Shown here: one piece after another, positions 1 to 64,000 of the stretch
How positions within the stretch are numbered: position 1 is the first letter of the stretch
Layout of the letters: every line of letters starts with the position of its first letter
NCBI GenBank assembly: GCA_000433915.1
Contig: HF993639.1
Coordinates: 61,633 to 125,632 of the forward strand
DNA from: Clostridium sp. CAG:793
GTDB taxonomy: Bacteria; Bacillota; Clostridia; TANB77; CAG-508
Length of the DNA stretch: 64,000 nucleotides
Direction: 5' to 3'
Notes under the pieces: model-generated
What the model saw: only the letters and a program-made list of their open reading frames with translations
Database searches by the model: none
What the model was told of the DNA's origin: nothing
Position numbers and translations under genes: made by a program

Positions 1-189
1 TCAGTTAGCTTGGTTCAGGCAAGTGTTATAAACTTAGCTATTCACTATATGGAGTTTGGAAGCAATGTCATGATCCTTACAAGCAGTATTCATTTGAAGA
101 AACTCGTGAACTCGCAATGTGATTACAAGCTTCCGCCTAAAGACCGTTTAATTATTCCATGTACGTATATCCCTCCTAGTGACAAATAA
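1..189 (+). CDS. 3' end of an unknown gene (partial, enters from the left edge)
   Basis: Frame 1 is open for 62 codons from position 1 to TAA at 187-189. Moderately GC-rich relative to the backbone. No recognisable motif. Confidence 0.3.
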   Translation, partial: SVSLVQASVINLAIHYMEFGSNVMILTSSIHLKKLVNSQCDYKLPPKDRLIIPCTYIPPSDK

Positions 190-228
190 TTAATTTCATT
201 GTCTCTATGTAATGCAACTCTTATGTTG

Positions 229-290
229 CCCCACTCCTAATCCTCATTTATGATGTAAGTCTTTTGAGGTTAGGGGTGGTTTTATTGTTA
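229..290 (+). terminator. Intrinsic terminator after the left-edge partial gene
   Basis: Imperfect inverted repeat ccactcctaa...ttaggggtgg followed by a T-run (ttttattg). Confidence 0.4.
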
Positions 291-326
291 TAATAGCCTT
301 TTTTCCATGTTTTTTGCTATTTATAG

Positions 327-355
327 TTGTAAATCGTTCAAAATGATGATATAAT
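327..355 (+). promoter_or_regulatory. Sigma-A type promoter for the PhoH-like gene
   Basis: TTGTAA (327-332), a 17-nt spacer, TATAAT (350-355); AAGGAG SD about 10 nt before the ATG at 420. Confidence 0.5.
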
Positions 356-419
356 CAATTTAGCAAATACCCTATATTACTTGCGGATTCTTATTCGCAT
401 ACAAAGGAGTTGTCGTTTT

Positions 420-1802
420 ATGGCAAAGCAATTTGTTCTTCGCGCTGGTGCACTTCTTAGCCGTAAAAAAGCCTATTTGGCTTTTGGCGAAGCTGGTGAC
501 CATCTTGTCATTCCTATGGCAATCGTTGAAAAGCTCCACTATTTTGAAGGAGCTAAGCGGAATATGGCAGCTGAGGTAAGTGAATATATTAAATCTTGCC
601 CCAATGATGAGCTTCTTGGAAAAGGTTATGTTCAGAGCAATGGTACTATCCTTTCTGTTAAGTATGTCGAGGATATTTCTTCTGAAGTGAACCGCTTTAC
701 GGAGCTTTCTCTTCAAGATAAGCAGTGTCTCCAGATTTGCTTGAATCTTCAGAAAGAGTTTCCTGATGATGAGGTCATTCTTGTTTCTAAAAGTACTCCT
801 CTTCTGCTTAAGGCTGAAATCTTGAAGATCAAGTCTATGGATGCTCCTGATATGATTTATCCTTCGATTGATAGGCAGTATTCTGGAGTAACCAACTATA
901 CCATTAGTACAGAGAGTTTCAATGCTCTGATGACTTCTGGAAAAGTCTTTTTTCAAAATGACGATCCTAGCCATCTGTTGTATCCGAACGAGTTCTTAAT
1001 GGTTCATGATGAAAGCTATAATTCTGGTGTAAAGCTTGCAAGATTTGATGGAACCCATATTGTTGGGCTGAATTACCAGCTTAACAAGGATTATCATTCT
1101 AAGAACGCTGAGCAGAATTTCCTGACTGAGGCATTGTTTACACCTCCGGAAGTTGCTCCTCTGGTCATTGTCAAAGGTCCTGCTGGTACAGGCAAAACTT
1201 ATGTGACAGTCACAGCAGCTTTGGAGCTAACCAAATATGGCTCAGGAAATTACAGCCATGTTTATGACAGAATCATTATTGCTACTCCTACGGTAAGTGG
1301 TGGTAATGAGGAAATCGGTTTCCTCCCAGGTGACGTAAATCAGAAAGTTGGCCCCTATCTCGGCGGAATTTATGATAATATCATAAATTCTTTCGTACGA
1401 AAGAATCGCGAAAAAGCTGGGACTTATGGAGCTTCTATTGACCTTAATGCTGCACAGGACTGTTTCAATCAACTCATGGATGATGGCACTATATCTATCC
1501 AGCAGCTTGGTACCGTTGCCGGTCACTCGTTCGAGAACTCTATCATCATTGTCGATGAAGCCCAGAACGTTGATCCCAACTATTTCCTTGACATCGTGAC
1601 TCGAACTGGTGAAGGTTCTAAGCTGGTAGTCTTAGGTGATCCATCTCAGGTTAAATCACCCAAACTGGACAGCCGCATTAACGGCATCAACTACATGATG
1701 GAGTGCTGGAAAACAAGCCGCCTGGCATACCAGATTTCCATGAATGCAGACAAGGTTGTTCGTGGTTCTCTGTGCCAAGAAGCACTTAAGCTCATGAACT
1801 AA
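420..1802 (+). CDS. PhoH-family ATPase with a degenerate (catalytically dead) N-terminal PIN-like domain, on a GC-anomalous cassette
   Basis: Walker A GPAGTGKTYV, PhoH signature RIIIATPTVSGGNEEIGFLPGD, Walker B IIIVDEAQN, GSKLVVLGDPSQV. The N-terminus aligns to YlaK/PhoH2 PIN (FVLRAGALL for YVLDTNVLL; LVIPMAIVEKLH for VVIPxVVLEELD) with the catalytic acidic residues replaced. Visibly higher GC and GC-ending codons than the neighbours. Start moved to the ATG with an SD; the track ORF begins at 381. Confidence 0.8.
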   Translation: MAKQFVLRAGALLSRKKAYLAFGEAGDHLVIPMAIVEKLHYFEGAKRNMAAEVSEYIKSCPNDELLGKGYVQSNGTILSVKYVEDISSEVNRFTELSLQDKQCLQICLNLQKEFPDDEVILVSKSTPLLLKAEILKIKSMDAPDMIYPSIDRQYSGVTNYTISTESFNALMTSGKVFFQNDDPSHLLYPNEFLMVHDESYNSGVKLARFDGTHIVGLNYQLNKDYHSKNAEQNFLTEALFTPPEVAPLVIVKGPAGTGKTYVTVTAALELTKYGSGNYSHVYDRIIIATPTVSGGNEEIGFLPGDVNQKVGPYLGGIYDNIINSFVRKNREKAGTYGASIDLNAAQDCFNQLMDDGTISIQQLGTVAGHSFENSIIIVDEAQNVDPNYFLDIVTRTGEGSKLVVLGDPSQVKSPKLDSRINGINYMMECWKTSRLAYQISMNADKVVRGSLCQEALKLMN

Positions 1803-1835
1803 AACGCATCATTATTTTACCAATAGGCACAACTC

Positions 1836-1870
1836 GCCCCTGGTCCATTACGGGCCAGGGGCCTTTTTTA
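1836..1870 (+). terminator. GC-rich intrinsic terminator of the PhoH-like cassette
   Basis: cccctggtcc-atta-cgggccagggg stem followed by tttttt; it overlaps the stop of the convergent flavoredoxin-like gene. Confidence 0.7.
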
Positions 1871-2446
1871 TCTTTTATTTTTATTCTTCTTTTTTTGTAC
1901 TGAAAATCCAAACTTTCCTATTTTTTTTCCTAATGCGTAATATCCTCCATTTGCATATGCCATTAGCTTACATTTTGATATATCAAAAGCACCTTTTTCA
2001 TCTATATATTGCTCATCTGCATCTATGCAAAGCACTTTTGCCATAAACATTGTATGGCTTCCTAAATCAACTATTTTTTCTACTTTACATTCTATTGATA
2101 CTGGGCTTTCTTTTATTAATGGACATTGCACCAAATTTGCTTTTTCCTTCGTTAGATTCATTTCTTTAAACTTATCCACATTTGCTCCACTTTTTACTCC
2201 GCACCAATCGGTTTTATATGCTAACTTTTCTGTTGTTAGATTAATAACAAATTCTTTACTATTTTTTATTATTTCATAAGAGTATCTGCTTTTTCTAACT
2301 GATATATACACCATTGCTGGCTCAGTATTCAAAATTCCTGTCCATGCAACAGTGATTATATTTGATTTTTCCATATCTCCGCAACTTACCATTACTGCTG
2401 GAATTGGATATTCAAAAGTTCCTGCTTTCCACATTACCTTACTCAT
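1868..2446 (-). CDS. Flavin reductase-like / flavoredoxin (FMN-binding split-barrel) protein
   Basis: 192 aa with typical flavin reductase-like domain composition. ATG preceded by an AGGAGGAAAAT SD. Native AT-rich codon usage. Confidence 0.6.
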   Translation of the reverse strand: MSKVMWKAGTFEYPIPAVMVSCGDMEKSNIITVAWTGILNTEPAMVYISVRKSRYSYEIIKNSKEFVINLTTEKLAYKTDWCGVKSGANVDKFKEMNLTKEKANLVQCPLIKESPVSIECKVEKIVDLGSHTMFMAKVLCIDADEQYIDEKGAFDISKCKLMAYANGGYYALGKKIGKFGFSVQKKKNKNKR

Positions 2447-2458
2447 ATTTTCCTCCTA

Positions 2459-4522
2459 TTATTCAAATATTGTTCGTATTTTATTTACAACATAATGACT
2501 GCCACTCTTACTTTTTGCATTTTCTATAAGACTTATTACAAGTAAACCATCTTCATCAAATGCATTAAACCATCCTATTTCTTCTCCATCTTTATCGTCT
2601 TGACTTGCCTTAATTTCAGCTGTTCCAGTTTTTCCTGCAATTGTTTTTCCTTCTATTTTGCAATCTTTTGCAGTTCCCCTTTCTACAACTTGTATTAAAT
2701 CATTTTTTATAGTGTTTGCTGTTTCTTCTGAAATTACTGATTCTTTCCAATATTTCGTTTTATTTTTATCATCTAATATTATATATGGCTTTACCATGTT
2801 TCCACCATTTGCAAATGCTGAATATATGCTCGCCATGTGTATTGGATTTACCATTATTTCGTTTTGGCCATATCCAGAATTGGCTAATGTTGGTTCACTG
2901 TCAATTTTTCCGTATGTTGATTGTGCTATTTCTTGTGCAAATTCAATTTTTTCATTGAATCCTATATTTTCTAAATTTCTTTTTAGATTTTCTTTTCCTA
3001 TTTTTATAGCCGCTTTAGCGAAATAAATATTATCCGAATATACCAAAGCATTTTCAAGATTTGCTGGTTCACTATATTTCTCCAATGTAGTAACATATAA
3101 GTTTTTCCATGATTTATCGTTTTGCCATTTGGTTCCGCTTGCTCCGAAATCGTCAGTTGCGGAAAAATAATTATTATTAATTCCTATTGCTCCAACTATT
3201 GGTTTAAATGTTGATCCTGGTGTATATGTTGCAAGATACCTACTATATAACGGCTTTCTTTTATCATTTTTTAGTGATTCCCATTTTTCTTCTGATATTC
3301 CTAAGCTAAAATCATTAGCATTATATGATGGTGTACTTACCATTGCTAGGATCTCGCCAGTATTATAATTTATTGCAACTGATGTTCCTTCATCATCTTT
3401 AAATTGCTCATATAATTTATTTTGAGTTTGTACATCTATTGTTAAATGTATATCTTCCCCATTTTTCACATCTCTTTTTATTATTGTTTTTATTTTTCTT
3501 CCGTCGTCATCAGTTATGTAAATTTCTTCACCATCATGTCCTTTTAATTTGTCATTAAATGCATATTCTATTCCAGATTTTCCGTCATTTTCTTGTACAT
3601 ATCCTGTAAGTATTGATGTTACTTCCTTATATGGATATACTCTAACCTTAATATCTGAAATCATTATACCTTTTATTTTTAAAAGCTCTGCTTTTAATTC
3701 CTGCTCTTCTCTTGAAATCTTTTTTATTGGTACAAATGTATCATTTGTTACATACGATTCTTTTAATGATTGTTCTATTGTAGTTTGTTTTATTTGTAGT
3801 AATTCTGCAATCTTTTTTACATCTGTTGTTTCATTCATTTTACCTGGAACTAAGCCTACTTGATATGCTTTTCCTTCTTTAGCAATTATATTTCCATTTC
3901 TATCATATATTGTTCCTCTTTCGCTCTTTATTGCTGATACTCGTATTTTTTGATTGTCTTGTAAATCTGGGTATATTATGCTTGAGTTCCATTTTATTTT
4001 GTATTGATTTTCTACAAGTTTAAATGTGGCAGAGTTTATAAAGCTTAATTCTCCTGCTGATGTTTTCATTGATGTTGTATAGGTTACATTAATATCATCT
4101 TGCTCTTCACTTTCTTTATTAAGAATACTTGAATTTGTTGCTACTTTTATAGATATATCACTTGCTTCAATTCCTTCATATATATTTTTAAGTCTTGATA
4201 CAAATTCTTCTTTGGTTGTTTCGGTTGTCACGTACTGATATGCTCCATCGTAGTCTTTATTAGATATACATTGAAAATATTTTTTTAATGTTATTGCTGT
4301 TTCAGTTGTATTAGAATATAAGTATACACCTATTGCTCCTCCAACAATTAATATTATTAGCGGAATTATGATTAACATTTTATTACTATTTTTTTCTTTT
4401 TTAGTATTATGCTTATCTGGCTTTTTAGAATTTTTATCTTTTGCTAAAACTTTATTATTCTTTTTTAATTTCTTTATTGGTTTGTCTTGTCCAATAAATT
4501 CGATCTCTTCATGTTTTTTCAT
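2459..4522 (-). CDS. Penicillin-binding protein (transpeptidase) with an N-terminal membrane anchor and a Lys-rich N-terminus
   Basis: SXXK (GSTFKP), SXN (YSDNIYF) and KTG (GKTGTA) motifs; a TM segment near the N-terminus; SD AAGGAA. Confidence 0.8.
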   Translation of the reverse strand: MKKHEEIEFIGQDKPIKKLKKNNKVLAKDKNSKKPDKHNTKKEKNSNKMLIIIPLIILIVGGAIGVYLYSNTTETAITLKKYFQCISNKDYDGAYQYVTTETTKEEFVSRLKNIYEGIEASDISIKVATNSSILNKESEEQDDINVTYTTSMKTSAGELSFINSATFKLVENQYKIKWNSSIIYPDLQDNQKIRVSAIKSERGTIYDRNGNIIAKEGKAYQVGLVPGKMNETTDVKKIAELLQIKQTTIEQSLKESYVTNDTFVPIKKISREEQELKAELLKIKGIMISDIKVRVYPYKEVTSILTGYVQENDGKSGIEYAFNDKLKGHDGEEIYITDDDGRKIKTIIKRDVKNGEDIHLTIDVQTQNKLYEQFKDDEGTSVAINYNTGEILAMVSTPSYNANDFSLGISEEKWESLKNDKRKPLYSRYLATYTPGSTFKPIVGAIGINNNYFSATDDFGASGTKWQNDKSWKNLYVTTLEKYSEPANLENALVYSDNIYFAKAAIKIGKENLKRNLENIGFNEKIEFAQEIAQSTYGKIDSEPTLANSGYGQNEIMVNPIHMASIYSAFANGGNMVKPYIILDDKNKTKYWKESVISEETANTIKNDLIQVVERGTAKDCKIEGKTIAGKTGTAEIKASQDDKDGEEIGWFNAFDEDGLLVISLIENAKSKSGSHYVVNKIRTIFE

Positions 4523-4647
4523 ACTCTTTTCCTTTTATGTAATTCTATTGAATTATAACATATTATGTCGTTCTAGTTAATATCTTTATTAAAATTTTAT
4601 ATATTTCTAATTATTGTCAATATTTTTCAATAAATTTGGCAAATTTA

Positions 4648-4676
4648 TTGACTTTATGTCAAATTTGTGATATTAT
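4648..4676 (+). promoter_or_regulatory. Sigma-A type promoter for the 119-aa GC-anomalous ORF
   Basis: TTGACT (4648-4653), a 17-nt spacer, TATTAT (4671-4676). A ttgac-ttta-tgtcaa palindrome overlaps the -35 and may be an operator. GGAGG SD 7 nt before the ATG. Confidence 0.45.
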
Positions 4677-4713
4677 TAATAATGCACTTTGATAATATTT
4701 TGGAGGTTTTTTT

Positions 4714-5073
4714 ATGAAAGAGAAGTTTAAGATCACGGCTCTCGTTGTTCGGAAGAAGGAGGCTAATCAGCCTAAACCTTGTGAAGTGGTAATCTTCAGG
4801 AATGGGCACGATCCTGTCCTTTTCAACGCAACCGAGAAAGATGTTGGCGATGCAATCATCTGCGCTGGAAAGCTCCTTAGTGGAGGACTTAAAGCAATAG
4901 AGAATGACAAGTTCTCTGTGACGGACTTCATCGTCGAGATGCCTACCGGCTTTAACGTCTTACTTGGTGTTGGATCCGGTCGTGTTGTCCCCTTCATCGG
5001 AGAGTCTTGCAGAAGCTTTCCCGGTGCTCTTCTCTATGTAGGTTCCATCCTGCAAAACGGTTTGAGCAGCTAA
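4714..5073 (+). CDS. Hypothetical protein (119 aa) on a GC-anomalous single-gene cassette
   Basis: Strong SD GGAGG. Visibly ~45% GC with codons such as CTC, GGC, CGG and GTC that are rare in the neighbours. No recognisable motif. Confidence 0.55.
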   Translation: MKEKFKITALVVRKKEANQPKPCEVVIFRNGHDPVLFNATEKDVGDAIICAGKLLSGGLKAIENDKFSVTDFIVEMPTGFNVLLGVGSGRVVPFIGESCRSFPGALLYVGSILQNGLSS

Positions 5074-5112
5074 TTCATGCCAGAGGCACTTACTCCTGGC
5101 TACTCCAAGGCA

Positions 5113-5172
5113 AAGAGGCGGACATTGTCCACTGCGACTTTTATGTTGCGGACAATGTTCCGCCTCTTTTTT
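5113..5172 (+). terminator. Intrinsic terminator of the 119-aa cassette
   Basis: aagaggcggacattgtcc ... ggacaatgttccgcctctt long stem followed by ttttttt. Confidence 0.7.
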
Positions 5173-5303
5173 TATATAAAGATTGATATTTTTTATAATT
5201 TTGTGATAATATATTGTTGCAATCTAAAATAAATGTACATAATATTATTGGTTCATAGGTTCCAATAAAAAGCCTAAATAAATATTATAAAGGAAGGTAT
5301 TTT

Positions 5304-7538
5304 ATGGATTTCAAACAATGGGAAGGTTTTGATAGAGCTGGAGAATGGACTAAAGAAATTGATGTCCGTGGATTTATTCAAGCAAATTATACTCCTTATG
5401 ATGGAGATGAAAGTTTTTTAGTAGGTCCTACTGAAAAAAGCACTAAGTTATGGAACAAAATTCAAGCTCTTTATGAAGAAGAAAGAGAAAAAGGTGTATT
5501 AGATGTTGATACAAAAACACCTTCAAGCATTGATGCATATGCACCAGGTTATGTTGATCAAGATTTAGAAACTATTGTTGGTCTTCAAACAGATGCTCCA
5601 TTAAAAAGAGCTATTATGCCTAATGGAGGTATACGTATAGTTGAAAAATCATGTGAATCTTATGGTTATAAAGTTGACCCAGAAGTAGAATATATTTATC
5701 ATAATTTAAGAAAAACTCATAATGATGGAGTTTTCGAAGTATATACACCAGATATTAGAGCAGCTAGAAGTGCTCATTTATTAACAGGTTTACCTGATGG
5801 ATATGGACGTGGAAGAATTATTGGAGATTATAGGCGTGTAGCACTTTATGGTGTTGATGTTCTTATTTCAGAGAAAAAAGATGAATTAAATATTTTAGAT
5901 ACAGATGAATTTACTTCTGATATTGTTCGTGATAGAGAAGAAATATCTGATCAAATAGCTGCTTTAACAGCATTAAAATCTATGGCTGCTAAATATGGAT
6001 TTGATATTTCAGTTCCTGCAAAAGATGCTCATGAAGCTTTCCAATGGACATATTTTGCTTATCTTGGTGCTGTAAAAGATCAAAATGGTGCAGCAATGTC
6101 TATGGGAAGAGTTTCTACATTCTTAGATATTTATGTTGAAAGAGATTTAAAAAATGGTACACTAACTGAAGAAATAGCTCAAGAGCTTATGGATCAATTT
6201 GTATTAAAATTAAGAATGGTAAGATTCCTTCGTGCTCCAGAGTATAATGCATTATTTAGTGGTGATCCTGTTTGGGTAACAGAAAGTATTGGTGGTATGG
6301 GAGTTGATGGTAGAACTTTAGTTTCTAAGAATTCATTCAGACTTCTTCATACATTAGAAAATCTTGGACCTGCCCCAGAACCAAATATTACAGTTCTTTG
6401 GTCTAAGAATTTACCTATTGCATTTAAGAAATATTGTACAAAAATTTCAATAAAAACATCTTCTATTCAATATGAAAATGATGATTTAATGAGAGTTACA
6501 CTTGGTGATGATTATGGAATAGCTTGCTGTGTTTCTGCAATGAAGATTGGTAAGCAAATGCAATTCTTCGGTGCAAGAGCAAATTTAGCAAAAGCATTAC
6601 TTTATGCTATAAATGGTGGTGTTGATGAATTATCAGGAAAACAAGTAGCACCTAAATTTGAGCCAATCAAGGGTGATTATCTAGATTATAACGAAGTTAT
6701 GGAAAAATATGATGCAATGATGGATTATGTTGCTAAAATATATATTAAAGCTTTAAATGCTATTCATTATATGCATGATAAATATTCATATGAAGCTCTT
6801 GAAATGGCTTTACATGACAGAAAAATTTATAGAACTATGGCATGTGGAATTGCTGGATTTTCTGTTGCTTGTGATTCTCTTTCAGCAATCAAATATGCTA
6901 AAGTTAAGGTTATACGTAACGAACAAGGCTTAGCTGTTGATTATGAAATTGAAGGTGATTATCCTAAGTTTGGAAATGATGATGATAGAGTTGACGAAAT
7001 TGGAGTTAACCTCGTAAAAACATTTATGAAAAAATTAGAGAAACATCAAATTTATAGAGATGCTACCCCTACTCTATCTATTCTTACTATCACATCAAAT
7101 GTTGTTTATGGAAAAAATACTGGTGCTACTCCTGATGGAAGAAAGGCTGGTGCTCCATTTGCTCCTGGTGCAAATCCTCTTCATGGAAGAGATGTTGAAG
7201 GAAGTTTAGCTTCAATGAACTCAATAGCAAAATTACCTTATGAATATGCAGAAGATGGTATTTCTTATACATTTGCCATAACACCTGGAACCCTTGGTCA
7301 TGATGAAGATACTCAAGTTAATAATCTTGTAAGTATGCTTGATGGATATTTCATGCAAACAGGACATCATATAAATGTAAACGTTTTTGATAGAAGTTTA
7401 TTAGTTGATGCAATGAATCACCCTGAAAAATATCCAAATTTAACAATTCGTGTATCAGGATATGCTGTTAATTTTGTAAAATTAACTCGTGAACAACAAG
7501 AAGAAGTTATTGCAAGAACTATTCAAGAAAAAATATAA
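5304..7538 (+). CDS. pflB: Formate C-acetyltransferase (pyruvate formate-lyase)
   Basis: Glycine-radical motif RVSGYAV near the C-terminus; active-site [12 protein letters not shown]; about 744 aa. Confidence 0.92.
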
Positions 7539-7558
7539 TTCTATTTTAGGAGAATAAA

Positions 7559-8275
7559 ATGCTTAAAGGTCGTATTCATTCATTTGAAAGTTTTGGAGCT
7601 GTTGATGGTCCAGGAATAAGATATATTGTATTTATGCAAGGTTGCCACCTTAAGTGTAAATACTGTCAAAATCGTGATACATGGGACGTTTCAAGTCCTG
7701 ATAGTATTGAATGTACTACTGATGAAGTTTTAAATAAGATTTTAAAATATAAAAATTATATTAAGGCTTCTGATGGTGGTGTAACGATTAGTGGTGGTGA
7801 ACCTTTACTTCAGCCAGACTTTCTTATTGAATTATTTACTAAATTACATGATCATGGTATATCTACATGTATTGATACATCAGGAATGTTTCCTCTTACA
7901 GATAAAATTAAAAAAGTAATTGATGTAACCGATATATTCCTACTTGATATCAAATGTATTAATGATGATATTTGTACATGGCTTACTGGTCATTCAAATA
8001 AACTTGAACTTGAATTTGCTAGGTATATTAGCAATTGTGGTAAAAGATTATGGATTAGACAAGTTTTAGTTCCTGGTATTACTGATAAAGAAAGTGATCT
8101 GGTATTATTACGTGATTTTCTAAAAACTATAAATGTAGAAAAATTTGAATTTCTAGGATATCATGACCTAGGCAAATACAAGTGGGAAAAACTAGGGCTT
8201 AAATATGAATTAGAAAATACTCCTATTGCTACAAAAGATGATTTAGATAGAGCATATTCAATAATAAACAGTTAA
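7559..8275 (+). CDS. pflA: Pyruvate formate-lyase activating enzyme (radical SAM)
   Basis: CHLKCKYCQN (CxxxCxxC) near the N-terminus; immediately downstream of pflB. Confidence 0.9.
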   Translation: MLKGRIHSFESFGAVDGPGIRYIVFMQGCHLKCKYCQNRDTWDVSSPDSIECTTDEVLNKILKYKNYIKASDGGVTISGGEPLLQPDFLIELFTKLHDHGISTCIDTSGMFPLTDKIKKVIDVTDIFLLDIKCINDDICTWLTGHSNKLELEFARYISNCGKRLWIRQVLVPGITDKESDLVLLRDFLKTINVEKFEFLGYHDLGKYKWEKLGLKYELENTPIATKDDLDRAYSIINS

Positions 8276-8278
8276 ATA

Positions 8279-8312
8279 AAAATACACTTCGTCTTGAAGT
8301 GTATTTTTATTT
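8279..8312. terminator. Bidirectional intrinsic terminator between pflA and the convergent minus-strand gene
   Basis: acacttc-gtct-tgaagtgt hairpin flanked by A/T runs. Confidence 0.6.
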
Positions 8313-8978
8313 CTTATTTAATATATGGTTATCCCATTCTGATTTATATAATTCACCAGCATATTCTTTAAATTCATTGTATATTGTTTTAGTTTCATTT
8401 TCATCTGATGTTTGAATATACAGTATATATTTTAATAGTCCTTGTTCATCATATTGTTGTGCAACTACTATCTTACTTTTATCTGGACTTTTCCAATTTT
8501 CAAAACAATATTTTATTGAGTTATCTATAAAGTCATCATTCTTTTCTTTTGGTTTCATTATTAAAGTAAATTCTAATTTCTTATATTGTCTTGATTTTAT
8601 TCGTATATATCCAGTATTTTCTTCATCAAATTCTTTTGATATTACTTTAAATTCCATTCCATATTTGCTTGCTAGATTAGACTCAATATAATCATTTGCT
8701 TTACTATCGGCACTTCCATATACATATATTAATAATCCTGCAATAAGTACTAAACATCCTATTATAGCTATTATTGATAATCGTACAATAAATTTTACTG
8801 CTTTATCAGATATCCTGGCAATATTATCGATTTTCTTCATATCTTCTTTGTCAGCTAGTTCTGTTATATCAAATCCATACGTATTTATTATGTCTTGTTT
8901 TTTTGCGTTTTTCCATTTTTCAATTTCTTCTAGGTCTTTTTTCCTAGTTACATCTTCATTTGTTTTATTTTCTTTCAT
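8307..8978 (-). CDS. Hypothetical membrane-anchored protein
   Basis: One TM segment (IIAIIGCLVLIAGLLIYVY). The start is set at the internal ATG with an AAAGGA SD; the track ORF begins at an upstream TTG. Confidence 0.5.
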   Translation of the reverse strand: MKENKTNEDVTRKKDLEEIEKWKNAKKQDIINTYGFDITELADKEDMKKIDNIARISDKAVKFIVRLSIIAIIGCLVLIAGLLIYVYGSADSKANDYIESNLASKYGMEFKVISKEFDEENTGYIRIKSRQYKKLEFTLIMKPKEKNDDFIDNSIKYCFENWKSPDKSKIVVAQQYDEQGLLKYILYIQTSDENETKTIYNEFKEYAGELYKSEWDNHILNKK

Positions 8979-8991
8979 AATAATACATCCT

Positions 8992-9837
8992 TTACTTTTG
9001 AGCAAATTTCTTTATTCCAAATGTTATAAAATATATGATTCCTGAGATTATAACTATCATTGGTCCTGTTGGAATATTATTTGCATAATATGATATTATT
9101 AGTCCTGAGATTCCTGAGATTAATGCAAATAATATTGAAAATACATGATAATTTCTCATATTACTTGCAATGTTTCTACTTGATGCAGCTGGTAATATTA
9201 TCATTGAGTTTATTAGTAGTATTCCTACCCATCTAATTGATAACATTACCATTATTGCTATTGATACAGCAAATAAATTGTCTATTAATTTTACATTTAT
9301 TCCTTTACTTTTTGCAAGCATTGGATTTATGCTTATTGCATTTAGTTTATTAAATAGCTTTGTCCAGAATATTAGTACTAGTACAAATGCTATTACTAAA
9401 TATATTATTTCTGATGTTGATATATTTAATATGTCTCCTACTAAATAGCTAGAATATTTGTTAAAACTTCCTGTTTGAGCTAATATTGCAAGTCCCAGAG
9501 CAATTGAGATTGATGAGAATACGCTTATTATTGTATCAGCTCCATACGAAGTTCTATTTTTTACCCAATTTAATAGTAGTGCAAATATTATAGCAAATAT
9601 TATCATTGATATGTTCATATTGCTTATTCCAAGTAGGGTGCCTAGCGCAATTCCTGTTAATGCTGAATGGCCTAATGCGTCTGAAAAGAATGCCATTTTG
9701 TTATTTACTATCATTGTACCTAACATTGCAAATATTGGTGATACTAATAAAATTGCTATAAACGCATTTTTCATAAATGTATATTGCATAAAATCAAATG
9801 GTAGCAAAGTTTCTAGTATGTTATATATTATGTCCAT
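8992..9837 (-). CDS. Metal (Zn/Mn-type) ABC transporter permease
   Basis: ABC-3 family permease composition (MDIIYNILETLL...AFFSDALGHSALTGIALG), polytopic. Confidence 0.8.
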   Translation of the reverse strand: MDIIYNILETLLPFDFMQYTFMKNAFIAILLVSPIFAMLGTMIVNNKMAFFSDALGHSALTGIALGTLLGISNMNISMIIFAIIFALLLNWVKNRTSYGADTIISVFSSISIALGLAILAQTGSFNKYSSYLVGDILNISTSEIIYLVIAFVLVLIFWTKLFNKLNAISINPMLAKSKGINVKLIDNLFAVSIAIMVMLSIRWVGILLINSMIILPAASSRNIASNMRNYHVFSILFALISGISGLIISYYANNIPTGPMIVIISGIIYFITFGIKKFAQK

Positions 9838-9858
9838 TATTTTTTCCTTCCTAGATTA

Positions 9859-10584
9859 TTAAAAATCTCCAAATCTTTCTTTAAATTCTGGGCTTTCAAA
9901 TACTTCTTCTGCTTTTCCTTGTTTTATTATTTTCTTATCTAGTAGAATTACTTTGTCTGCAAATTTCTTTACTAAATCTAAGTCATGTGATACTAGTATG
10001 ATTGACATATCATATTTGACTTTTAGTTCATCTAATATTTGATAAAAATCTCGTATTCCATTTCTATCAATTCCAGATACAGGCTCATCTAATATTAGTA
10101 AATTAGGGATTGGCGTTGTTGCTATTGCTAGTAATATTCTTTGTAATTCTCCTCCTGAAAGGTTTCCTACTTTTTTATCTATTAATTGCTCTGCACCAAA
10201 TCTTTTTAGATTTTCTTTTACTTCATTATATAATTGCTTATCCTTTTTTAGCCATACTGGCTTGTCAGATATATAAGAAGCATACATGTCATATACACTT
10301 GTAGGCATATTTCTTTCAATATTTAAGCTCTGTGGTACATATCCAATTTTTATTTTTTTCTTTCTGTTTTCTTTCATATCAAGAAATTCTACCTTGCCAC
10401 TATGTGGTATCTCATCGAGTAGTGCTTTTAATAATGTAGATTTTCCTGCTCCATTTTTACCAATTAACATTGTCAATTCTCCGCAATGGATATCAAATGT
10501 TACGTCTCTTATTATTACTTGTTTGTCAATTCTTACGGTTATATTCTCAATTTTGGCACAATGAAGTCCACACGCATTTTCCAT
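9859..10584 (-). CDS. Metal ABC transporter ATP-binding protein
   Basis: Walker A GKNGAGKST, ABC signature LSGGELQR, Walker B ILDEP. Confidence 0.85.
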   Translation of the reverse strand: MENACGLHCAKIENITVRIDKQVIIRDVTFDIHCGELTMLIGKNGAGKSTLLKALLDEIPHSGKVEFLDMKENRKKKIKIGYVPQSLNIERNMPTSVYDMYASYISDKPVWLKKDKQLYNEVKENLKRFGAEQLIDKKVGNLSGGELQRILLAIATTPIPNLLILDEPVSGIDRNGIRDFYQILDELKVKYDMSIILVSHDLDLVKKFADKVILLDKKIIKQGKAEEVFESPEFKERFGDF

Positions 10585-10599
10585 ATTTGCTTCCTTTCA

Positions 10600-11493
10600 T
10601 TATTTTATTGATGTTAAAATATCATAATTATAATTCATTGTATCTATATATGATTGTTTGTTCTCGTTTCCTGTCATTCCAGAGTCTAATCTATATATTG
10701 TTGCTCCAGTTTCTTTTACAAGTGTCTCTGCCTTTTTAGTATCATCATTTTTGTCTATAAATATAGTTTTTATGTTTTCATCTTTCATTTTTGATATTAT
10801 TTTGCTCATCATCTCTGCTGATATTGCTGATTGATCATGATCTGTTTCAATTAATGTTGATTCAATTCCTACTTCTCTTAGTAAATATTCAAGCGATTCA
10901 TTTAAACAAATTGCTTTAGTCCCATTTGCATTTATTTGATTAAATTTATTTTGTAGTTCATATAATTTCTGCGTATATTTTTCAGCATTGTTGGCATATA
11001 TTTCTTTGTTATTTGGGTTTAATTTTACTAATTCATCTGCTATCTTATTTACTTGCTTTATGTTATTTTCTATACTAAGCCATACATGTGCATTTACCTC
11101 ATCATTATCAGATATAGTGTCTGTAATTTCTGATGCACTATCTATTATGTGTACATGCGGATATGCTTGTATTATTTTCTCTGAAAAACTTTCTAGTCCA
11201 TTTCCATTTTCTATAAATACTTGTGTTTTTTCAAATTTTTTTAAATCTGATGTTGTTAGTGTGTAGTCATGTATACATCCACTAAAGTTCTCAGCCATAT
11301 TGCTCACTTGTACATTATCTACATTTTCAGTTATATTTAATGTCATTATATATATTGGATTAAAAGATGTCAATATTTTAAATTGTTCATCATCGTTTTT
11401 ATTTTTTATTTTATGTGAGTTAGCATAGATTATATATGTTGCTATTATTATTACCGCTGCTATTACAGCTATAATTATTTTATTTTTTTTCAT
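10600..11493 (-). CDS. Metal ABC transporter substrate-binding lipoprotein (ZnuA/TroA-like)
   Basis: N-terminal signal/anchor; NAHVWLS (the DPHxW motif of cluster A-I binding proteins); same operon as the permease and ATPase. Confidence 0.75.
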   Translation of the reverse strand: MKKNKIIIAVIAAVIIIATYIIYANSHKIKNKNDDEQFKILTSFNPIYIMTLNITENVDNVQVSNMAENFSGCIHDYTLTTSDLKKFEKTQVFIENGNGLESFSEKIIQAYPHVHIIDSASEITDTISDNDEVNAHVWLSIENNIKQVNKIADELVKLNPNNKEIYANNAEKYTQKLYELQNKFNQINANGTKAICLNESLEYLLREVGIESTLIETDHDQSAISAEMMSKIISKMKDENIKTIFIDKNDDTKKAETLVKETGATIYRLDSGMTGNENKQSYIDTMNYNYDILTSIK

Positions 11494-11598
11494 TATTTAT
11501 GGCAACCTTTTATTTTTATTTAGATTTTTGGATTTATCTATAAACCTTCATTTAGTTCTAAAAAAGCTAGAACTTTTCTTCGTTCTAGCTTTTAATAA

Positions 11599-11871
11599 TT
11601 AGTCTTGTGAATATGGTAACATTGCAATATGTCTGCATCTGTTTACTGCAGTTGTAATATCTCTTTGATGTTTTGCACATGCTCCTGTTGTTCTTCTTGG
11701 AAGAATCTTTCCTCTTTCATTAACAAACTTTTTAAGTTGTTCTGGATTTTTGTAATCTAGAACTAGGTTCTTGTCACTGCATAAAGGACAAGCCTTTTTT
11801 CTTATTTTTCTTACCTTGAAGTCATCATCATAGTCTTTATTATTTCTTCTATTATTTCTCTTGTCTGCCAT
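11599..11871 (-). CDS. rpsR: 30S ribosomal protein S18
   Basis: Typical S18 sequence (ACPLCSDK...[14 protein letters not shown]), 90 aa. Confidence 0.9.
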
Positions 11872-11896
11872 CTGTTTTCCCTCCTAACTTTAAAAA

Positions 11897-12331
11897 TTAA
11901 AATGGTAGGTCGTCTCCAGATGATACTTCAAAATCTGAAGTATCTCCACCATTACTTGGTGTCATATTTCCTCCGAATGTATTATCGAAGTTTGCTGAGT
12001 CTGAATCTCCTCTTTTGCTATCAGCAAAATAAACTTCTTCAGCAACAACATCTGTTGCATATCTTTTTTGACCTTGTTGGTCTTCCCAGCTTCTTGTTTG
12101 AATTCTACCTACTACTGCAACCTGTTGACCTTTTTTGAAGTATTTACTAACAAATTCGCCTGTTTTTCCCCAAGCTGTTATGTTAATAAAGTCAGCAGTT
12201 TGACTGTCTCCTTCTCTGGCAAATCTTCTATTTACAGCTAGTGCAAATGAAGCTACCATTGTATTATTTGTCTGTGTATATCTAACTTCTGGATCTCTAG
12301 TTAATCTTCCCATTAGAATTACTTTGTTCAT
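11897..12331 (-). CDS. ssb: Single-stranded DNA-binding protein
   Basis: OB-fold SSB N-terminus; Gly-rich linker; acidic C-terminal tail ending DDLPF. Confidence 0.9.
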   Translation of the reverse strand: MNKVILMGRLTRDPEVRYTQTNNTMVASFALAVNRRFAREGDSQTADFINITAWGKTGEFVSKYFKKGQQVAVVGRIQTRSWEDQQGQKRYATDVVAEEVYFADSKRGDSDSANFDNTFGGNMTPSNGGDTSDFEVSSGDDLPF

Positions 12332-12381
12332 ATTTAAGTACCTTACCTTTCTAAAAAATAAAGCTCCTACTTATCCTTTAA

Positions 12382-12666
12382 CTATTCTTCTACTCTAACA
12401 TCTATGAACTTAATAACTTCATCTGTTATTCTGTAGATTCTCTCTAATTCTGCAATTAGAGTTGGATTTGCTTCAAAATATAGAACAACGTAAATTCCTT
12501 CTTTGTTCTTCTTAACATCATAAGCTAATTTTCTTTTGCCTAATTCGTCAATTTTTGTAAGCTTTCCATCATTATTAATCAATTCTGTAAATTTAGCTTC
12601 TAAAGCCTTTAATTTTTCATCATCTACAGATGGATTTATAATGATAACACTCTCGTATTTATTCAT
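12382..12666 (-). CDS. rpsF: 30S ribosomal protein S6
   Basis: MNKYESVIIINPS start with a GGAGGTG SD; the rpsF-ssb-rpsR order is typical of Firmicutes. The track ORF is 5'-extended to 12759. Confidence 0.85.
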   Translation of the reverse strand: MNKYESVIIINPSVDDEKLKALEAKFTELINNDGKLTKIDELGKRKLAYDVKKNKEGIYVVLYFEANPTLIAELERIYRITDEVIKFIDVRVEE

Positions 12667-12740
12667 TACATTCACCTCCTTATGGGTATATAGCCTACCT
12701 TTGCTTATAGGTAAGCAAGGTCTGTTAATTATTTTAACAC

Positions 12741-12772
12741 AAAAAGCCTTGTTTGACAAGGCTTTTTTTATA
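12741..12772. terminator. Bidirectional hairpin terminator downstream of sigA
   Basis: aaaagccttgtttgacaaggcttttttt. Confidence 0.6.
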
Positions 12773-12774
12773 AT

Positions 12775-14091
12775 TTACATATATTCTTTTAATTTTTTAC
12801 TTCTGCTTGGATGTCTTAATTTTCTTAATGCTTTTGCTTCTATTTGTCTAATTCTTTCACGTGTTACGTTAAATTGTTTTCCAACCTCTTCGAGTGTACG
12901 TGCTTTTCCATCATCTAGTCCAAATCTTAGTCTTAAAACTTTTGCTTCTCTTGGTGTAAGAGTTTTCATTACTTCTTCAAGTTGTTCTCTTAGCATTGTA
13001 TATGATGCAGCATCTTGAGGTGATGGAGAATCATCATCTTGTATAAAATCTCCTAAATGGCTGTCATCTTCTTCTCCAATTGGTGTTTCTAATGATACTG
13101 GATCTTGTGCAATTTTCTGGATTTCTAATACTTTTTCTACTGGTATTTCCATTTCTTCTGCAATCTCTTCTGGAGTTGGTTCTCTACCATTTTGTTGCAA
13201 TAGATGTCTTGATGTACGTATTAATTTGTTGATTGTTTCTACCATGTGTACTGGTATTCTTATTGTTCTCGCTTGGTCTGCTATTGCTCTTGTTATTGCT
13301 TGTCTTATCCACCATGTTGCATACGTACTAAATTTGAATCCTTTTGTGTAATCAAATTTGTCAACAGCTTTTATTAGACCCATATTTCCTTCTTGTATCA
13401 AGTCTAGGAACAACATTCCTCTTCCTACATATTTTTTAGCTATACTTACAACTAATCTTAGGTTTGATTCAGTTAATTTTTTCTTGGCTTCCTCATCATC
13501 TTCTAATATTCTTTTTGCTAATTCAAGTTCTTCATCATAGTTTAGAAGTGGAATCTTTCCGATTTCTCTTAAATACATTCTTACAGGATCATCTAAGCTG
13601 ATTCCTTCCATGTTGTCTACATCTAAGTCTTCTACTGATATATCTTCTACTTCTTCTAAGTCTTCTGCATCTGGCTCAATGTCATCACCATCATCACCTA
13701 TAACGTTTATTCCCATTTGTTCAAATGCATCAAATACTTTTTCTACTTGGTCAGGATTAGCATTTCCTAATTGTGATGCAAGTTCATCATAAGTTACCTT
13801 CCCTTTTTTCTTAGCTTGGTCTAATATTTTCTTTACCTTCTCTTCTGAATTTGCTACTTTTGTTTCTGGTTCTGTTTTTTTCTCTTCTGTTTTTTCTTTT
13901 GACTTAGCTGTTTTAGTAGAATTAGCTTTTGTAGTTTTTTTTGCTACTTTATCAGTTGATTTTTTTTCTATTATCTTTTCTTCTTTTTCTGTTTCTAATT
14001 GTTTATTCTTTTTATTTGCTTCTTCTTTTTTTGCTATACGAGCATTATCTATTAAGTTAATTACATCTTTTACATTATCTGATTCTTTCAT
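12775..14091 (-). CDS. sigA: RNA polymerase sigma factor SigA (RpoD)
   Basis: Regions 2-4 conserved ([25 protein letters not shown], region 4.2 HTH); K/E-rich N-terminal region. Confidence 0.92.
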
Positions 14092-14100
14092 TTTTACCTC

Positions 14101-15891
14101 CTACTTCATTCTAGCTAAATCAATAATTATTGAATTCAGTTCTTTTTCTAATTTAGCCGCTTCATCATTTGTTAAGTTTGTCTTATCTTCAAGTAATTTT
14201 ATTATCTGATTTCTTCTTTTTACTTTTCTTTCTTTTAAATAAATCTTTTCAATATCTTCTATTGCTTTATTTTCATCAATTATTTCAAAGTCAGTTAATA
14301 AAATTCCACTTAGATAATTTACTGTATCTTCATCATTAAACCATTCTACAACGTTTTCAATATTTGCATTTTCTGAAATTTTGCTTATTAATGTCATAAT
14401 TATATTTTTATTTCTCTCTGATTTTATACATTCTAAATCAACCGCTTGTCTTATTCTTTCAAAGCTTTCTTCTGTATAATTTATTAATAAATAGATTAGC
14501 ATTTTTTCTCTTTTTAATGTTGCTTCATCAATTTTTTCTTCTGGCTTTTGGGTGATTGTTACAGTTGGTTTTTCTAATATTTTCTCATTTGCCGTATTTT
14601 TGTATAATTTTTTATTTATCTCAGCATATATAGCTTCCTTTGATATTCCATAAGTACGAGCTATGTTATCAACATAGACTTCTCTTTCCATTGTATTATC
14701 TACTTCGGAAAGTGTTTTTGCCAACTCATTAAGAAATTTAATTTTGTCACTTGTGTTTTCTAGATTTAAATTCTTTTTTAGATTTTTAATTTTATATTCT
14801 ACAACAGATATTGCATTGTCCATACATTTTCTAAATTTATCTGGTCCATATTTAACTACAAATTCGTCTGGATCTTTTGCTCCACTTATTTGTAATACTC
14901 TAATGTCAACTCCCATATTTTTTAAAATTTCCATTCCTCTCATTATGGCAGTTTGTCCAGCTCCATCTGCATCATAACCAAGTATTACTTGTTCACTACT
15001 TCTTCGTAATAGTCGCCCTTGTGCATCTGTTAATGCTGTTCCTAGTGAAGCTACTACATTGGTAATTCCTCTTTGATATAGTGATATAGCATCCATATAT
15101 CCTTCAACTATAAGTATTCTTTTTAGCATACCTGTTGTTCCTCTTTTGGCAACATTTAATCCAAATAGATTTCTTCCTTTGCTATATACTATATTTTCTG
15201 GCGAATTTATATATTTAGGTTTACTATCATCTAATACTCTTCCTCCAAATGCAATTACTCTATTGCGTACGTCTTGTATTGGAAACATTATTCTGTGTCT
15301 GAATTTGTCGTAATACCTTCCACTTTCTGATCTTCCAATTAGACTTGAGGCAAGCATTTCTTCTTCATTAAATCCCTGTGATTTTAAATATGCATACAAT
15401 TCATTATTGTCTCCTGCATATCCTATTAAAAATGATTTTAATGTATTATTATCTAATTTTCTCTTTTTTATGTATTCTTGTCCTGCTTTAGATGTAGATT
15501 TATATAAATTCTGATGATAAAATTCAGCTGCCGCTTTGTTTACTTCATAAACTTTTGATTTTAAGATTGATGTATGTTCATCTTCACTGTTTTGAGATTT
15601 TGGAAGTTCAACTCCTGCTCTTTCTGCAAGCATTTGCACACTTTCGCCAAAGCTTATGTTCTCTACTTTACTTATAAAGTGAAATACATTTCCTCCAACA
15701 CCACATCCAAAACATTTGAAGATTTGCTTATCTGGTGATACAGAAAATGATGGTGATTTCTCATTGTGAAAAGGACATAATCCAAAAAAGTTTCTTCCTT
15801 TTCTTTTTAAAGTTACATACTGTGATATTACATCAACTATATCATTACGACTTCTTATTTCATCTAACAATTCATCACTGTATCGTACCAT
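14101..15891 (-). CDS. dnaG: DNA primase
   Basis: Zinc-binding motif CPFHNEKSPSF; TOPRIM (EGYMD); dnaG-sigA operon arrangement. Confidence 0.92.
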   Translation of the reverse strand: MVRYSDELLDEIRSRNDIVDVISQYVTLKRKGRNFFGLCPFHNEKSPSFSVSPDKQIFKCFGCGVGGNVFHFISKVENISFGESVQMLAERAGVELPKSQNSEDEHTSILKSKVYEVNKAAAEFYHQNLYKSTSKAGQEYIKKRKLDNNTLKSFLIGYAGDNNELYAYLKSQGFNEEEMLASSLIGRSESGRYYDKFRHRIMFPIQDVRNRVIAFGGRVLDDSKPKYINSPENIVYSKGRNLFGLNVAKRGTTGMLKRILIVEGYMDAISLYQRGITNVVASLGTALTDAQGRLLRRSSEQVILGYDADGAGQTAIMRGMEILKNMGVDIRVLQISGAKDPDEFVVKYGPDKFRKCMDNAISVVEYKIKNLKKNLNLENTSDKIKFLNELAKTLSEVDNTMEREVYVDNIARTYGISKEAIYAEINKKLYKNTANEKILEKPTVTITQKPEEKIDEATLKREKMLIYLLINYTEESFERIRQAVDLECIKSERNKNIIMTLISKISENANIENVVEWFNDEDTVNYLSGILLTDFEIIDENKAIEDIEKIYLKERKVKRRNQIIKLLEDKTNLTNDEAAKLEKELNSIIIDLARMK

Positions 15892-16190
15892 AATTCTACC
15901 TTTCTTTTCTCATACTTATACTATTCGACAAAAAGCTTTTAAATCCTTCTTATTTTTTTTAAAAGTCAATATTTATGTAAATTATCTCTTGACAAAAGAA
16001 TAATAATGTACTTATATCTTCATGTTTTTGCTATATATCTTCTAATTAACATAATAATCTTTTTTTTCGAATAAAAAAAGATACCAAATATGAATTATGT
16101 TTTATCATATTGTATCTTTTCTTCATTGATTTATATCAATTTTATCACACAAAATCTATGTTTAGATAATTCATAGATTTATTGTTCATT

Positions 16191-16766
16191 TTAGAAATTT
16201 GTTGTTCCATTGAATGGAATAAATTTATTTACAGCACTTTGTTGTAAGTCAATCTTTGCTTCTGTTGGTACTCTAAATTCTTTATAAGACATATCTATTT
16301 TATTGTCTACTAATTTTTCTATTTCATCTTTTGATGCATGTTCTGCTAGGACTAATTCGCTAACCAATATTAGTTTTGCATTATTAAGCATCTTCTTTTC
16401 ACCTGTTGATAATGATCCTTTTTCTTTTTGCTTAAAGCTTAAATTTCTTACTACGTCAGCTACTTGATAAATATCTCCTGTCTTCATTTTGTCTAAGTTC
16501 TCTCTATATCTTTTATTCCAGTTATCTGACATTTCTGTCTCATCTTGCTCTAATAGTTGTAATACTTTATTTGCACTTTGTCCATCAATAACACTTCTAA
16601 CACCCATTGATTCTGCCTTAGCTGTTGGCACCATTATCTTAACTTCTCCTGGCATTTTTATTACATAATATTGATGTTTCTCTCCTAATATTTCCTTTTC
16701 CTCAATAGCATCTATTGTCCCTGCACCATGCATTGGATAAACTATATTGTCACCTACATTAAACAT
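16191..16766 (-). CDS. CarD-family transcriptional regulator (CdnL-like)
   Basis: N-terminal CarD_TRCF RNAP-interaction domain (GDNIVYPMHGAGTIDAIEEKEI). Confidence 0.75.
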   Translation of the reverse strand: MFNVGDNIVYPMHGAGTIDAIEEKEILGEKHQYYVIKMPGEVKIMVPTAKAESMGVRSVIDGQSANKVLQLLEQDETEMSDNWNKRYRENLDKMKTGDIYQVADVVRNLSFKQKEKGSLSTGEKKMLNNAKLILVSELVLAEHASKDEIEKLVDNKIDMSYKEFRVPTEAKIDLQQSAVNKFIPFNGTTNF

Positions 16767-16977
16767 TTATGTATTCTCCTTTCCAACTTTTGGCCTATTA
16801 GAAGATATAAGTCTCCTCATTTACCACATCTATATTATACCACGATTTTGAAAATAAGTAAAGGAATTTTTAAAGAAATAATTTTCTTTCTTATGATAGT
16901 TTTTAACCGCCTTTGGGGCTTATTATGATTATTATTATAATTCTTTATTCGTTTTACATAATTTTTATTAATTTGTA

Positions 16978-17006
16978 TTGCTAATATTATGTAAATGTGG
17001 TATAAT
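16978..17006 (+). promoter_or_regulatory. Sigma-A type promoter (extended -10) for the two-gene GC-anomalous module
   Basis: TTGCTA (16978-16983), a 17-nt spacer, TGgTATAAT (-10 at 17001-17006). Confidence 0.45.
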
Positions 17007-17067
17007 AAAATGTACATACGTTAGTATGAATAGTACATTGAAAAATTAGAAAGGTTGTTGAGTTTTC

Positions 17068-17754
17068 ATGGCAATGAACATTATTCAAGTAAAAGATGGA
17101 AAAATGATAAAGTTTTCGGATGGCACTATGATTCCTCCAAGCGGACCTCGGTATCATCGTCACACTACTCGCTCAGGCATATGTGAATATCTTTCAACAG
17201 GAAATACGTATCTTCCCGCGGTGCCGCAGTTTATAAGCCTTAATAAGGCTTATAACTTGGAAAGTCGCCTCTTCGAAGCTTCTTTGCAAAGTGGCATTCT
17301 CATGCTTAAAAATTTGGCCACTAAGGACCTTGTAGTCTTAAAGGACTCGGTTTTAACAATTTACAATGATGGAAAGTTGGTAAAACCAGCCGAATTTGTT
17401 ACAATGCCTGGTGACCTGACAGGTACTGCGGTTATTCGCAACAACATGGCAAGCCGAGATAACTTCAGTTGGGACAATTCTCAATTTAAAAGTTTTCTAA
17501 AAAATCATGGGATCATTACTCCCTTGCATCAGGATCCCAACAGACTTTACCATGTTGGCAAAGATGATACTCTTCTTTCAAACGGCCAGCAAATTGTCGA
17601 CCCATTTGAAAAGCAAAATGTCGTTTTAGTCAATGCCACATGGAGCATACTTGTGGAGAAAAAAATAGAAGGAAATTGCAAGATTTCAAAATGCACTTTC
17701 CGTTCTCTGCAAAATCCTACAACTATTGCAGGATTACCTCATGTACATATTTAA
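17068..17754 (+). CDS. Hypothetical protein A (228 aa) of a GC-anomalous two-gene module
   Basis: Visibly ~42-45% GC against the <30% neighbours, with GC-ending codons. No signal peptide and no recognisable motif. Confidence 0.6.
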   Translation: MAMNIIQVKDGKMIKFSDGTMIPPSGPRYHRHTTRSGICEYLSTGNTYLPAVPQFISLNKAYNLESRLFEASLQSGILMLKNLATKDLVVLKDSVLTIYNDGKLVKPAEFVTMPGDLTGTAVIRNNMASRDNFSWDNSQFKSFLKNHGIITPLHQDPNRLYHVGKDDTLLSNGQQIVDPFEKQNVVLVNATWSILVEKKIEGNCKISKCTFRSLQNPTTIAGLPHVHI

Positions 17755-17775
17755 TGTATTAAAAAGGAGTTTTGT

Positions 17776-18450
17776 ATGTTTATTACAGTTCAATTTGATG
17801 AAAGAACTAATGTTCCCAAAGCCAAGGGAAAAGTTTACATCTCTAGCTATGAACGTGGTCAGCAGGATAACATTAGTGCAAAATCAAAGAATGAGCAAAA
17901 GGCATTTTTGACATATCCCCGAAAGCTGGATCTTGTGTCTTTTAAGGTAGAGATCATATCTGATACCGAGTTTCATTGCTCGGCACCCAATTACGGGCAA
18001 ACTGGCATCTTTAAGAACGGTATCTTCGAGGTTGTTGATGGTAAAAATATCATTGCCCGTTATCGTTGCACACCCACAAGTCAGATTGACGGTACTTTGT
18101 CTTTCTGCTCTGGTTTTCCTTCTAACTTTCCGAAGATCTCCTTCCGGAATCCGGTCTTCGATAAGTATCTAAGAGATCATTCCATTTTTAAGATGGAAGC
18201 ACGGCCTTCTGATGGGATTTACCCTATCCATGATGGAGAGAAGATCTTTTCAGATGGAGTCGTTAAAAAGTGCAATGGCATCTCTTACAAAGTAAGTCAT
18301 TCCACCTGGGTTATCATCTGTGGTAAAACTGTGGATGACTCGGTCCACTTTAAAACCTGTGGAGCTTGCTATAGGTATTCCAGCCGATTGATTTCTGCCA
18401 AGAATCCTATGGAGCTTGCTCTTCCCGTTATCAACCTTTCGAAGCTATGA
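17776..18450 (+). CDS. Hypothetical Cys-rich protein B (224 aa) of the same module
   Basis: 21 nt downstream of gene A with an AAGGAG SD. Seven Cys including CGAC. Same anomalous composition. Confidence 0.6.
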   Translation: MFITVQFDERTNVPKAKGKVYISSYERGQQDNISAKSKNEQKAFLTYPRKLDLVSFKVEIISDTEFHCSAPNYGQTGIFKNGIFEVVDGKNIIARYRCTPTSQIDGTLSFCSGFPSNFPKISFRNPVFDKYLRDHSIFKMEARPSDGIYPIHDGEKIFSDGVVKKCNGISYKVSHSTWVIICGKTVDDSVHFKTCGACYRYSSRLISAKNPMELALPVINLSKL

Positions 18451-18470
18451 TTGGCTGCCAATCATAGTGT

Positions 18471-18524
18471 AGCTCCCCCGAGCAGGTACGATATTTCGCG
18501 CCTAGCTTGGGGGAGCTATTTTTA
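18471..18524 (+). terminator. Strong intrinsic terminator of the two-gene module
   Basis: tagctccccc ... gggggagcta stem followed by ttttt; it is preceded by a separate perfect palindrome at 18444-18466. Confidence 0.7.
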
Positions 18525-18541
18525 TTTATATTTTATATTTA

Positions 18542-19006
18542 TTATTTATTATCAGTTGAACCAAATCCACCTTTTCTAACTCCATCTGCTGAATCATTAT
18601 CTGTTGTTAAATATTTCATAAATATTGCTTGTCCTATTGCATCTCCTTTTTTTATTGTAACATCATGATCAAAGAAATTATAAAATGCAAACATAAAATG
18701 TCCATCATTATCTTCATTTCCATAATAATCATAATCTATTATTCCAACACTGTTTGCCATTACCAATCCTCTTTTTCCTGGATTAGAGCTTCTATTACAT
18801 AACATATAAAATTCATCTGGTTGGCAGTATGCTTTTAATCCTGTTTTTACCAAAGTTGGCTTTTGTCCTTGCTTAAATGCAGGTATAACTGTATCTTCTG
18901 CTGCTTCAATATCATATCCAGCTGCATATTTAGTCTTTCTAACTGGTATATGAATATCTTTATCTTCAAATCCTTTTGCTATTTCAAATCCTCTTTTTTT
19001 CTCCAT
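18542..19006 (-). CDS. dut: dUTP diphosphatase
   Basis: dUTPase motifs (AGYDI, GIIDYDYYG, GGFGSTD). Confidence 0.85.
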   Translation of the reverse strand: MEKKRGFEIAKGFEDKDIHIPVRKTKYAAGYDIEAAEDTVIPAFKQGQKPTLVKTGLKAYCQPDEFYMLCNRSSNPGKRGLVMANSVGIIDYDYYGNEDNDGHFMFAFYNFFDHDVTIKKGDAIGQAIFMKYLTTDNDSADGVRKGGFGSTDNK

Positions 19007-19158
19007 ATTATTAACCTCTTTTCTTTTATATTTAATTGTTTTATACTTTGCTATTTTATTTTATATTAACTTTAATGTCAACCTTATCATATAATAATAA
19101 TATAAATATTATATTTTATAATATTATGTTAATCATATATCTGTCTAAGTTTTATTAT

Positions 19159-19446
19159 ATGAATTTAAGAACTTTTATTCCTATATGTATTAATAAAAAA
19201 AGCAAGAAAGGAAAGAATATCTCATTGAAAAAGCTAATTGATTTATGTGATGACGCTTCTGGAATTATTGATTCTGTTAATTGTTGTAAACATTTAAAGA
19301 CCAGACTTTCTGATCTTGGATTAGTTGAAGGAACTCCAATAAAAAGAGTATTCTGTTCTCCATTTGGCGATCCTGTTGCTTATGAGTTTAGGGGAAGTAT
19401 TATGGCTATAAGAGCTGATGAAGCTTGCAATATTTATCTAAAGTAG
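19159..19446 (+). CDS. feoA: Ferrous iron transport protein A
   Basis: Small SH3-like FeoA domain (LSDLGLVEGTPIKRVFCSPFGDPVAYEFRGSIMAIRADEA). Start trimmed; the track ORF has a low-complexity 5' extension. Confidence 0.75.
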   Translation: MNLRTFIPICINKKSKKGKNISLKKLIDLCDDASGIIDSVNCCKHLKTRLSDLGLVEGTPIKRVFCSPFGDPVAYEFRGSIMAIRADEACNIYLK

Positions 19447-19491
19447 AAAAATACACTAAGATCTTAATTATAGATTTTAGTGTATTTTTTG

Positions 19492-20184
19492 TTATTTCTT
19501 TAGTTCCTTTTCTGCTTCTTTATAATCTGGCATATAGCTTTCAACCATTTCCCAGAATTTCTTTGAATGGTTCATATATTTTAAATGACATATTTCATGT
19601 AAAACAACATATTCTATTGCTTTTCTACTATACATCATTAAGTTTTGATTTATAGTAATTACTTTTCTTGAAGAGCATGTTCCCCAAGCATATTTAATTT
19701 TCTTTATTTTATACTCTTCTGGAGCAAGTCCTACCATCTTTCTTGTTTTTTCCATAGCAGATTCAACTTCCTTTTCTGCTATCATGTAATACATTTTATC
19801 TATCATTTTCTTTATTTGCTCAGTATTGTCTTCTTCTGCATACGATAATGGCAATATAATTTCAATTTTTTCATTTTCAACATTTAGTATGGCATTATTT
19901 ATATCTTTATAATATATGTTTAAATAATAGCTTTCACCTAAAATCTGAAACTTCTCGCCATCTTCATATTCTTTTGCTTTTCTTGGAGATACATTATATT
20001 CTTCAAGTTTTTTCATTATCCAGTCTCTTTTGCTCTCTACTACTTCTTGAATTTGGTTACGAGTCGTATACCATGGTGCTTTTATAACTACTTCACCATT
20101 TTCTATTGTTATATAAATATTCTTTATTTTAGCTTTATTTATTGTATATGCTATAGTTTTGTTTTGATATTTAACTTTCCCCAT
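19492..20184 (-). CDS. YgjP-like metal-dependent hydrolase (DUF45/M48-related, HExxH)
   Basis: VLHEICHLKY zincin motif near the C-terminus; GGGAG SD. Confidence 0.65.
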   Translation of the reverse strand: MGKVKYQNKTIAYTINKAKIKNIYITIENGEVVIKAPWYTTRNQIQEVVESKRDWIMKKLEEYNVSPRKAKEYEDGEKFQILGESYYLNIYYKDINNAILNVENEKIEIILPLSYAEEDNTEQIKKMIDKMYYMIAEKEVESAMEKTRKMVGLAPEEYKIKKIKYAWGTCSSRKVITINQNLMMYSRKAIEYVVLHEICHLKYMNHSKKFWEMVESYMPDYKEAEKELKK

Positions 20185-20349
20185 AATAGTGTCTCCCTTT
20201 CACTTTTTATAGATTACTGTTTGTTCTTTTAGTGAACTTCTGTTCGATTTTAATTTTACTATTTATTAATATTTTTGTCAATAGTTTTTTTATATTTTTG
20301 TTATGATTTTTTTATTTGTTTCATACAATTTCGTATGGAGGTTTGTGTT

Positions 20350-22269
20350 ATGGGTCTTACTAATTCTTCTACTGGTTATAAACTTACTGAGGCAGTTGAT
20401 TTTTCTTCTGGATGTGATTACAAGATTACTCTTGCTGGCAATCCTAATACTGGTAAATCTACTATTTTCAATAGTCTTACTGGCATGCATCAACATACAG
20501 GAAATTGGACTGGCAAAACTGTTGAAAATGCTGCTGGTATATATAATTATAAAAATAAAAAGTTTTTGTTAGTTGATATTCCTGGTACTTATTCACTTAT
20601 GACTGATTCTGAGGAAGAGAAAATTGCTAGAGATTATATTTCTTCTAAGATTGCTGATGTTACAGTTATTATTGTAGATGCGACTAGGCTTGAACGTAAT
20701 CTTAATCTAGTTTATCAAATTCTTAGTTTAACTGATAATGTTATCGTTTGTGTAAACCTTTTGGATGAAGCTAAGTCCAAAGGAATTAGCATTAACCTTG
20801 AACTACTTTCTCAAGAACTTGGAGTTCCTGTTGTTGGCACTATTGCTAAAAAGAAAAAAACTTTGATTAATTTGCAGAAAACAATTTATAATGTTTGTAG
20901 TGGTAAAATTATTTGCTCTCCTAATAGAGTAGATTTAACAGATAATCAAGATGAAAATATTAAATTAATATTTGACCATGCTCATTCTATTTCTGAAAAA
21001 GTTATTAATTTTAAAGACATTAATTATAATAGTAGAGATAAAAAAATTGATAAAATTCTTACTTCAAAATTATATGGTATTCCTATAATGATGTTATTTT
21101 TTGCACTTATATTCTGGATTACTATTGTTGGAGCTAATTATCCATCTGCATGGCTTTCAAGTTTATTTAATTATCTTGAACCATTTTTCTCCGGATTTCT
21201 TGCATTTATTAGATGTCCTAGCTGGCTTAACCAATTATTGATTAATGGTATTTATAAAACTGTTACATGGATTACAAGTGTTATGCTCCCTCCTATGGCA
21301 ATATTTTTTCCACTGTTTACGCTTTTGGAAGACCTGGGATATTTGCCTCGTATTGCTTTTAATTTGGATAAATGTTTTAAGAAATGTGGTTCTTCTGGAA
21401 AACAGGCTTTAACTATGTGTATGGGATTTGGCTGTAATGCTGCTGGCGTAACTGGTTGTAGAATTATTGCATCTAAGAGAGAAAGGCTTATTGCTATTCT
21501 TACAAATTGTTTTGTTCCTTGTAATGGAAGATTTCCTTTTCTTATTACTATTGCAACTGTATTTTTTAGTGGAACTATTGTAGTGACTAAAGGATCGGTT
21601 ACTAGCAGTCTAGTTTCTACAGCTGTCGTATGCCTTATTATTTTACTAGGTATCACATTTACTTTTGCTATTTCCAAATTACTATCTGTTACTTTGTTAA
21701 AAGGAACTAGTGATGGTGCTATATTAGAACTTCCTCCATATAGAAAACCTCAGATTGGTCAAATCCTTGTTAGCTCTTTACTTGACAGAACATTATTTGT
21801 ATTAGGACGTTCTTTGTGCGTTGCGGCTCCTGCTGGTTTGGTTATATGGATATTATCAAATGTTAATATTGGAAACTTAACTTTGCTTAATTATATTGCT
21901 AATTTTTTTAATCCTTTTGCTAAATTACTTGGATTAGATGGTTACATACTTACTGCATTTTTACTTGGTTTACCTGCAAATGAAATTGTGCTTCCTTTAA
22001 TCTTAATGTGCTATACACGTGCAGGTAGCCTTGTAAGTATTGAAAATATTAGCACTATTCATGATATTCTTATAGCAAATGGCTGGACGGTTATCACTGC
22101 TATAAATGTTATGATATTTTCTTTACTTCATTTTCCATGTGGTACAACATTGCTTACAATAAAAAAAGAAACCGGTAGCTGGAAGTGGACTTTATTATCT
22201 TTTGCTATTCCTACAGTTTGCGGAATTGCCCTATGTATGTTTACTAATTTGCTATATCATATCTTATAA
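20350..22269 (+). CDS. feoB: Ferrous iron transport protein B
   Basis: N-terminal G-domain (GNPNTGKSTIFN, DIPG, and CVNLLD in the NKxD position); polytopic C-terminal Gate domains. The ATG at 20350 follows GGAGG. Confidence 0.88.
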   Translation: MGLTNSSTGYKLTEAVDFSSGCDYKITLAGNPNTGKSTIFNSLTGMHQHTGNWTGKTVENAAGIYNYKNKKFLLVDIPGTYSLMTDSEEEKIARDYISSKIADVTVIIVDATRLERNLNLVYQILSLTDNVIVCVNLLDEAKSKGISINLELLSQELGVPVVGTIAKKKKTLINLQKTIYNVCSGKIICSPNRVDLTDNQDENIKLIFDHAHSISEKVINFKDINYNSRDKKIDKILTSKLYGIPIMMLFFALIFWITIVGANYPSAWLSSLFNYLEPFFSGFLAFIRCPSWLNQLLINGIYKTVTWITSVMLPPMAIFFPLFTLLEDLGYLPRIAFNLDKCFKKCGSSGKQALTMCMGFGCNAAGVTGCRIIASKRERLIAILTNCFVPCNGRFPFLITIATVFFSGTIVVTKGSVTSSLVSTAVVCLIILLGITFTFAISKLLSVTLLKGTSDGAILELPPYRKPQIGQILVSSLLDRTLFVLGRSLCVAAPAGLVIWILSNVNIGNLTLLNYIANFFNPFAKLLGLDGYILTAFLLGLPANEIVLPLILMCYTRAGSLVSIENISTIHDILIANGWTVITAINVMIFSLLHFPCGTTLLTIKKETGSWKWTLLSFAIPTVCGIALCMFTNLLYHIL

Positions 22270-22322
22270 AAAATAGACATTATCTGAAGTTATTTTTATA
22301 GCTTCAAATAATGTCTTATATT

Positions 22323-23639
22323 TTATATTATTTCACCAAATAAGTCATAATCATTTACATTTGTTATCTTGCATTTTGTATATGTATTGATTTCTGCATC
22401 TCCTGTTAGGTATACATATCCATCAATATCTGGTACATCCATATATGTTCTTCCTACAAAATATGTTTTATTATCATCACCAACTATTGCATCTTCTATT
22501 AATACTTCAAATTCTTTCCCTATGAATCTTTGCAAGTTTTCTTTTGATATTTGTTGTTGCAATTTCATTATTTTATTGTATCTGGATTTTTTAGTCATTG
22601 GATGAACTTGATCTGGCATATTAGCTGCTGCTGTTCCTTCTTCTTTTGAATATGTAAAGCATCCTAGTTTATCAAACTTTGCCCATTTCACAAATTCATA
22701 CATTTCATTAAAATCATCATTTGTTTCGCCTGGGAATCCAACCATTAATGTGCTTCTGACTATTACTCCTGGTATTTCTTCTCTAAGTTTTGTTATAAGC
22801 TTCATTGTACTTTCTTTGGTGCTTTTTCTATTCATCTTTTTTAGCATTTTGTCAGATATATGTTGCATTGGTATGTCAAAATATTTGCATATCTTAGGAT
22901 TATTTTTTACTTCTTCTATTAATTCATCTGTAATTGTTTCTGGATATGAATATAAAAATCTAATCCATTTTATTCCTTTTATTAAACTTAGCTTATGTAA
23001 TAATTCTGCAAGTTTTGGCTCTTTATAAATATCTACACCATATTTTGTTGTATCTTGTGCTATTACAATTAGTTCTGTTTTTCCTTCTTTAGCAAGCTTC
23101 TCCGCTTCTTTCAAAATATCTTCTTCACTTCTGCTTTTAAATCTTCCTCTAATGTATGGAATTGCACAAAATGTACAGAAGTTGTTGCATCCATCTGCTA
23201 TTCTGATATATGCAAAGTTTGGTCCTGTTGATGTTATTCTATCCATGTAATCTAGTGTATCTTTGTTTTCTGGCATGTTTTTTAGCTTTTCTGATATCTT
23301 GTCACTTACTTCATTCCAAAATTCATCATATTCGCTGAATTTTATATATAAATCAACTTCAGGCATACTTTTGCTTAATTCTTCTTTGTATCTTTCAACT
23401 AAACATCCTGTTGCTATCAAAAATTTGCATCTATGTTTTTTATATTCTGCCATTTCTAATAGAGTGTTTATTGCTTCTTCTTTTGCTGATTCTATGAAAC
23501 CACATGTATTTACTATTATTATGTCTGCTTCTTTAGGATCTGTTACTATATCATATCCATTTTTTTCAAATAGTCCTACCATCATTTCTGTGTCAACTAA
23601 ATTTTTGCTACATCCTAATGATACAAATCCAACGTTCAT
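22323..23639 (-). CDS. rimO: Ribosomal protein S12 methylthiotransferase (MiaB-like radical SAM)
   Basis: MTTase N-domain MNVGFVSLGCSKN; radical SAM CNNFCTFCAIP; C-terminal TRAM. Confidence 0.85.
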   Translation of the reverse strand: MNVGFVSLGCSKNLVDTEMMVGLFEKNGYDIVTDPKEADIIIVNTCGFIESAKEEAINTLLEMAEYKKHRCKFLIATGCLVERYKEELSKSMPEVDLYIKFSEYDEFWNEVSDKISEKLKNMPENKDTLDYMDRITSTGPNFAYIRIADGCNNFCTFCAIPYIRGRFKSRSEEDILKEAEKLAKEGKTELIVIAQDTTKYGVDIYKEPKLAELLHKLSLIKGIKWIRFLYSYPETITDELIEEVKNNPKICKYFDIPMQHISDKMLKKMNRKSTKESTMKLITKLREEIPGVIVRSTLMVGFPGETNDDFNEMYEFVKWAKFDKLGCFTYSKEEGTAAANMPDQVHPMTKKSRYNKIMKLQQQISKENLQRFIGKEFEVLIEDAIVGDDNKTYFVGRTYMDVPDIDGYVYLTGDAEINTYTKCKITNVNDYDLFGEII

Positions 23640-23652
23640 CTTGTTCTCCTTT

Positions 23653-24840
23653 TTATTTATTGATTGATAGTATTGAGTTTAGTCTGTCTACTCCTCTAAC
23701 TAATTTTTCATATACATTTTTATTTATATTACTTTTGTCTGTTTGATAATCAGATATTTCTTTCTTCATATCTAGTATTTTAAATCTATTTTCTTTTAAT
23801 TTTGTTCCATTGTCTATCATATATACAGGTGTATAATCTATTTTATAGATTGATGCGTTTCCCTCTTTGTCAACAAATATTTGCATATTTAAAATAAGTT
23901 CAAGATTTGAATTTTCTGTTCCAAAGTCTGATGTATAATCACCTAATGAATATGCTACAAAACAATCTTTTCCTTCTTGATTTTTAATTATTTCCATCTT
24001 CTGAACTGCTGATGGATGAGCTCCTATTATAATGTCTGCTCCATTATTTACAAGATATTCTGCTTGTTCTTTTTGTTTGCTACTTATTTCATTAGTATTT
24101 ACATTTCCCCAATGCATCATAACTATACTTACAGCAGCGTTTTCTTTTGCATATTTTAAGTCTTCATATGCTGTTGCTTCATTAAATATGTTTACACCTT
24201 GTTTTCTATTATCATAAGTATAGGCTAGAAATGCTACTTTGACTCCTTTGATTTCTTGTATGTTTACTCTACTTTCTGGATTTTCTCCTGTAATTCCAAC
24301 TGTTTGCATGTATATGCTTTTTAAGTATTCATTTGTGTTATTTAGTCCACTATTTCCATAGTCTAATGCATGGTTATGAGCAAGACTTACAAAGTTTACG
24401 CCACTGTTTTTCACTGACTTTGCAAACTCTTTTGAATTTTCATCAGTTATGTTTGTTTCATATGTACCTATTGTATAATCAGAGTCTTGCAAATATTTCG
24501 AAATATCACTAAAGACATCATTATAATCTTTTCCATAATTTTTTAGATTATTTCCAAGCAATATGTCTCCTACTGCTGAAATTCTTATAATTGTATTAGT
24601 TTTATATTCATTTAAACTGTCTATTTCTTTATTTACATCTTTGTAAATTTCTTCTACTTGTTCATCTATTCTTTGTTTTTCTTGTGCAACTTTCTTTTGT
24701 TCCTGAACATTAACTAATTTCATTATTCCTAAAATTATTATTAAAAATACAATTACTACTAAGCTTATTATTATAGTAGCTTTGTTATTAATTAGTTCAG
24801 CAATATTTCTTCTTCTCGTTCTTGATCTTCTTTTTGACAT
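23653..24840 (-). CDS. CapA/PgsA-family (poly-gamma-glutamate synthesis-like) metallophosphatase, membrane-anchored
   Basis: Arg-rich N-terminus plus a TM anchor; CapA-family core (VGDILLG, LAHNHALDYG). Confidence 0.65.
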   Translation of the reverse strand: MSKRRSRTRRRNIAELINNKATIIISLVVIVFLIIILGIMKLVNVQEQKKVAQEKQRIDEQVEEIYKDVNKEIDSLNEYKTNTIIRISAVGDILLGNNLKNYGKDYNDVFSDISKYLQDSDYTIGTYETNITDENSKEFAKSVKNSGVNFVSLAHNHALDYGNSGLNNTNEYLKSIYMQTVGITGENPESRVNIQEIKGVKVAFLAYTYDNRKQGVNIFNEATAYEDLKYAKENAAVSIVMMHWGNVNTNEISSKQKEQAEYLVNNGADIIIGAHPSAVQKMEIIKNQEGKDCFVAYSLGDYTSDFGTENSNLELILNMQIFVDKEGNASIYKIDYTPVYMIDNGTKLKENRFKILDMKKEISDYQTDKSNINKNVYEKLVRGVDRLNSILSINK

Positions 24841-24856
24841 TTTTTCCTCCGTATTA

Positions 24857-25513
24857 TTAGATTTTTAATTTGTTTATAGTATCTTTATAATCCTTTGAGT
24901 TTATTAAAAATGTTCCAACTACTGCTATATCTGCTCCTGCATTTTTGACTTCTTGTATATTATCTAAATTTATTCCTCCGTCAACTTCTATTTCTGTATC
25001 TAAGTTGTTATCTGTAATATATGATTTTAATTTAGCAATTTTCTTAGTCATGTCTGTAATAAATGTTTGTCCACCTTTTCCTGGTTCTACTGTCATTATC
25101 ATGACATTATGAACTAATGGTATTAAGTCATATATTTCAGTTATATCTGTTTCTGGATTTACAGCGATTCCTACTTTGCAATCTTGTTCTTTTATGTATT
25201 TTATCAGTTGAATTGCTTCTTCTTTATTTTCTGTTGCTTCAATATGAAATGTTATATTTCGTGGCATACATGAAGCAAATTCGTCTACATATTTTTTTAT
25301 GTCTTTTACCATGAGGTGTATATCTAATGGTATATTTGTAATATTTTTTAAACTGTCTGCATATCTTTCCATTAATTCTATGGTATTATTTTTTACAAAA
25401 TTACCGTCCATTACATCTATATGAAAATAATCTGTATGCGCAATTTCTAATCTATAAAATGTTTTTATTGATTCTGCTTCTTTTACATTTAAAATTGATG
25501 TTGCTATTTCCAT
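24857..25513 (-). CDS. rpe: Ribulose-phosphate 3-epimerase
   Basis: TIM-barrel RPE sequence (DVMDGNFV, HLMV, VDGGIN), 218 aa. Confidence 0.88.
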   Translation of the reverse strand: MEIATSILNVKEAESIKTFYRLEIAHTDYFHIDVMDGNFVKNNTIELMERYADSLKNITNIPLDIHLMVKDIKKYVDEFASCMPRNITFHIEATENKEEAIQLIKYIKEQDCKVGIAVNPETDITEIYDLIPLVHNVMIMTVEPGKGGQTFITDMTKKIAKLKSYITDNNLDTEIEVDGGINLDNIQEVKNAGADIAVVGTFLINSKDYKDTINKLKI

Positions 25514-25536
25514 TAATATGTTCTATTCCTTTCTAA

Positions 25537-26421
25537 TTAATATCTTTTTATGCTTTTTATGTCTTCATAAATTTTGCAATAATTATCATATCTTGACCTT
25601 GCAATTTTTCCTTCTTCTACTGCTCTTTGTACTCCACATTCTTTTATGTTTTCATGGATGTGACTACATCCTACATATCTGCATTCTTCTATATATTTTC
25701 TAAATTCTATAAACATCATGTCTAATTCGTTATTGCTAATTTCGTTTAATTCAAATGTTGAAAATCCTGGAGTATCTGCAATATATGTATTTTCTTCTAA
25801 TTCATATAATTTTACTAATGTTGTTGTATTCTTACCTCTTTTACTTTTATGACTTATTTGTCCTTCTTCTGTAATGTTTTTATCAAATAAACTATTTATT
25901 ATTGTTGATTTTCCAACTCCTGAGTTTCCTGAAAATACTGATATCTGATTTTTTAGCTTTTCTCTTAGTTCATCTATTCCTACTAATTGTTTAGCTTTTG
26001 CTTGTATTACTTCATATCCTATTTTTTTATATTTATCTGCTATACTTTCTATTTCATCTTTGTCTGCTATATCACATTTGTTTAATACTATTATTGATTT
26101 TAATCCGTGTATTTCTGCAAATGCTAATTGTTTATCTAGCAATAATAAATCTGGCTTAGGATTGTTCATTGATACTACAAATATTATTTGTGTTATATTT
26201 GCAATTTTAGGTCTTTTTATCCAATTTATTCTAGGCTCTATTTTCTCAATTACAGCTGTTTTTTTATTATCATCTATTATATCAAATTGAACTTTATCTC
26301 CAACAGTAGGTATCATCTCTTTATTTTTAAATTTACCTCTAGCTGTTGCTGTATATATTGATTTGTTTTTGTCAATTATTGAATATAAATTTGCATTATT
26401 TTCTATTATTACTCCGTGCAT
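25537..26421 (-). CDS. rsgA: Ribosome small-subunit-dependent GTPase A
   Basis: Circularly permuted GTPase (GNSGVGKSTIINSL) with a C-terminal Zn-finger (CRYVGCSHIHEN...ECGV). Confidence 0.88.
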   Translation of the reverse strand: MHGVIIENNANLYSIIDKNKSIYTATARGKFKNKEMIPTVGDKVQFDIIDDNKKTAVIEKIEPRINWIKRPKIANITQIIFVVSMNNPKPDLLLLDKQLAFAEIHGLKSIIVLNKCDIADKDEIESIADKYKKIGYEVIQAKAKQLVGIDELREKLKNQISVFSGNSGVGKSTIINSLFDKNITEEGQISHKSKRGKNTTTLVKLYELEENTYIADTPGFSTFELNEISNNELDMMFIEFRKYIEECRYVGCSHIHENIKECGVQRAVEEGKIARSRYDNYCKIYEDIKSIKRY

Positions 26422-26555
26422 TTATCTCTTCCTTAATTTTTTATACATTACTATTATAGCAAAAAATATTACGTTTTACAACTTTTGGCTTAAATTTGAC
26501 ATAAAATATTCCCCCAATATTAAACTGTTTGCCTAACATTGGAGGATAATTTTTA

Positions 26556-28526
26556 TTATTTATCTTTTATATAGTATGTTCCATTATCTTCATAATCATC
26601 TATATTAAATTCATTTGTGATTGCTTTCTTTACTCCGTTTTCTGTAATTTCTACTGCAATTTTTTGTGTTCCTGATCCTGTTACTGTTCCACAATCTACT
26701 TCTTTTCCTATTTCAACAGTTTTTCCATTTACTCTAGTTGAGCCATTTATTTTTACTGTTATTGTTGCATTATTTGAAGTTTCTGTTGTTGTGTTGTCTT
26801 TGCTTGTTGCACTTGTAGAAATCTTTGGTATTATAAATCGTACATTTACTGTTTTTTGTTTTTTCTCGATTTTGTTTACAACTATTTCGATTGTTGTTCC
26901 TTCTGCTACTTCTTTTCCTTGATCGATACTTTGTGAAATTACTTTTCCATCTGTTTTTGTTTCGTCTGATTTATATGTTACATTTACTTTTAGGTTAGCA
27001 TTTGATAGTGTCGCCTTTGCTGTTCCTTCGTCCATATCAATTACTGTTGGAACTTTTGTTTTCTTTACTCCTGTGCTTACATATACTGTTACTGTATCTC
27101 CTGATTTAACCATCACACCTTCTTTTGTATCTTGTCTTATAACATATCCTGTTTCTACTGTGTCACTTGATTGATTCTCTTCTTTTAAAACAATTCCTAT
27201 TTCTTTTGCTGTTTCTCGTACATCTTCTATTGTACTTCCTACAAATCCAGGTAAAGCTATTGTTTCTGGTCCTTTACTTACTACTACTTTTATTGTTGAA
27301 CCTTCTTCTACTTTTTCGCCTTCTTTGTATGGTGGCTCTTGTGAAATTACTTTTCCTGCTTCTACCGTGCTGCTTGCAACTTCTTCTTTCTCTATCTTTA
27401 ATTTTAATGAATTTATTTCATTTTCTGCCACTTCAGCTGTTTTATCAACTAGATTAGGAATATTTACTTTTTTAGTAATTCCACCATCTAATGCAATTTT
27501 TGTTACAAAGAATACTATTACAAATAATAGTACTAAACTTAGTGCAAATATTGCAATCTTAGCTTTTGGGTGTTCTGCAAAGAAATTAGAATCCTTGTTA
27601 TTGCTCTTTCTTGAATCTGTTTCATCTGAAGGCATTGCTTTCATAACTCTTGTATATTCGCCATCTTTGTTTTCGATTATTACAAAATCTCCATCTGGGT
27701 CTTTTAAACTTTGAGTAAGATCTCTAATCATTTCAGTTGCTGATTGATATCTTTCTATCGGGTCCTTTTTCATTGCTTTTATAACAATTTGATTAACTGC
27801 TGTTGGTATCTCTGGATTTATCTCAATAGGTTCTATAGCCTCTTCTTGCATGTGTTTTAATGCTATTGAAACCGGTGTATCTGCATCAAATGGTACTTTT
27901 CCAGTTAGCATTTCATACATTACTACTCCTAAAGAGTAAAGGTCTGATTTTGCATCTGTTATTCCACCTTTGGCTTGCTCTGGTGAAAAATAATGTACTG
28001 ACCCAATTGTTGTTCCAAATGCTGTCATCGTTGAATTTGATACTGCTTTGGCTATTCCAAAGTCAGTTACTTTTGCTACTCCATCTTCTGTTATTATTAT
28101 ATTATGTGGCTTAATATCTCTATGAATTATTCCATTTTTATGTGCAACTTCTAATGCTGATGCTATCTGTATTGCTATATTTACTGCCCATTTCCATGAC
28201 AATGTTCCATCTTTTTTTATTATTTCTTTTAATGTTTTTCCCTTCACAAGTTCCATTACTATGTAGTATAAATTGTTTTCTTCTTCATGTCCTACATCAT
28301 ATATAGATACTATATTGGCATGTGATAGACTAGCTGCTGATTGAGCCTCTGTATTAAATCTTTTTATAAAGTCTGAATCTGTTGTATATTCATCTTTTAG
28401 AACTTTTACAGCTACATATCTATTTAATACATGGTCTTTTGCCTTATATACTGTAGCCATACCACCATTTCCGACTTCTTCTAGGATCTCATATCTATTC
28501 CCTATTATTTTTCCGATTAAATTCAT
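26556..28526 (-). CDS. prkC: Ser/Thr protein kinase with PASTA repeats
   Basis: Hanks kinase motifs (GGMATVYKA, HRDIKPHNIII, DFGIA), a TM segment, then about three PASTA repeats. Confidence 0.9.
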   Translation of the reverse strand: MNLIGKIIGNRYEILEEVGNGGMATVYKAKDHVLNRYVAVKVLKDEYTTDSDFIKRFNTEAQSAASLSHANIVSIYDVGHEEENNLYYIVMELVKGKTLKEIIKKDGTLSWKWAVNIAIQIASALEVAHKNGIIHRDIKPHNIIITEDGVAKVTDFGIAKAVSNSTMTAFGTTIGSVHYFSPEQAKGGITDAKSDLYSLGVVMYEMLTGKVPFDADTPVSIALKHMQEEAIEPIEINPEIPTAVNQIVIKAMKKDPIERYQSATEMIRDLTQSLKDPDGDFVIIENKDGEYTRVMKAMPSDETDSRKSNNKDSNFFAEHPKAKIAIFALSLVLLFVIVFFVTKIALDGGITKKVNIPNLVDKTAEVAENEINSLKLKIEKEEVASSTVEAGKVISQEPPYKEGEKVEEGSTIKVVVSKGPETIALPGFVGSTIEDVRETAKEIGIVLKEENQSSDTVETGYVIRQDTKEGVMVKSGDTVTVYVSTGVKKTKVPTVIDMDEGTAKATLSNANLKVNVTYKSDETKTDGKVISQSIDQGKEVAEGTTIEIVVNKIEKKQKTVNVRFIIPKISTSATSKDNTTTETSNNATITVKINGSTRVNGKTVEIGKEVDCGTVTGSGTQKIAVEITENGVKKAITNEFNIDDYEDNGTYYIKDK

Positions 28527-28540
28527 ATTTTTTAATCTCC

Positions 28541-29269
28541 TTACCTTATGATTATTGCTGTTATATTGTCATTTCCACCATTGTCATTTGCCTCTTGCAC
28601 AAGAAGTTTTGTTGCATCTGTTGGATTTTCTTTTATTATTTGTTTTATTCTTTCTTCTGATACCATGTTTGTAAGTCCATCTGAACACATTAGAATAACA
28701 TCTTCTTTTATAAATCCTTTTATCATTGCATCTGGTTCTATAAATGGTGTACATCCAAGAGCCTTCATAAGCATATTTTTCTTTGGATGTTTTAAACTTT
28801 CTTCTTTTGTAATTTTTCCTTCGTCTATTAATTGTTGAACATAGCTATGGTCTTTCGTTAATTTTCTCATAAAGTCTTTACGAATTCTATATATTCTGCT
28901 ATCTCCAATATGTGAAATAAATGCTTTACTCTGGTATATCAAGCATATATCTAGTGTTGTTCCCATTTTGCTTAGCTCTGGATTTTCTTTGGCTTTTTCG
29001 TATACCACCATGTTTGCATATTGGCTACTGTTCTTTACCAAATCAAGTATTGTGTCTTTGTCACTATTATTTTTTTCAAAATTACTTAGTATATAATTTT
29101 TGGCTGAAGTAACTGCTAATTTACTAGCAACTTCTCCTCCATTATATCCACCCATTCCGTCTGCTAAGATAAATAGTTGTATTTCATCATCTGGATAGCT
29201 TATATAGAAGTAGTCTTCATTAATTTCTCTTGCTTTACCCACATCTGATGTTGCAAAAGCTTTTGACAT
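28541..29269 (-). CDS. stp: PP2C-family Ser/Thr phosphatase
   Basis: ILADGMGGYNGGEVAS metal-binding motif; lies upstream of prkC. Confidence 0.88.
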   Translation of the reverse strand: MSKAFATSDVGKAREINEDYFYISYPDDEIQLFILADGMGGYNGGEVASKLAVTSAKNYILSNFEKNNSDKDTILDLVKNSSQYANMVVYEKAKENPELSKMGTTLDICLIYQSKAFISHIGDSRIYRIRKDFMRKLTKDHSYVQQLIDEGKITKEESLKHPKKNMLMKALGCTPFIEPDAMIKGFIKEDVILMCSDGLTNMVSEERIKQIIKENPTDATKLLVQEANDNGGNDNITAIIIR

Positions 29270-29318
29270 GAATTGTTCCTCCTATTGGCTCTTTTATTTT
29301 TGTTTATTTTGTTAAATT

Positions 29319-30350
29319 TTATTCTTTATTTTTTAAAGATTGTCTTCTTAATTGTCCACAAGCTGCATCTATATCTGAGCCTAATTCTCTACGTATCGTT
29401 GCAACTATTCCATGTGCATTTAAGTAATCTCTAAATTTAATTATATTTTCCATTGAACTTTTTGTGTATTTTCCATTTTCTATTTTATTTATTGGAATTA
29501 GATTTACATGACATAACATTCCATCTAATAATTTTATTAGTTCATCTGCGTCTTTTAAGTTATCATTATTATCTTTTGCTAAAGCATATTCAAAAGATAT
29601 TCTCTTATTTGTTTTGTTTATATAATATTTGCATGCTTTCATTAACTCTTGTATATTATATGCATTATTTACAGGCATCATACTTGAACGTGTTTCATTA
29701 TTTGCACTATGTAATGAAATTGATAATGTGCATTGTACATTTGCATCTGCAAATTCATATATTCTTGGTACTACTCCACTAGTTGATACACTAATATGAC
29801 GTGCACCTATATTTAGTCCTTTGGGATTATTTAATATTTTTATTGCATTTAATACGTTATCATAATTGTCCATTGGCTCTCCAATTCCCATGAATACAAC
29901 ATTGGAAATTTTTGATCCTGTATCTTGTTCTATTGCAATTATTTGTTCTACAATCTCTCCTGATGTTAAACTTCTTATAAAAGGTATTCCGGTTGATGCA
30001 CAGAATTTGCATCCCATTTTACACCCTATTTGTGATGATACGCAAACTGTTTTTCCAAAATGATATTCCATAAGAACTGATTCAATAGCATTTCCATCTG
30101 ACATCCCAAATAAATATTTCTTTGTTCCATCTACGGATTCAAGCTTTTTGACAATTTCAAAGTTACATATATCATATTCAGATTTTAGCTTTTCTCTTAG
30201 GGATAGTGATAAATTAGTCATTTCATCAAAGCTTTTTACTTTGTCTTGGAATAACCATTTAAATATCTGTTCTGCTCTAAATGGCTTTTCCCCTAGTAAT
30301 TTTAGTTCTTCTTTTAGTTCTTCTAGATTGTAGTCTTTTATATTTTTCAT
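29319..30350 (-). CDS. rlmN: 23S rRNA / tRNA m2A methyltransferase (radical SAM)
   Basis: CKMGCKFCAS radical SAM motif; conserved rlmN-stp-prkC-rsgA-rpe order. Confidence 0.88.
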   Translation of the reverse strand: MKNIKDYNLEELKEELKLLGEKPFRAEQIFKWLFQDKVKSFDEMTNLSLSLREKLKSEYDICNFEIVKKLESVDGTKKYLFGMSDGNAIESVLMEYHFGKTVCVSSQIGCKMGCKFCASTGIPFIRSLTSGEIVEQIIAIEQDTGSKISNVVFMGIGEPMDNYDNVLNAIKILNNPKGLNIGARHISVSTSGVVPRIYEFADANVQCTLSISLHSANNETRSSMMPVNNAYNIQELMKACKYYINKTNKRISFEYALAKDNNDNLKDADELIKLLDGMLCHVNLIPINKIENGKYTKSSMENIIKFRDYLNAHGIVATIRRELGSDIDAACGQLRRQSLKNKE

Positions 30351-30418
30351 ACTTTTCTCCTATTAAATTTATATCACAAAGAATATTATAATGCAATATC
30401 TATATAATTACATTTTCA

Positions 30419-31867
30419 TTATAATTCTGGTTCTTCTTCTGTTAATCTTATTGGATCTTCTGGTGTTTCTTGACTTTGCTTTCTTTCATTTTTAAATCTT
30501 ATTACCATATTAGGCCCTACTATTGCATTCTTTTTTGCAAATCTTATTCCTAATGTTTGATTATAGCATCTTAAAAATTCTCCTCTTTTATTTTTTTCTA
30601 TAGTTGGAGTTTCAGTTGATACTTTCTTCATGAATCCATTACTTAAAAGTCTTTCTATTCTCATACCATAATGTTCTTCATCTTTTCTAAATAATTGTAC
30701 ATAAATTGTACTTGCATAACCTTTAGATATTTTATCTAATAGCTCTGCCGCTTCTTCTGGCGATAAATTATCACTTGTTATCGAATCAGCTATTATATTT
30801 CTATCAGATTTAAAATATTCTTTAATTTTATTCTGGTCAAAATCTTCTTCGCTATCATTATCTTCTTCAGTTATTTCATAAAATTTTTCTTTCATGCTTT
30901 TTATGCTTAATAAGCAAAAATTTGGTGTTCGCCCATTTTGTATAGCACTACAGTCATTTGTCATATCACAGTAATACCATTTTCCATTTAACTTTACTCT
31001 ATTCCATGCATGAAATGATTGATTTAATTTTCCAATTTCCATTTCTGTAGGGATTCCGACTAATTCTAATAGTTCTTGCATCGTTTTAGCAATTCCTTCA
31101 CATACAGACTTGCCTTTTGCTAATGCTCCATACATGTTATGATTATATATATCATTTACATAATATAATTCATTATAATCATATCTTACATTTTCACCTA
31201 ATAGATTATATAATCGTAAAAATTTTTCTACATCTGTCATATTATTATTTATTTGCATTAAATATTGTTGTGCCATCTTATTCATATTAATGTATTCTTT
31301 TACTGTGTATGTTTCCTTTTCTCCAACATACCCAGTTCCATCAATTATATCTATTCTCTCTGGATTGTATCTTCTTATTGCATCTTCATTAATTGCAAAT
31401 AAGTCATTTACTATTATGCTATTAAGTTTCATGTATTTATTATTTTTTATAAATGGATATATACTATCTATTGCTTCTTGTCTTACTGCTAATTTTATTG
31501 GTCTACGTATATGCTTGATTCTTTGATAGTCTTTCATGTTATTTATTGTTATTGTAGTATTTTCTGGTGCTACTAAATAATCGTGATAATTTAATTCATT
31601 TGACCATACACGTATATGTGCATTATATTGATTTGCAATTCTTAATATTATTTTAGCAGTTTTAGGATGGCAATTATGAATAAAAAAGTCTATTTCTTGT
31701 CCAAAACTTATTTTGTTTTCTATTATTGCAGGCAATTTACTAATTCCACCCAATTCTTTTAATGATTCTTGTGTAATTTCCACACTTAATGTTGCCATTG
31801 CAGTTGCTTGTTTTTTCGGGAATAATGTTATATATGTTTCTATCTCTTCCATTTTATTGCCTTTCAT
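30419..31867 (-). CDS. Transglutaminase-like cysteine peptidase domain protein with N- and C-terminal extensions
   Basis: Core Cys-His-Asp arrangement (GKSVCEGIAKT ... HAWNRVKLNGKWYYCDMT); 482 aa, no TM. Confidence 0.6.
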   Translation of the reverse strand: MKGNKMEEIETYITLFPKKQATAMATLSVEITQESLKELGGISKLPAIIENKISFGQEIDFFIHNCHPKTAKIILRIANQYNAHIRVWSNELNYHDYLVAPENTTITINNMKDYQRIKHIRRPIKLAVRQEAIDSIYPFIKNNKYMKLNSIIVNDLFAINEDAIRRYNPERIDIIDGTGYVGEKETYTVKEYINMNKMAQQYLMQINNNMTDVEKFLRLYNLLGENVRYDYNELYYVNDIYNHNMYGALAKGKSVCEGIAKTMQELLELVGIPTEMEIGKLNQSFHAWNRVKLNGKWYYCDMTNDCSAIQNGRTPNFCLLSIKSMKEKFYEITEEDNDSEEDFDQNKIKEYFKSDRNIIADSITSDNLSPEEAAELLDKISKGYASTIYVQLFRKDEEHYGMRIERLLSNGFMKKVSTETPTIEKNKRGEFLRCYNQTLGIRFAKKNAIVGPNMVIRFKNERKQSQETPEDPIRLTEEEPEL

Positions 31868-31931
31868 ATTTTAAGCGGAAAAATGAAACTACTGAATTTT
31901 TCAATAGTTTCATTTTTCTTTTGAGTTACTT

Positions 31932-33692
31932 TTATTTATTTTCTTCTTCTTGTTCTGTAACGCGAATGTGTACATCTTCAAGTTGTTTGTCTGTTACAAT
32001 ACTTGGTGCATTCATCATTACATCTCTTGCCTTCTTGTTTTTAGGGAATGCTATTACTTCTCTTATATTGTCTGAATCTGCAAGTAGCATTACCATTCTG
32101 TCTAATCCTGGTGCAGCTCCAGCATGCGGTGGAGTTCCATATTGGAATGCTGTATATAATGCTCCAAACTTTTTCTTTACATCATCTTCTGTATATCCAG
32201 CTATCTCAAATGCTTTTACCATAGTTTCTGGATCATGATTTCTTACAGCTCCTGATGCCATTTCATATCCATTACATACCAAGTCGTATTGATATGCTAA
32301 TATATCAAGTGGATCTTTTGTATTTAATGCTTCTAATCCACCTTGTGGCATTGAAAATGGGTTATGATTAAAATCTATTTTTTCTTCATCTTCATTGTAT
32401 TCATACATTGGGAAGTCTACAATCCAGCAGAATTTATATACGTTCTTTTCAATCAAGTCTAATCTTTTTCCTAATTCAATTCTTACTTGTCCTGCAATTT
32501 TTTGTGCATTCTTAAATTCATCTGCAATAAAGAATATGCAGTCTCCTGCTTTAGCTCCTATTTCTGTTTTTATCTCATCTGTTACAAATTTAGCAATTCC
32601 TCCAGTTAGATTATTTTCCTCATCAACTTTTACCCATGCTAATCCTTTAGCTCCTGCTTCATTTACTGCAAATTCTGACATTGAGTCAAAGAATTTTCTT
32701 CCTTGATTTGCTCCTCCTGGTACAACTATTACTTTTACTGTCTTGTCTTTAAATGCGTTAAATTCTGTATTTGTAAATAATTCTGTTGCATCTTTTATTA
32801 TAAGAGGATTTCTTAAGTCTGGTTTATCTATTCCGTATTTTTCCATTGCTTCTGCGTATGGTATTCTTATAAATGGTCCTTTTGTTACATCCCAATTAGT
32901 GTGAGTTTTAAATACTACTGGAATTACTTTTTCAATTACTTTGAATACATCTTCTTGTGTTGCAAAAGCCATTTCAAAGTCCATTTGATAGAACTCGCCT
33001 GGTGCTCTATCAGCACGTGGGTCTTCATCTCTAAAGCATGGTGCTATTTGATAATATTTATCAAATCCAGAGACCATAAGTAATTGTTTAAATTGCTGAG
33101 GTGCTTGTGGAAGTGCATAGAATTTACCTGCATGTAATCTACTTGGTACTAAATAGTCTCTTGCACCTTCTGGTGATGAATTGGCAAGTATAGGCGTTTG
33201 TATCTCATAAAATCCTAACTTGTCCATTTCATGTCTTATTGTCTTCATTACATCTGAACGAAGTAAAATGTTTTTATGGATTCTATCATTTCTTAAATCT
33301 AGATATCTATATTCTAGTCTTAAATCTTCTCTAACATTTGATATATCAACTTTTTCCGAGTTTATTTCAAATGGTAAAGTACTTTTGCATTTTCCTAGTA
33401 CTTGTATTTTATTACAGTCTATTTCTATTTCACCTGTTGGCATTTTCAAGTTTTTATTTGAACGCTCTCTAACTTCTCCTGTTATGCTAATTACTGATTC
33501 TGGTGTAATTGATGACATTTGTTTTTTTAGTTCATCTTTTGAAATTAGTATTTGTGTAATTCCATATTGATCACGCAAATCTACGAATTGGATTTCTCCT
33601 AAATTTCTAATTCTTTGTACCCAACCAGCAAGTTGTACTGTTTCGCCAACATTTTTTATATTTAGTTCTCCACAATTATGATCTCTATACAT
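31932..33692 (-). CDS. aspS: Aspartate--tRNA ligase
   Basis: Class II motifs (CFRDEDPRADR, GLDR); N-terminal OB fold; GAD insertion. Confidence 0.92.
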   Translation of the reverse strand: MYRDHNCGELNIKNVGETVQLAGWVQRIRNLGEIQFVDLRDQYGITQILISKDELKKQMSSITPESVISITGEVRERSNKNLKMPTGEIEIDCNKIQVLGKCKSTLPFEINSEKVDISNVREDLRLEYRYLDLRNDRIHKNILLRSDVMKTIRHEMDKLGFYEIQTPILANSSPEGARDYLVPSRLHAGKFYALPQAPQQFKQLLMVSGFDKYYQIAPCFRDEDPRADRAPGEFYQMDFEMAFATQEDVFKVIEKVIPVVFKTHTNWDVTKGPFIRIPYAEAMEKYGIDKPDLRNPLIIKDATELFTNTEFNAFKDKTVKVIVVPGGANQGRKFFDSMSEFAVNEAGAKGLAWVKVDEENNLTGGIAKFVTDEIKTEIGAKAGDCIFFIADEFKNAQKIAGQVRIELGKRLDLIEKNVYKFCWIVDFPMYEYNEDEEKIDFNHNPFSMPQGGLEALNTKDPLDILAYQYDLVCNGYEMASGAVRNHDPETMVKAFEIAGYTEDDVKKKFGALYTAFQYGTPPHAGAAPGLDRMVMLLADSDNIREVIAFPKNKKARDVMMNAPSIVTDKQLEDVHIRVTEQEEENK

Positions 33693-33776
33693 TGTCTATT
33701 ACTCCTTAATATTGCTTGATTATTTTATGTTAATATTATAATCGCTTTTGCTTATAATTTCAAGCTTTTTTCATTT

Positions 33777-34541
33777 TTATTGTATTTTTTGTCTTACATA
33801 TTCATATATCATTATTCCGGTTGCCACAGCTGCATTAAGACTCTCTGTTTTTCCTAGCATCGGAATCTTGACTCTATAATTTGATAATTCTCTAATTTCT
33901 GGAGTTACTCCATTTGCTTCATTTCCTATTACAACTATCTTTTTATTGTAATTCATGTCATATATACTTTTATCTGTATGCAGGTCAGTTGTTACAATTT
34001 CAAATCCTGTAGTTTGCAAACTTTTAAGTGTTTTTGCTAGATCTTCACATTCTATTATTTTTACTCTATATATTGCTCCCATTGTTGACCTTACTACTTT
34101 AGGACTGTAACTATCTACTGTATCTTTTGAAACTAATATTTGTTTTATATTTGCTGAATCTGCTGTTCTTATTATTGTTCCAAGATTTCCTGGGTCTTGT
34201 ATTCCATCTAGTGCAAGTATGTAATCTGCGTGTTTACTTATTTTATTGTCATCTATCTTTTTGTTTATTACTACTAATACACCTTGTGGTGATACTACAT
34301 CCGATATTGTTTCAAATACATTCTTAGTAACATGTATTACTTTCTTTTCTAATTCACTATCTAACTTAAAGTCAAGCTCAGTATCTTCTCTTATAATTAT
34401 TGTATCAATTTCAGCTTTTTCACTTATTGCTTCTTTAAGCATTTTTATTCCTTCAACTATAAATGCTGTTTTACGATACTTTTTTTCTTTTAATTTTTTT
34501 ATCTCTTTTATCTTAGAATTATCTTTACTTGTTATTAACAT
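33777..34541 (-). CDS. TrmH/SpoU-family RNA 2'-O-methyltransferase (RlmB-like)
   Basis: SPOUT fold motifs (LDGIQDPGNLGTIIRTA, GNEANGV, SLNAAVATGI). Confidence 0.8.
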   Translation of the reverse strand: MLITSKDNSKIKEIKKLKEKKYRKTAFIVEGIKMLKEAISEKAEIDTIIIREDTELDFKLDSELEKKVIHVTKNVFETISDVVSPQGVLVVINKKIDDNKISKHADYILALDGIQDPGNLGTIIRTADSANIKQILVSKDTVDSYSPKVVRSTMGAIYRVKIIECEDLAKTLKSLQTTGFEIVTTDLHTDKSIYDMNYNKKIVVIGNEANGVTPEIRELSNYRVKIPMLGKTESLNAAVATGIMIYEYVRQKIQ

Positions 34542-34644
34542 TTCATGCCTTTCATTTTTTTACTATATTTTATATCAAAACTATTGATAAATCAAGTATA
34601 ATATGTTATACTTATAATTACTTTAATATTGGAGGTTAAATCTG

Positions 34645-34863
34645 ATGAACATTGGAATGAAACTTCGGCTTTCGGAAAGCAGCACTGTTGCTAATCGCGC
34701 CCAGCGCAGAAAGGAGAAGTTTTCCCGCTCGGAAGATAACTGTGCATTGCCACACTATCAAAAAGGTCTGAATGGTGAGGCAAGGCACCACTCGGCTGGC
34801 TCCCATTTTATTTCCCCCGGAGTCAGCCGGTGCAACTTCAAAAAAAGTAAGAAGTTCAAATGA
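34645..34863 (+). other. GC-rich standalone transcription unit: either a 72-aa basic ORF or a structured small RNA
   Basis: About 220 nt of visibly high GC in an AT-rich intergenic gap. Several internal hairpins (cggctggctcc...ggagtcagccg; aacttc...gaagtt). GGAGG SD before the ATG. Ends in its own GC-rich terminator. The protein has no motif and an odd composition. Confidence 0.35.
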
Positions 34864-34868
34864 CTCAT

Positions 34869-34899
34869 GCCGGAGGTTTTCCTCCGGCCCCTTTTTTTA
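34869..34899. terminator. Intrinsic terminator (gccggagg-tttt-cctccggc + T-run) overlapping the mfd stop
   Basis: Perfect 8-bp GC stem followed by ttttttt; convergent with the mfd 3' end. Confidence 0.65.
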
Positions 34900-37800
34900 T
34901 TTTAATGTATTTAAAAATTCTTTTGTTTCTTGTATCTCATTATTTTTTACTTTTAAAGTAATATATGGCTTTCCAGCTGCTGAAAATTGAATATTATTTT
35001 TATATTTTTTTAGTAATATTTCAATATTATCTCCATTAAATTCTGAGAATGTAAATACTATTCCCATTGGTCTTGATTGTATTTTTATGATGTTCTTTTC
35101 TCTTGCTATATTTTTTATTCTTGCAATTTCTATTAAATTTTCTACTTCAGATGGCATTTCTCCATATCTATCAATAATTTCATCTATTATGTTTTGTATA
35201 TCATTTTCGTTTCTGCAATTTGCTATGTCTTGATATATCTCGATTTTCTGGCTTGGATCTTCAATGTATTTTTCTGGAATGTATGATGATATATTTAGGT
35301 CTATTGTTATGTCTATATCTTCTTCTACTTTTTCTCCCTTTTCTTCTTTTACAACTTCATCTAGTAATCTTTTATACATATCATATCCTACTTGCTCCAT
35401 GTGACCGCTCTGTACTTCTCCAAATAAGCTTCCTGCACCTCTTATCTGCAAGTCTCTTGTTGCTATTTTAAATCCAGATCCGAATTCAGTAAATTCTTTA
35501 ATTGCTTTTAGTCTCTGATTTGCATCTTCACTTATCATTTTATCTCTTCTGTATGTTATATATGCATACGCTTGTCTATTGCTTCTTCCAACTCTTCCTC
35601 TAATCTGGTATAGCTGTGCTAATCCGAATCTATCTGCATTTTCTACAATTATTGTATTTGCATTAGGTATATCTATTCCTGATTCTAGAATTGTGGTACA
35701 TACCAGTACATTGGTTTTCTTCTCTACAAAGTCTTCCATTATTTCTTCTATTTCTTGACCTGTCATTTTTCCATGAGCAAACCCTACTCGTGCTTCTGGA
35801 ACTAACTCTTCAATCTCAAGTGCTTTTGTTGCAATTGCTCCAACATTATTAAATATATAAAATACCTGACCATCTCTTTCTAGTTCTTTGGTTATTGCTT
35901 CTCTTATAACTTCTTTGTCATATTCTAAAACATACGTCTGGATTGGCTTTCTATTATGTGGTGGTTCATATATTACTGACATATCACGGATTCCTACTAT
36001 TGACATTTGCAATGTTCTTGGAATTGGTGTAGCTGTCATAGTTAACACATCTATGCTTTCTTTATATTTCTTTATTTTTTCTTTTGACTTTACACCAAAT
36101 CTTTGCTCTTCATCTATTATAAGCAGTCCTAAGTTGCTAAATTCCACGTCTTTGCTAAGCATTCTATGTGTTCCTATAACTATATCTGCATTTCCATATT
36201 TAAGTTTATGTATTGTTTCTTTTTGTTGTTTTGCTGTTCTAAATCTGTTTAGCAATTCTATACGTATAGGATATTCTTTCATTCTTTCCTTGAATTCTTG
36301 ATATTGTTGGTTTGCTAGAATTGTTGTTGGAGCTAGATATGCTACTTGTTTTCCATCCATAACTGCTTTAAATGCGGCACGTATAGCAACTTCTGTTTTT
36401 CCGTATCCAACATCTCCACACAAAAGTCTATCCATTGGTTTATTGCTTTCCATGTCTTGTTTTACTTCTTTTATACATCTGATTTGGTCATCAGTTTCCT
36501 GATATGGAAAACTTGCTTCAAATTGTTTTTGCCAAGGTGTATCTTTTGAATATGCGTGACCTTTTGAACGCTCTCTTTTTGCATATAATTCAATTAAATC
36601 TTTAGCAACTGCACGTAAATTTCCTTTTATTTTTGCTTTAGTTTCTTGCCATTCTTTAGTACCTAATTTGTTAAGCTTTACTCCACCTTCTTGACCTATA
36701 TATTTTCTAACATTATCAAGATTTTCTGTTGGTACATACAAAACATCATCATCACGATATTTTAAGCATATATAATCTTTAGTAACTCCATCATTTTCAA
36801 TTGTTTTAACTCCTGTAAATACTGCTATTCCATGATTTCTATGAACTACTAAGTCTCCTACTTTAAGATCAGCAAATACTATTTTTTCTGCATTTTTAAA
36901 TGTGTCATTTGGTCTTTTTAATTTTCTCTTTCCTGTATTTAAAAATTCATCACTGCTTATTACTTCTAATCCAGTTTGTTTGTTTTCAAATCCTGATGAT
37001 AATGCTCCTGTTGCAATTATTATTTGACCTGGTTTTAGCAATATGTTATCTATCTCATCTACTTTGCTTGCATTTTCTATTTCTTTTGCTATTTTATCTC
37101 TATTAGCTTCATTTCCAGCTAGAATTATTACCTTTTTTTGATTTTGAGATGCTTCTTGTACTCCTGCCTCAAAGCTTTTCATGTCACCTTTAAATAAACT
37201 TATTTCTCTAAGTTCAAAATGACAATCTTCATTCACAGGCTTTAATTCATCTGCTTCTTTTAAATTAATAACGTCATGTTTTTCTAAATTAAATTGAACA
37301 AGATTCTCTAATGCCTCTGGTATGATTCTTCCTTTTTCTAAGAGTTCTTTAGATAAATTTTTGTTATCTTCTTTGATTCCTTCTATTCGTTGTAATATTT
37401 TTTCTGGCTCATCAAAAAATGTTATATAATCTGTTGTGTAATCAAATAATGTTTGTTGGCTTTGATAAAATCTATTAAAATATTTGTCAATTTTATTAGT
37501 AAAATCTCCATTTCTAATTGCTTCAATATCTTCATGTACTGAAGATATTAATTCTTGGCTCTTTATATTGGCTATTATATTTTCTATTCTTTTTGTGATT
37601 ACATCAATTGTATCAACAAGTATTTCTTCTTTGGCTGGATATATATATAATTCTTTTATCATCTCTGTTGAACGCTGTGAAGTAATCTTGAATTTTCTTA
37701 TAGAATCTATTTCATCTCCCCATAATTCTATTCTTACACCTTCATTTTCACAAAGTCCAATATCTATAATGTCTCCCCTAATGCTAAATTCTGCTCTATT

Positions 37801-38322
37801 TTCAACTAGATTTTTTCTTTCATATCCTAATTTTACAAGTTTTTCTTTCATCACATCATTGGAAATTGTATCACCTTGTTTTAGATGTATTATCTCATTA
37901 TATAAGTCTTCTTTTGCAGGCATTTTCTGCATTATTGCTTCTATTGTTGTTATTATTATTGGAGCCTTGTTTTGCATAATTTTGTTTAATACATCTATTC
38001 TGTTATATATAATATCATTGCTTTCTACATCATAATCATATATTGCAATTTCTCTTTTAGGAAATAACATAACATTATCGCAAAAGTATTGTAAATCCTT
38101 GCTTAGCTTTTGTGCTTGGAGTTCATTATATGTTACTATTAAAATTGGCTTTTTTTCTTCATTTTGTGTAAGCGCTACTATTGCACTTTTGGAAACGCAA
38201 ACAAGACCCGATAATGTTATCGGGCTTTTTATTTTATTATTATCAGAATAATTCTTTTTGCAGAAATCATTGAATTTCTGGTATTCTTTATCTTGAGATA
38301 AGTCTCTTAAAATATAATTCAT
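34897..38322 (-). CDS. mfd: Transcription-repair coupling factor
   Basis: 1141 aa; UvrB-homology N-terminus, CarD-like RID, SF2 helicase motifs (GDVGYGKTEVA, DEEQRFGV), TRG motif. Confidence 0.93.
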   Translation of the reverse strand: MNYILRDLSQDKEYQKFNDFCKKNYSDNNKIKSPITLSGLVCVSKSAIVALTQNEEKKPILIVTYNELQAQKLSKDLQYFCDNVMLFPKREIAIYDYDVESNDIIYNRIDVLNKIMQNKAPIIITTIEAIMQKMPAKEDLYNEIIHLKQGDTISNDVMKEKLVKLGYERKNLVENRAEFSIRGDIIDIGLCENEGVRIELWGDEIDSIRKFKITSQRSTEMIKELYIYPAKEEILVDTIDVITKRIENIIANIKSQELISSVHEDIEAIRNGDFTNKIDKYFNRFYQSQQTLFDYTTDYITFFDEPEKILQRIEGIKEDNKNLSKELLEKGRIIPEALENLVQFNLEKHDVINLKEADELKPVNEDCHFELREISLFKGDMKSFEAGVQEASQNQKKVIILAGNEANRDKIAKEIENASKVDEIDNILLKPGQIIIATGALSSGFENKQTGLEVISSDEFLNTGKRKLKRPNDTFKNAEKIVFADLKVGDLVVHRNHGIAVFTGVKTIENDGVTKDYICLKYRDDDVLYVPTENLDNVRKYIGQEGGVKLNKLGTKEWQETKAKIKGNLRAVAKDLIELYAKRERSKGHAYSKDTPWQKQFEASFPYQETDDQIRCIKEVKQDMESNKPMDRLLCGDVGYGKTEVAIRAAFKAVMDGKQVAYLAPTTILANQQYQEFKERMKEYPIRIELLNRFRTAKQQKETIHKLKYGNADIVIGTHRMLSKDVEFSNLGLLIIDEEQRFGVKSKEKIKKYKESIDVLTMTATPIPRTLQMSIVGIRDMSVIYEPPHNRKPIQTYVLEYDKEVIREAITKELERDGQVFYIFNNVGAIATKALEIEELVPEARVGFAHGKMTGQEIEEIMEDFVEKKTNVLVCTTILESGIDIPNANTIIVENADRFGLAQLYQIRGRVGRSNRQAYAYITYRRDKMISEDANQRLKAIKEFTEFGSGFKIATRDLQIRGAGSLFGEVQSGHMEQVGYDMYKRLLDEVVKEEKGEKVEEDIDITIDLNISSYIPEKYIEDPSQKIEIYQDIANCRNENDIQNIIDEIIDRYGEMPSEVENLIEIARIKNIAREKNIIKIQSRPMGIVFTFSEFNGDNIEILLKKYKNNIQFSAAGKPYITLKVKNNEIQETKEFLNTLK

Positions 38323-38345
38323 TTTATTCCTCTTTTATTTAAATT

Positions 38346-38597
38346 TTATGCTTGTTTTTTGTATTGTTCTAATGCTTTAGCTATTTGATCCGGGCATGAT
38401 GTTGGTTTAAATCCACATTTTATCCCATTAAGTCTCTCAATTACTTCATCAACTGTTCTTCCTTTTACAAGATTTGCTATTCCTTGTAAATTTCCTGAAC
38501 ATCCACCTATTACTTTTAGATCTTTAACTATTCCATTTTCTATATCTATTACAATTTCTTGTGAACATACTCCTTGTGGTCTATATCTATATTCCAT
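38346..38597 (-). CDS. TSCPD-domain protein
   Basis: Eponymous motif KPTSCPDQIAKAL plus a GGCSGN Cys pair; 83 aa. Confidence 0.7.
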   Translation of the reverse strand: MEYRYRPQGVCSQEIVIDIENGIVKDLKVIGGCSGNLQGIANLVKGRTVDEVIERLNGIKCGFKPTSCPDQIAKALEQYKKQA

Positions 38598-38711
38598 TTT
38601 ATATTTCCTTTCTATTTTATAGTATCATCTTTTTTATAATATCACTTTTTCTTTGAAAAATCAATTTTAATTTTTTAGTATTTTTTCTTTTCTGTGGCAT
38701 ACACATTTATC

Positions 38712-39740
38712 ATGAAAATTATTGTTTTTGTTAAAAGAAATTTATTTGCTATTGTGTTTTTATTATTTGTAATATTCCTTGTTGTATTCTCTAATTCTAG
38801 CTTATTAGCAACTAAAAAAGGTTTAAATTTATGGGCTAATAATGTTGTTCCTAGTTTATTTCCTTTTTTGGTTGCTGCTCAGCTACTTTCACATACTAAT
38901 TTTATATATTATTTAAGTAAACTTTGCAATTCATATATGAAGCCTTTATTTAATGTTCCTGGTATTGGTGCTTTTCCTTTTATAATGGGTATTATTAGTG
39001 GATATCCTGTTGGTGCTAAAATTATATCTAGTCTTTATTCTAATCATGATTGTACTAAAAATGAGGCTGAACGTATGCTATGTTTTTGCAATAATTCTGG
39101 GCCTCTATTTATATTAGGGACTGTTGGAAATGGATTCTATGGTAGTTCAATTATAGGATATATATTGCTTCTTACACATATATTAGCTTCAATTATTGTT
39201 GGTATTATATTGGGACATTTCTCTAAATTCAAATTTAAATCAACTTCTGATAAGCAATTACATTCTAATCCTAACTTAGAAAATGTTAACATTAATAATT
39301 TAGGAGAAGTTCTTGGAAATAGTATTATTAATAGTATAAAAACAATTCTTGTTATTGGTGGTTTTGTTACTCTTTTTTCTGTTATTCTTTCAATTTTGGG
39401 TAAAACAAAACTACTTGTTATTATAGCGTCTCCAATTTCTAAGTTATTACATATAAATTCAAATATTGTTGTTGGATTTATCTCTGGAATTATTGAATTT
39501 ACTAATGGTTTAAGTATGATATCTTCTGTTCATTTAAAAAATTTATCAATTAATGTATGTGTATCTGCCTTTATTCTCGGATTTGGTGGAATATCTGTAC
39601 TGTTACAAACTCTAAGTATTATTAGTAAGTCAAAACTTTCAATTAAACCATATATTTTAGGTAAGGTACTTCAAGGCATTATTGCTAGTTTTCTTACTTT
39701 TATGATTTTTAAAATTCCATTTTTTAATTTGGACATATAA
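38712..39740 (+). CDS. YlbJ-like sporulation integral membrane protein (nucleoside-recognition/Gate domains)
   Basis: Polytopic membrane protein with two Gate-like halves. The start is ambiguous: GTG at 38694 or ATG at 38712. Confidence 0.6.
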   Translation: MKIIVFVKRNLFAIVFLLFVIFLVVFSNSSLLATKKGLNLWANNVVPSLFPFLVAAQLLSHTNFIYYLSKLCNSYMKPLFNVPGIGAFPFIMGIISGYPVGAKIISSLYSNHDCTKNEAERMLCFCNNSGPLFILGTVGNGFYGSSIIGYILLLTHILASIIVGIILGHFSKFKFKSTSDKQLHSNPNLENVNINNLGEVLGNSIINSIKTILVIGGFVTLFSVILSILGKTKLLVIIASPISKLLHINSNIVVGFISGIIEFTNGLSMISSVHLKNLSINVCVSAFILGFGGISVLLQTLSIISKSKLSIKPYILGKVLQGIIASFLTFMIFKIPFFNLDI

Positions 39741-39819
39741 TTTTTCGTCAATGTATGGCTTTTTGACAATTATTGTGATATAATGTGGTTAGTTTTTTAG
39801 TATTAAGGAGGATTTTACT

Positions 39820-40371
39820 TTGAAGATAACTTCTGATAGCGAAACTCTTGCTGAAAACAAAGTACTAATTTTATATGTTTTAAGCAATGTGAATAAGCCA
39901 ATTACAAATGATGCTTTATATAGTATAATTTCATCTGCTGTTGATCTTAATTATTTCTATTTTCAGCAGTTTCTTTTAGATTTAATTGAAGTTAAATATG
40001 TTGTCTGCTTTGAAAAGGAAACTCAATCAGTTTATGAAATTACTGACGCAGGGCGAAATACTCTTGATTTAACTCTTGATATTCTTCCTGGAATTATTAA
40101 ACTTAAGGTTGATACTAATTTTAAAAGTAGCATGGAATCTTTTGAAAATGCTCAATCTATTATTGCTGAGTTTACTCCTAAAAGTGAAAGTGAATATGAA
40201 GTTCAGTGTAAAATAGTTGAAGATGGTGAAGTTGTTTTTGAAGTTAAGACATTTGCTTATTCAAGAGAGCAAGCTCAAAACATAGTTCAGAATTGGAAAT
40301 CTCATGCTAATAATTTATACCCACAAATACTTGATATTCTTGTTAAAAATAATAATAATTCAGATAAATAA
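39820..40371 (+). CDS. Hypothetical protein, possible winged-helix (DUF4364/PadR-like) regulator
   Basis: TTG start 8 nt after AAGGAGG; the N-terminal LAENKVLILYVL segment resembles PadR-like wHTH proteins. The family assignment is uncertain. Confidence 0.45.
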   Translation: MKITSDSETLAENKVLILYVLSNVNKPITNDALYSIISSAVDLNYFYFQQFLLDLIEVKYVVCFEKETQSVYEITDAGRNTLDLTLDILPGIIKLKVDTNFKSSMESFENAQSIIAEFTPKSESEYEVQCKIVEDGEVVFEVKTFAYSREQAQNIVQNWKSHANNLYPQILDILVKNNNNSDK

Positions 40372-40372
40372 A

Positions 40373-40404
40373 AAAGCGAATCTAAAAAGATTCGCTTTAT
40401 TTAT
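40373..40404. terminator. Bidirectional terminator
   Basis: aaaaagcgaatct-aaaa-agattcgcttt followed by atttatt. Confidence 0.6.
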
Positions 40405-41698
40405 TGCATATTTCCATTACATTTTCAATATCTACAACTTCTTTTTCACCTGTTTTTAAATTCTCAAGTTCTACTTTTCCATTTTCTACTTTGTCTCCTA
40501 ATATTGCCATATATGGTGTTCCAAGAATCTTGCAATCTTTTATTTTTGATCCAAATGTTACAGTAGTTCTATCATCTAATATTGCTTTTCCCTGTGCCAT
40601 ATCATATAGTTTCATTGCATCTTTTACTTTTTCTTCGTTTTCCATTTTAGGAACAATCTGTATTGTATATGGTGCAATTTCTTTTGGTAATGCTATACCT
40701 GTTACTTTACCTTGAGCATCTTTTGTAACTGATGCTTCATATATTGCAGCTACTAGTCTTGATACTCCTATTCCATAGCATCCCATGTAATAAGGCTTTT
40801 CTTTTCCATCTTGGTCTATGAAGTTTGCATTCATTGCTTCTGAATATCGTGTTCCTAATTGAAATATGTGTCCTATTTCTATTGATTTTGTTTGTCTTAA
40901 TTTTGATATATCTGTTATTCCATATTCATTTTTTAAATATTCTGCATAGTCTGGTCTTTCTAATATTTCTGTGTTTAGTGCTGTTCCTGTCTCTTCATCA
41001 TATAGAATTGTATCTTCTCCAATTGGTGATATTAGCATAAATTCTTCACTCTTTTTTCCACCCATTGCACCATTGTCAGCAACTACTGGGATTATCTTCA
41101 TTCCTACTCTTTTAGCAATTTCTAGATATGCATCTCTAACTTTCTTATATGATATTTCTAATCCTTCTAAGTCTTTGTCAAAGCTATATGCGTCCATCAT
41201 TAAAAATGATTTTCCTCTTAATAAATATCCTCTTGTACGTATTTCATTTCTGTATTTTTCGCCAATTTGATAATAGGTTGCTGGCATGTGTTTGTATGAT
41301 TTTAGTTTTTCTCTTGCAAACTCTACTACTGCTTCTTCAGCTGTTGGTGCTAAACAAAATTCTCCTTTGTCTGATTCTACTGTTAGCATCACACCTTCTT
41401 CTATATATTTGTCCCATCTTCCTGATTTCTTCCAAATTGTATCTGGTTGTAATGTTGGTAATTGTACTTCTATGCATCCTGCTTTATTTAATTCTTCTTG
41501 GATTATTCTTTCTAAATTTCTTTTCACTAACATTACAATATTGTTATATCCATATATTCCTGTGCCGTATTGCACTAATTGTCCTGATTGTAATAACATA
41601 TCCTGTGCTGGATACATTTCATCTAGGTTGTTTACTCTCATTGTTCCAATTCCTGATTGTGATAATTTCATTTTATATCTCTCCTTCTGATTCTTCAC
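40397..41698 (-). CDS. proS: Proline--tRNA ligase, short bacterial-type lacking the INS editing domain
   Basis: Class II motif 2 YRNEIRTRGYLLRGKSFLMMDAYSF; motif 3 GCYGIGVSRL; C-terminal anticodon-binding domain. Only 433 aa, with no ~180-aa insertion between motifs 2 and 3. Confidence 0.8.
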   Translation of the reverse strand: MKNQKERYKMKLSQSGIGTMRVNNLDEMYPAQDMLLQSGQLVQYGTGIYGYNNIVMLVKRNLERIIQEELNKAGCIEVQLPTLQPDTIWKKSGRWDKYIEEGVMLTVESDKGEFCLAPTAEEAVVEFAREKLKSYKHMPATYYQIGEKYRNEIRTRGYLLRGKSFLMMDAYSFDKDLEGLEISYKKVRDAYLEIAKRVGMKIIPVVADNGAMGGKKSEEFMLISPIGEDTILYDEETGTALNTEILERPDYAEYLKNEYGITDISKLRQTKSIEIGHIFQLGTRYSEAMNANFIDQDGKEKPYYMGCYGIGVSRLVAAIYEASVTKDAQGKVTGIALPKEIAPYTIQIVPKMENEEKVKDAMKLYDMAQGKAILDDRTTVTFGSKIKDCKILGTPYMAILGDKVENGKVELENLKTGEKEVVDIENVMEICNK

Positions 41699-42314
41699 TC
41701 TTGATTTGCTCTTTATTTTCTTCTTCTATTTCTTTTTTCGGTTCTGGCTCTATTTCATCTATTACAACTTGCCTATTACTATCTAATTTATATCTAGGCA
41801 AAGTTGGAAGTTCTTTTATATTATGTAACCCGAACATTTTCAAAAATTCATCATTTGTTTTATACGTCATTGGTCTTCCTGGTAAATCAGCTTTTCCTGA
41901 TTGTTCTATTAAATTATACTCTAATAGCCTATACACTGTTCCACTTGAATCTACACCTCTTATTGAATCAATATCTGCTTTAGTAATTCTTGGATTATAT
42001 GCTATTATTGCTAATACTTCAAGTGACGCTTGTGATAGTGTTGGTGCTGTTCTTTTGTCAAATGCAGGATATAAGTATTCATAATATTCTTTTTTTGATG
42101 ATAATTGATATCCATCATTTACTCTTATTATCTCTATTCCTCTTGATTCTGCTTGATATTCTTGAATCATTTCTGATAGTAGTGATATTATTTCGTCTTC
42201 ACCTAATTCTAATATTGACATTAATTCTTTTGTCTTTACTATTCTTCCAGTGCTAAATAATATTGCTTCTATTATTCCTTTAGCCTTTTCTCTGTCCATG
42301 TTTTTTCCTTCCAT
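41673..42314 (-). CDS. scpB: Segregation and condensation protein B
   Basis: Two winged-helix repeats (IIEAILFSTGRIV...); acidic C-terminus; 3' end overlaps the proS start by 26 nt. Confidence 0.8.
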   Translation of the reverse strand: MEGKNMDREKAKGIIEAILFSTGRIVKTKELMSILELGEDEIISLLSEMIQEYQAESRGIEIIRVNDGYQLSSKKEYYEYLYPAFDKRTAPTLSQASLEVLAIIAYNPRITKADIDSIRGVDSSGTVYRLLEYNLIEQSGKADLPGRPMTYKTNDEFLKMFGLHNIKELPTLPRYKLDSNRQVVIDEIEPEPKKEIEEENKEQIKSEESEGEI

Positions 42315-42428
42315 TTTCGCTACTTTTGATAATATTATAGCACCCCTCAGCTAATACGGTCAAGAAATTTTTAATTTTATCTTGATTTTATTTTTCTTTT
42401 GTGTTATTATAATTGTGGTGGTGATATT

Positions 42429-42608
42429 ATGATGGAAGAAAAAGAAGAAATTAAAAAAAGTGAAAGAATTGAAATTGTCCAAGGCGATTCTCATAACTTA
42501 AATATTTCTGATGTTAGAGATAATCTAACCTTTGAAGTTCATGATAATGATGCTACCAAAAAGGGCGAAATCATAGTTCCTGAAAATCAGAGAACTACTC
42601 CTACATAA
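42429..42608 (+). CDS. Small acidic hypothetical protein (about 59 aa)
   Basis: GGTGGTG SD; followed by hairpin terminator cctagacaagttattgcctagg + ttttt. Confidence 0.4.
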   Translation: MMEEKEEIKKSERIEIVQGDSHNLNISDVRDNLTFEVHDNDATKKGEIIVPENQRTTPT

Positions 42609-42662
42609 TTCAAATGATTACCAAAAAAACCTAGACAAGTTATTGCCTAGGTTTTTGCGTTA

Positions 42663-43568
42663 TTATAATACTGATCCTATGATTCCTGCATCATTTTTTA
42701 GCTTTGCACTTATTAGTTCTATATTATCATCTTTGTTAAATAGATAGTCTTTTAATTTTATTTTTAATCGTGGAATAAAGATATCATCATAATATGAGAA
42801 ACTGCCTCCAAAGCATATTGCTTCTGGTTCGAAAATATTAATTATATTTGAAATTCCTATTGCTACATTTTCTATATATTCGTCTATTATATTTGAGACA
42901 TTTTCGTCATTTATATTTTTTCGTATATAATTTTGAATTTCCTCTGATTGCATATCTTTATCTAGTTTTAATTGTTCTATAACAGTTTGTTTTAATCTTT
43001 TCATTGAGGCATAAGTTTCAAAGCACCCTTTTTTTCCGCAGTTGCATTCTCTTCCATTTTTCTCAATTACCATGTGTCCAAATTCAAAACCAGGATTTTT
43101 ATATGGTTTTAGTAATTTATTGTCCATAAATACTGCACTTCCTACACCTGTTCCTATACACAAGAATACACAGTCTTTGTATTTTTTAAGTGCACCATAT
43201 TCTTTTTCGCCTAATCCAGCACATTTTCCGTCATTTCTTATTGTTACTTTGGTATTGTATTCTTTAGTAAGTATTGTTCCTAGATTGTATTCATCTATAT
43301 GTAAGTTTACTAAATTTCTGATTGATGTTTCACTTGGACTTCCTGGTACTGCTATACCTATTCTTGATATGTTACTTGGTGTATAATCATGTCTTTGTAA
43401 TAATACTTTTATTTCGTTTTTTATGATGTCTAATATTATTTCTTTTGCTCTCGATTCAGTTTGAATATCTGATAACAAAATATCCCTAGTTTCTTTTCCT
43501 ATTATAGCCCCATCTTTAACTATTCCTGTCGCAATATGGCTTCCACCTATATCTATTCCTATTTTCAT
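42663..43568 (-). CDS. glcK: ROK-family glucokinase
   Basis: MKIGIDIGGSHIATG N-terminal ATPase motif; ROK zinc motif CNCGKKGCFETYAS. Confidence 0.8.
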   Translation of the reverse strand: MKIGIDIGGSHIATGIVKDGAIIGKETRDILLSDIQTESRAKEIILDIIKNEIKVLLQRHDYTPSNISRIGIAVPGSPSETSIRNLVNLHIDEYNLGTILTKEYNTKVTIRNDGKCAGLGEKEYGALKKYKDCVFLCIGTGVGSAVFMDNKLLKPYKNPGFEFGHMVIEKNGRECNCGKKGCFETYASMKRLKQTVIEQLKLDKDMQSEEIQNYIRKNINDENVSNIIDEYIENVAIGISNIINIFEPEAICFGGSFSYYDDIFIPRLKIKLKDYLFNKDDNIELISAKLKNDAGIIGSVL

Positions 43569-43628
43569 TTTTGTTTTCCTTTCTTTATTAGAAAAAGGAA
43601 TCTCCTATCTCGGAAATTCCTTTTTATT

Positions 43629-44975
43629 TTATACTCCTGCTGCTGAGAATAAGAATGTTCCCATATATACTTGAATACATGGTACAAGTACAACTATTGT
43701 TATGAATATTAATAATGCACCTATGAATATATACATAACCTGTGGTAATACTTTTACTATCTTTGCTAGGATATTATCAATATCCATATCCATATATTCT
43801 ACCATTTTTTCCATCATCATTGGTAAATCAGTTTGCATACCTATTTTAAGCATCTCTGTTACCATTGGGCTTGGTAAACCAGAATCTTCAAATGGTTTTA
43901 CCCATGAATCACCGGTTATAATGTTATTGATTGATGTTTCAATTATTGATAGCATTACGTAATTTTTTACTACGTTTTTACTTACTTCCATTGCCTCTTG
44001 GATTCTCATTCCATTTTTTAGATTAAGTACCATTGCTTTACTAAATCTTGAAAAGTCTATTGCAAATATAAGTTGTCCGAATATTGGCATTCTGTATTTA
44101 AAGTAATCCCAATTATATCTTCCTTTTGGAGTTTTTATATACATGAATAATACACCTATAATTATTGCAATTATCCCTACTGGTATAAACCAGAATTTTT
44201 GTACTTGTGTTAAGAATTTCGAGAATGCTAATGTTACAGCTGGTAATGTCTCTGCACTTCCCATTTCAGCAAATACGTTTTGTATAATAGGTACTATATA
44301 TACACTGCCTACCATAAGTATTACAAATAAGGCAACAAATTGTGTTATATTTGGTATTAAAATTTGCTTTATTTTTTTATTTAATGCATTTGATGAATCA
44401 AGGTATCCAACGGCTTGTTTTAATGATTCTTCTAGTGATCCAGATAATTCTCCAACTTTTACTAGATTAATATAAATGTATGGGAATATGTCTGAATAAT
44501 ATTCCATTGTTGTATACATATAATCACCAGCTTCAACTCCTGACAATACATCTTCTAGTATTCCTCTTAGAGTTGTGTTTTCTGTTGATTTTACTAATGT
44601 ATTTAAAGCATGTATATTATTGAATCCTGCTTTTTTCAATAGATAAAAGTTCTGAGTAAATACTACAATATCTCTTGTTGTTACCTTTTCGTTTATTGAT
44701 AATGCCATACGAACTTTCTCTTTTACTGAGAAACTTCTTTTATTTTTCTTTTTTTCAATAGCTGTAGCATCTGCTATTTTCATTAATTCTTCTACTTTTG
44801 CTATACTTTCTTGGTTATTCTTTTTGTATTTGCCAAAACTTACTTGAGTTACTTCTATTGGAGTCATTCCATTTGCTTTTAGTCTCCTGATAAGACTTTG
44901 TTTACTTTTCTCAGTTATTCTGTTCCTGATTATTAGTCCATTTTCATCTGCCGCTCTATATACGTATTCTGGCAT
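43629..44975 (-). CDS. pilC: Type IV pilus assembly platform protein (GspF/PilC family)
   Basis: Two T2SSF repeats; polytopic; adjacent to pilT and pilB. Confidence 0.8.
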   Translation of the reverse strand: MPEYVYRAADENGLIIRNRITEKSKQSLIRRLKANGMTPIEVTQVSFGKYKKNNQESIAKVEELMKIADATAIEKKKNKRSFSVKEKVRMALSINEKVTTRDIVVFTQNFYLLKKAGFNNIHALNTLVKSTENTTLRGILEDVLSGVEAGDYMYTTMEYYSDIFPYIYINLVKVGELSGSLEESLKQAVGYLDSSNALNKKIKQILIPNITQFVALFVILMVGSVYIVPIIQNVFAEMGSAETLPAVTLAFSKFLTQVQKFWFIPVGIIAIIIGVLFMYIKTPKGRYNWDYFKYRMPIFGQLIFAIDFSRFSKAMVLNLKNGMRIQEAMEVSKNVVKNYVMLSIIETSINNIITGDSWVKPFEDSGLPSPMVTEMLKIGMQTDLPMMMEKMVEYMDMDIDNILAKIVKVLPQVMYIFIGALLIFITIVVLVPCIQVYMGTFLFSAAGV

Positions 44976-45003
44976 TATCTTACTCCTTTCACTGTTTTAT
45001 CTT

Positions 45004-46131
45004 TTAATATCTATACCCTTCTGTTCCAGAGTCGTTGTCTCTCTTTATTCTAAGTTGCATTATTGTTCTGTTTAATACTTCTACATTTTTTTCTTCTATT
45101 TGTGCTTTTGCTTGGTCTAGTGTTATTTGATCATTTACAAATAACTCTGCTAATGAGTTTATTAATCCTATACTTCCATTTCCTGAAGCACTTTGTATTG
45201 CATCTTCCATTTCTGATACACTTAATTTATCTTTTCTAATTATTCCTGATATTATGTTGTCTACTACCATAACCTCTGGTACTAATGTTAATGTTCCTCT
45301 TTTATTTCTTATCAATCTTTGTGATACAACTAGTTTTAATAATGATGCTATTAAGAATTTGATTGATGCTTGATCTCTTACATCATAGAAGTTGATCATT
45401 CTATCAATTGTTTCTGCACATGATTTTGTATGCAATGTTCCTAATACTAAGTGACCTGATTCTGCTGTTTCTATGGCTGCATCTAGTGTTTCTCTATCTC
45501 TGATCTCTCCTATTACTAGTATATCGCAATCTTCTCTTAAAGAGTTCTTTGTTCCTAGACTATATGTTGGCATATCTCCACCAACACCTACTTCTTTTTG
45601 TACAATTACTGATTTTTTTGATTTATGTCTATATTCTACTGGGCTTTCAAGTGTTAATATTTTTTTGTTTTGTGTTTCATTTATATAATTGATTAATGCA
45701 TTTAATGTTGTTGATTTACCAGAGTTAGTTTTTCCTGTTACTAGTATTAGTCCTTGTGGTTGTAATGTCATTCTTCTTACTATATCTGGTACTCCTAATT
45801 GTTCATATGTTGGAAGCTCATTTCTTATAAGTCTTGTTGTTATTACAGGAACTTCGTCTGCATATGATATATTTACTCTTAAACGTATATTATTAAATAT
45901 TGCTGAGCAATCTAATACTTTATTTTCTCTGAAAAATTTATCTTTTTCTACACTTCCTTGAAGAAAATAATCATATACATCCCATATATCATCTTTGCTA
46001 ATTTCTTCTGCTTCATTTATTGTTACTAATTCTCTGTATACTCTTATTATTGGTTTTAGTCCACTTATAAAGTGTACATCTGATGCACCTACATCTTCTG
46101 CCTTTTTTAAAATGGCATTTACATCTATCAT
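45004..46131 (-). CDS. pilT: Type IV pilus retraction ATPase
   Basis: Walker A GKTNSGKSTT, Asp box, His box; about 375 aa without the N-terminal GspE domain. Confidence 0.8.
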   Translation of the reverse strand: MIDVNAILKKAEDVGASDVHFISGLKPIIRVYRELVTINEAEEISKDDIWDVYDYFLQGSVEKDKFFRENKVLDCSAIFNNIRLRVNISYADEVPVITTRLIRNELPTYEQLGVPDIVRRMTLQPQGLILVTGKTNSGKSTTLNALINYINETQNKKILTLESPVEYRHKSKKSVIVQKEVGVGGDMPTYSLGTKNSLREDCDILVIGEIRDRETLDAAIETAESGHLVLGTLHTKSCAETIDRMINFYDVRDQASIKFLIASLLKLVVSQRLIRNKRGTLTLVPEVMVVDNIISGIIRKDKLSVSEMEDAIQSASGNGSIGLINSLAELFVNDQITLDQAKAQIEEKNVEVLNRTIMQLRIKRDNDSGTEGYRY

Positions 46132-46160
46132 TATTATTTCCTCCTGGCAATATTTTGTTT

Positions 46161-47786
46161 TTAATAGAATAGTAATTTTCTATTTAACTCTTCTAATGTT
46201 GTTATTCCTTCTACAACTTTAGCAATTCCATCTATGAGTAATGGTTTATATCCGTGTTTTAATGCTTCATCTCTTATTTCTAGTGTTGATGCATCTTTAA
46301 CTATTAATTCTTTAATATCATCATCAAATAGTAATGTTTCAAATACCGCAATTCTGTCATAGAATCCACTATTATTGCAATATTCGCATCCAACTGGATC
46401 AAATGTTGTGTGATTGTCTACATCAAATTTTACATTATATTTGTCAGCTATTTTATTTATTATTGCTTTCTCTTCTTCTGTAAAAGGTCTTTCTTTTCTA
46501 CATTTTGGACATAATTTTCTTACTAATCTTTGTGATATTGATGTTGCTAATGTGCTTGATATATCATAGTTTGAAATATTCATTTTTCTTAATCTTGATA
46601 TAACTTCTACTGCATTTAATGTGTGAATTGTTGATAATACATAGTGACCTGTTTGACCAGCTTGCATTGCTATCTCTGCTGTTTCTTGATCTCTTATTTC
46701 TCCAACTAGAATTATATCAGGATCTTGTCTTAATACTGTTCTTAATGATCCAGCAAAAGTTGTTTTTGTATCAATTTCTATTTGATTTAATCCAGGAATA
46801 CGGATTTCTACTGGGTCTTCAATTGTTGTTATATTAATCTGTGGTCTATTTAAATAGTCTATTACACTATATAATGTGGTAGTTTTTCCTTCTCCAGTTG
46901 GTGCAGCAATTACTGTTATACTGTTTCTTTTATCAAATGCGCTTTTTAGCAATCTTTCATCTTTTGGATATCCTAATTCGAATAGTCCTTTTATTGTTGT
47001 GTTTTTCTTTAGTAATCTTAGAACAAATTTCTCACCAAATATGTTTTTCTGTGATGAAGAACGAATATTATAATCTGGATACATTATAATTCTACCATCT
47101 TGTGGTTCTTGTTTTTCTTGGTGCATATTAGATATTGATTTTAATCTTCCTATAATTTGTGATTGTTTCTCTTTATCAATATGTGCAACATCAAATAAGA
47201 TACCATCTATTCTATATCTTACTCTTATATAGTTTTCAAGAGGCTCTATATGAATATCACTTGCTCTTTTACTCATACCTGTTCTAATTATATTATCTAC
47301 TATGCTTGTTCCATTTGCATCAGTATCTATTGTTTCTGTTGATACTTCATTTAATTCTTCTAATACTTTCTCTAATTGGTCTTTAAAGGTGATATATCTT
47401 TCCATTACAAGACCTCTATTAAGCATTAGTAATCTTACTGCTTCTATTTGGCTAGTATTACTTGTATTTGCAAAACATACTTTTATTATTCCATCATTTA
47501 TATCAAATGGGATAGCCATGTCTTCTCTAGCAACATCCATTGATATATAATTTGTTAATTTTATTTTTACTTTTTCTTTTGTTATAAATATTACTTTTTC
47601 GTCAAGTATCTCACCCATTGCATTTAGTAATGCTGTTGGATCTGCCGCATTTGTTTTAAATAATATATCTCCTAGTTTTTCTTTAGGATTGTTTTTCTGA
47701 TATTCTAGTGCTTTTTCTATATCTTCTTGTTTTACTATTCCTCTTTTAACTAATTCAATTCCTAATGGTTGCCTATTTGTAGCCAT
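46161..47786 (-). CDS. pilB: Type IV pilus extension ATPase (GspE/PilB family)
   Basis: N-terminal GspII domain; Walker A APTGEGKTTT; tetracysteine motif CPKC...CEYC. Confidence 0.85.
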   Translation of the reverse strand: MATNRQPLGIELVKRGIVKQEDIEKALEYQKNNPKEKLGDILFKTNAADPTALLNAMGEILDEKVIFITKEKVKIKLTNYISMDVAREDMAIPFDINDGIIKVCFANTSNTSQIEAVRLLMLNRGLVMERYITFKDQLEKVLEELNEVSTETIDTDANGTSIVDNIIRTGMSKRASDIHIEPLENYIRVRYRIDGILFDVAHIDKEKQSQIIGRLKSISNMHQEKQEPQDGRIIMYPDYNIRSSSQKNIFGEKFVLRLLKKNTTIKGLFELGYPKDERLLKSAFDKRNSITVIAAPTGEGKTTTLYSVIDYLNRPQINITTIEDPVEIRIPGLNQIEIDTKTTFAGSLRTVLRQDPDIILVGEIRDQETAEIAMQAGQTGHYVLSTIHTLNAVEVISRLRKMNISNYDISSTLATSISQRLVRKLCPKCRKERPFTEEEKAIINKIADKYNVKFDVDNHTTFDPVGCEYCNNSGFYDRIAVFETLLFDDDIKELIVKDASTLEIRDEALKHGYKPLLIDGIAKVVEGITTLEELNRKLLFY

Positions 47787-47813
47787 ATATTCTCCTTTCT
47801 ATGTCCTTATTTT

Positions 47814-48272
47814 TTACCAATATCTTAAAACATATTTTATTGTTTTTCCGAAGTTTGGTTCTTCTTTATTTGTTCCTGTTGAAATTTTTATTTTGATTAT
47901 TTTCTTTCCGTTTTCTTCGAAGTTATCTGCTTCAAATTCGGCTATTGTTCTTGCTATCTTTACATTTCCTCTATATATTGCATTTTCACTTTGTTTATAT
48001 GTGTATTTACTTCCATTGCTCAAGACTATCTCTACTGTTTTTTCTCCATTTTGCTCAATCGTTGTTGCTGTTCCTTGTTTACTTTCTTTGATATCTTGTA
48101 CAAAATATGAGTTAAATTTATTAAATTCTTCTGAACTTACAGAGTTTGTATTTATCTTAGATAAATTAGAGTATACAAAGTTACTTAAGTATGCTAATAA
48201 TCCAAGTGTTGCTGAGAAAACCAAGACATATATAATTAGTGCTGTTAGTGTTATACCTTTCTCACTTTTCAT
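47814..48272 (-). CDS. Pilin-like protein with non-canonical class III signal (MKSEKG|ITLTA..., no Glu5)
   Basis: Short basic leader ending in G, then a ~22-residue hydrophobic segment; lies in the T4P cluster. Confidence 0.6.
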   Translation of the reverse strand: MKSEKGITLTALIIYVLVFSATLGLLAYLSNFVYSNLSKINTNSVSSEEFNKFNSYFVQDIKESKQGTATTIEQNGEKTVEIVLSNGSKYTYKQSENAIYRGNVKIARTIAEFEADNFEENGKKIIKIKISTGTNKEEPNFGKTIKYVLRYW

Positions 48273-48295
48273 CTTGTCAAATTCCTTTCTTTGTA

Positions 48296-48715
48296 TTATT
48301 CTCTAATTTTTATTTTGTTCATTTTAAATTCTCTTTCTTGTCCATTTACTGAGTATGTTACTGTTATTTTTATTTTCTTTACTATGTCTTCTGCTGATTC
48401 TATTTCATCAGAATATTTTTCTATTGTATATGTTATTGTACTATGATTTCTGCTTTTATCAAAATACTGATTGATCTTTGACTGCTCAATTAATGATTGG
48501 ACTTTTGTATCTGTTATATCATCATAGTTTTCCAAATCAATCTGTTCAAATATCTCTGTAACACATCCAATAGCTACTTCATGTATCTTGGCAATTGCAA
48601 CATTCATATATATTTGATAATACAGTGTTACTATTATTGCACTTGCTGCTACAAATATAATTAATCCTCCTGCAACATCTATTCCAGTTGCTCCTTTTTC
48701 ACTTTTTATTCTCAT
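48296..48715 (-). CDS. Pilin-like protein (MRIKSEKG|ATGID..., Asp at +5)
   Basis: Same leader architecture as its two neighbours. Confidence 0.55.
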   Translation of the reverse strand: MRIKSEKGATGIDVAGGLIIFVAASAIIVTLYYQIYMNVAIAKIHEVAIGCVTEIFEQIDLENYDDITDTKVQSLIEQSKINQYFDKSRNHSTITYTIEKYSDEIESAEDIVKKIKITVTYSVNGQEREFKMNKIKIRE

Positions 48716-49510
48716 TTAAACACCTATTTGTGACAAAAATATCATAATCCATACAATAGCATTTGATACAGCTAAGTAAAATGCTACTGGTGGCTTTTTA
48801 TCATATTTTTTCCCTTTATTTATAATTTTATTTATTAAACTTTTTATTGAGATTATTAATAGTGTTAATATAATTGTTAATATTGTTCCTATTTCGAATG
48901 TAAAGAAATTTATTATTAAACAAAAAATTACTAGACTTATATTATAGTCATCTTTTGTTGTTTTCTTTATTTTGTATGTGCTTGCAACAGTTAGTATCGC
49001 TGTTACTATTAAGTAAATTATTATTCTGTTTATATTAAAGTTTTCATAAAAATTGTATTGATATATGAATTCTAATGCTGAGATTGCTATTCCATAGATC
49101 AATACTCCTTTATGTATTTCTCTATGTTCCTTGTCTATTCCTGCTATTAGAAATACAAATACTATATATAATACTCCAAGTGCATATTCTATGCCTTTCC
49201 ATGTATATACATTTTGAATATTTATACCTATTCCTGCTGCTAATATTACGAAAGCCAAGCCACATAATACTTCTATTATTTCGTATCTTGGACTTATTTT
49301 TGTTTTGCAGTATCTACATCTTCCACCAAGGAATGCATAACTTAATACTGGTATCATGTCTAAAAAAGATAATTTATGATTGCATTTAGGGCAATATGAA
49401 TGTTTATAAACAATGTCCTGATGTAATGGGATTCTATATGTTGCAAGTGTTAAGAAACTTCCAAATACTGTTCCCATCATAAATATTATTATGTATAGTA
49501 ATATATTCAT
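48716..49510 (-). CDS. pilD: Prepilin peptidase (A24 family)
   Basis: N-terminal Zn-binding CPKC...CRYC; polytopic membrane protein; 264 aa. Confidence 0.85.
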   Translation of the reverse strand: MNILLYIIIFMMGTVFGSFLTLATYRIPLHQDIVYKHSYCPKCNHKLSFLDMIPVLSYAFLGGRCRYCKTKISPRYEIIEVLCGLAFVILAAGIGINIQNVYTWKGIEYALGVLYIVFVFLIAGIDKEHREIHKGVLIYGIAISALEFIYQYNFYENFNINRIIIYLIVTAILTVASTYKIKKTTKDDYNISLVIFCLIINFFTFEIGTILTIILTLLIISIKSLINKIINKGKKYDKKPPVAFYLAVSNAIVWIMIFLSQIGV

Positions 49511-49672
49511 AAGCTCTTTATTTCCTTTCTTATCTTAGTTGTTTATTATGTTTTTAATCCAAATAGAGGTTACCTAAATACGAATTATTTAGGTAACCTC
49601 ATATTTAGTGACTATTATCATCATAATAATAGGTTTTCTACTTAATTTAAACGTTAATTAGTCAGCAGTAGT

Positions 49673-49894
49673 TTATCTGTTTCCTACAACGTCGTTCATT
49701 ACATTTAGATAACTATCCATTCTTGCTGCATCGTTTTCTTCACCAGCTTTGTAAGCATTCTTGCCTTGTTGAGCTCTTGTGAATAAACCATTTTGAGATA
49801 GTGTCATTGTAATTGTAACACCTGCTAAGATTAATAGTATAACGATTGTAACAACTAATGCTACTAATGTGATACCTTTTTCTTTCTTAAACAT
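49673..49894 (-). CDS. Short pilin-like protein, probable major subunit (MFKKEKG|ITLVALVV..., no Glu5)
   Basis: 73 aa with the class III signal-like leader; preceded by a long AT-rich leader and followed by a hairpin. Confidence 0.6.
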   Translation of the reverse strand: MFKKEKGITLVALVVTIVILLILAGVTITMTLSQNGLFTRAQQGKNAYKAGEENDAARMDSYLNVMNDVVGNR

Positions 49895-49964
49895 AATAAA
49901 TTCCCTCCTTAGTAAAATTTGTGTATATATTTATATAAAATTAATAAATATAACCTAACTTAGA

Positions 49965-50396
49965 TTATTTTGTTCCAGTGCTAATGTTTGCTGCATTGTA
50001 ATAGTTGTCTGTTGTATTTCTATCAACATTATCACCACCACCATTTGCTGAATTTCCATTTGATGTACTATTGTTAGTTGTGTTATTAGCTTCACTTGTT
50101 GTTTCTGCTGTTGCAAATGGATCAGCTTTTCCTGGATTATAACTTTTGTTTTTCTTATATAATGAAAGATCCGAGTCTGTTATTTCAAAAGTTTTATTTA
50201 CTTGTGTTATTTCTTGTTCTGTCGTATTGTCTTCAATTTCTTTTTGTACATTTTCTGGTGTACTATATGCTGTAACTTTACTTGGCACCAATTTATTTGA
50301 TGGTACATAATTGTAAAATATTATTGCTAGTACTAACCCAATCAATACACTTATTAGAAGTATAATAAGAACTTCTTTAATGATTTTCTTTGCCAT
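49965..50396 (-). CDS. Membrane-anchored hypothetical protein with a low-complexity Asn/Thr/Ser-rich C-terminus, in the pilus operon
   Basis: One N-terminal TM; position between pilO and the pilin suggests a pilus accessory (PilP-like?) protein. Confidence 0.45.
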   Translation of the reverse strand: MAKKIIKEVLIILLISVLIGLVLAIIFYNYVPSNKLVPSKVTAYSTPENVQKEIEDNTTEQEITQVNKTFEITDSDLSLYKKNKSYNPGKADPFATAETTSEANNTTNNSTSNGNSANGGGDNVDRNTTDNYYNAANISTGTK

Positions 50397-50415
50397 TTCT
50401 TACTCCTTCATAGTT

Positions 50416-51066
50416 TTATTGTGTTACGGTATTTGATGTAGTTTCTGATTGTGCTGTATTATCACTGCTGCTTGAAACTGATGAAATTGTTTCTGTTGTG
50501 TTTTCCTGTTGAATCTTAACATCAGCTACTGTAAATGTACACTTATTTGCTGTCATGTCAAACTTGTCTATTGTAAAGTCAAGATTTGCATCATTTTCTA
50601 GTGAGTATATAAATTGTACTAGTGCTAAGAATTCGCCTGTTGCTGTAAAGTTTAAATTCTTATAAGATGAATCATTTAATGTTGAACTTCCAACTTCCAT
50701 TTTTAGATTTACACCTTCTGATGTTGCGTGATTACCAACTCTACTCCACAAATATTCAATCGTATAATTCTTTGTTTGTGTTGCTTGTTTGATTTCACTT
50801 TCTGTACTTATTGTTACTAAATCTAAATAGTCTTTTTTAGCTTTTGTTAAGTTTGAAATGTCTGTCTTTAGTTTTGACAATGCACTTGTATAATTGTCAT
50901 TTGCTGTGTTAGCTTTATTTATTGCTGTTGTTAACTCTTGATTTTTGTCTGATATTTCTTGAAAACTATATGCTTGAAATGGACCAGCATGTATTCCATT
51001 TTTCATGAATAATGCCATAATTGCCAATACTAGTACTAGTAATATGCTTATTAATGTTTTTTTCAC
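50416..51066 (-). CDS. PilO-like pilus assembly protein
   Basis: N-terminal TM, a coiled-coil segment, and position directly after the pilMN fusion. Confidence 0.55.
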   Translation of the reverse strand: MKKTLISILLVLVLAIMALFMKNGIHAGPFQAYSFQEISDKNQELTTAINKANTANDNYTSALSKLKTDISNLTKAKKDYLDLVTISTESEIKQATQTKNYTIEYLWSRVGNHATSEGVNLKMEVGSSTLNDSSYKNLNFTATGEFLALVQFIYSLENDANLDFTIDKFDMTANKCTFTVADVKIQQENTTETISSVSSSSDNTAQSETTSNTVTQ

Positions 51067-51085
51067 TGGTTATTTTCCTCCATTT

Positions 51086-52747
51086 CTAATATGTTTTTAA
51101 ATCGCCTTCAATTATAATCTTTACATACTCTCCATCTTTTTGTCCTTCTGTTGATGTGATATTGTCTAGAACATTTGCATTTTTCATCTTTGCTTTGAAA
51201 TATGCTAATTGTTCATATTTTGTTGATTGTGCATGTATTATTATATGTTGTACTGTTTTTCCTGAATCTGTTGTTTCTGTATTTTTTATTTCAGTAAGTT
51301 GTACTTCTTTTGGTATGTTATATACTATTTTGTTTAACATAGTTGTTATTTGATTTTTTCTGCTTCTTTTTGTTTCTATTGCAGAGCTTACATTTTCAAG
51401 GTTTGTTTTGTATTTTTGATAATCTTTTGTTCTCTCATTTACTTTGCTTGAATCACTATTTGCTAAACTTAATTGGCTATTTGCATATAATGTTACGTCA
51501 TCTGTTTCTTTGATCTTTGCATTAATTTGTTTAACTAATATTGATGATCCTACTGAATACATTATTATTACTATTAAAACAACTGCACAGTCTCTTAATA
51601 ATAATCTTTCTACTCTGTCTAATTCTCCTGATAGGTCAACTTTTGATTTTAAATTTACATTCTTATTCTTTAGTTTGAAATTGAACTTTGGCATTTTTAT
51701 ATCTTTCATATTTACATCTGATGAAAGCAATGTCTTTAGTTCTGTTTTCCAATCTCTTTTCATGAAATTTAGATTTTTTATTCCAAGTCCAAGACCTTGT
51801 AATGCAAGTGCAATTGCTGAGTTAACTTCAATATAGTCCTTTATATTAATATTCATTTTATCTTCTAAGAAAAATGGTTTTAATATTTCTACCTTTGATT
51901 CTTTAAAGTATTCTTTAAAATAAAGATCTATATTATTTATTACTGTTCCCATTCCAGTTAAATAAATGTTGTCAATTTTCGGAAAACGTTCTTTTATCTT
52001 TTGAATTTCTTGAACTATTTTATATAATGTAGGTACAATATATTGTAAATACTCGTTGTTACCTGTGCCTTCGGTTGTCTCCATTGTGTATATTGTGCTA
52101 TTTTTGCAAATTTCATAAGCTTTTGAATATGAATTTTCTCTTTCGCTTATTTTGTCTAGTACTTCTTCCATGCCTTCATCAAGTATATCTACATTATATA
52201 TTGCTTGATTTATTATTGTTGTTATTGTCGTTCTTTCTTCTAAATTAATGATCATAGAATTTTTATTTTTCTCTACTTTCATTAAATTAGGTAATGTTGT
52301 TGTCATTGGTACTAGTGTTTCTAAATCCGCATTACCAAATGCTGCTTTTCTTTCTGCTAATTCATTTTCACTATCATATACATATATAATTTTACTTTGA
52401 TCTTGGTTTTGAACGTTTTTTGTATATATATATCTGCTGTCATATAAATTTTTATTTAAGTGATTTTCTGTGCAAAAAGATTCAAATTCTGTTTTTATTG
52501 CTTTTTCAGCATAATTTCTATTAGCTAAGCTAAAAATATTAAAATAATAATATTTTTCGTTAGAAATTTCAGAGCTTACAGGAATCGTATGATTATCTGT
52601 TTCACTTAATATTTGATTTATTGCAGTGTCAATATTGTCATAAAATTTTACGCCATATGATGTTACATTATAGCTATCATTATTTTTGCTGACTCTTGCA
52701 TATCTTATTAGCTTATTATTTATACTAATTCCTAGGCACTCTTGCAT
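51086..52747 (-). CDS. PilM-PilN fusion protein (actin-like ATPase fold, then TM and PilN-like domain)
   Basis: 553 aa. The N-terminal ~370 aa are PilM-like, followed by a TM (AVVLIVIIMYSVGSSIL) and a periplasmic-like domain. Confidence 0.6.
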   Translation of the reverse strand: MQECLGISINNKLIRYARVSKNNDSYNVTSYGVKFYDNIDTAINQILSETDNHTIPVSSEISNEKYYYFNIFSLANRNYAEKAIKTEFESFCTENHLNKNLYDSRYIYTKNVQNQDQSKIIYVYDSENELAERKAAFGNADLETLVPMTTTLPNLMKVEKNKNSMIINLEERTTITTIINQAIYNVDILDEGMEEVLDKISERENSYSKAYEICKNSTIYTMETTEGTGNNEYLQYIVPTLYKIVQEIQKIKERFPKIDNIYLTGMGTVINNIDLYFKEYFKESKVEILKPFFLEDKMNINIKDYIEVNSAIALALQGLGLGIKNLNFMKRDWKTELKTLLSSDVNMKDIKMPKFNFKLKNKNVNLKSKVDLSGELDRVERLLLRDCAVVLIVIIMYSVGSSILVKQINAKIKETDDVTLYANSQLSLANSDSSKVNERTKDYQKYKTNLENVSSAIETKRSRKNQITTMLNKIVYNIPKEVQLTEIKNTETTDSGKTVQHIIIHAQSTKYEQLAYFKAKMKNANVLDNITSTEGQKDGEYVKIIIEGDLKTY

Positions 52748-52911
52748 TTTATTCCTCTCTCTTTTGAATCTTTTTATTTTATTTTTTCACATTTGTTGCT
52801 TTTATATACATTTTATCTTTTTTTTATTTAAAGTCAATATTTTTCTTTTCTTTGTAAAACAAATGTAATATTTGTAACTTTTATGTCAAAAAGTGTCGTT
52901 TTTACATTTTG

Positions 52912-54060
52912 CTATCTTTCTCTTTCTATTCCCGGCTTTTGTATGTCATCTGCTAGCTTTTCTACGACATTATACGTTTTTCCTAAATATTCTATTATGT
53001 TTTCTTCTTTTTCTTTTAACTTTGTTTTTACTTTTTTGCTTTCTGTTATTCTTAGTTTTCCTAATATTATTGATAATGTAAAGTCTTTTTCTACTTTTCT
53101 AATTAAGTTTGGATCTATTTCTATTGCCAGATTAGCATATTGTACAGCTTGATTTGTATCTTTTTGTATTATTTTTATTTTTGCTAAATACAAATATGCA
53201 TTTGCTTGTATTTTTTCATCATCTGAGTTAATTTCTTCGTAAAAATATTTTTCCGCTTCTTCATATTCTCTAAATATCATGCTTATTTGTCCAAGATTTA
53301 AATTTGATATATCTTTTAGAGAGTTAAGAGTCGCTGCTTTTTTATAATATTCTTGTGCATTTTGAAAATCATTTAATCTTGTATATGTCATTCCTAAGCA
53401 ATAATATAGTTCATACTGTGCTGGTGAAAATTTTAAAGCTTCATTATATACTAGTATGGCTTCTTTAAACATTTCATTACTATATAATATGTCACCTAAA
53501 AGCATACTTCCTTGATAATAGTCTGGCTTAGCCTTTAGTAAACTTTGCAATAGTTCTATTGCTTGTTCTTCTTTTTTGTTTTCATGCATTATTTTTGCAA
53601 GTTCACAGTAAGACTCATAATCCTTTGGCTTTATCCCTATTACAATCAAATACTCATCTTCTGCTTTTTCCATTTCTGAATTTTGCTCATAATATTGGGC
53701 GAGCTTTTTATGTGATATATAGCTTTTAGGATATTTGTTTATATTTTTTAGAAGTAATGCTTTTGCATTATCTGGTTGTTTCTTGGCTTTTAAAATATTA
53801 TAGAGTTCATCTATATATATTCCCTTCATTTCCATTATAAGCATTGTTATTGGTATAATTATAGTTATTACATATAATATAGAAAGTATTATTAAATTAG
53901 GTATTTTTCCATTTAGTATCAATATAAAATCTATAACTATTCCTAAAAATTCTAGTCCTAGTATATATACATAGTTTGTATTATTTTCTTTTATCATTTT
54001 TAAGAAAGTATATACAAATGCTCCTATTACTAAGATGCTAAATATTATAATATGAATCAT
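52912..54060 (-). CDS. TPR-repeat protein with three N-terminal TM segments
   Basis: Multiple 34-aa TPR-like repeats (AEDEYL..., AILVYNEALKF..., AQEYYKKAATL...). Confidence 0.6.
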   Translation of the reverse strand: MIHIIIFSILVIGAFVYTFLKMIKENNTNYVYILGLEFLGIVIDFILILNGKIPNLIILSILYVITIIIPITMLIMEMKGIYIDELYNILKAKKQPDNAKALLLKNINKYPKSYISHKKLAQYYEQNSEMEKAEDEYLIVIGIKPKDYESYCELAKIMHENKKEEQAIELLQSLLKAKPDYYQGSMLLGDILYSNEMFKEAILVYNEALKFSPAQYELYYCLGMTYTRLNDFQNAQEYYKKAATLNSLKDISNLNLGQISMIFREYEEAEKYFYEEINSDDEKIQANAYLYLAKIKIIQKDTNQAVQYANLAIEIDPNLIRKVEKDFTLSIILGKLRITESKKVKTKLKEKEENIIEYLGKTYNVVEKLADDIQKPGIERER

Positions 54061-54078
54061 GTTTCTCTCCTACTGTTA

Positions 54079-54465
54079 TTAAATTATAAAAAATATATTT
54101 TTTATTATACAATTTATCATTAATAGTATCATTCCTGAATATAAATATACGTTGCTATATTGCATTTTTATTTTTTCTTTTTTGGTTATTCGGCTTATTG
54201 TATGTGATATTACATATGCTGTTGCTATTGTGACTGTATAGATTACTGCTGAATTGTAATATATTGATTCTAATATCTTTCCTTGGCAAAGTGCTTCAAA
54301 CGCTCTTGTGCAGCCACATCCTGGGCAATATATTTTTAAGTTTTCTAAAATCCAACATTTTGGAATTTCTATATTATTTTTTATTATTGGATATATTATT
54401 ACTAATAAGATGGTTGTAAATAATATTGCATAATATACATAGTCACTATATGTTCTTTTCTTCAT
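54079..54465 (-). CDS. DUF2752-family membrane protein
   Basis: CPGCGCTRA motif plus TM segments. Confidence 0.6.
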   Translation of the reverse strand: MKKRTYSDYVYYAILFTTILLVIIYPIIKNNIEIPKCWILENLKIYCPGCGCTRAFEALCQGKILESIYYNSAVIYTVTIATAYVISHTISRITKKEKIKMQYSNVYLYSGMILLMINCIIKNIFFII

Positions 54466-54531
54466 ATTTAATATAAAAAGAACATCTTAAATAGTATTTT
54501 TTCACTAATTCGATGTTCTCTTTTCTCCACA

Positions 54532-54798
54532 TTATTTAATTATTTTTATATTTCCGATTAGTGGTACTGGTTTTTCTTCTTGGTTTATTGCTGATATGAA
54601 TCCCATAAACCAGCATACTATCATGAATATTCCCCATATCCATCCTATACAAGGAACTATTGATAATAGTGAAAATAACATTATTACAAATGCTTGGTTA
54701 ACATGAAATTTTGCGCCTTCTCTGTCTCCTGCACATAATGCAATGATTAGTCCAATCCATGTTAGATATGCAACTATACTAGTCGTTTTTTTGTCCAT
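54532..54798 (-). CDS. Small membrane protein (two TM)
   Basis: 88 aa, hydrophobic; ORF with an upstream AGGAGGAAAAAAAG SD. Confidence 0.45.
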   Translation of the reverse strand: MDKKTTSIVAYLTWIGLIIALCAGDREGAKFHVNQAFVIMLFSLLSIVPCIGWIWGIFMIVCWFMGFISAINQEEKPVPLIGNIKIIK

Positions 54799-54871
54799 CT
54801 TTTTTTCCTCCTATTTATATTCGACTTAATTCTACTATATTTTTTTATTTTTTTCAATATTTTATAAAAAC

Positions 54872-55492
54872 TTATTTTAACTTGTTTGCTATTATATTTT
54901 TTAATTCTTCATCTTGTGCGTTTTCGAAAAATTGTATTTTAAATTCTGGTGTATTTATTGTTTCTAATAATAGTGCTTGGTCTATTTCATCTAATATTTC
55001 TTTCATTGGCTTATATGTTATTTTCTTTACTTCATCTAATATCTTTTTGTTTTTTTGCTCTGGTACTACTCTTTCTTTTGGATATCCATTGCCAAACTCT
55101 TCTGAAAATAATTTTTCAAATATATAGTCTAGCTGTAATTCTCCTCCCCATCCATATCCTTTTGCAAATGGTATTGCTATTGCGTTTCCATTGTTTATCT
55201 GAGTGAATAAATATGCATCAAGTGGATCTTGCACATGTCCGCATAATACTCCTGGAAAGCTATTTAATGCAAGCATTGCTCCTTCACCTGTTCCGCAACC
55301 TGTTATTACAAAATCTACTGCTTTTGAGTTTAATAATATGGCTGCTAGTAGTCCTACTTGTACATATGTTAATTTAGTATTTTCATTTGAATAATTAAAT
55401 ATTTCATTTCCTTTTGCATTTTTCACTAGTTCATTATATATTATTTTATTTTTTCCAGCTTGGCTGTTTTCATTTATAAGTCCTATTTTCAT
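54872..55492 (-). CDS. RpiB/LacA/LacB-family sugar-phosphate isomerase-like protein with a C-terminal extension
   Basis: GCGTGEGAMLALNS resembles the RpiB active-site region. Confidence 0.55.
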   Translation of the reverse strand: MKIGLINENSQAGKNKIIYNELVKNAKGNEIFNYSNENTKLTYVQVGLLAAILLNSKAVDFVITGCGTGEGAMLALNSFPGVLCGHVQDPLDAYLFTQINNGNAIAIPFAKGYGWGGELQLDYIFEKLFSEEFGNGYPKERVVPEQKNKKILDEVKKITYKPMKEILDEIDQALLLETINTPEFKIQFFENAQDEELKNIIANKLK

Positions 55493-55505
55493 ATCTTACC
55501 TCTAT

Positions 55506-56105
55506 TTATTTGAATTTTTTTATTATTTCTGGGAATAATGAATATAAGTTGCATCCCATTTTCTCTTCTAATTCTTTCTTTAATTTTTGTGCATAGGTTA
55601 TGTGATATACAGTATTGTCATGTGCACCTTTTCTTAGCATTATCTCTATTAATCTCTCGTCCATTGTCATAAATTTTGCTGTACAAAATAAATCACAGCA
55701 TTCAATTATTTTATCATATATATTATATTGATGGTTTTCAATGAAATCTTTTCTAAACTGATATTTATATGAGTCCTTATCAGGTATTCCACCTGCTGTA
55801 CAGTTTATGTCATTATTTAAATATGAATGTGTCAAACATATATTAGCATATTCATCCGATATTCCCATAGATTTTAAATATTCATATCCTTTTACTATAT
55901 GTTGTGAATATGGTTCTCCATATATTTTGCCTATATCGTGTAAATATCCCATAGCAGCCGCTTTATCTGAATCTATTCCAATCTTTTTTGCAATCCTTTC
56001 TGCTGCTTGTCCAACTCTAATTGAATGTTCTACCCATGTACCTGTTGGATTTATATTTTTTCCATTCATAAGTATTTCATACGCTTTTTTAGGGTTTATT
56101 TCCAT
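55506..56105 (-). CDS. HD-domain phosphohydrolase
   Basis: H...HD motif (HSIRV, YLHDIGK). Confidence 0.7.
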   Translation of the reverse strand: MEINPKKAYEILMNGKNINPTGTWVEHSIRVGQAAERIAKKIGIDSDKAAAMGYLHDIGKIYGEPYSQHIVKGYEYLKSMGISDEYANICLTHSYLNNDINCTAGGIPDKDSYKYQFRKDFIENHQYNIYDKIIECCDLFCTAKFMTMDERLIEIMLRKGAHDNTVYHITYAQKLKKELEEKMGCNLYSLFPEIIKKFK

Positions 56106-56294
56106 ATATTATCACCTCTGCTTTCTTCGTAAGTATATCATTTTATTTTTTATTTTTCAATTATTTTACATATTCAATTTTTTAGAAATATTAGGCTTAT
56201 TTCATATTATATCGTTAACGATATTTAGATACCTTTGTTATATTTAAAAAAATTGTTTTTTACTTTGATTTTTTAGTAAAGTGAGGTATAATAT

Positions 56295-56549
56295 ATGTTG
56301 TTATCAGTTGCAATAAGGCAACGTATTATTAATTTATCTAAAGAACATAATTTAAATTTTTCTGAATTATGTAGAAAATCGGATGTTTCTTATTCCACTC
56401 TAATGGGATTTATGTATGATACAAATAAAACTCTAACTATTAATACTTTGTATCAGCTTTGTCTTGGTTTTGAAATTGACCTTGTTGATTTTTTTGATTC
56501 TGATTTGTTTAAAGATGTTCTTGATGAGCATGAAAAGGTTGGGAAATAA
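56295..56549 (+). CDS. Small HTH (XRE-like) DNA-binding protein, paralog 1 of 3
   Basis: 84 aa, MLLSVAIRQRIINL...LDEHEK; GTGAGG SD; stop overlaps the trmL start. Confidence 0.65.
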   Translation: MLLSVAIRQRIINLSKEHNLNFSELCRKSDVSYSTLMGFMYDTNKTLTINTLYQLCLGFEIDLVDFFDSDLFKDVLDEHEKVGK

Positions 56550-56551
56550 TT

Positions 56552-57058
56552 ATGAAACTTAATATTGTTTTGGTTGAACCAGAGATACCTCAAAACACTG
56601 GAAACATTGCACGTACATGTGCAGCTATTGGAGCTAAATTGCATTTAGTTCATCCTTTAGGTTTTATTCTTTCTGAAAAATCGGTCAAGCGTGCTGGTTT
56701 GGATTATTGGGATAAGCTTGATATTGAAGAACATTCTTCTTTAAATGATTTTCTATCCAAGTATCCTCCTGAAAGTAATAATATGTTTTTCTCTACTACA
56801 AAAGGTAAACATATTTATTCTGAACCTGATTATTCTAGTATGGATGAAGTTTTTCTTCTTTTCGGTAAAGAAACTAAAGGACTTCCTGAAGATCTTCTTT
56901 TAAAGTATATAGATAATACTATTCGTATTCCTATGAGAGAAACTTTAAGATCTTTAAACTTATCCAATTCCGTGTGTGTTGTTGCTTATGAAGTTTTTAG
57001 AAAGTGTAATTTTTCTGGTTTAGAAGAAATTAGTTCATATTTTGATAATAGTTTGTAG
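56552..57058 (+). CDS. trmL: tRNA (cytidine/uridine-2'-O)-methyltransferase (SPOUT)
   Basis: MKLNIVLVEPEIPQNTGNIARTCAAIGAKLHLVHPLGF is the typical TrmL N-terminus. Confidence 0.85.
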   Translation: MKLNIVLVEPEIPQNTGNIARTCAAIGAKLHLVHPLGFILSEKSVKRAGLDYWDKLDIEEHSSLNDFLSKYPPESNNMFFSTTKGKHIYSEPDYSSMDEVFLLFGKETKGLPEDLLLKYIDNTIRIPMRETLRSLNLSNSVCVVAYEVFRKCNFSGLEEISSYFDNSL

Positions 57059-57230
57059 TATCTAAAAAATGAGTCATGCTTACTAGTGTAAGTATGACAT
57101 ATTTTTTGTTTATTTTTCACTTATTTTTATAATTTCTATGTAAATTTTGATATCGGTATGTTTTATCATCAACGATTTTTAATCTAATTTGCTATACTCG
57201 GTAAAAATCCAAAGAAATGAGGTATTTATT

Positions 57231-57497
57231 ATGACACTTTCTAATGCAGTAAAGCAAAGAATTGTTGACCTAGCTACTGGTAATCAAATTACAATTCACA
57301 AATTGGCTCTTAATTCTGGTGTTCCTTATTCGACTCTTAGTAGTTTCCTTAGTGGAAAATGCATGAGTATAACTTTGACAACTCTTTTACATATATGTGA
57401 AGGTTGCAATATTGAACTTAAAGATTTTTTTGATGATAATCTGTTTAAAAACATTTCTTCTGACACACAAAACCACGTATCAACTCGAAAGAAGTAA
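57231..57497 (+). CDS. Small HTH (XRE-like) protein, paralog 2 (most diverged)
   Basis: MTLSNAVKQRIVDL...; GAGGT SD. The track ORF is 5'-extended to 57189. Confidence 0.6.
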   Translation: MTLSNAVKQRIVDLATGNQITIHKLALNSGVPYSTLSSFLSGKCMSITLTTLLHICEGCNIELKDFFDDNLFKNISSDTQNHVSTRKK

Positions 57498-57501
57498 TTA
57501 G

Positions 57502-57756
57502 ATGGTTTTATCTGTCGCTATTAGGCAAAGAATTATAAATTTGACCAAATTGAAGAATATTAGTTTAAAAGAATTATCTAGAAGAGCCGGTGTACCATAT
57601 CCAACATTGATAAGTTTTATGTCTGGTGCTAATAAGACTATGAACTTGTCTACTCTTTATGGTTTGTGTATTGGATTAGATATCGATTTAGTGGATTTTT
57701 TCGATAATCGCTTATTCCAAGATGTTCTTGATGAACATGAAAAGGAAACAAAGTAG
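57502..57756 (+). CDS. Small HTH (XRE-like) protein, paralog 3
   Basis: MVLSVAIRQRIINL...LDEHEKETK; near-identical architecture to paralog 1. Confidence 0.65.
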   Translation: MVLSVAIRQRIINLTKLKNISLKELSRRAGVPYPTLISFMSGANKTMNLSTLYGLCIGLDIDLVDFFDNRLFQDVLDEHEKETK

Positions 57757-57770
57757 GTTATGGTTATGTA

Positions 57771-57802
57771 AAAAGCGATAGCAAATTGCTATCGCTTTTT
57801 TA
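57771..57802 (+). terminator. Intrinsic terminator after the HTH paralogs
   Basis: aaaagcgatagc-aaat-tgctatcgcttttttat. Confidence 0.65.
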
Positions 57803-58007
57803 TATTTTGATTTTATAGTTTATTTTACTTGTCAATATAAAATATAAAATGTTTATTGAAATCTTCATTTGTGATTGGATATATTTTTATATTTTTCTCT
57901 TTACGAACTTGTATATATTTTAATATTGATAAAAATATTTGTCAAATTAATTTGTGATATATCATTAACTAAACTATAAATTATTTTAATTTATTTTGTT
58001 TTTTCTC

Positions 58008-58037
58008 TTGACAAATTGTTATTTATCGTATTATAAT
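58008..58037 (+). promoter_or_regulatory. Promoter of tRNA-Leu
   Basis: TTGACA (58008-58013), an 18-nt spacer, TATAAT (58032-58037), about 20 nt upstream of the tRNA 5' end. Confidence 0.5.
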
Positions 58038-58057
58038 AAGTATTGTTCGTAATTAAT

Positions 58058-58144
58058 GCAGATATGGCGGAACTGGTAGACGCACAGGACTTAAAATCCT
58101 GCGGTAGCGATACCGTCCCGGTTCGATTCCGGGTATCTGCACCA
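58058..58144 (+). tRNA. tRNA-Leu (anticodon UAA), class II with long variable arm, CCA encoded
   Basis: Acceptor stem GCAGATA/TATCTGC; anticodon stem-loop CAGGA-cuUAAaa-UCCUG; long variable arm CGGTAGCGATACCGTC; T-arm CCCGG-TTCGATT-CCGGG; 3' ACCA. Confidence 0.85.
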
Positions 58145-58150
58145 TAAAAA

Positions 58151-58190
58151 CCTCAAGTAGTTCGTAAGATATGCTTGAGGCTTTTATTTT
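58151..58190 (+). terminator. tRNA terminator
   Basis: cctcaag ... cttgagg stem followed by cttttatttt. Confidence 0.6.
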
Positions 58191-58226
58191 GTATAATTTA
58201 GATTTCAATGATGTTATATAAAAATG

Positions 58227-58274
58227 CCAAAACACGCATACCAGATATACTTATCTCCGGTATGCGTGTTTTGG
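58227..58274 (-). terminator. Terminator of the minus-strand GC-anomalous gene
   Basis: ccaaaacacgcatacc ... ggtatgcgtgttttgg stem (16 bp) followed by a T-run on the minus strand. Confidence 0.65.
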
Positions 58275-58280
58275 TCGCAA

Positions 58281-58709
58281 TTAGCTCTTCTTACAGATGT
58301 ACATATCAACCTCATCATCGCCGTCAATGATTGCGATGACAAAGTCCTTGTTTCCGTGCAGTTTGACTCTTCGGTAATCCTCCTCTACGCCTAGTTCGTA
58401 CTTATTGCCCACTTTTTCCAGCTTTGCTGGGATGTCTTTGAAATTCCCACAGTCATGGCAGATGATCTGTTTCTTATCGCTTATATCGAACCCCTCGATG
58501 TCCACGACAATTTTTATCAATAGCAGATCCTCTCCTTTGCTAAATAAGATGGCCACAAATGGCTGCTCTAGGTTCATCTCCTTGCAGTCATTGTACATAA
58601 AACGATCAAGCCTTTTTCCAAGGCACTTTAAAATCTGTGGCCAGAGAAGTGGCTTTTCCTTCCGCTGAGCCTCTAAAATTGCTTTCTTTGCTTTAATTGT
58701 GTTATTCAT
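58281..58709 (-). CDS. Hypothetical protein (about 142 aa) on a GC-anomalous single-gene cassette beside tRNA-Leu
   Basis: GGAGG SD; consensus promoter TTGCAA-17-TATAAT upstream on the minus strand; visibly ~45% GC; CHDCG motif; no family recognised. The track ORF starts at an upstream in-frame ATG (58724). Confidence 0.55.
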   Translation of the reverse strand: MNNTIKAKKAILEAQRKEKPLLWPQILKCLGKRLDRFMYNDCKEMNLEQPFVAILFSKGEDLLLIKIVVDIEGFDISDKKQIICHDCGNFKDIPAKLEKVGNKYELGVEEDYRRVKLHGNKDFVIAIIDGDDEVDMYICKKS

Positions 58710-58808
58710 TGTTAACCTCCACAATTGCTTTTTTCTGAAACGGACTACCTATATTATATCATTCTTTTGTTTCTTTTGCAAGTTATGTAAACATTAGTCT
58801 TAATAAAA

Positions 58809-58868
58809 AATGAACCCATAATGAGCAATACTATTTTAAGTACAGTTCATTATGGGTTCATTTATATG
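58809..58868 (-). terminator. hup terminator
   Basis: aatgaacccataatga ... tcattatgggttcatt long inverted repeat followed by a T-run on the minus strand. Confidence 0.6.
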
Positions 58869-58899
58869 AATTCATATGTATTATATTAAACTCATCTAA

Positions 58900-59178
58900 T
58901 TATTTTTTGTTAACTAAGTCTTTTAAAGCTTTTCCTGCTTTGAAAACTGGTGCTTTAGATGCAGGTATCTTTATTTCTTCTTTAGTTTGAGGATTTCTTC
59001 CTTTTCTAGCTGCTCTTTTTCTAACTTCGAAAGATCCAAATCCAACTAATTGAACTTTTTCACCTTTCTTTAAGCTTTCTGTTACTGTGCTTATGAATGC
59101 GTCTAAAGATGCTTCAGCACTCTTTTTTGTTTCTCCTGTTTTAGCAGCCATTGCTGCGATTAAATCAGATTTGTTCAT
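58900..59178 (-). CDS. hup: DNA-binding protein HU
   Basis: [11 protein letters not shown]...[20 protein letters not shown] is the typical HU arm. Confidence 0.9.
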
Positions 59179-59430
59179 TTAATTTACCTCCTATTAAGAT
59201 ACAAATATGTGTAGATCAGAACTTTGATTTATAAACGAAATCTGAGTCTACTATTTTTATATTCGCCAACAAAAAACAAAATCCTTCTTTTTTTTTACTT
59301 TTTTTCCTTTGAAAGCTATCTTGCAGTAAGGTTTAGTCATTATTCGTTTCTTTAAATGCTTATTTTATGCGGTTTTTGAGGCTTGATATCCCGAAATATT
59401 ACAATTTTATTAAGTTTTTTCGACATTGTT

Positions 59431-61020
59431 TTATCTTCTTTTCATTCCACAAATTATAATAGATATTTCATTTACTCTTATTGCTTTCATTAATATTAAT
59501 AGCATTATGTATATAATTGCACCTATAAATATCGTTATTATTAAAGCTATCGGTAATTTAGTTGATAATATTAAATATTCAAAAATCATTTTACTGATTA
59601 TGGTCATTATTGTGCTTGCTAATATTGGCTTTATAATACTACTTTTCTTTATAATTATAGGCGTATATTTTTTTATTGCAATATAACTTATTATCATTGT
59701 TGTAGCATTATATATTATTCCTCCTATTGCTGCACCAACTGTTCCTCCTATTTTCCATTCAACATGTGGTACTAATATTTGATTACATATTAATTTTGCA
59801 ATTACTCCTACAGATACTGAAATTATTGGGATATTTGTCTTTCCTATTCCATATAATACTCCATTAAATGTTTGACCTAATGCAATAAAAATAATTGATA
59901 ATGCGCTTATTTTTAAGATTTCACTTCCATCTGATGCATTTGGAAATAATACTTTAAGTATTTCTTTTCCGAATATCATAAATAGCATTATTATTGGTAT
60001 TGATATCATAGCTCCAAATAATATTGATTTATTTATCCTTTCTTCTTTTGTTTTTAAATCTCCATTCGATGCCGCTATATTAGGTAATAATGCAGTAGTT
60101 ATAGCCATATTAAATGATAGTGGAAAATTTATTAATGTATCAACTTTTCCACTCAATATTCCATATTGTATTTTTGCCTGTTCATATCCAATTTTATCTT
60201 TTAATTTATTAACAATTGTAGTTGCATCTATGTTTTTTGATATTGTTCCAATTAGTGCTGATAATGATATTGGAATTGACACTATTGCTATTTCTTTAAT
60301 TATTTGAAATGTTTTGGCTCTTGTGTTATGAATACTTTCCTTTACTTCTTGTCTTATTATTGGCCTTTCTGTTATATATTTTTTTACTAAAAATGCGCAT
60401 TCTAGTAGGTTTGCAACAGTTATTGCTAGACAACTGCAAGCTGCCATTATTGTCGTATCTGGATTATGAGTTAATATTACGGATAATTCTATTAGAATAA
60501 ATGTCATTACGGTTTTAGTTACCTGATCTATTGACTGAGCTTTTGCTGTTACTTTTAATTTTTCTCTTCCTCCAAAGTAACCTTTAAATACTGATATTAT
60601 TGATGTAAAAAATATTGATGGTGCTATTGCTATTATTGATAATTCTGCTTCTGGAATTTTTAAATATAATGTTGCAATTTCTTTTGCCATCACACCTACT
60701 GTAATGCTCCCTATTATTCCTATTATACTAAATAATAATAGAGAAACTTTTAATATTTTATATGCCCCTCTTCCGTCTCCTTGGCTACCTCTTTCTGCTA
60801 CGATTTTTGATATTGCACTTGGCAATCCTATTGCTGACAAGCTTAATATAAGTGCATATACTTGATAACTTGATGCTGAAATAGCATTTCCAGCATCTCC
60901 GAATCCTTGTCTATTAGTTATATATAATTTGTATATAATTCCCAAAAATTTAATTAATATTTGTGATATTAATAGTGCTATTATGTTTTGAGTAAAAGTC
61001 TCTTTTGAATGTTTTTTCAT
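59431..61020 (-). CDS. MOP/MurJ-superfamily polysaccharide biosynthesis (flippase) protein, SpoVB-like
   Basis: 529 aa with about 14 TM segments; composition typical of SpoVB/Wzx proteins. Confidence 0.7.
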   Translation of the reverse strand: MKKHSKETFTQNIIALLISQILIKFLGIIYKLYITNRQGFGDAGNAISASSYQVYALILSLSAIGLPSAISKIVAERGSQGDGRGAYKILKVSLLLFSIIGIIGSITVGVMAKEIATLYLKIPEAELSIIAIAPSIFFTSIISVFKGYFGGREKLKVTAKAQSIDQVTKTVMTFILIELSVILTHNPDTTIMAACSCLAITVANLLECAFLVKKYITERPIIRQEVKESIHNTRAKTFQIIKEIAIVSIPISLSALIGTISKNIDATTIVNKLKDKIGYEQAKIQYGILSGKVDTLINFPLSFNMAITTALLPNIAASNGDLKTKEERINKSILFGAMISIPIIMLFMIFGKEILKVLFPNASDGSEILKISALSIIFIALGQTFNGVLYGIGKTNIPIISVSVGVIAKLICNQILVPHVEWKIGGTVGAAIGGIIYNATTMIISYIAIKKYTPIIIKKSSIIKPILASTIMTIISKMIFEYLILSTKLPIALIITIFIGAIIYIMLLILMKAIRVNEISIIICGMKRR

Positions 61021-61155
61021 TTATACAACCTCTCTCATTTTTTCACAGCTTTTTATTTATAATTTATATGTTTTTTTGGCAAAAAAATTACTCAAAAGAC
61101 TTGTTTTTTTCCTCATTTTGTAGGATAATAGATATATATATGAAAGGGATTAACA

Positions 61156-63483
61156 ATGAAGGTATTAGATAAATTTTTAAAGTTTTTAAAAACTGACCGT
61201 AATACATTTTTTACATATATTTTAACTTTAGCTAGCATATATATAATTGTTGATAGATTAGTTGAATTTCTATTGATTTTATTTACAGGCGTGGCTTCTG
61301 TTTATTGGGGACCAATTCAATATGCAATAGCTTTTTTATTTCCTATCTTTGCATTTTTGTTTTCATCTTCTTCAAAGTTTATAACGTGTGATGATGATAA
61401 ACTTGGTTGGTTTTATGCATATTGTATTGCACTTTATTTATTAACTATTACAATGCTAACAGAGTGGATTAATGAAGGTTTATGGCTTGGACTATTATCA
61501 CTTCCTGGTTATAAAACTATTGCAACCGAGTTTGGGTATTTAATAAAACCTGCTCTTTCTTCATTAGCAATTATGTTACCACTTACAACTGGATTTAAGC
61601 TATTTGATTGGTTATATAAAAACGTTAATGAAACTAAAGATTTAAGAGATTCAATTTTTGATTATAATGGTATTAGTTTAGCACCAAAGTCAAATGCAGT
61701 TGGCCCTTATACTACTGAAATTTTTGTTGGTATTGATAAAGACCACGGAAATAATGTCAAGCTTCCTGAAATAAGAAGGTTTGAATCAACTTTAGTTGTT
61801 GGTGTATCGGGTGCCGGAAAAACTTCGCTTGTCTTTGAGCCTTGGGTTGCACAAGATATAAGTAAAAAATATTTTTACAGAGAATCATCAAAAACTCTTG
61901 CTGTCGCAGCATTAAAGACTGGTATTGCAACTTTAAATGCACCTTATGATAATAATTATATTAATCGTAATTTTAGTTTAAATATGCTATTACCTGTTGA
62001 TTCTAAGAAAAATATATTTGATTCTTATTTTAAGAAATTAATATATTTTCAATCATCTTCAAAAACAGTATTTAGGAATTTAGGTATCACTTATATGGCA
62101 CCTGATGAAGAAACTGTTTATAAAGTAAAAGATATTTGTGATAATTTTGGAATGACTTATAATTTAATAGATCCTAATAATCCAAATTCACCTGGTTTAA
62201 ATCCATTTGCTTTTGATGATCCAGTTCAGACTGCTTTATCAATATCAACTGTTTTAAAAGGATTCTATACTGATAAAAATCCAGAAATGGCTCAAGCTTA
62301 TCAGGAAAACTTTTCTAATCAGGTAATTGAAAATTTAGCTATATTATTAAAGGTTATGTATCCAAAATTAAATGATGGCAAACTTCCTAATATAGGTGAT
62401 ATGCTTAAATTATTAAATAATTTTGAACTTATTGAAAAAATGTGTAAAATACTTGAAATGGATCCTGAACTTTCAGTTAAATATGAAAATCAAATTGGGT
62501 ATTTCAAAAAGAACTTTTACCATGATAGTCCTAATATTGCAGAAATGCAAAAAATCGTTTCTATTCCAATGGCTCAACTTGATACTTTACTTAGATATCC
62601 TGGAGTTAAAAACATATTATGTAATAGAAACAATAATTTGAACTTTGATAAAATATTAGAAAATGGAGATATATGTTTAGTATGTACTAGACGTGGTGAT
62701 TTAGGAGAAACTGCTCATAAAGCATTTGGTTTATTCTTCTTATTGCTTATGCAGTTCTCAGTTTTAAGAAGACCTGGAAATGAAAATACACGTATTCCTC
62801 ATTTCTTATATATTGATGAATTCCCTGATTTCATCTGCCCTGCTACAGAAAATATATTTACAGTATACAGAAAATATAGAGTTGGTACTGTTATTTCTGC
62901 TCAGACTAGAGCTCAGTTGTTATCACATGGAGAAAAATTAGGAAATACTATTATTTCTAACTGCAGTAATAAGATTGTATTTGGTAATAACTCTCCTGAA
63001 GATAATGAATGGTGGTCTCTAGAAATTGGTGAAAAGAAAGAATGGTCTGTTGATCAAACTGGTTACCATACTAAAAATGGTGGAGAATATGATGAAAAGA
63101 AGAATGTTAAATATGGTTATAGTGTAAAATACAAACCTGGTAAAGTTCAATCTTTGAAATTTAAGAAATGTATGTACAAATTAAAAGATGTTAAAGGAAC
63201 TATTGTAAATGGTACAGCAAATCTTGATTTCTTACCATCAAAGTATAAAGAAAAACAACCTGTAAAAGTTTACGATTTTACTAAATTCACTAGTGGAATT
63301 TCAGAAGATACTTCTAGTCATAAATCTTCTCCAAAGCGTAACAGTTTAGTAAATGAACATTTTGAAGACAATTCTGTTGGAGATGTTGATCCTATCAGAT
63401 TAGATAGTTCAGATTTAAATTTTAATATTAATAATAGTGATGCTATCACATTTAATTTTAATAAAGGTAATAAAAAAGCGTAG
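61156..63483 (+). CDS. TraG/TraD/VirD4-family type IV coupling protein-like ATPase with N-terminal TM domain
   Basis: N-terminal TM helices; Walker A VVGVSGAGKTS; T4CP hallmark FLYIDEFPDF ... TVISAQTRAQLLSHGEKLGNTIISNCSNKIVFG (DEF / Q-x-x-QL / G...N motifs). Native AT-rich composition. Confidence 0.7.
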   Translation: MKVLDKFLKFLKTDRNTFFTYILTLASIYIIVDRLVEFLLILFTGVASVYWGPIQYAIAFLFPIFAFLFSSSSKFITCDDDKLGWFYAYCIALYLLTITMLTEWINEGLWLGLLSLPGYKTIATEFGYLIKPALSSLAIMLPLTTGFKLFDWLYKNVNETKDLRDSIFDYNGISLAPKSNAVGPYTTEIFVGIDKDHGNNVKLPEIRRFESTLVVGVSGAGKTSLVFEPWVAQDISKKYFYRESSKTLAVAALKTGIATLNAPYDNNYINRNFSLNMLLPVDSKKNIFDSYFKKLIYFQSSSKTVFRNLGITYMAPDEETVYKVKDICDNFGMTYNLIDPNNPNSPGLNPFAFDDPVQTALSISTVLKGFYTDKNPEMAQAYQENFSNQVIENLAILLKVMYPKLNDGKLPNIGDMLKLLNNFELIEKMCKILEMDPELSVKYENQIGYFKKNFYHDSPNIAEMQKIVSIPMAQLDTLLRYPGVKNILCNRNNNLNFDKILENGDICLVCTRRGDLGETAHKAFGLFFLLLMQFSVLRRPGNENTRIPHFLYIDEFPDFICPATENIFTVYRKYRVGTVISAQTRAQLLSHGEKLGNTIISNCSNKIVFGNNSPEDNEWWSLEIGEKKEWSVDQTGYHTKNGGEYDEKKNVKYGYSVKYKPGKVQSLKFKKCMYKLKDVKGTIVNGTANLDFLPSKYKEKQPVKVYDFTKFTSGISEDTSSHKSSPKRNSLVNEHFEDNSVGDVDPIRLDSSDLNFNINNSDAITFNFNKGNKKA

Positions 63484-63510
63484 ATTTTAAAATCTACGTT
63501 TTTTCTTTTT
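63473..63510. terminator. Bidirectional terminator after the T4CP-like gene
   Basis: aaaaagcgtagatttt-aaaatctacg followed by ttttttc. Confidence 0.6.
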
Positions 63511-64000
63511 ATTCAAGTATTTTTGCTTCTACATTTCTCATTCTATATTTTCCGTTTTCTTCTACAAAATCATATAAACTTCTTTCTAGTGTGTTACTAT
63601 TTTGTATAAGATCTGTTGTATAATAAAATTTTATTTTATCTATTTTTATAGAATTCATTACTATTACTCTGAAGACTTCTGCCATATGCTTATCATCTTC
63701 ACATACAAATACTAATTGTGGGATTACTGGATAACCTGAATCTCCTGGTGCAAAATTGTCATAAAAGTCTTTCCAGAAACTCATTCTTTCAACTAATTTT
63801 CTTTCCCATTCTTCATTTCTTCTTATAACTTCATATACAAAGTCTACTCTTCTTCCCATGTAGTTAAGTTCAATATTAGCTATTGGTTTAAATGTTTTAT
63901 TTATTGTCTTAGCTAATATGGCTGGTTTTAAAGTAGATTTAGAATATGCTTTTACTTTACGAATATATGCTATTACTAATTGATTTCCTGCTAGTTTCTT
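63509..64000 (-). CDS. Hypothetical protein, 5'-partial (frame stays open to the window edge)
   Basis: No in-frame stop between 63860 and 64000 on the minus strand, so the track's start at 63859 is probably internal. No motif recognised. Confidence 0.45.
   Translation of the reverse strand, partial: KKLAGNQLVIAYIRKVKAYSKSTLKPAILAKTINKTFKPIANIELNYMGRRVDFVYEVIRRNEEWERKLVERMSFWKDFYDNFAPGDSGYPVIPQLVFVCEDDKHMAEVFRVIVMNSIKIDKIKFYYTTDLIQNSNTLERSLYDFVEENGKYRMRNVEAKILE

What the first reader, a model, noticed from the sequence alone, without database searches (positions are those of the whole stretch)
381..58735. Five compositionally foreign, self-contained expression cassettes scattered through intergenic gaps of an AT-rich core chromosome
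The cassettes at ~300-1870, ~4640-5172, ~16975-18525, ~34600-34900 and ~58225-58735 are visibly ~45% GC with CTC/GGC/GCG/CGG-type codons. They sit between native genes whose codons are almost all AT-ending. Each carries its own strong Shine-Dalgarno and a long perfect GC-rich hairpin terminator, and four of the five carry a near-consensus sigma-A promoter (TTGxxx-17-TATAAT). None disrupts a core gene. None has integrase, transposase or repeat scars in view. Single-gene foreign insertions with complete private regulatory signals, recurring five times in 64 kb, is not the usual pattern of genomic islands. It suggests either a dispersed accessory gene set acquired by a common mechanism or engineered insertions.
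Basis: seen in the sequence. Interest (0 to 1): 0.7.

Follow-up and report, generated by a model that had tools for sequence, protein, structure and literature searches.

The report
Naturally acquired GC-rich orphan gene cassettes
Five GC-richer gene units sit between the AT-rich core genes of the uncultured human-gut bacterium Clostridium sp. CAG:793; they are natural, species-wide, mostly orphan genes, most likely picked up one at a time from other organisms, and they are not engineered or strain-specific.

Summary
Their six ORFs have GC3 0.36-0.54 against 0.16 +/- 0.035 for 56 native ORFs (z 5.6-10.7). Each unit has a promoter-like site with an extended -10, a Shine-Dalgarno sequence and a GC-rich terminator hairpin.

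The window is Clostridium sp. CAG:793. All six proteins occur exactly in dozens to hundreds of independent metagenome assemblies. Wherever I fetched DNA (C1, C2, C3, C4, C5), the gene sat at the same locus. This rules out engineered, chimeric or strain-specific inserts.

Related species lack them. More than 20 relatives keep dut directly next to carD (119-320 bp) where C3 sits, and three relatives lack C1 and C2. C4 and C5 could not be tested in relatives.

C2, C3b and C5 have no homologues outside this lineage, and none in phage, plasmid or defence collections. C1 is a PIN-PhoH protein. The units share no boundaries, repeats or homology.

Best reading: independent horizontal acquisitions of self-contained, moron-like orphan genes.

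Three further results:
- C3 exists as deeply diverged alleles (dS 0.4-0.5) inside near-identical chromosomes.
- PIN-PhoH homologues are GC-rich single-gene units at different loci in other AT-rich contigs.
- C4 may be a structured RNA.

Functions remain unknown.

The parts
1..189 (+). 3' end of cassette C0, a 228-aa orphan protein. The full gene is L001:790-1476.
   Evidence: GC3 0.33. No Pfam, PHROG, PADLOC or NCBIfam match.
229..279 (+). C0 terminator-like hairpin followed by a T run
   Evidence: Sequence. Partial fold of -13.5 kcal/mol.
327..355 (+). C1 promoter-like site, TTGTAA-17-TATAAT with TG
420..1802 (+). C1 CDS, a 460-aa PIN + PhoH ATPase (PhoH2/YlaK-type architecture)
   Evidence: Pfam PIN_4 3e-11 and PhoH 6e-43. 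phrog_2765 1e-64 over the full length. PDB 3b85 PhoH domain. GC3 0.39.
1836..1870 (+). C1 intrinsic terminator: 11-bp stem with 9 GC pairs, -25 kcal/mol
4648..4676 (+). C2 promoter-like site, TTGACT-17-TATTAT with TG
4714..5073 (+). C2 CDS, a 119-aa lineage-restricted orphan
   Evidence: Only 4 clusters (83-97% identity) among 5.8 billion proteins. No family match. GC3 0.52.
5112..5175 (+). C2 terminator, long hairpin of -37.6 kcal/mol
16978..17006 (+). C3 promoter-like site, TTGCTA-17-TATAAT with TG. It lies in DNA that is absent from relatives.
17068..17754 (+). C3a CDS, a 228-aa orphan and distant paralogue of C3b, hypervariable between conspecific genomes
17776..18450 (+). C3b CDS, a 224-aa orphan with a hypervariable N-terminal part and a conserved C-terminal CxxC region
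18469..18528 (+). C3 terminator of -39.5 kcal/mol, about 20 nt from the stop codon of the convergent dut gene
34584..34612 (+). C4 promoter-like site, TTGATA-17-TATACT with TG
34645..34863 (+). C4, either a 72-codon ORF for a basic protein preceded by GGAGG, or a structured small RNA; undecided
   Evidence: The body without its terminator folds at z = -3.5, with 0 of 200 shuffles as stable. The C2 body gives z = -0.95. GC by codon position is 0.45/0.45/0.53, without the lowered second-position GC seen in C1, C2, C3a and C5. No Rfam match.
34869..34898 (+). C4 terminator: 8-bp stem with 7 GC pairs, -17 kcal/mol
58058..58144 (+). Native tRNA-Leu(TAA), convergent neighbour of C5. It accounts for part of the fifth GC peak.
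58233..58274 (-). C5 terminator: 19-bp perfect stem, -33.6 kcal/mol
58281..58709 (-). C5 CDS, a 142-aa species-restricted orphan
   Evidence: Full HMMER search of 1.84 billion representatives found only fragments of itself. GC3 0.54.
58753..58781 (-). C5 promoter-like site, TTGCAA-17-TATAAT with TG

Best explanation
The five loci (six with C0) are separate, naturally acquired accessory genes of Clostridium sp. CAG:793. Each is an autonomous transcription unit: a sigma-A promoter with an extended -10, a short leader, a strong Shine-Dalgarno sequence, one ORF (two at C3) and a strong intrinsic terminator that insulates the neighbours. Each sits in an intergenic gap of the core chromosome.

Shown:
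- Their composition and codon usage are non-native.
- They are fixed at the same loci across the species.
- C1, C2 and C3 are absent from the corresponding sites of related species.
- Four proteins (C2, C3b, C5 and, by family scans only, C0) have no relatives outside the lineage.
- The units share no boundaries or homology.

Inferred:
- They entered one by one by horizontal transfer from mid-GC donors that are not in current databases. The route was probably illegitimate or homology-facilitated recombination of incoming DNA, or survival of 'moron'-type units after a carrier element decayed.
- They were kept because they are expressed independently of host operons.

Since acquisition they have evolved faster than the core. 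C2 and C1 show about 2x higher dS, as expected for GC-rich DNA under AT-biased mutation, and C2 shows a 7-30x higher dN. C3 is held as deeply diverged, recombining alleles. That pattern is typical of genes in conflict with phages or competitors, but the function is inferred, not shown.
For: - Composition: GC3 z-scores of 5.6-10.7 and non-native codon choice.
- Terminator composition: the foreign composition includes the terminator stems, with 7-9 GC pairs scored for the C4 and C1 stems against 3-4 in native terminators, and C2, C3 and C5 fold at -34 to -40 kcal/mol.
- Natural origin: exact proteins occur on 2-402 contigs from ENA, Logan, JGI and NCBI.
- Fixed locus: the same context is seen in 10 assemblies for C0-C1-C2, in further ones for C4, C3 and C5.
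- C3 insertion: dut and carD are adjacent (gap 119-320 bp) in more than 20 related lineages with carD 64-88% identical. C3 occurs only in contigs with carD 100% identical.
- C1 and C2 insertion: three relatives with 59-65% identical PBP lack both at the syntenic position.
- Orphan status: for C3b, for C2, for C5. The nearest C1 homologue is 46% identical.
- Mobile-element and defence collections: no hits in phage records, IMG/VR or plasmids for C2, C3a/C3b and C5. PADLOC gives no significant hit to any of the six apart from weak helicase-domain hits to C1.
- Independence: no shared repeats or boundaries and no homology between cassettes.
- The same architecture recurs with different orphan genes in relatives: L011:2358-3215 and L012:9348-9662.
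- Rates: dS and dN values are.
- Orientation: 5 of 6 units are head-on to replication against 10 of 56 native genes (p = 0.002). This suggests they have not been shaped by the long-term strand bias of core genes.
Against: - No donor was found for any cassette, so transfer is inferred only from composition, phyletic pattern and empty sites.
- The empty-site comparison is at genus or family distance. Exact junctions, target duplications and the origin of the AT-rich promoters could not be resolved.
- C4 and C5 could not be checked in other species.
- The polymorphism spectrum of C1 (third-position GC>AT 25 vs AT>GC 18) is less AT-biased than simple neutral decay predicts. The native genes used as baseline are also off expectation (28 vs 50), so the test is inconclusive.
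- PIN-PhoH homologues are GC-richer than their neighbours in four other AT-rich contigs. This could mean repeated import, or selection that maintains the composition.
Confidence: 0.7

Rival explanations
1. Engineered or synthetic insertions.
For: The layout looks designed: promoter, Shine-Dalgarno sequence, ORF with non-host codons, perfect hairpin terminator.
Against: The organism is an uncultured gut MAG. Identical proteins and junctions occur in many independent metagenome assemblies from different studies. Natural polymorphism and divergent alleles exist. The proteins match no known parts.
Confidence: 0.005
2. Assembly or binning chimeras: mid-GC reads from other organisms joined into an AT-rich contig.
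For: The source is a metagenome-derived genome.
Against: The same junctions were recovered by different assemblers and samples. Junction DNA is identical between contigs through promoter, ORF and terminator.
Confidence: 0.005
3. Relics of larger mobile elements. Prophages or islands integrated at these sites (for example next to tRNA-Leu) and decayed, leaving only the self-expressed moron-type gene.
For: The architecture matches the moron definition: differing GC, own promoter and terminator (PMC3594210). C5 lies about 140 nt from tRNA-Leu. C1 matches a full-length PHROG family.
Against: There is no phage, integrase or att remnant at any of the loci. No IMG/VR or phage-record hit exists for C2, C3 or C5. 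Phage PIN-PhoH proteins are at most 29% identical to C1, further away than the bacterial homologues at 35-46%. Clean decay to a single gene five or six times over is unparsimonious.
Confidence: 0.15
4. A dedicated common capture mechanism, integron-like or otherwise recombinase-dependent, moves the cassettes, and the 3' hairpins serve as recombination sites.
For: Every unit ends in a long near-perfect hairpin. Similar units occur at other intergenic sites in relatives.
Against: The hairpins share no sequence or core motif, and each is followed by a T run like an ordinary terminator. There is no array and no integrase. The cassettes carry their own promoters, unlike integron cassettes. Positions are fixed within the species.
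Confidence: 0.04
5. The GC-rich composition is maintained by selection rather than being a donor signature. For example, it could make transcripts stable or resistant to AU-preferring RNases, possibly including the PIN-PhoH enzyme itself.
For: PIN-PhoH homologues only 35-62% identical to each other are all GC-richer than their neighbours in four other AT-rich contigs (GC3 0.27-0.61, against neighbouring genes of 0.11-0.25 in L089, L092 and L093 and flanking DNA of 20-25% GC in L091). C1 polymorphism is not strongly GC>AT biased.
Against: Those homologues sit at different loci, and C1 is absent from CAG:793's relatives at the syntenic site, which fits mobility. The dS of C1 and C2 is about 2x that of the flanks, as neutral decay predicts. 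No depleted motif was identified. The test is underpowered.
Confidence: 0.08
6. C4 is not a protein gene but a roughly 250-nt structured small RNA with its own promoter and terminator.
For: The body without its terminator folds at z = -3.5, with 0 of 200 shuffles as stable, against -0.95 for the C2 mRNA. GC by codon position is 0.45/0.45/0.53, without the lowered second-position GC seen in C1, C2, C3a and C5. The ORF product is low-complexity and basic. Gene callers called it on few contigs: the exact ORF is on record on only 2.
Against: GGAGG lies 8 nt before an ATG that opens a 72-codon frame. No Rfam family matches even at E <= 1. Only two variable positions are available, so neither covariation nor a dN/dS test is possible.
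Confidence: 0.4

Closest known systems
Phage 'morons' (Hendrix; reviewed in PMC3594210)
   Same: A single extra gene with GC content unlike its neighbours, flanked by its own promoter and terminator and expressed independently of the surrounding operons.
   Different: Morons are defined within phage or prophage genomes. These units sit directly between core chromosomal genes with no phage genes nearby and have no homologues in phage collections, apart from distant PhoH relatives.
Horizontally imported species-specific ORFans (e.g. E. coli ORFans, PMC13012023)
   Same: No homologues outside the species, unknown function, short length, fast evolution and atypical composition. Origin is inferred from phyletic pattern rather than from an identified donor.
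   Different: Here they are fixed in the species rather than rare in the pangenome. They are GC-richer, not AT-richer, than the host.
PhoH2 / YlaK-type PIN-PhoH proteins (NCBIfam NF053827, PHROG 2765)
   Same: C1 has the N-terminal PIN domain and C-terminal PhoH P-loop ATPase over its full length.
   Different: C1 scores 92.8 bits against a curated cutoff of 680 for the PhoH2 equivalog, so it is not an orthologue. Its nearest homologue is 46% identical. RNase or helicase activity is not tested.
Integron gene cassettes
   Same: Single-gene units ending in an imperfect or perfect hairpin.
   Different: Integron cassettes lack promoters, lie in arrays next to an integrase, and have attC sites with conserved cores. 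None of these features applies here.
Hypervariable conflict loci kept by balancing selection and recombination (defence or immunity genes, surface antigens)
   Same: C3 alleles differ by dS 0.4-0.5 within genomes whose flanks differ by dS 0-0.02. The alleles are mosaic and divergence is concentrated at the N-termini.
   Different: No defence, toxin or surface domain is detectable. dN/dS is about 0.24 overall. There is no DGR-type adenine bias.

Membership tests
Phage moron | [quoted passage not shown] | tested here: met
   GC3 z = 5.6-10.7
Phage moron | Own promoter and own terminator | tested here: met
   Consensus-level sites only. Transcription was not measured.
Phage moron | Located within a phage or prophage genome | tested here: not met
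   The neighbours are core genes (PBP, pflB, carD, dut, mfd, HU, tRNA-Leu). No phage genes lie nearby.
Integron gene cassette | attC site with conserved R/L cores at the 3' end | tested here: not met
   The hairpins share no sequence and are followed by T runs.
Integron gene cassette | Promoterless ORF in an array next to intI | tested here: not met
   Each unit has its own promoter-like site. The units are dispersed over 58 kb. No integrase-sized ORF or family match lies near them.
Genomic island | Multi-gene block with mobility genes and flanking direct repeats, often at a tRNA gene | tested here: not met
   The units hold one or two genes and have no repeats or recombinase. Only C5 is next to a tRNA gene.
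PhoH2 (RNA 5'-3' helicase, NF053827) | PIN + PhoH domain architecture | tested here: met
   PF13638 at residues 12-141 and PF02562 at residues 227-459.
PhoH2 (RNA 5'-3' helicase, NF053827) | Score above the curated equivalog cutoff | tested here: not met
   92.8 bits against a cutoff of 680.
PhoH2 (RNA 5'-3' helicase, NF053827) | ATP-dependent RNA unwinding and cleavage | not testable with these tools
   Requires biochemistry.
Diversity-generating retroelement target (considered for C3) | Variation confined to adenine positions of a template repeat, with a reverse transcriptase nearby | tested here: not met
   The substitution spectrum is symmetric and transition-dominated, with third codon positions most affected. 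There is no template repeat.
Known RNA families, Rfam 15 (considered for all five regions) | Covariance-model match at the gathering score | tested here: not met
   Only tRNA-Leu matched in the window. Nothing matched at E <= 1 in C4.
Known anti-phage defence systems (PADLOC) | Significant profile match | tested here: not met
   Only weak helicase-domain hits to C1 (best 7e-7, partial). Nothing significant matched the others (best E 0.011, to C5).

The most novel reading that the evidence does not exclude
AT-rich gut Clostridia may carry a distinct class of autonomous, GC-rich, single-gene 'chromosomal morons'. PIN-PhoH would be a recurrent passenger. These units would enter core intergenic gaps without any recombinase of their own. 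Their GC-rich bodies and very strong terminators would be a selected design, for example transcripts that outlast AU-rich host mRNAs or escape an AU-preferring RNase such as the PIN-PhoH enzyme, rather than a passive donor signature. C3 would then be a new two-gene conflict (defence or immunity) module under balancing selection, and C4 a new structured RNA.
Probability: 0.1. Interest if true: 0.7.

Novelty: new member of a known kind. Interest (0 to 1): 0.33.

Why it matters
The finding does not reveal a new mechanism, but it is a clean case study. An uncultured gut species carries about one foreign-composition orphan gene per 10 kb of core chromosome. Each is packaged for autonomous expression, fixed species-wide, and has no donor among 5.8 billion proteins.

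It bears on the open question of where bacterial ORFans come from. Here an ancestral empty site, conserved in more than 20 relatives, shows import rather than in-situ birth for C3.

It also gives three concrete leads:
- C3a/C3b, a hypervariable two-gene locus, is a candidate conflict system.
- PIN-PhoH genes are recurrently mobile and GC-rich in AT-rich hosts.
- C4 is a possible new small RNA.

Tried and rejected
- RNA genes as the cause of the GC peaks. Rfam at gathering score and ARAGORN found only tRNA-Leu. A permissive Rfam scan of C4 found nothing.
- Whole-unit fold z-scores of about -5 were driven by the terminators. After trimming, only C4 stays structured.
- Phage origin. tblastn against 50,697 phage records, IMG/VR scans and PHROGs gave nothing except distant PhoH matches.
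- Plasmid origin. There were no hits.
- Defence systems. PADLOC gave nothing meaningful.
- Structure-based annotation. AlphaFold2 models of C3b and C2 had pLDDT 32-34 and were unusable, so no fold search was run.
- Shared boundary motifs or repeats. There are none.
- Homology between cassettes. Only C3a/C3b are related.
- C2 against the orphan at the equivalent position in L012. They are unrelated.
- DGR-type mutagenesis for C3. Rejected on the substitution spectrum.
- Polarised polymorphism test for neutral decay against maintained GC. Inconclusive.
- Exact insertion junctions for C3. Relatives are too diverged beyond the carD promoter.
- Literature on CAG-793. Only microbiome association studies were found.
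Full report
IDENTITY OF THE WINDOW. Exact look-up of six cassette proteins and four neighbours shows that the window is Clostridium sp. CAG:793, an uncultured human-gut bacterium (proteins CCY99595 to CCY99652). Every one of these proteins is on record in public assemblies. The window averages 29.4% GC.

THE OBSERVATION. A 150-nt GC scan finds only five segments whose maximum reaches 0.47: 1-1921, 4667-5225, 17028-18603, 34583-34944 and 57990-58756. The fifth also contains a native tRNA-Leu(TAA) at 58058-58144, the only RNA gene found.

With frames corrected, the ORFs are:

| Unit | Coordinates | Strand | Length | GC3 |
|---|---|---|---|---|
| C1 | 420-1802 | + | 460 aa | 0.39 |
| C2 | 4714-5073 | + | 119 aa | 0.52 |
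| C3a | 17068-17754 | + | 228 aa | 0.36 |
| C3b | 17776-18450 | + | 224 aa | 0.43 |
| C4 | 34645-34863 | + | 72 codons | 0.53 |
| C5 | 58281-58709 | - | 142 aa | 0.54 |

The 56 native ORFs have GC3 0.161 +/- 0.035 with a maximum of 0.27. This gives z = 5.6-10.7 and Mann-Whitney p = 1.6e-8. Native genes use TTA for 57% of Leu, AGA for 83% of Arg, and GGA, GCA and TCA. The cassettes prefer CTT, GGT/GGC, GCT and TCT and spread Arg over CGN codons.

Each unit has a 10/12 sigma-A-like site with a TG extended -10, a GGAGG-type Shine-Dalgarno sequence and a GC-rich hairpin followed by a T run. The hairpins fold at -17 to -39.5 kcal/mol. Five native terminators fold at -13.9 to -20.5 with AT-rich stems. 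Promoter-like hexamer pairs are barely enriched over shuffles in this AT-rich DNA (121 vs 105 +/- 10), so the promoters are plausible, not demonstrated. A sixth unit, C0 (228 aa, GC3 0.33), ends at window position 189.

NATURAL, FIXED, NOT STRAIN-SPECIFIC.
- Ten contigs from different human-gut assemblies carry C0, C1 and C2 in the same places.
- C4 lies between the SpoU methylase and mfd in three further contigs, with two nucleotide differences.
- C3 lies between carD and dut in all conspecific contigs.
- C5 lies between HU and tRNA-Leu in all contigs examined.

Engineering and assembly chimerism are therefore excluded. So is the idea of strain-specific inserts.

INSERTIONS RELATIVE TO OTHER SPECIES. 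A carD-anchored scan of metagenome contigs returned 63 loci. In more than 20 lineages with carD 64-88% identical, dut is followed directly by carD with a gap of 119-320 bp. C3a and C3b occur only where carD is 100% identical.

The carD promoter region aligns across relatives up to about window position 16870, after which homology is lost. The inserted DNA is therefore at most about 1.67 kb (16870-18541) and includes the AT-rich C3 promoter. Some other lineages hold unrelated genes of native composition in the same gap.

Three relatives found through the PBP gene (59-65% identity; mouse, rabbit and another MAG) lack C1 and C2 at the syntenic positions. They do carry other GC-richer orphan units with the same promoter, Shine-Dalgarno and terminator layout: L011:2358-3215 (285 aa, GC3 0.46) and L012:9348-9662 (104 aa, in the position equivalent to C2 but unrelated to it). 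C4 and C5 could not be tested in other species.

WHAT THE GENES ARE. C1 is a PIN + PhoH ATPase. The evidence is Pfam, phrog_2765 at 1e-64 over the full length, and a match of the PhoH domain to PDB 3b85. It falls far below the NCBIfam PhoH2 equivalog cutoff. Its nearest homologue is 46% identical, and phage homologues are at most 29% identical.

The others have no family in Pfam, NCBIfam, PHROGs or PADLOC:
- C3b has only three other clusters (83% identity) among 5.8 billion proteins.
- C2 has four clusters at 83-97% identity.
- C5 has none beyond fragments of itself in a full HMMER search of 1.84 billion representatives.
- C2, C3a/C3b and C5 gave no phage, IMG/VR or plasmid hits.
- C3a and C3b are distant tandem paralogues (E = 5e-5). 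No other cassettes are related to each other.
- AlphaFold2 models of C3b and C2 were unusable, with pLDDT 32-34.

NO SIGN OF A COMMON INSERTION MECHANISM. There are no shared repeats or boundary motifs, no recombinase, and no common hairpin sequence. What the units share is their layout and a similar non-native codon preference. Five of six units are head-on to replication against 10 of 56 native genes (p = 0.002). This differs from the native strand bias but not from a random 50:50 orientation, as expected for later additions.

EVOLUTION AFTER ACQUISITION.

| Comparison | Flanking genes | Cassette |
|---|---|---|
| Window vs slightly diverged lineage L022 | dS 0.09-0.15, dN 0.003-0.013 | C2: dS 0.23, dN 0.087 |
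| Window vs L025 | dS 0.009-0.017 | C1: dS 0.033 |
| Window vs L018 | dnaG 99.5% and carD 100% nt identical | C3a: dS 0.51, dN 0.12; C3b: dS 0.41, dN 0.10 |

A roughly two-fold excess of dS is what AT-biased mutation predicts for GC-rich sequence. This is my own calculation from GC3 0.15 against 0.4-0.5. The extra dN indicates relaxed or diversifying selection.

C3 is different. In L018 the C3 promoter, the leader, the last 150 nt of C3b and the terminator are 98-100% identical to the window, but the coding bodies are only 83-86% identical. Divergence starts at the third codon. It is symmetric and transition-dominated, and third codon positions are the most affected. This rules out a DGR. Twelve C3b alleles are mosaic, with variable N-termini and an invariant C-terminal half. 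A third allele is seen in L054. This is deep allelic polymorphism with recombination. It suggests a conflict-related role, which is an inference.

C2 and C5 are 96-99% conserved within the species. Among ten conspecific contigs, the nucleotide diversity of C1 is 0.016 against 0.002-0.008 for native genes.

A WIDER PATTERN. PIN-PhoH homologues of C1 (35-46% identical to it, 37-62% to each other) sit at different loci in four other AT-rich contigs. Each is GC-richer than its surroundings:

| Locus | GC3 of the PIN-PhoH gene | Surroundings |
|---|---|---|
| L089 | 0.38 | neighbouring genes GC3 0.12-0.25 |
| L092 | 0.61 | neighbouring genes GC3 0.13-0.24 |
| L093 | 0.33 | neighbouring genes GC3 0.11-0.22 |
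| L091 | 0.27 (GC 0.36) | flanking DNA GC 0.20-0.25 |

In L089 and L092, where I read the flanking sequence, the gene has its own promoter-like site and GC-rich terminator. This favours repeated import of a mobile gene. It leaves open that the composition is selected. A polarised polymorphism test on C1 was inconclusive.

C4. It has GGAGG 8 nt before an ATG and a 72-codon frame. Its body without the terminator folds at z = -3.5, with 0 of 200 shuffles as stable, against -0.95 for C2. GC by codon position is 0.45/0.45/0.53, without the lowered second-position GC seen in C1, C2, C3a and C5, and the product is low-complexity. It may be a structured small RNA. No diverged homologues are available to test this.

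VERDICT. It is wrong on engineering and on strain specificity, and unsupported on a common mechanism. The units are best filed as moron-like, horizontally imported orphan genes (PMC3594210; PMC13012023). That makes them new members of a known kind, with unknown functions. The hypervariable C3 locus, the recurrent GC-rich PIN-PhoH units and the possible C4 RNA are the parts worth following up.

Noticed in passing
window 1-279 (full gene at L001:790-1476): A sixth unit, C0, lies upstream of C1. It encodes a 228-aa orphan protein (GC3 0.33) with its own promoter-like site and terminator. Whether C0 and the PIN-PhoH gene C1 work together is unknown.
   Followed up: partly
window 17068-18300 vs L018:3502-4740, L054: The C3a/C3b coding bodies differ by dS 0.4-0.5 between genomes whose flanks, promoter and terminator are 98-100% identical. 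The alleles are mosaic and most variable at the N-termini.
   Followed up: yes
L089:5001-6371, L092:5001-6401, L093:5001-6344, L091:399-1757: PIN-PhoH homologues in four other AT-rich contigs are each GC-richer than their surroundings (GC3 up to 0.61) and sit at different core loci. In L089 and L092, where the flanks were read, each has its own promoter-like site and GC-rich terminator.
   Followed up: partly
L011:2358-3215, L012:9348-9662, L092:3414-3788, L093:1016-1615: Related and other AT-rich lineages carry their own, unrelated GC-richer orphan ORFs (GC3 0.34-0.46). The L011 and L012 units show the same promoter, Shine-Dalgarno and terminator layout; the flanks of the other two were not examined. 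None matches any family.
   Followed up: partly
window 34615-34866: The C4 body is significantly structured (z = -3.5) and has flat GC by codon position. It may be an undescribed small RNA rather than a 72-aa protein gene.
   Followed up: partly
window 5304-9005 vs L011-L013: The block of native composition holding pflB, pflA and a 232-aa ORF lies between the PBP gene and the ABC transporter. It is absent from that position in three related MAGs, so the neighbourhood of C2 also differs in ordinary gene content.
   Followed up: no
L042-L050, L053, L067 (dut-carD gap): Other lineages have 1.6-3.1 kb of unrelated genes of native composition (a 437-aa membrane protein and others) in the same dut-carD gap that holds C3 here. 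This intergenic site has been changed repeatedly.
   Followed up: partly
L099:700-1600 vs window 57400-58060: One low-coverage contig is identical to the window through HU, C5 and tRNA-Leu. It then switches at the 5' end of the tRNA gene to pyrophosphatase and DpaA genes instead of the two HTH genes and the SpoU-family methylase gene at 56552-57058. This is either a strain rearrangement at the tRNA or an assembly join at a repeated tRNA.
   Followed up: partly
window-wide: Cumulative GC skew falls steadily across the window, and 46 of 56 native genes are on the minus strand, which is therefore the leading strand. Five of six cassette units are on the plus strand, head-on to replication.
   Followed up: yes
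window 43629-49510: A run of minus-strand genes looks from the N-terminal sequences like a type IV pilus or competence-pseudopilus cluster (ATPases, platform protein, prepilin-like proteins). If it is functional in DNA uptake, it could be relevant to how foreign DNA enters. Not verified with family searches.
   Followed up: no
L072, L082, L087: Three long contigs (0.4-1.3 Mb) show carD, dut and neighbouring genes broken into many short ORFs. This probably reflects frameshift-rich long-read assemblies rather than pseudogenes.
   Followed up: no

What the first reader, a model, noticed from the sequence alone, without database searches (positions are those of the whole stretch)
420..1802. PhoH2/YlaK-like ATPase whose N-terminal PIN domain has lost its catalytic acidic residues
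The C-terminal half is an intact PhoH ATPase (Walker A GPAGTGKT, Walker B IIIVDEAQN). The N-terminus clearly aligns to the PIN domain of PIN-PhoH fusion proteins, but the acidic residues are substituted: YVLDTNVLL becomes FVLRAGALL, VVLEELD becomes IVEKLH, and VSKD becomes VSKS. The metal-coordinating Asp and Glu are therefore gone. An ATPase retaining a nuclease-dead PIN scaffold suggests a binding/regulatory rather than nucleolytic role. It sits on a foreign-composition cassette with its own consensus promoter.
Basis: partly seen in the sequence, partly recalled or inferred. Interest (0 to 1): 0.6.

Follow-up and report, generated by a model that had tools for sequence, protein, structure and literature searches.

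The report
PhoH2-like ATPase with dead PIN domain
This gut Clostridium gene encodes an RNA-helicase-type ATPase whose attached nuclease (PIN) domain has lost three of its four catalytic residues, and the same loss is shared and kept under selection by a whole lineage of uncultured gut Clostridia, so the domain has probably been repurposed and is not decaying.

Summary
ORF 420-1802 (+) encodes a 460-aa PIN_4 + PhoH fusion, identical to CCY99595.1 of Clostridium sp. CAG:793. Against canonical PhoH2, three of the four PIN acidic residues are replaced (D->R8, E->K38, D->S125).

This is not a one-off. About 55 clusters at 50% identity, and 26 GTDB species of uncultured gut Clostridia, share the D1->R and D4->N/S pattern. 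A tree built from the PhoH domain alone recovers them as one group. Their PIN region has dN/dS of about 0.05-0.18, so it is under purifying selection.

The ATPase is not fully "intact". Walker A, Walker B and motif III are kept, but the near-invariant RGR motif before Walker B is AGH in the query's sub-lineage.

The gene is monocistronic, with a near-consensus promoter and a strong terminator. It has no antitoxin-like or otherwise conserved partner. Its high GC is real, but 24 other species show the same offset, so recent foreign origin is not established.

Most likely it is a non-nucleolytic, ATP-driven RNA-binding or remodelling protein. The verdict is a new variant of a known kind, of moderate interest.

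The parts
1..189 (+). 3' end of an upstream 228-aa ORFan gene (same strand). It probably does not function with the PhoH2-like gene, but it shares the GC-elevated block.
   Evidence: One search gives the full gene at L001:9084-9770. One search found only its own 90% cluster among 5.8e9 proteins. There were no Pfam, PADLOC, PHROG or PDB hits and no profile similarity to PhoH2. Between two strains it shows 7 aa changes in 10 nt differences.
327..355 (+). Sigma-70/SigA-type promoter-like site, TTGTAA - 17 nt - TATAAT, with a TG extended -10.
   Evidence: 10 of 12 matches with TG present. This is a consensus match only. About as many such sites are expected in shuffled sequence.
403..409 (+). Ribosome-binding site AAAGGAG, 10 nt before the ATG.
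   Evidence: Read directly from the sequence. Homologues start at the equivalent M-x-K-x-F-V-L-R, which supports ATG 420 over TTG 381.
420..1802 (+). CDS of the 460-aa PIN-like + PhoH ATPase fusion (PhoH2 architecture). It is identical to CCY99595.1 of Clostridium sp. CAG:793.
420..854 (+). Degenerate PIN domain (aa 1-145). Catalytic-site columns: R8 (441-443), E37/K38 (528-533), D100 (717-719), S125 (792-794).
   Evidence: Pfam PIN_4, E 3.3e-11. Alignments with canonical PhoH2. AlphaFold model pLDDT above 90 over this region. Foldseek hits are Nmd4, 3ix7, 1o4w, SMG6 and VapC.
855..1139 (+). Middle beta-rich linker domain (aa 146-240), shared with all PhoH2 proteins.
   Evidence: Secondary structure in the models. 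It aligns with canonical PhoH2. It is the least conserved part of the protein.
1140..1799 (+). PhoH P-loop ATPase domain (aa 241-460). Walker A GPAGTGKT is at 1176-1199, Walker B IIIVDEAQN at 1542-1568, and motif III GDPSQ is kept. AGH at 1518-1526 replaces the conserved RGR.
   Evidence: Pfam PhoH 147 bits. PDB 3b85 by sequence, E 5e-19, and by fold, E 3.5e-11. Invariant columns K259, D379, E380, Q382, N383, R395, K401, G406, D407, Q410, N421 and R448 are all kept. RGR->xGH.
1836..1870 (+). Intrinsic terminator: an 11-bp, GC-rich stem followed by a T-run. It lies between this gene and the convergent flavin-reductase gene (1868-2446, minus strand).

Best explanation
The gene encodes a member of a distinct, monophyletic lineage of PhoH2-type proteins found in uncultured, low-GC gut Clostridia. 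In this lineage the PIN ribonuclease domain has become a pseudo-nuclease.

Shown:
- The PIN fold is kept.
- The first and fourth catalytic Asp are replaced lineage-wide, typically by Arg and Asn. In this protein they are R8 and S125, and the Glu is K38.
- The domain evolves under purifying selection.
- The P-loop ATPase core is conserved.

Inferred:
- Without the acidic cluster the site cannot hold the Mg2+/Mn2+ needed for PIN-type cleavage, so the protein no longer cuts RNA.
- The former active-site groove, now neutral or basic, is kept as an RNA-binding and/or ring-assembly collar on a hexameric PhoH ATPase.
- The protein therefore acts as an ATP-dependent RNA binder or remodeller and does not degrade RNA itself, so it is not a helicase-RNase 'toxin' and needs no antitoxin.
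- In the query's own sub-lineage the RGR arginine motif before Walker B is xGH. This probably corresponds to the 'RRB2' RNA-binding motif of PhoH2, so RNA gripping or unwinding is probably altered as well.

The closest functional precedent is eukaryotic Nmd4/SMG5. There, a catalytically dead PIN domain works with the SF1 helicase Upf1 and stimulates its ATPase activity and RNA binding.
For: Architecture and homology.

Catalytic columns: R/K/D/S in the query. In 134 dead-type sequences, position 8 is R in 72%, position 125 is N in 83% and position 100 is D in 76%. In 100 canonical sequences the figures are D 100%, E 97%, D 95% and D 100%.

Monophyly: a neighbour-joining tree from the PhoH domain alone groups all 30 dead-type sequences with no canonical sequence inside. 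In the ranked representative hits the pattern switches abruptly from dead-type to DEDD.

Purifying selection on the PIN region: omega is 0.05-0.18 in unsaturated species pairs. Within the species there are 15 synonymous and 7 nonsynonymous changes, with only 1 of the 7 in the PIN.

Fold: pLDDT 90.3 and 88.7. The top PDB matches for the N-terminal model are all PIN domains, and the best is Nmd4.

ATPase core invariants are kept.

No partner: the gene has its own promoter and terminator. Three relatives in other genomes also stand alone next to housekeeping genes. No neighbour family is shared across 29 dead-type loci.

Literature:
- PhoH2 is described as a hexameric RNA helicase feeding a PIN RNase ring. 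Conserved arginines in the RRB1/RRB2 motifs are described as critical, and an R339A mutant is used as the helicase-dead control (PMC7390352).
- Nmd4's PIN lacks a catalytic Asp and stimulates Upf1 ATPase (PMC11463774).
Against: - No biochemical data exist for any member.
- D100, E37 and, in about 30% of the lineage, the catalytic Glu are retained, so a residual or altered catalytic site is not excluded.
- RNA as the substrate is extrapolated from mycobacterial PhoH2.
- The mapping of RGR to RRB2/R339 is my inference from motif order and approximate numbering, not a verified alignment.
- The RGR-loss association with dead PINs (18/110 versus 1/45, p = 0.014) is not corrected for phylogeny.
- I could not inspect model coordinates to see where R8 points.
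- I could not test whether these genomes also carry a canonical PhoH2.
Confidence: 0.55

Rival explanations
1. The PIN domain is kept purely as a structural or oligomerisation module with no nucleic-acid role. The protein is then an NTPase whose substrate or partner differs from that of PhoH2, for example a protein or ribosome-associated switch.
For: Purifying selection only shows the domain is needed, not what for. The RGR->AGH change removes arginines thought to grip RNA (PMC7390352). The loci lie next to housekeeping and cell-envelope genes, with no informative operon.
Against: The replacements are directional. The first Asp becomes Arg in 72% of the lineage and the fourth becomes Asn in 83%. 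This fits a reshaped ligand-binding pocket better than a merely structural domain. All other PhoH motifs shared with RNA-active PhoH2 are kept.
Confidence: 0.2
2. The protein is still a nuclease. It would use either a re-arranged site built from E37, D100 and neighbouring residues, or a composite active site formed with another PIN protein in trans, as reported for SMG5-SMG6.
For: D100 is retained in 76% of the lineage, with Glu in a further 10%, and an acidic residue at position 37 is common. A composite SMG5-SMG6 PIN site is described in PMC12923823 (abstract only read).
Against: Both the first and the fourth Asp, which are 100% conserved in canonical PhoH2, are gone. An Arg sits where a metal ligand should be. 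No PIN gene is a conserved neighbour. In established PIN biochemistry (general knowledge; the D1353A example for SMG6 is cited in PMC11463774), loss of a single catalytic Asp abolishes activity.
Confidence: 0.1
3. The gene is part of a recently acquired foreign two-gene cassette (228-aa ORFan plus dead-PIN ATPase), such as a defence or toxin-antitoxin-like module, as the first reader's 'foreign-composition cassette' implies.
For: A GC-elevated block covers both genes. The two genes are more divergent between strains (98.3-98.5% nt identity) than the adjacent flavin reductase (99.8%). An insertion hot spot lies just upstream, with a Mob_Pre element in L005. There are weak PADLOC hits to helicase-type components.
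Against: The PADLOC hits are generic P-loop/SF1 matches, with the best E-value at 7e-7 over about 60 residues. The ORFan has no homologue anywhere else and evolves almost neutrally. Relatives of the ATPase in other genomes have no such partner. No flanking repeats were found. The viral collection holds no close relative. The nearest non-conspecific homologue is 46% identical. The same GC excess is seen in 24 other species.
Confidence: 0.1

Closest known systems
PhoH2 (PIN-PhoH fusion; M. tuberculosis Rv1095 / M. smegmatis PhoH2; B. subtilis YlaK; COG1875; NCBIfam NF053827)
   Same: Same three-part architecture and length. It aligns end to end at about 30% identity. The PIN_4 and PhoH Pfam domains are present, and Walker A, Walker B, motif III and the C-terminal Arg are conserved.
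   Different: Three of the four PIN acidic residues are replaced and RGR is AGH. It scores 92.8 bits against the 680-bit equivalog cut-off. There is no co-transcribed small phoAT-like gene. It forms a separate clade.
Nmd4 / SMG5 (eukaryotic NMD factors with catalytically inactive PIN domains acting with the SF1 helicase Upf1)
   Same: A PIN fold with catalytic Asp loss is combined with an SF1-related ATPase. Nmd4 (7qhy, 8rdd) is the top structural match of the N-terminal model. The Nmd4 PIN stimulates Upf1 ATPase (PMC11463774). This is a 'works like' comparison.
   Different: There is no evidence of common descent beyond the shared PIN_4/SMG6-like family. In this protein the PIN is fused in cis to a single-RecA PhoH domain that is thought to form hexamers. 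It lacks the Nmd4 'arm'. It is bacterial.
VapC-type PIN toxins of type II toxin-antitoxin systems
   Same: PIN fold. VapC structures appear among the fold matches.
   Different: The acidic catalytic set is missing, there is no adjacent antitoxin gene, and the protein is much larger with a fused ATPase.
Short PhoH / YbeZ (stand-alone PhoH ATPase, PDB 3b85)
   Same: The ATPase domain is the best sequence and fold match.
   Different: YbeZ-type proteins lack the PIN and middle domains. In the alignment to 3b85 the RGR motif is present in 3b85 but not in the query.

Membership tests
Pfam PhoH (PF02562) | Score above the gathering threshold over the whole domain | tested here: met
   147.1 bits against a cut-off of 27, covering profile positions 4-204 of 205.
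Pfam PIN_4 (PF13638) | Score above the gathering threshold, with a PIN fold | tested here: met
   44.1 bits against a cut-off of 21.9, covering profile positions 8-130 of 132. The top Foldseek hits are all PIN domains.
PhoH2 RNA 5'-3' helicase/RNase (NCBIfam NF053827 equivalog) | Equivalog score cut-off | tested here: not met
   92.8 bits against a cut-off of 680.
PhoH2 RNA 5'-3' helicase/RNase | N-terminal PIN plus middle domain plus C-terminal PhoH in one roughly 430-460-aa chain | tested here: met
PhoH2 RNA 5'-3' helicase/RNase | Four conserved acidic PIN residues (D, E, D, D) for metal-dependent RNA cleavage | tested here: not met
   The query has R8, K38, D100 and S125. Canonical sequences have D 100%, E 97%, D 95% and D 100%.
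PhoH2 RNA 5'-3' helicase/RNase | Walker A, Walker B and motif III of the ATPase | tested here: met
   GPAGTGKT, VDEAQN and GDPSQ are present, and the invariant columns are kept.
PhoH2 RNA 5'-3' helicase/RNase | Conserved arginines of the RNA-binding motif just before Walker B (RGR; presumed RRB2) | tested here: not met
   AGH at aa 367-369. RGR is present in 44 of 45 canonical sequences. Equating RGR with RRB2/R339 is an inference (PMC7390352).
PhoH2 as a type II toxin-antitoxin (mycobacterial model) | A short upstream co-transcribed phoAT antitoxin-like gene | tested here: not met
   The 230-nt gap upstream contains the gene's own promoter and no small ORF. The upstream gene is a 228-aa ORFan. 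No conserved neighbour was found across 29 loci, although that scan used ORFs of 70 aa or more.
PhoH2 RNA 5'-3' helicase/RNase | ATP-dependent RNA unwinding, RNase activity and hexamer formation | not testable with these tools
   Requires biochemistry.
Pseudo-nuclease PIN domains (SMG5, Nmd4, Utp23 type) | PIN fold retained, with one or more catalytic acidic residues replaced, under selection | tested here: met
   This is a functional class, not a monophyletic family.
Known anti-phage defence systems (PADLOC) | A specific match to a defence-system protein model | tested here: not met
   Only short generic P-loop/helicase matches were found, with the best at E 7e-7 over about 60 aa. There was none for the neighbouring ORFan.

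The most novel reading that the evidence does not exclude
Uncultured gut Clostridia carry a bacterial counterpart of the eukaryotic 'dead PIN + SF1-type helicase' partnership (Nmd4/SMG5-Upf1). In it, the PIN ring of PhoH2 has been converted from an RNase into an Arg/Asn-lined RNA-holding or ATPase-regulating collar. In the CAG:793 sub-lineage the RGR motif is also replaced by xGH, so the protein may have moved further, from a helicase to an ATP-dependent RNA clamp or switch. This would be the first described bacterial pseudo-nuclease PhoH2. It would also be a natural separation-of-function variant for working out what PhoH2 proteins do.
Probability: 0.3. Interest if true: 0.55.

Novelty: new variant of a known kind. 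Interest (0 to 1): 0.4.

Why it matters
PhoH2/YlaK proteins are widespread but poorly understood. The working model couples a helicase ring to a PIN RNase ring and treats the protein as a toxin.

A sizeable lineage has dispensed with the nuclease chemistry while keeping the domain under selection. That indicates the PIN domain has a second, non-catalytic job, such as RNA holding, ring assembly or ATPase control. It also provides natural separation-of-function variants for testing this.

The lineage is a reminder that "PhoH family protein" annotations in gut MAGs hide functionally distinct groups. The Pfam and NCBI names make no distinction, and the NCBI record for this very protein says only "putative uncharacterized protein".

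In the papers I could search, inactive members of PIN_4.COG1875 are noted only through the eukaryotic SMG5 example (PMC5499597). I found no description of bacterial dead-PIN PhoH2. The two main PhoH2 papers (Andrews & Arcus 2015 and 2019) were not readable, so absence of prior description is not proven.

Tried and rejected
- **Sequence search of PDB for the PIN region.** The N-terminal dead-PIN profile found nothing. No PhoH2 PIN domain has been solved, because 3b85 covers only the ATPase domain.
- **The upstream 228-aa ORFan as a partner, antitoxin or second PIN.** By eye, 'ILIVDSSIL' looked PIN-like. hhalign against the PhoH2 alignment gave 0.1% probability. Pfam, PADLOC, PHROGs and PDB gave nothing. 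It is a species-restricted orphan. I rejected it as a demonstrable partner.
- **A conserved operon partner.** Clustering neighbours across 29 dead-type and 52 canonical loci showed only sub-lineage synteny.
- **Phage origin.** The viral collection gave only distant relatives, mostly short PhoH (27-39% identity over the best aligned segments), and no dead-PIN relatives. PHROG 2765 matches the full length, but it is the generic PhoH2 family.
- **Mobile-element boundaries.** No direct or inverted repeats flank the GC-rich block.
- **Leader RNA or riboswitch.** Rfam found only a tRNA in the whole window.
- **The Andrews & Arcus 2019 Protein Science paper (PMC7096712).** I wanted it to verify motif and residue numbering, but it is not held.
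- **The query species in the GTDB scan.** I therefore could not address whether a canonical PhoH2 co-occurs in the same genome.
Full report
**1. What is there**

The + strand carries one long ORF ending at 1802. Homologues begin at the equivalent of ATG 420 (M-A-K-Q-F-V-L-R), and an AAAGGAG ribosome-binding site lies 10 nt upstream. The protein is therefore 460 aa.

- Pfam finds a full-length PhoH domain (147 bits, aa 227-459) and a PIN_4 domain (44 bits, E 3.3e-11, aa 12-141).
- The NCBIfam PhoH2 equivalog aligns over the whole length but scores only 92.8 bits against a cut-off of 680.
- The only solved relative by sequence is the PhoH ATPase 3b85.
- The exact protein is in NCBI as CCY99595.1, 'putative uncharacterized protein [Clostridium sp. 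CAG:793]'. It occurs on many human-gut metagenome contigs.

**2. The observation**

I aligned the query with 116 homologues from the 5.8-billion-protein search, 78 genes from GTDB species representatives and 150 representatives of 50% clusters.

Canonical PIN-PhoH proteins carry D, E, D, D at the four PIN catalytic columns: 100%, 97%, 95% and 100% of 100 sequences. The query has R8, K38, D100 and S125. Three of the four are lost.

The fold is intact.
- The full-length AlphaFold model has pLDDT 90.3, with values above 90 across the N-terminal domain.
- A separate model of residues 1-228 has pLDDT 88.7.
- The best PDB fold matches of that model are all PIN domains: Nmd4 7qhy/8rdd, T. thermophilus 3ix7, AF0591 1o4w, SMG6 2hww, Rrp44 and VapC.

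**3. It is a lineage, not an accident**

The closest non-conspecific homologue is only 46% identical. Nearly all of the first ~100 hits nevertheless share the degenerate pattern.

Among 134 dead-type sequences:
- Position 8 is Arg in 72%.
- Position 125 is Asn in 83%.
- Position 100 stays Asp in 76%, with Glu in a further 10%.
- The Glu column is variable: E 30%, N 23%, D 14%, K 13%.

I searched 1.84 billion 50%-identity representatives with a profile of the N-terminal 228 residues. This gave 3088 hits at E <= 1e-3. The top ~55 are mostly dead-type, after which DEDD sequences predominate.

A neighbour-joining tree built only from the C-terminal PhoH domain, and so independent of the PIN columns, recovers all 30 dead-type sequences as one clade with no canonical sequence inside.

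In GTDB species representatives, the 26 dead-type loci all come from uncultured 'Clostridia bacterium', 'Clostridium sp.' and similar MAGs. They come largely from human or animal gut samples and include Clostridium sp. CAG:571, and their flanking GC is about 0.25-0.35. The canonical loci come from Lachnospiraceae, Oscillospiraceae, Negativicutes and others.

**4. The dead domain is under selection**

Nei-Gojobori estimates for unsaturated species pairs give omega of 0.045-0.18 for the PIN region. This is similar to the PhoH region at 0.025-0.27.

Two strains of the query species differ by 15 synonymous and 7 nonsynonymous codon changes. Only one of the seven (E52D) lies in the PIN region.

Directional replacement (Asp to Arg, Asp to Asn) plus purifying selection argues for a repurposed domain, not a decaying one.

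**5. The ATPase half**

Walker A (GPAGTGKT), Walker B (VDEAQN), motif III (GDPSQ) and the other invariant columns (R395, K401, N421, R448) are all conserved.

The motif R-G-R, about 10 residues before Walker B, is AGH in the query. It is xGH in the whole sub-lineage formed by the query, P0002-P0005 and P0011. RGR is present in 44 of 45 canonical sequences, and in 3b85.

Deviations from RGR occur in 18 of 110 dead-type sequences against 1 of 45 canonical ones (Fisher p = 0.014). This test is not corrected for phylogeny and is only suggestive.

PMC7390352 describes two arginine-containing motifs, RRB1 and RRB2, located between Walker A and Walker B. It calls them critical for RNA recognition, and it uses an R339A mutant as the helicase-dead control. 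In canonical proteins of 436-440 aa, RGR sits at residues 346-352, so R339 of the mycobacterial protein probably lies in this motif. That mapping is my inference, not a verified alignment. The claim of 'an intact PhoH ATPase' is therefore only partly right.

**6. Context**

The gene has a near-consensus promoter-like site (TTGTAA-17-TGaTATAAT, 327-355) and a strong terminator (1836-1870). It converges on a flavin-reductase gene.

Longer contigs show ordinary chromosomal surroundings: ValRS, GreA, L28 and a SpoIIID fragment upstream; a PBP, pflB/pflA and a Zn ABC transporter downstream.

The only same-strand upstream gene is a 228-aa orphan.
- It has no homologue outside its own species.
- It has no family, defence, phage or PDB match.
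- It has no profile similarity to PhoH2.
- It shows almost neutral divergence between strains.

Three relatives in other genomes also stand alone, divergent from mecA-radC-mreBCD or from ribosomal-protein genes. Across 29 dead-type loci no neighbour family is conserved. There is no phoAT-like small gene. A toxin-antitoxin or defence-cassette reading is therefore poorly supported.

**7. Composition**

The gene is the clear outlier among the 29 long ORFs of the window. Its GC is 0.42 and GC3 0.39, against 0.25-0.33 and 0.10-0.25 for the others.

Dead-type genes exceed their flanks by 3-18 GC points in every one of 24 species (mean +7.5). Canonical genes exceed theirs by +2.4 on average.

No close donor exists in the databases, and no repeats flank the block. 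I cannot explain the pattern. It does not by itself show recent foreign origin.

**8. Mechanism**

Shown: the fold, the residue replacements, selection, conservation of the ATPase core and the absence of a partner gene.

Inferred: PIN nucleases need their acidic cluster to bind the catalytic metal. Loss of a single Asp inactivates SMG6 (cited in PMC11463774). With Arg, Lys and Ser in three of the four positions, this site should not cleave.

The published PhoH2 model has a hexameric helicase ring threading RNA into a PIN ring (PMC7390352). In that frame the dead ring would hold or guide RNA, or stabilise or regulate the ATPase, without cutting.

The Nmd4-Upf1 pair is a direct precedent for a dead PIN enhancing the ATPase and RNA affinity of an SF1-type enzyme (PMC11463774).

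I put about 0.55 on this non-nucleolytic RNA-binding or remodelling reading. The rivals are:
- A purely structural PIN with a different substrate (0.2).
- Residual or composite nuclease activity (0.1).
- A foreign defence or TA-like cassette (0.1).

**9. Novelty**

The PIN superfamily survey lists PIN_4.COG1875 as having '3-4' active-site residues with active and inactive members, but its only example is eukaryotic SMG5 (PMC5499597). The PhoH2 literature I could search treats the PIN as an RNase (PMC7390352, PMC7824862). I found no description of a bacterial dead-PIN PhoH2 clade, though the two main PhoH2 papers were not readable.

It is best classed as a new variant of a known kind. It would interest people working on PhoH2, PIN domains and pseudo-enzymes, and is not a major surprise.

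Noticed in passing
window 1-189 (full gene at L001:9084-9770): A 228-aa orphan gene lies on the same strand just upstream, inside the same GC-elevated block. It has no homologue outside this species among 5.8e9 proteins and no family, PDB, defence or phage hit. Two strains differ by 7 aa changes in 10 nt differences, which is near-neutral or diversifying evolution.
   Followed up: partly
window 420-1802 and loci L014-L062: Dead-PIN PhoH2 genes are GC-richer than their flanks in all 24 species examined (mean +7.5 points, up to +17.6). Canonical PhoH2 genes average +2.4. In the window, the gene's GC3 is 0.39 against 0.10-0.25 for the other long ORFs. This is unexplained and could reflect codon-usage-based regulation or repeated transfer.
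   Followed up: partly
window 4714-5073 (+): A 119-aa ORF with no Pfam hit on record sits in a second local GC spike (0.43) immediately upstream of the pyruvate formate-lyase gene (5304-7538).
   Followed up: no
L001:8146-8250, L005:6220-7467, L008:7869-8357 (upstream of the window): A 34-aa N-terminal fragment of SpoIIID marks a variable spot. One strain carries a Mob_Pre-containing insertion there and another carries an extra 162-aa ORF. This suggests an insertion hot spot about 2 kb upstream of the gene.
   Followed up: no
L001:8419-8514: Two tandem 48-nt repeats (81% identical) lie in the intergenic region between the SpoIIID fragment and the zf_Tbcl gene.
   Followed up: no
window 1518-1526 (aa 367-369): The PhoH RGR motif before Walker B is AGH here and xGH throughout the query's sub-lineage. 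The second Arg also varies (A/Q/G/M/S) in other dead-PIN members but in almost no canonical PhoH2.
   Followed up: yes
window 58058-58144 (+): A tRNA-Leu (anticodon UAA) is the only Rfam/ARAGORN RNA gene in the 64-kb window.
   Followed up: no

What the first reader, a model, noticed from the sequence alone, without database searches (positions are those of the whole stretch)
16975..18530. Two-gene module of unknown, Cys-rich proteins inserted between carD and dut
Two co-oriented ORFs (228 and 224 aa, 21-nt gap, second with its own AAGGAG SD) of foreign composition. They are driven by an extended -10 consensus promoter and closed by a perfect palindrome plus a strong terminator. Neither protein has a signal peptide or a motif I can place. 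Protein B has seven Cys including a CGAC pair, so possibly a Zn-binding module. The tight pairing and private regulation fit a toxin/immunity, abortive-infection or small defence-type cassette. This is the only multi-gene foreign block in the window and is the best candidate for an undescribed system.
Basis: partly seen in the sequence, partly recalled or inferred. Interest (0 to 1): 0.7.

Follow-up and report, generated by a model that had tools for sequence, protein, structure and literature searches.

The report
Acquired hypervariable pair of paralogous orphan genes
Two neighbouring genes of unknown function in a common human-gut Clostridium are real, foreign and unusually variable between strains, but they are two copies of one rare undescribed protein family, not a two-part toxin or defence system, and what they do remains unknown.

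Summary
A ~1.63-kb GC-rich unit (promoter, ORF A 228 aa, ORF B 224 aa, double hairpin terminator) sits between carD and dut. The organism is Clostridium sp. CAG:793 (A = CCY99611.1, B = CCY99612.1, both named "unknown").

The "two-component cassette" reading is not supported:
- A and B are distant paralogs (21% identity, aligned end to end).
- They belong to one tiny undescribed family: 13 hits among 1.84 billion representatives, with no Pfam, NCBIfam, PHROG, PADLOC or PDB match.
- Everywhere else members are single stand-alone genes. One is a lone B-like gene in the same carD/dut slot of another species. Two are on mobile-element-like contigs.
- Eighty related species representatives have an empty dut-carD junction.
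- There is no defence-island context.

Within the species both genes are intact in all 10 strain contexts shown and under purifying selection (dN/dS 0.1-0.26). Nucleotide diversity is about 5-fold above the flanks. Allele classes are deep (~84% identity beside 99.5-100% flanks) and mosaic, and A and B types assort freely.

Function is unresolved because structure prediction failed. My low-confidence guess is stand-alone, non-enzymatic binding proteins with a genetic-conflict role. Interest is moderate.

The parts
16893..18526 (+). Whole inserted unit (~1.63 kb), absent from related species
   Evidence: Homology to the empty dut-carD intergenic regions of L008, L009, L010, L012, L016 and L022 ends at window ~16863-16892 on the left and resumes at ~18527-18555 on the right. 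GC and GC3 are foreign.
16978..17006 (+). Sigma-A-type promoter with extended -10 (TTGCTA-17-TGgTATAAT)
   Evidence: Consensus scan gives 10 of 12 matches with TG. Invariant in 11 strains. No comparable promoter lies upstream of B.
17068..17754 (+). ORF A, 228 aa (CCY99611.1, 'unknown')
   Evidence: dN/dS is 0.10-0.26 overall and 0.02-0.03 in codons 66-140. Family HMM E = 2e-65. No Pfam, NCBIfam, PHROG or PADLOC hit.
17764..17769 (+). Shine-Dalgarno AAGGAG for B
   Evidence: Read directly from the sequence, 6 nt upstream of the ATG at 17776.
17776..18450 (+). ORF B, 224 aa (CCY99612.1, 'unknown'), distant paralog of A
   Evidence: BLASTP of A against B gives E = 5e-5 and 21% identity over 150 aa, and the two align full length. 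dN/dS is 0.10-0.25. The closest relative is P0009 in the same slot of L094 (29% identity, E = 5e-12).
18445..18467 (+). First 3' hairpin (11+1+11 palindrome overlapping B's stop codon)
   Evidence: It is imperfect in several strains, with changes that still allow G.U pairing. That suggests an RNA stem rather than a DNA operator.
18470..18530 (+). Intrinsic terminator (14-bp-arm hairpin 18470-18518 plus T-run)
   Evidence: Compensatory changes in L117 and L124 (T>C on the 5' arm matched by A>G on the 3' arm) keep the stem.
16191..16766 (-). Left flank: carD (CarD_TRCF_RID + CarD_C)
   Evidence: Pfam E = 3e-33 and 5e-17. 100% identical in L001, L002 and L007.
18542..19006 (-). Right flank: dut (dUTPase)
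   Evidence: Pfam E = 6e-17. 99-100% identical in same-species contigs.

Best explanation
SHOWN:
- A ~1.63-kb horizontally acquired, self-contained operon (sigma-A-type promoter, A, B, double hairpin terminator) was inserted between dut and carD in the Clostridium sp. CAG:793 lineage.
- A and B are deep paralogs of one very small, undescribed protein family. Members are about 225 aa, soluble and probably mostly beta-strand, with one conserved helix motif F-x2-F-L-x2-H-G-I followed by DPN, then TDG, (A/S)TW(V)I and a C-terminal NP-x2-L-x-LP.
- The family is restricted to gut Clostridia and mobile-element-like contigs.
- Other members work as single stand-alone genes, so this pair is a paralog doublet and not a two-component system.
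- Both genes were intact in all 10 strain contexts examined, and both are under purifying selection. They carry ~5-fold excess diversity, deep allele classes, intragenic mosaics and free assortment of A and B types. Variation is concentrated in the N-terminal ~65 residues.

INFERRED (low confidence):
- Each protein acts alone as a non-enzymatic binding protein in a genetic-conflict role, for example recognising or neutralising a phage, mobile-element or competitor-derived factor.
- The variable N-terminal part sets specificity and the conserved core acts as scaffold.
- Two paralogs and several allele classes would broaden the range of targets covered.
For: Foreign origin and empty sites:
- GC and GC3 are foreign.
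- None of 80 related species representatives has A, B or any family member near carD, and most have dut and carD 160-320 bp apart.

Paralogy and family:
-.

Singletons elsewhere:
- P0009 sits alone in the same slot of L094.
- P0019, P0016 and P0012 sit alone among housekeeping genes.
- P0013 and P0042 lie on contigs with methylases, IS605, an AcrVA2-like gene, a CI-like repressor and phage-family ORFs.

Real, constrained genes:
- dN/dS is 0.10-0.26.
- Both genes are intact in all 10 strain contexts shown.
- The exact sequences recur on 144 and 60 contigs.

Hypervariability:
- A and B are 83-86% identical at the DNA level beside 99-100% identical flanks.
- Nucleotide diversity is 0.049 and 0.050 against 0.004-0.012 in the flanking genes.
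- Alleles are mosaic and all four A/B combinations occur.
- 36 of 65 N-terminal sites vary in A and 38 of 65 in B.

Non-enzymatic:
- Family-wide conserved residues are mainly G, P, F, W and L. No conserved catalytic-type set is apparent.
Against: - There is no positive functional evidence. No domain, fold, partner gene or expression data is available.
- Both AlphaFold models are unusable (pLDDT 38.7 and 38.9).
- There is no PADLOC hit and no defence-island context.
- No region shows dN/dS above 1. The highest value is 0.51, in the N-terminus of A, so diversifying selection is not demonstrated.
- Deep alleles could come from import out of unsampled lineages rather than from balancing selection.
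- The family is absent from 50,697 phage and 72,556 plasmid records and from IMG/VR. Calling L095 and L113 mobile elements rests on gene content alone.
Confidence: 0.4

Rival explanations
1. The pair has a lineage-specific cellular role unrelated to conflict, for example nucleic-acid binding, regulation, or a sporulation- or stress-related function. The high diversity would then reflect weak constraint on the N-terminus plus recombinational import of diverged alleles.
For: - The site is chromosomal and fixed, with a constitutive-looking sigma-A promoter.
- Both proteins are basic, pI 9.2.
- A has a weak HeH-like (Ish1) match at residues 134-152, E = 1e-3, below the gathering score.
- Singleton relatives sit among housekeeping and sporulation-associated genes such as rpoBC, uvrA, veg, sipL, yunB and ytxC.
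- Purifying selection acts throughout, and no region has dN/dS above 1.
Against: - The distribution is extremely patchy. The family is absent from 80 related species at this locus, and only 13 hits were found among 1.84 billion representatives.
- Codon usage is foreign.
- Allele classes are bimodal, 20- to 30-fold more diverged than the flanks.
- Relatives occur on mobile-element-like contigs.
Confidence: 0.3
2. This is the first reader's model: a two-component toxin-antitoxin, toxin-immunity or abortive-infection cassette, in which A and B are functionally distinct cognate partners.
For: - The operon is tight, with a 21-nt gap, its own SD, and a private promoter and terminator.
- It is foreign and strain-variable.
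Against: - A and B are same-size paralogs.
- No toxin, antitoxin or defence model matches.
- Relatives occur singly, including in the same slot.
- A and B allele types recombine freely.
- One strain contig has a frameshifted B beside an intact A. That would be unexpected if B were the antidote, though an assembly error is not excluded.
Confidence: 0.07
3. The pair is a remnant of mobile-element cargo with little or no present function for the host, persisting by hitch-hiking between two essential genes.
For: - Composition is foreign, with no integrase or repeats left.
- One possible null allele of B exists.
- Truncated B fragments occur in the protein database (P0014, P0018).
Against: - dN/dS is 0.02-0.26 over dS of 0.4-1.0, which shows long-term purifying selection.
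- Both ORFs are intact in all 10 strain contexts shown and in a sister lineage.
- The promoter and terminator are conserved, with compensatory changes in the terminator.
Confidence: 0.08

Closest known systems
Orphan immunity-protein arrays of polymorphic-toxin systems (by analogy only; from general knowledge, not tested by homology)
   Same: Small, soluble proteins with no conserved catalytic-type residues. They occur as tandem paralogs without an adjacent toxin. They are horizontally acquired, patchily distributed and strongly polymorphic between strains.
   Different: No match to any immunity-protein Pfam family. No toxin gene (LXG, RHS and the like) is seen next to any family member examined. 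At ~225 aa the proteins are larger than most immunity proteins.
Single-gene abortive-infection or defence proteins (PADLOC-type catalogue)
   Same: Stand-alone gene with its own promoter and terminator, foreign composition, strain variability, and a variable N-terminal region beside a conserved C-terminal region.
   Different: No PADLOC model matches A, B or 13 other family sequences. The single weak hit is HORMA at E = 3e-3 for one member. No recognisable effector domain is present. The neighbours are housekeeping genes, not a defence island.
Anti-defence proteins carried by mobile elements (e.g. anti-CRISPRs)
   Same: Two family members lie on mobile-element-like contigs, next to orphan DNA methylases or an AcrVA2-like gene. 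The proteins look non-enzymatic and evolve fast.
   Different: The window copies are chromosomal and present in every strain context examined. The only sequence lead, AcrIIA5 (PDB 6lkf), has E = 0.04 with the subfamily profile and disappears with the whole-family profile. The family is absent from phage, plasmid and IMG/VR collections.

Membership tests
Type II toxin-antitoxin / toxin-immunity pair | Two different proteins (a toxin domain plus a distinct antidote) | tested here: not met
   A and B are same-length paralogs that align end to end. No toxin or antitoxin domain is found in Pfam or NCBIfam.
Type II toxin-antitoxin / toxin-immunity pair | The pair is conserved as a pair in independent genomic contexts | tested here: not met
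   The pair is found only at this locus in CAG:793 and a close sister lineage. All distant relatives are singletons.
Type II toxin-antitoxin / toxin-immunity pair | Cognate partners co-vary (allele types are co-inherited) | tested here: not met
   All four A/B allele-type combinations occur, and B is mosaic within the gene.
Catalogued anti-phage defence systems (PADLOC-DB 2.0.0) | Match to a defence-protein HMM | tested here: not met
   No hit for A or B. Among 15 family sequences there is only one weak HORMA hit, E = 3e-3. Systems described after 2023 are not covered.
Catalogued anti-phage defence systems (PADLOC-DB 2.0.0) | Location in a defence island | tested here: not met
   The neighbours are rpsF, ssb, sigA, dnaG, carD, dut, feoAB, ygjP, a radical-SAM methylthiotransferase-type gene (UPF0004, Radical_SAM and TRAM domains) and rpe.
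Zinc-ribbon / Cys-rich Zn-binding module | Four conserved Cys/His ligands (for example paired CxxC) across homologues | tested here: inconclusive
   It is not a family feature, because the Cys positions are not conserved in A, P0009 or the GNGW subfamily. B alone has an inserted C182-x8-H191-x3-C195-x2-C198, invariant in the five B sequences; one further variant (P0028) has N at 191. Metal binding cannot be tested here.
HeH/SAP-like motif (Pfam Ish1, PF10281) | Score at or above the gathering threshold | tested here: not met
   A residues 134-152 score 19.7 bits against a cut-off of 26.6, E = 1e-3. Only 2 of 15 family sequences match.
Anti-CRISPR AcrIIA5 | Significant sequence similarity | tested here: not met
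   E = 0.04 with the GNGW-subfamily profile. There is no hit with the whole-family profile.
Diversity-generating retroelement target gene | A nearby reverse transcriptase and template repeat, with variation confined to a short variable region | tested here: not met
   No template-like repeat lies within 16700-18700. All flanking genes are housekeeping. Differences are spread over both genes, and synonymous sites are affected as strongly as others.
Beta-trefoil / internally repeated fold | Detectable internal repeats | tested here: not met
   The PDB hit to a designed trefoil comes from one query segment matching three identical repeats, with per-domain E above 20. hhalign between segments of the family alignment gives probabilities below 1%.

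The most novel reading that the evidence does not exclude
A and B are founding members of an undescribed family of single-protein conflict factors (defence, exclusion or immunity) in gut Clostridia. Their N-terminal ~65 residues would act as a specificity determinant, kept polymorphic by balancing selection in a highly prevalent human-gut commensal. Mobile elements carrying acidic relatives would be the reservoir.
Probability: 0.25. Interest if true: 0.6.

Novelty: new variant of a known kind. Interest (0 to 1): 0.35.

Why it matters
If the conflict reading is right, this would be a new protein family for phage, mobile-element or competitor interactions in an abundant but uncultured group of human-gut Clostridia. 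It would come with a natural allelic series, the deep mosaic allele classes, that could be used to map specificity.

Even without a function, the locus is a sharply bounded diversity hotspot between two essential genes. That makes it a convenient strain marker for this species in metagenomes.

If the proteins turn out to have an ordinary cellular role, the finding is simply a well-documented orphan gene pair.

Tried and rejected
1. Pfam, NCBIfam, PHROGs and PADLOC on A and B and on 15 family sequences gave nothing above threshold.
2. AlphaFold2 on 8-sequence alignments gave pLDDT 38.7 and 38.9. The models are unusable, so no fold search was run.
3. PDB sequence and profile searches gave RavO at E = 0.1, a designed beta-trefoil (a repeat artefact) and AcrIIA5 at E = 0.04. 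None is significant.
4. The internal-repeat and beta-trefoil idea was rejected by hhalign between segments.
5. Phage, plasmid and IMG/VR searches with A, B, P0013 and motif patterns found no hits. The family alignments were too divergent for automatic pattern design.
6. Megablast of the two mobile-element-like contigs against plasmids and phages found no match.
7. Rfam across the window and the family loci found only one tRNA above threshold; a few matches elsewhere fall far below their gathering scores.
8. Homology between the window's A leader and the P0009 leader of L094 is not significant, since 214 of 1000 shuffles score as well. One insertion versus two remains unresolved.
9. A DGR-type mechanism was rejected.
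10. The literature has no mention of the accessions, and CAG-793 appears only as a taxon in microbiome surveys.
11. The idea that the dut-carD slot is a hotspot for foreign cargo was rejected. Enlarged gaps in more distant species hold native-GC transporter-like and other native-GC ORFs.

Full report
OBSERVATION

A is 17068-17754 (228 aa) and B is 17776-18450 (224 aa), both on the + strand with a 21-nt gap. AAGGAG lies 6 nt before B's start codon.

GC rises from ~0.29 to 0.38-0.44 over the block. GC3 is 0.36 for A and 0.43 for B, against 0.10-0.21 in the six surrounding housekeeping genes.

A sigma-A-type promoter with a TG-extended -10 (TTGCTA-17-TATAAT) lies at 16978-17006. No comparable promoter precedes B, so the two genes are most likely co-transcribed; this is an inference.

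The 3' end has a perfect 11+1+11 palindrome (18445-18467) and a 14-bp-arm hairpin (18470-18518) followed by a T-run. Together they fold at -53 kcal/mol, z = -9.4.

Neither protein has a signal peptide or a membrane segment. Both are basic, pI 9.2. The flanks are carD and dut.

The other GC-rich spots in the window are single genes, so "the only multi-gene foreign block" holds.

IDENTITY AND DISTRIBUTION

Exact look-up identifies A as CCY99611.1 and B as CCY99612.1, both named "unknown", from Clostridium sp. CAG:793. The exact sequences are seen on 144 and 60 contigs.

In 5.8 billion clustered proteins, A has 5 hits and B has 3, all at least 79% identical. Every one is encoded in the same carD | A B | dut slot.

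I scanned one genome per species with CarD and obtained 80 related gut MAGs (CarD 70-91% identical). None encodes A or B by tblastn. None encodes any family member by a family HMM run over all ORFs. In most of them dut and carD are adjacent and co-oriented, 160-320 bp apart.

Alignment of those empty sites to the window puts the insert at about 16893-18526, roughly 1.63 kb. It therefore carries its own promoter and terminator. No integrase, flanking repeat or tRNA accompanies it.

A AND B ARE PARALOGS OF ONE SMALL UNDESCRIBED FAMILY

BLASTP of A against B gives E = 5e-5 and 21% identity over 150 aa. With their alleles the two align end to end and share landmark residues.

An exhaustive profile search of 1.84 billion representative proteins found only 13 hits at E <= 1e-3. 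Beyond the A and B clusters these are P0009 to P0013, P0015 to P0017 and P0019, plus two B fragments. A motif scan of metagenome contigs added three more members.

The family shares these features:
- an N-terminal half, with GNGW...DG...YSDG in most members;
- F(R)-x3-F-x2-FL-x2-HGI...DPN;
- TDG;
- (A/S)TW(V)I;
- a C-terminal (LYT)..NP..L.LP.

The conserved positions are mostly G, P and aromatic residues. No conserved catalytic-type set is evident.

No member matches Pfam, NCBIfam, PHROGs or PADLOC above threshold or any PDB sequence. The family is absent from the phage, plasmid and IMG/VR collections.

A is closer to the GNGW subfamily (E = 1e-10 to P0015) than to B (E = 7.6e-4). B is closest to P0009 (E about 1e-11). 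The duplication is therefore old.

CONTEXT OF RELATIVES

P0009 (209 aa, 29% identical to B) sits alone in the same carD/dut slot and in the same orientation in another species, L094. That species has CarD 93% and DnaG 77% identical to the window, and P0009 has its own promoter and terminator.

P0019, P0016 and P0012 are single stand-alone genes among housekeeping genes: def, FTHFS|ytxC, and rpoBC...uvrA.

P0013 (599 aa, with a C-terminal extension) and P0042 lie on contigs of ~50% GC that are rich in small unknown ORFs. Their neighbours include two DNA methylases, IS605/TnpB, an AcrVA2-like gene, a CI-like/S26 repressor and phage-family ORFs. I call these contigs mobile-element-like on gene content alone, because neither matches a sequenced plasmid or phage.

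Chromosomal members are GC-richer than their hosts, while P0013 matches its contig. This fits repeated acquisition from a pool of about 50% GC; that is an inference.

POPULATION PATTERN

In contigs of the same species the flanks are 99-100% identical to the window, but A is 83-84% and B is 86-95% identical. The change is sharp at about 17000 and about 18450.

Eleven strains give nucleotide diversity of 0.049 (A) and 0.050 (B), against 0.004-0.012 in the flanking genes.

Identities are bimodal, either 95-100% or 84-88%. A uniformly faster rate does not explain this. My own rough estimate is that compositional amelioration accounts for less than a two-fold rate difference.

Between allele classes dS is 0.41-0.51 and dN/dS is 0.19-0.26. 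Against the sister lineage L006, dS is about 1.0 and dN/dS about 0.10. The core of A (codons 66-140) has dN/dS of 0.02-0.03, and its N-terminal 65 codons 0.51.

Variable sites cluster in the first ~65 residues of both proteins.

A and B allele types occur in all four combinations, and B is mosaic within the gene.

Both genes are intact in all 10 distinct strain contexts returned for the species' CarD. One contig has a 1-nt deletion in B.

The promoter is invariant, and the terminator stem is kept by compensatory changes. The palindrome is imperfect in several strains in a way that still allows G.U pairing, so it is more likely an RNA stem than an operator.

INTERPRETATION

What is shown:
- The block is an acquired operon, present intact in every strain context examined, containing two deep paralogs of a rare, undescribed family.
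- The genes are real, constrained and unusually polymorphic.

What is refuted is the two-component (toxin/immunity, TA or Abi cassette) model:
- The proteins are paralogs.
- Relatives act as singletons, including in the same slot.
- Allele types do not co-vary.
- No defence model or defence island is present.

The Zn-module idea is not a family property. Only B has an inserted C-x8-H-x3-C-x2-C, which is invariant in the five aligned B sequences; one further variant (P0028) has N in place of H191.

What is inferred, with low confidence: each protein is a stand-alone, non-enzymatic binder with a genetic-conflict role, and its variable N-terminus sets specificity. The grounds are the patchy horizontal distribution, the relatives on mobile-element-like contigs, the deep mosaic allele classes and the lack of catalytic signatures.

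The main rival is an ordinary lineage-specific cellular role, with alleles imported from unsampled lineages. It cannot be excluded, because no region shows dN/dS above 1 and no fold could be obtained. Both AlphaFold runs, on only 8 sequences, gave pLDDT of about 39.

NOVELTY AND SCORE

The protein family is undescribed, and the literature does not mention these genes. A strain-variable, horizontally acquired orphan cassette is a familiar kind of object, however, and no new mechanism is demonstrated. I therefore rate it a new variant of a known kind, with moderate interest (0.35). The most novel reading that remains open is a new single-protein conflict family under balancing selection, at probability ~0.25.

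Noticed in passing
L096:123-160 and L097:9534-9570 (also L098, L099, L100): The 5' leaders of family members P0015 and P0016 share a block of about 40-60 nt: GTTAGCCARTCTTRTRYTTTGGG(N)AACGAACGCCACTT...GGGTAGTAGG. It is much better conserved than the coding regions (41% aa identity), although the hosts have 25% and 51% GC. No Rfam match. It is absent from other members and from IMG/VR. With only two distinct sequences, covariation cannot be tested. It may be a cis-regulatory leader.
   Followed up: partly
window 381-1802 (+): A 473-aa ORF whose sequence looks like a PhoH-type P-loop NTPase (judged by eye, no domain search run) lies in a GC-rich stretch (0.38-0.42 against 0.29 for the window). 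It may be another horizontally acquired single gene.
   Followed up: no
window 58058-58141 (tRNA) and 58281-58724 (-): A 147-aa ORF of unknown function in a locally GC-rich kilobase (0.36) lies immediately next to the only tRNA in the window. It may be a small insertion at a tRNA.
   Followed up: no
L007:4131-4806 (equivalent to window 17975): One same-species contig has a single-base deletion at nt 200 of B, outside any homopolymer. It splits B into 131-aa and ~160-aa pieces while A stays intact. This is either a natural null allele or an assembly error. Truncated B fragments (P0014, P0018) also exist in the protein database.
   Followed up: partly
window 16822-16843 and 16985-17007: The divergent carD promoter and A promoter share an inverted, identical 11-nt extended -10 block (GTGGTATAATA), with 83% complementarity over 18 nt. 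This is either convergence on the consensus or a sign that the A promoter copied the carD promoter.
   Followed up: no
L031:3405-5997, L034:4609-5997, L065:5003-5997: In more distant relatives the dut-carD gap is enlarged (1.0-2.6 kb) and holds native-GC ORFs that look like membrane transporters and other ordinary genes (judged by eye from the translations). Gene order in this slot varies, but the content is not foreign cargo.
   Followed up: partly
L113:5933-7075 (-) and L095:12055-16417: The mobile-element-like contigs that carry family members P0042 and P0013 also carry an AcrVA2-like gene (PF26125 / phrog_6160) or two orphan DNA methylases plus IS605 TnpA/TnpB. These may be anti-defence neighbourhoods.
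   Followed up: partly
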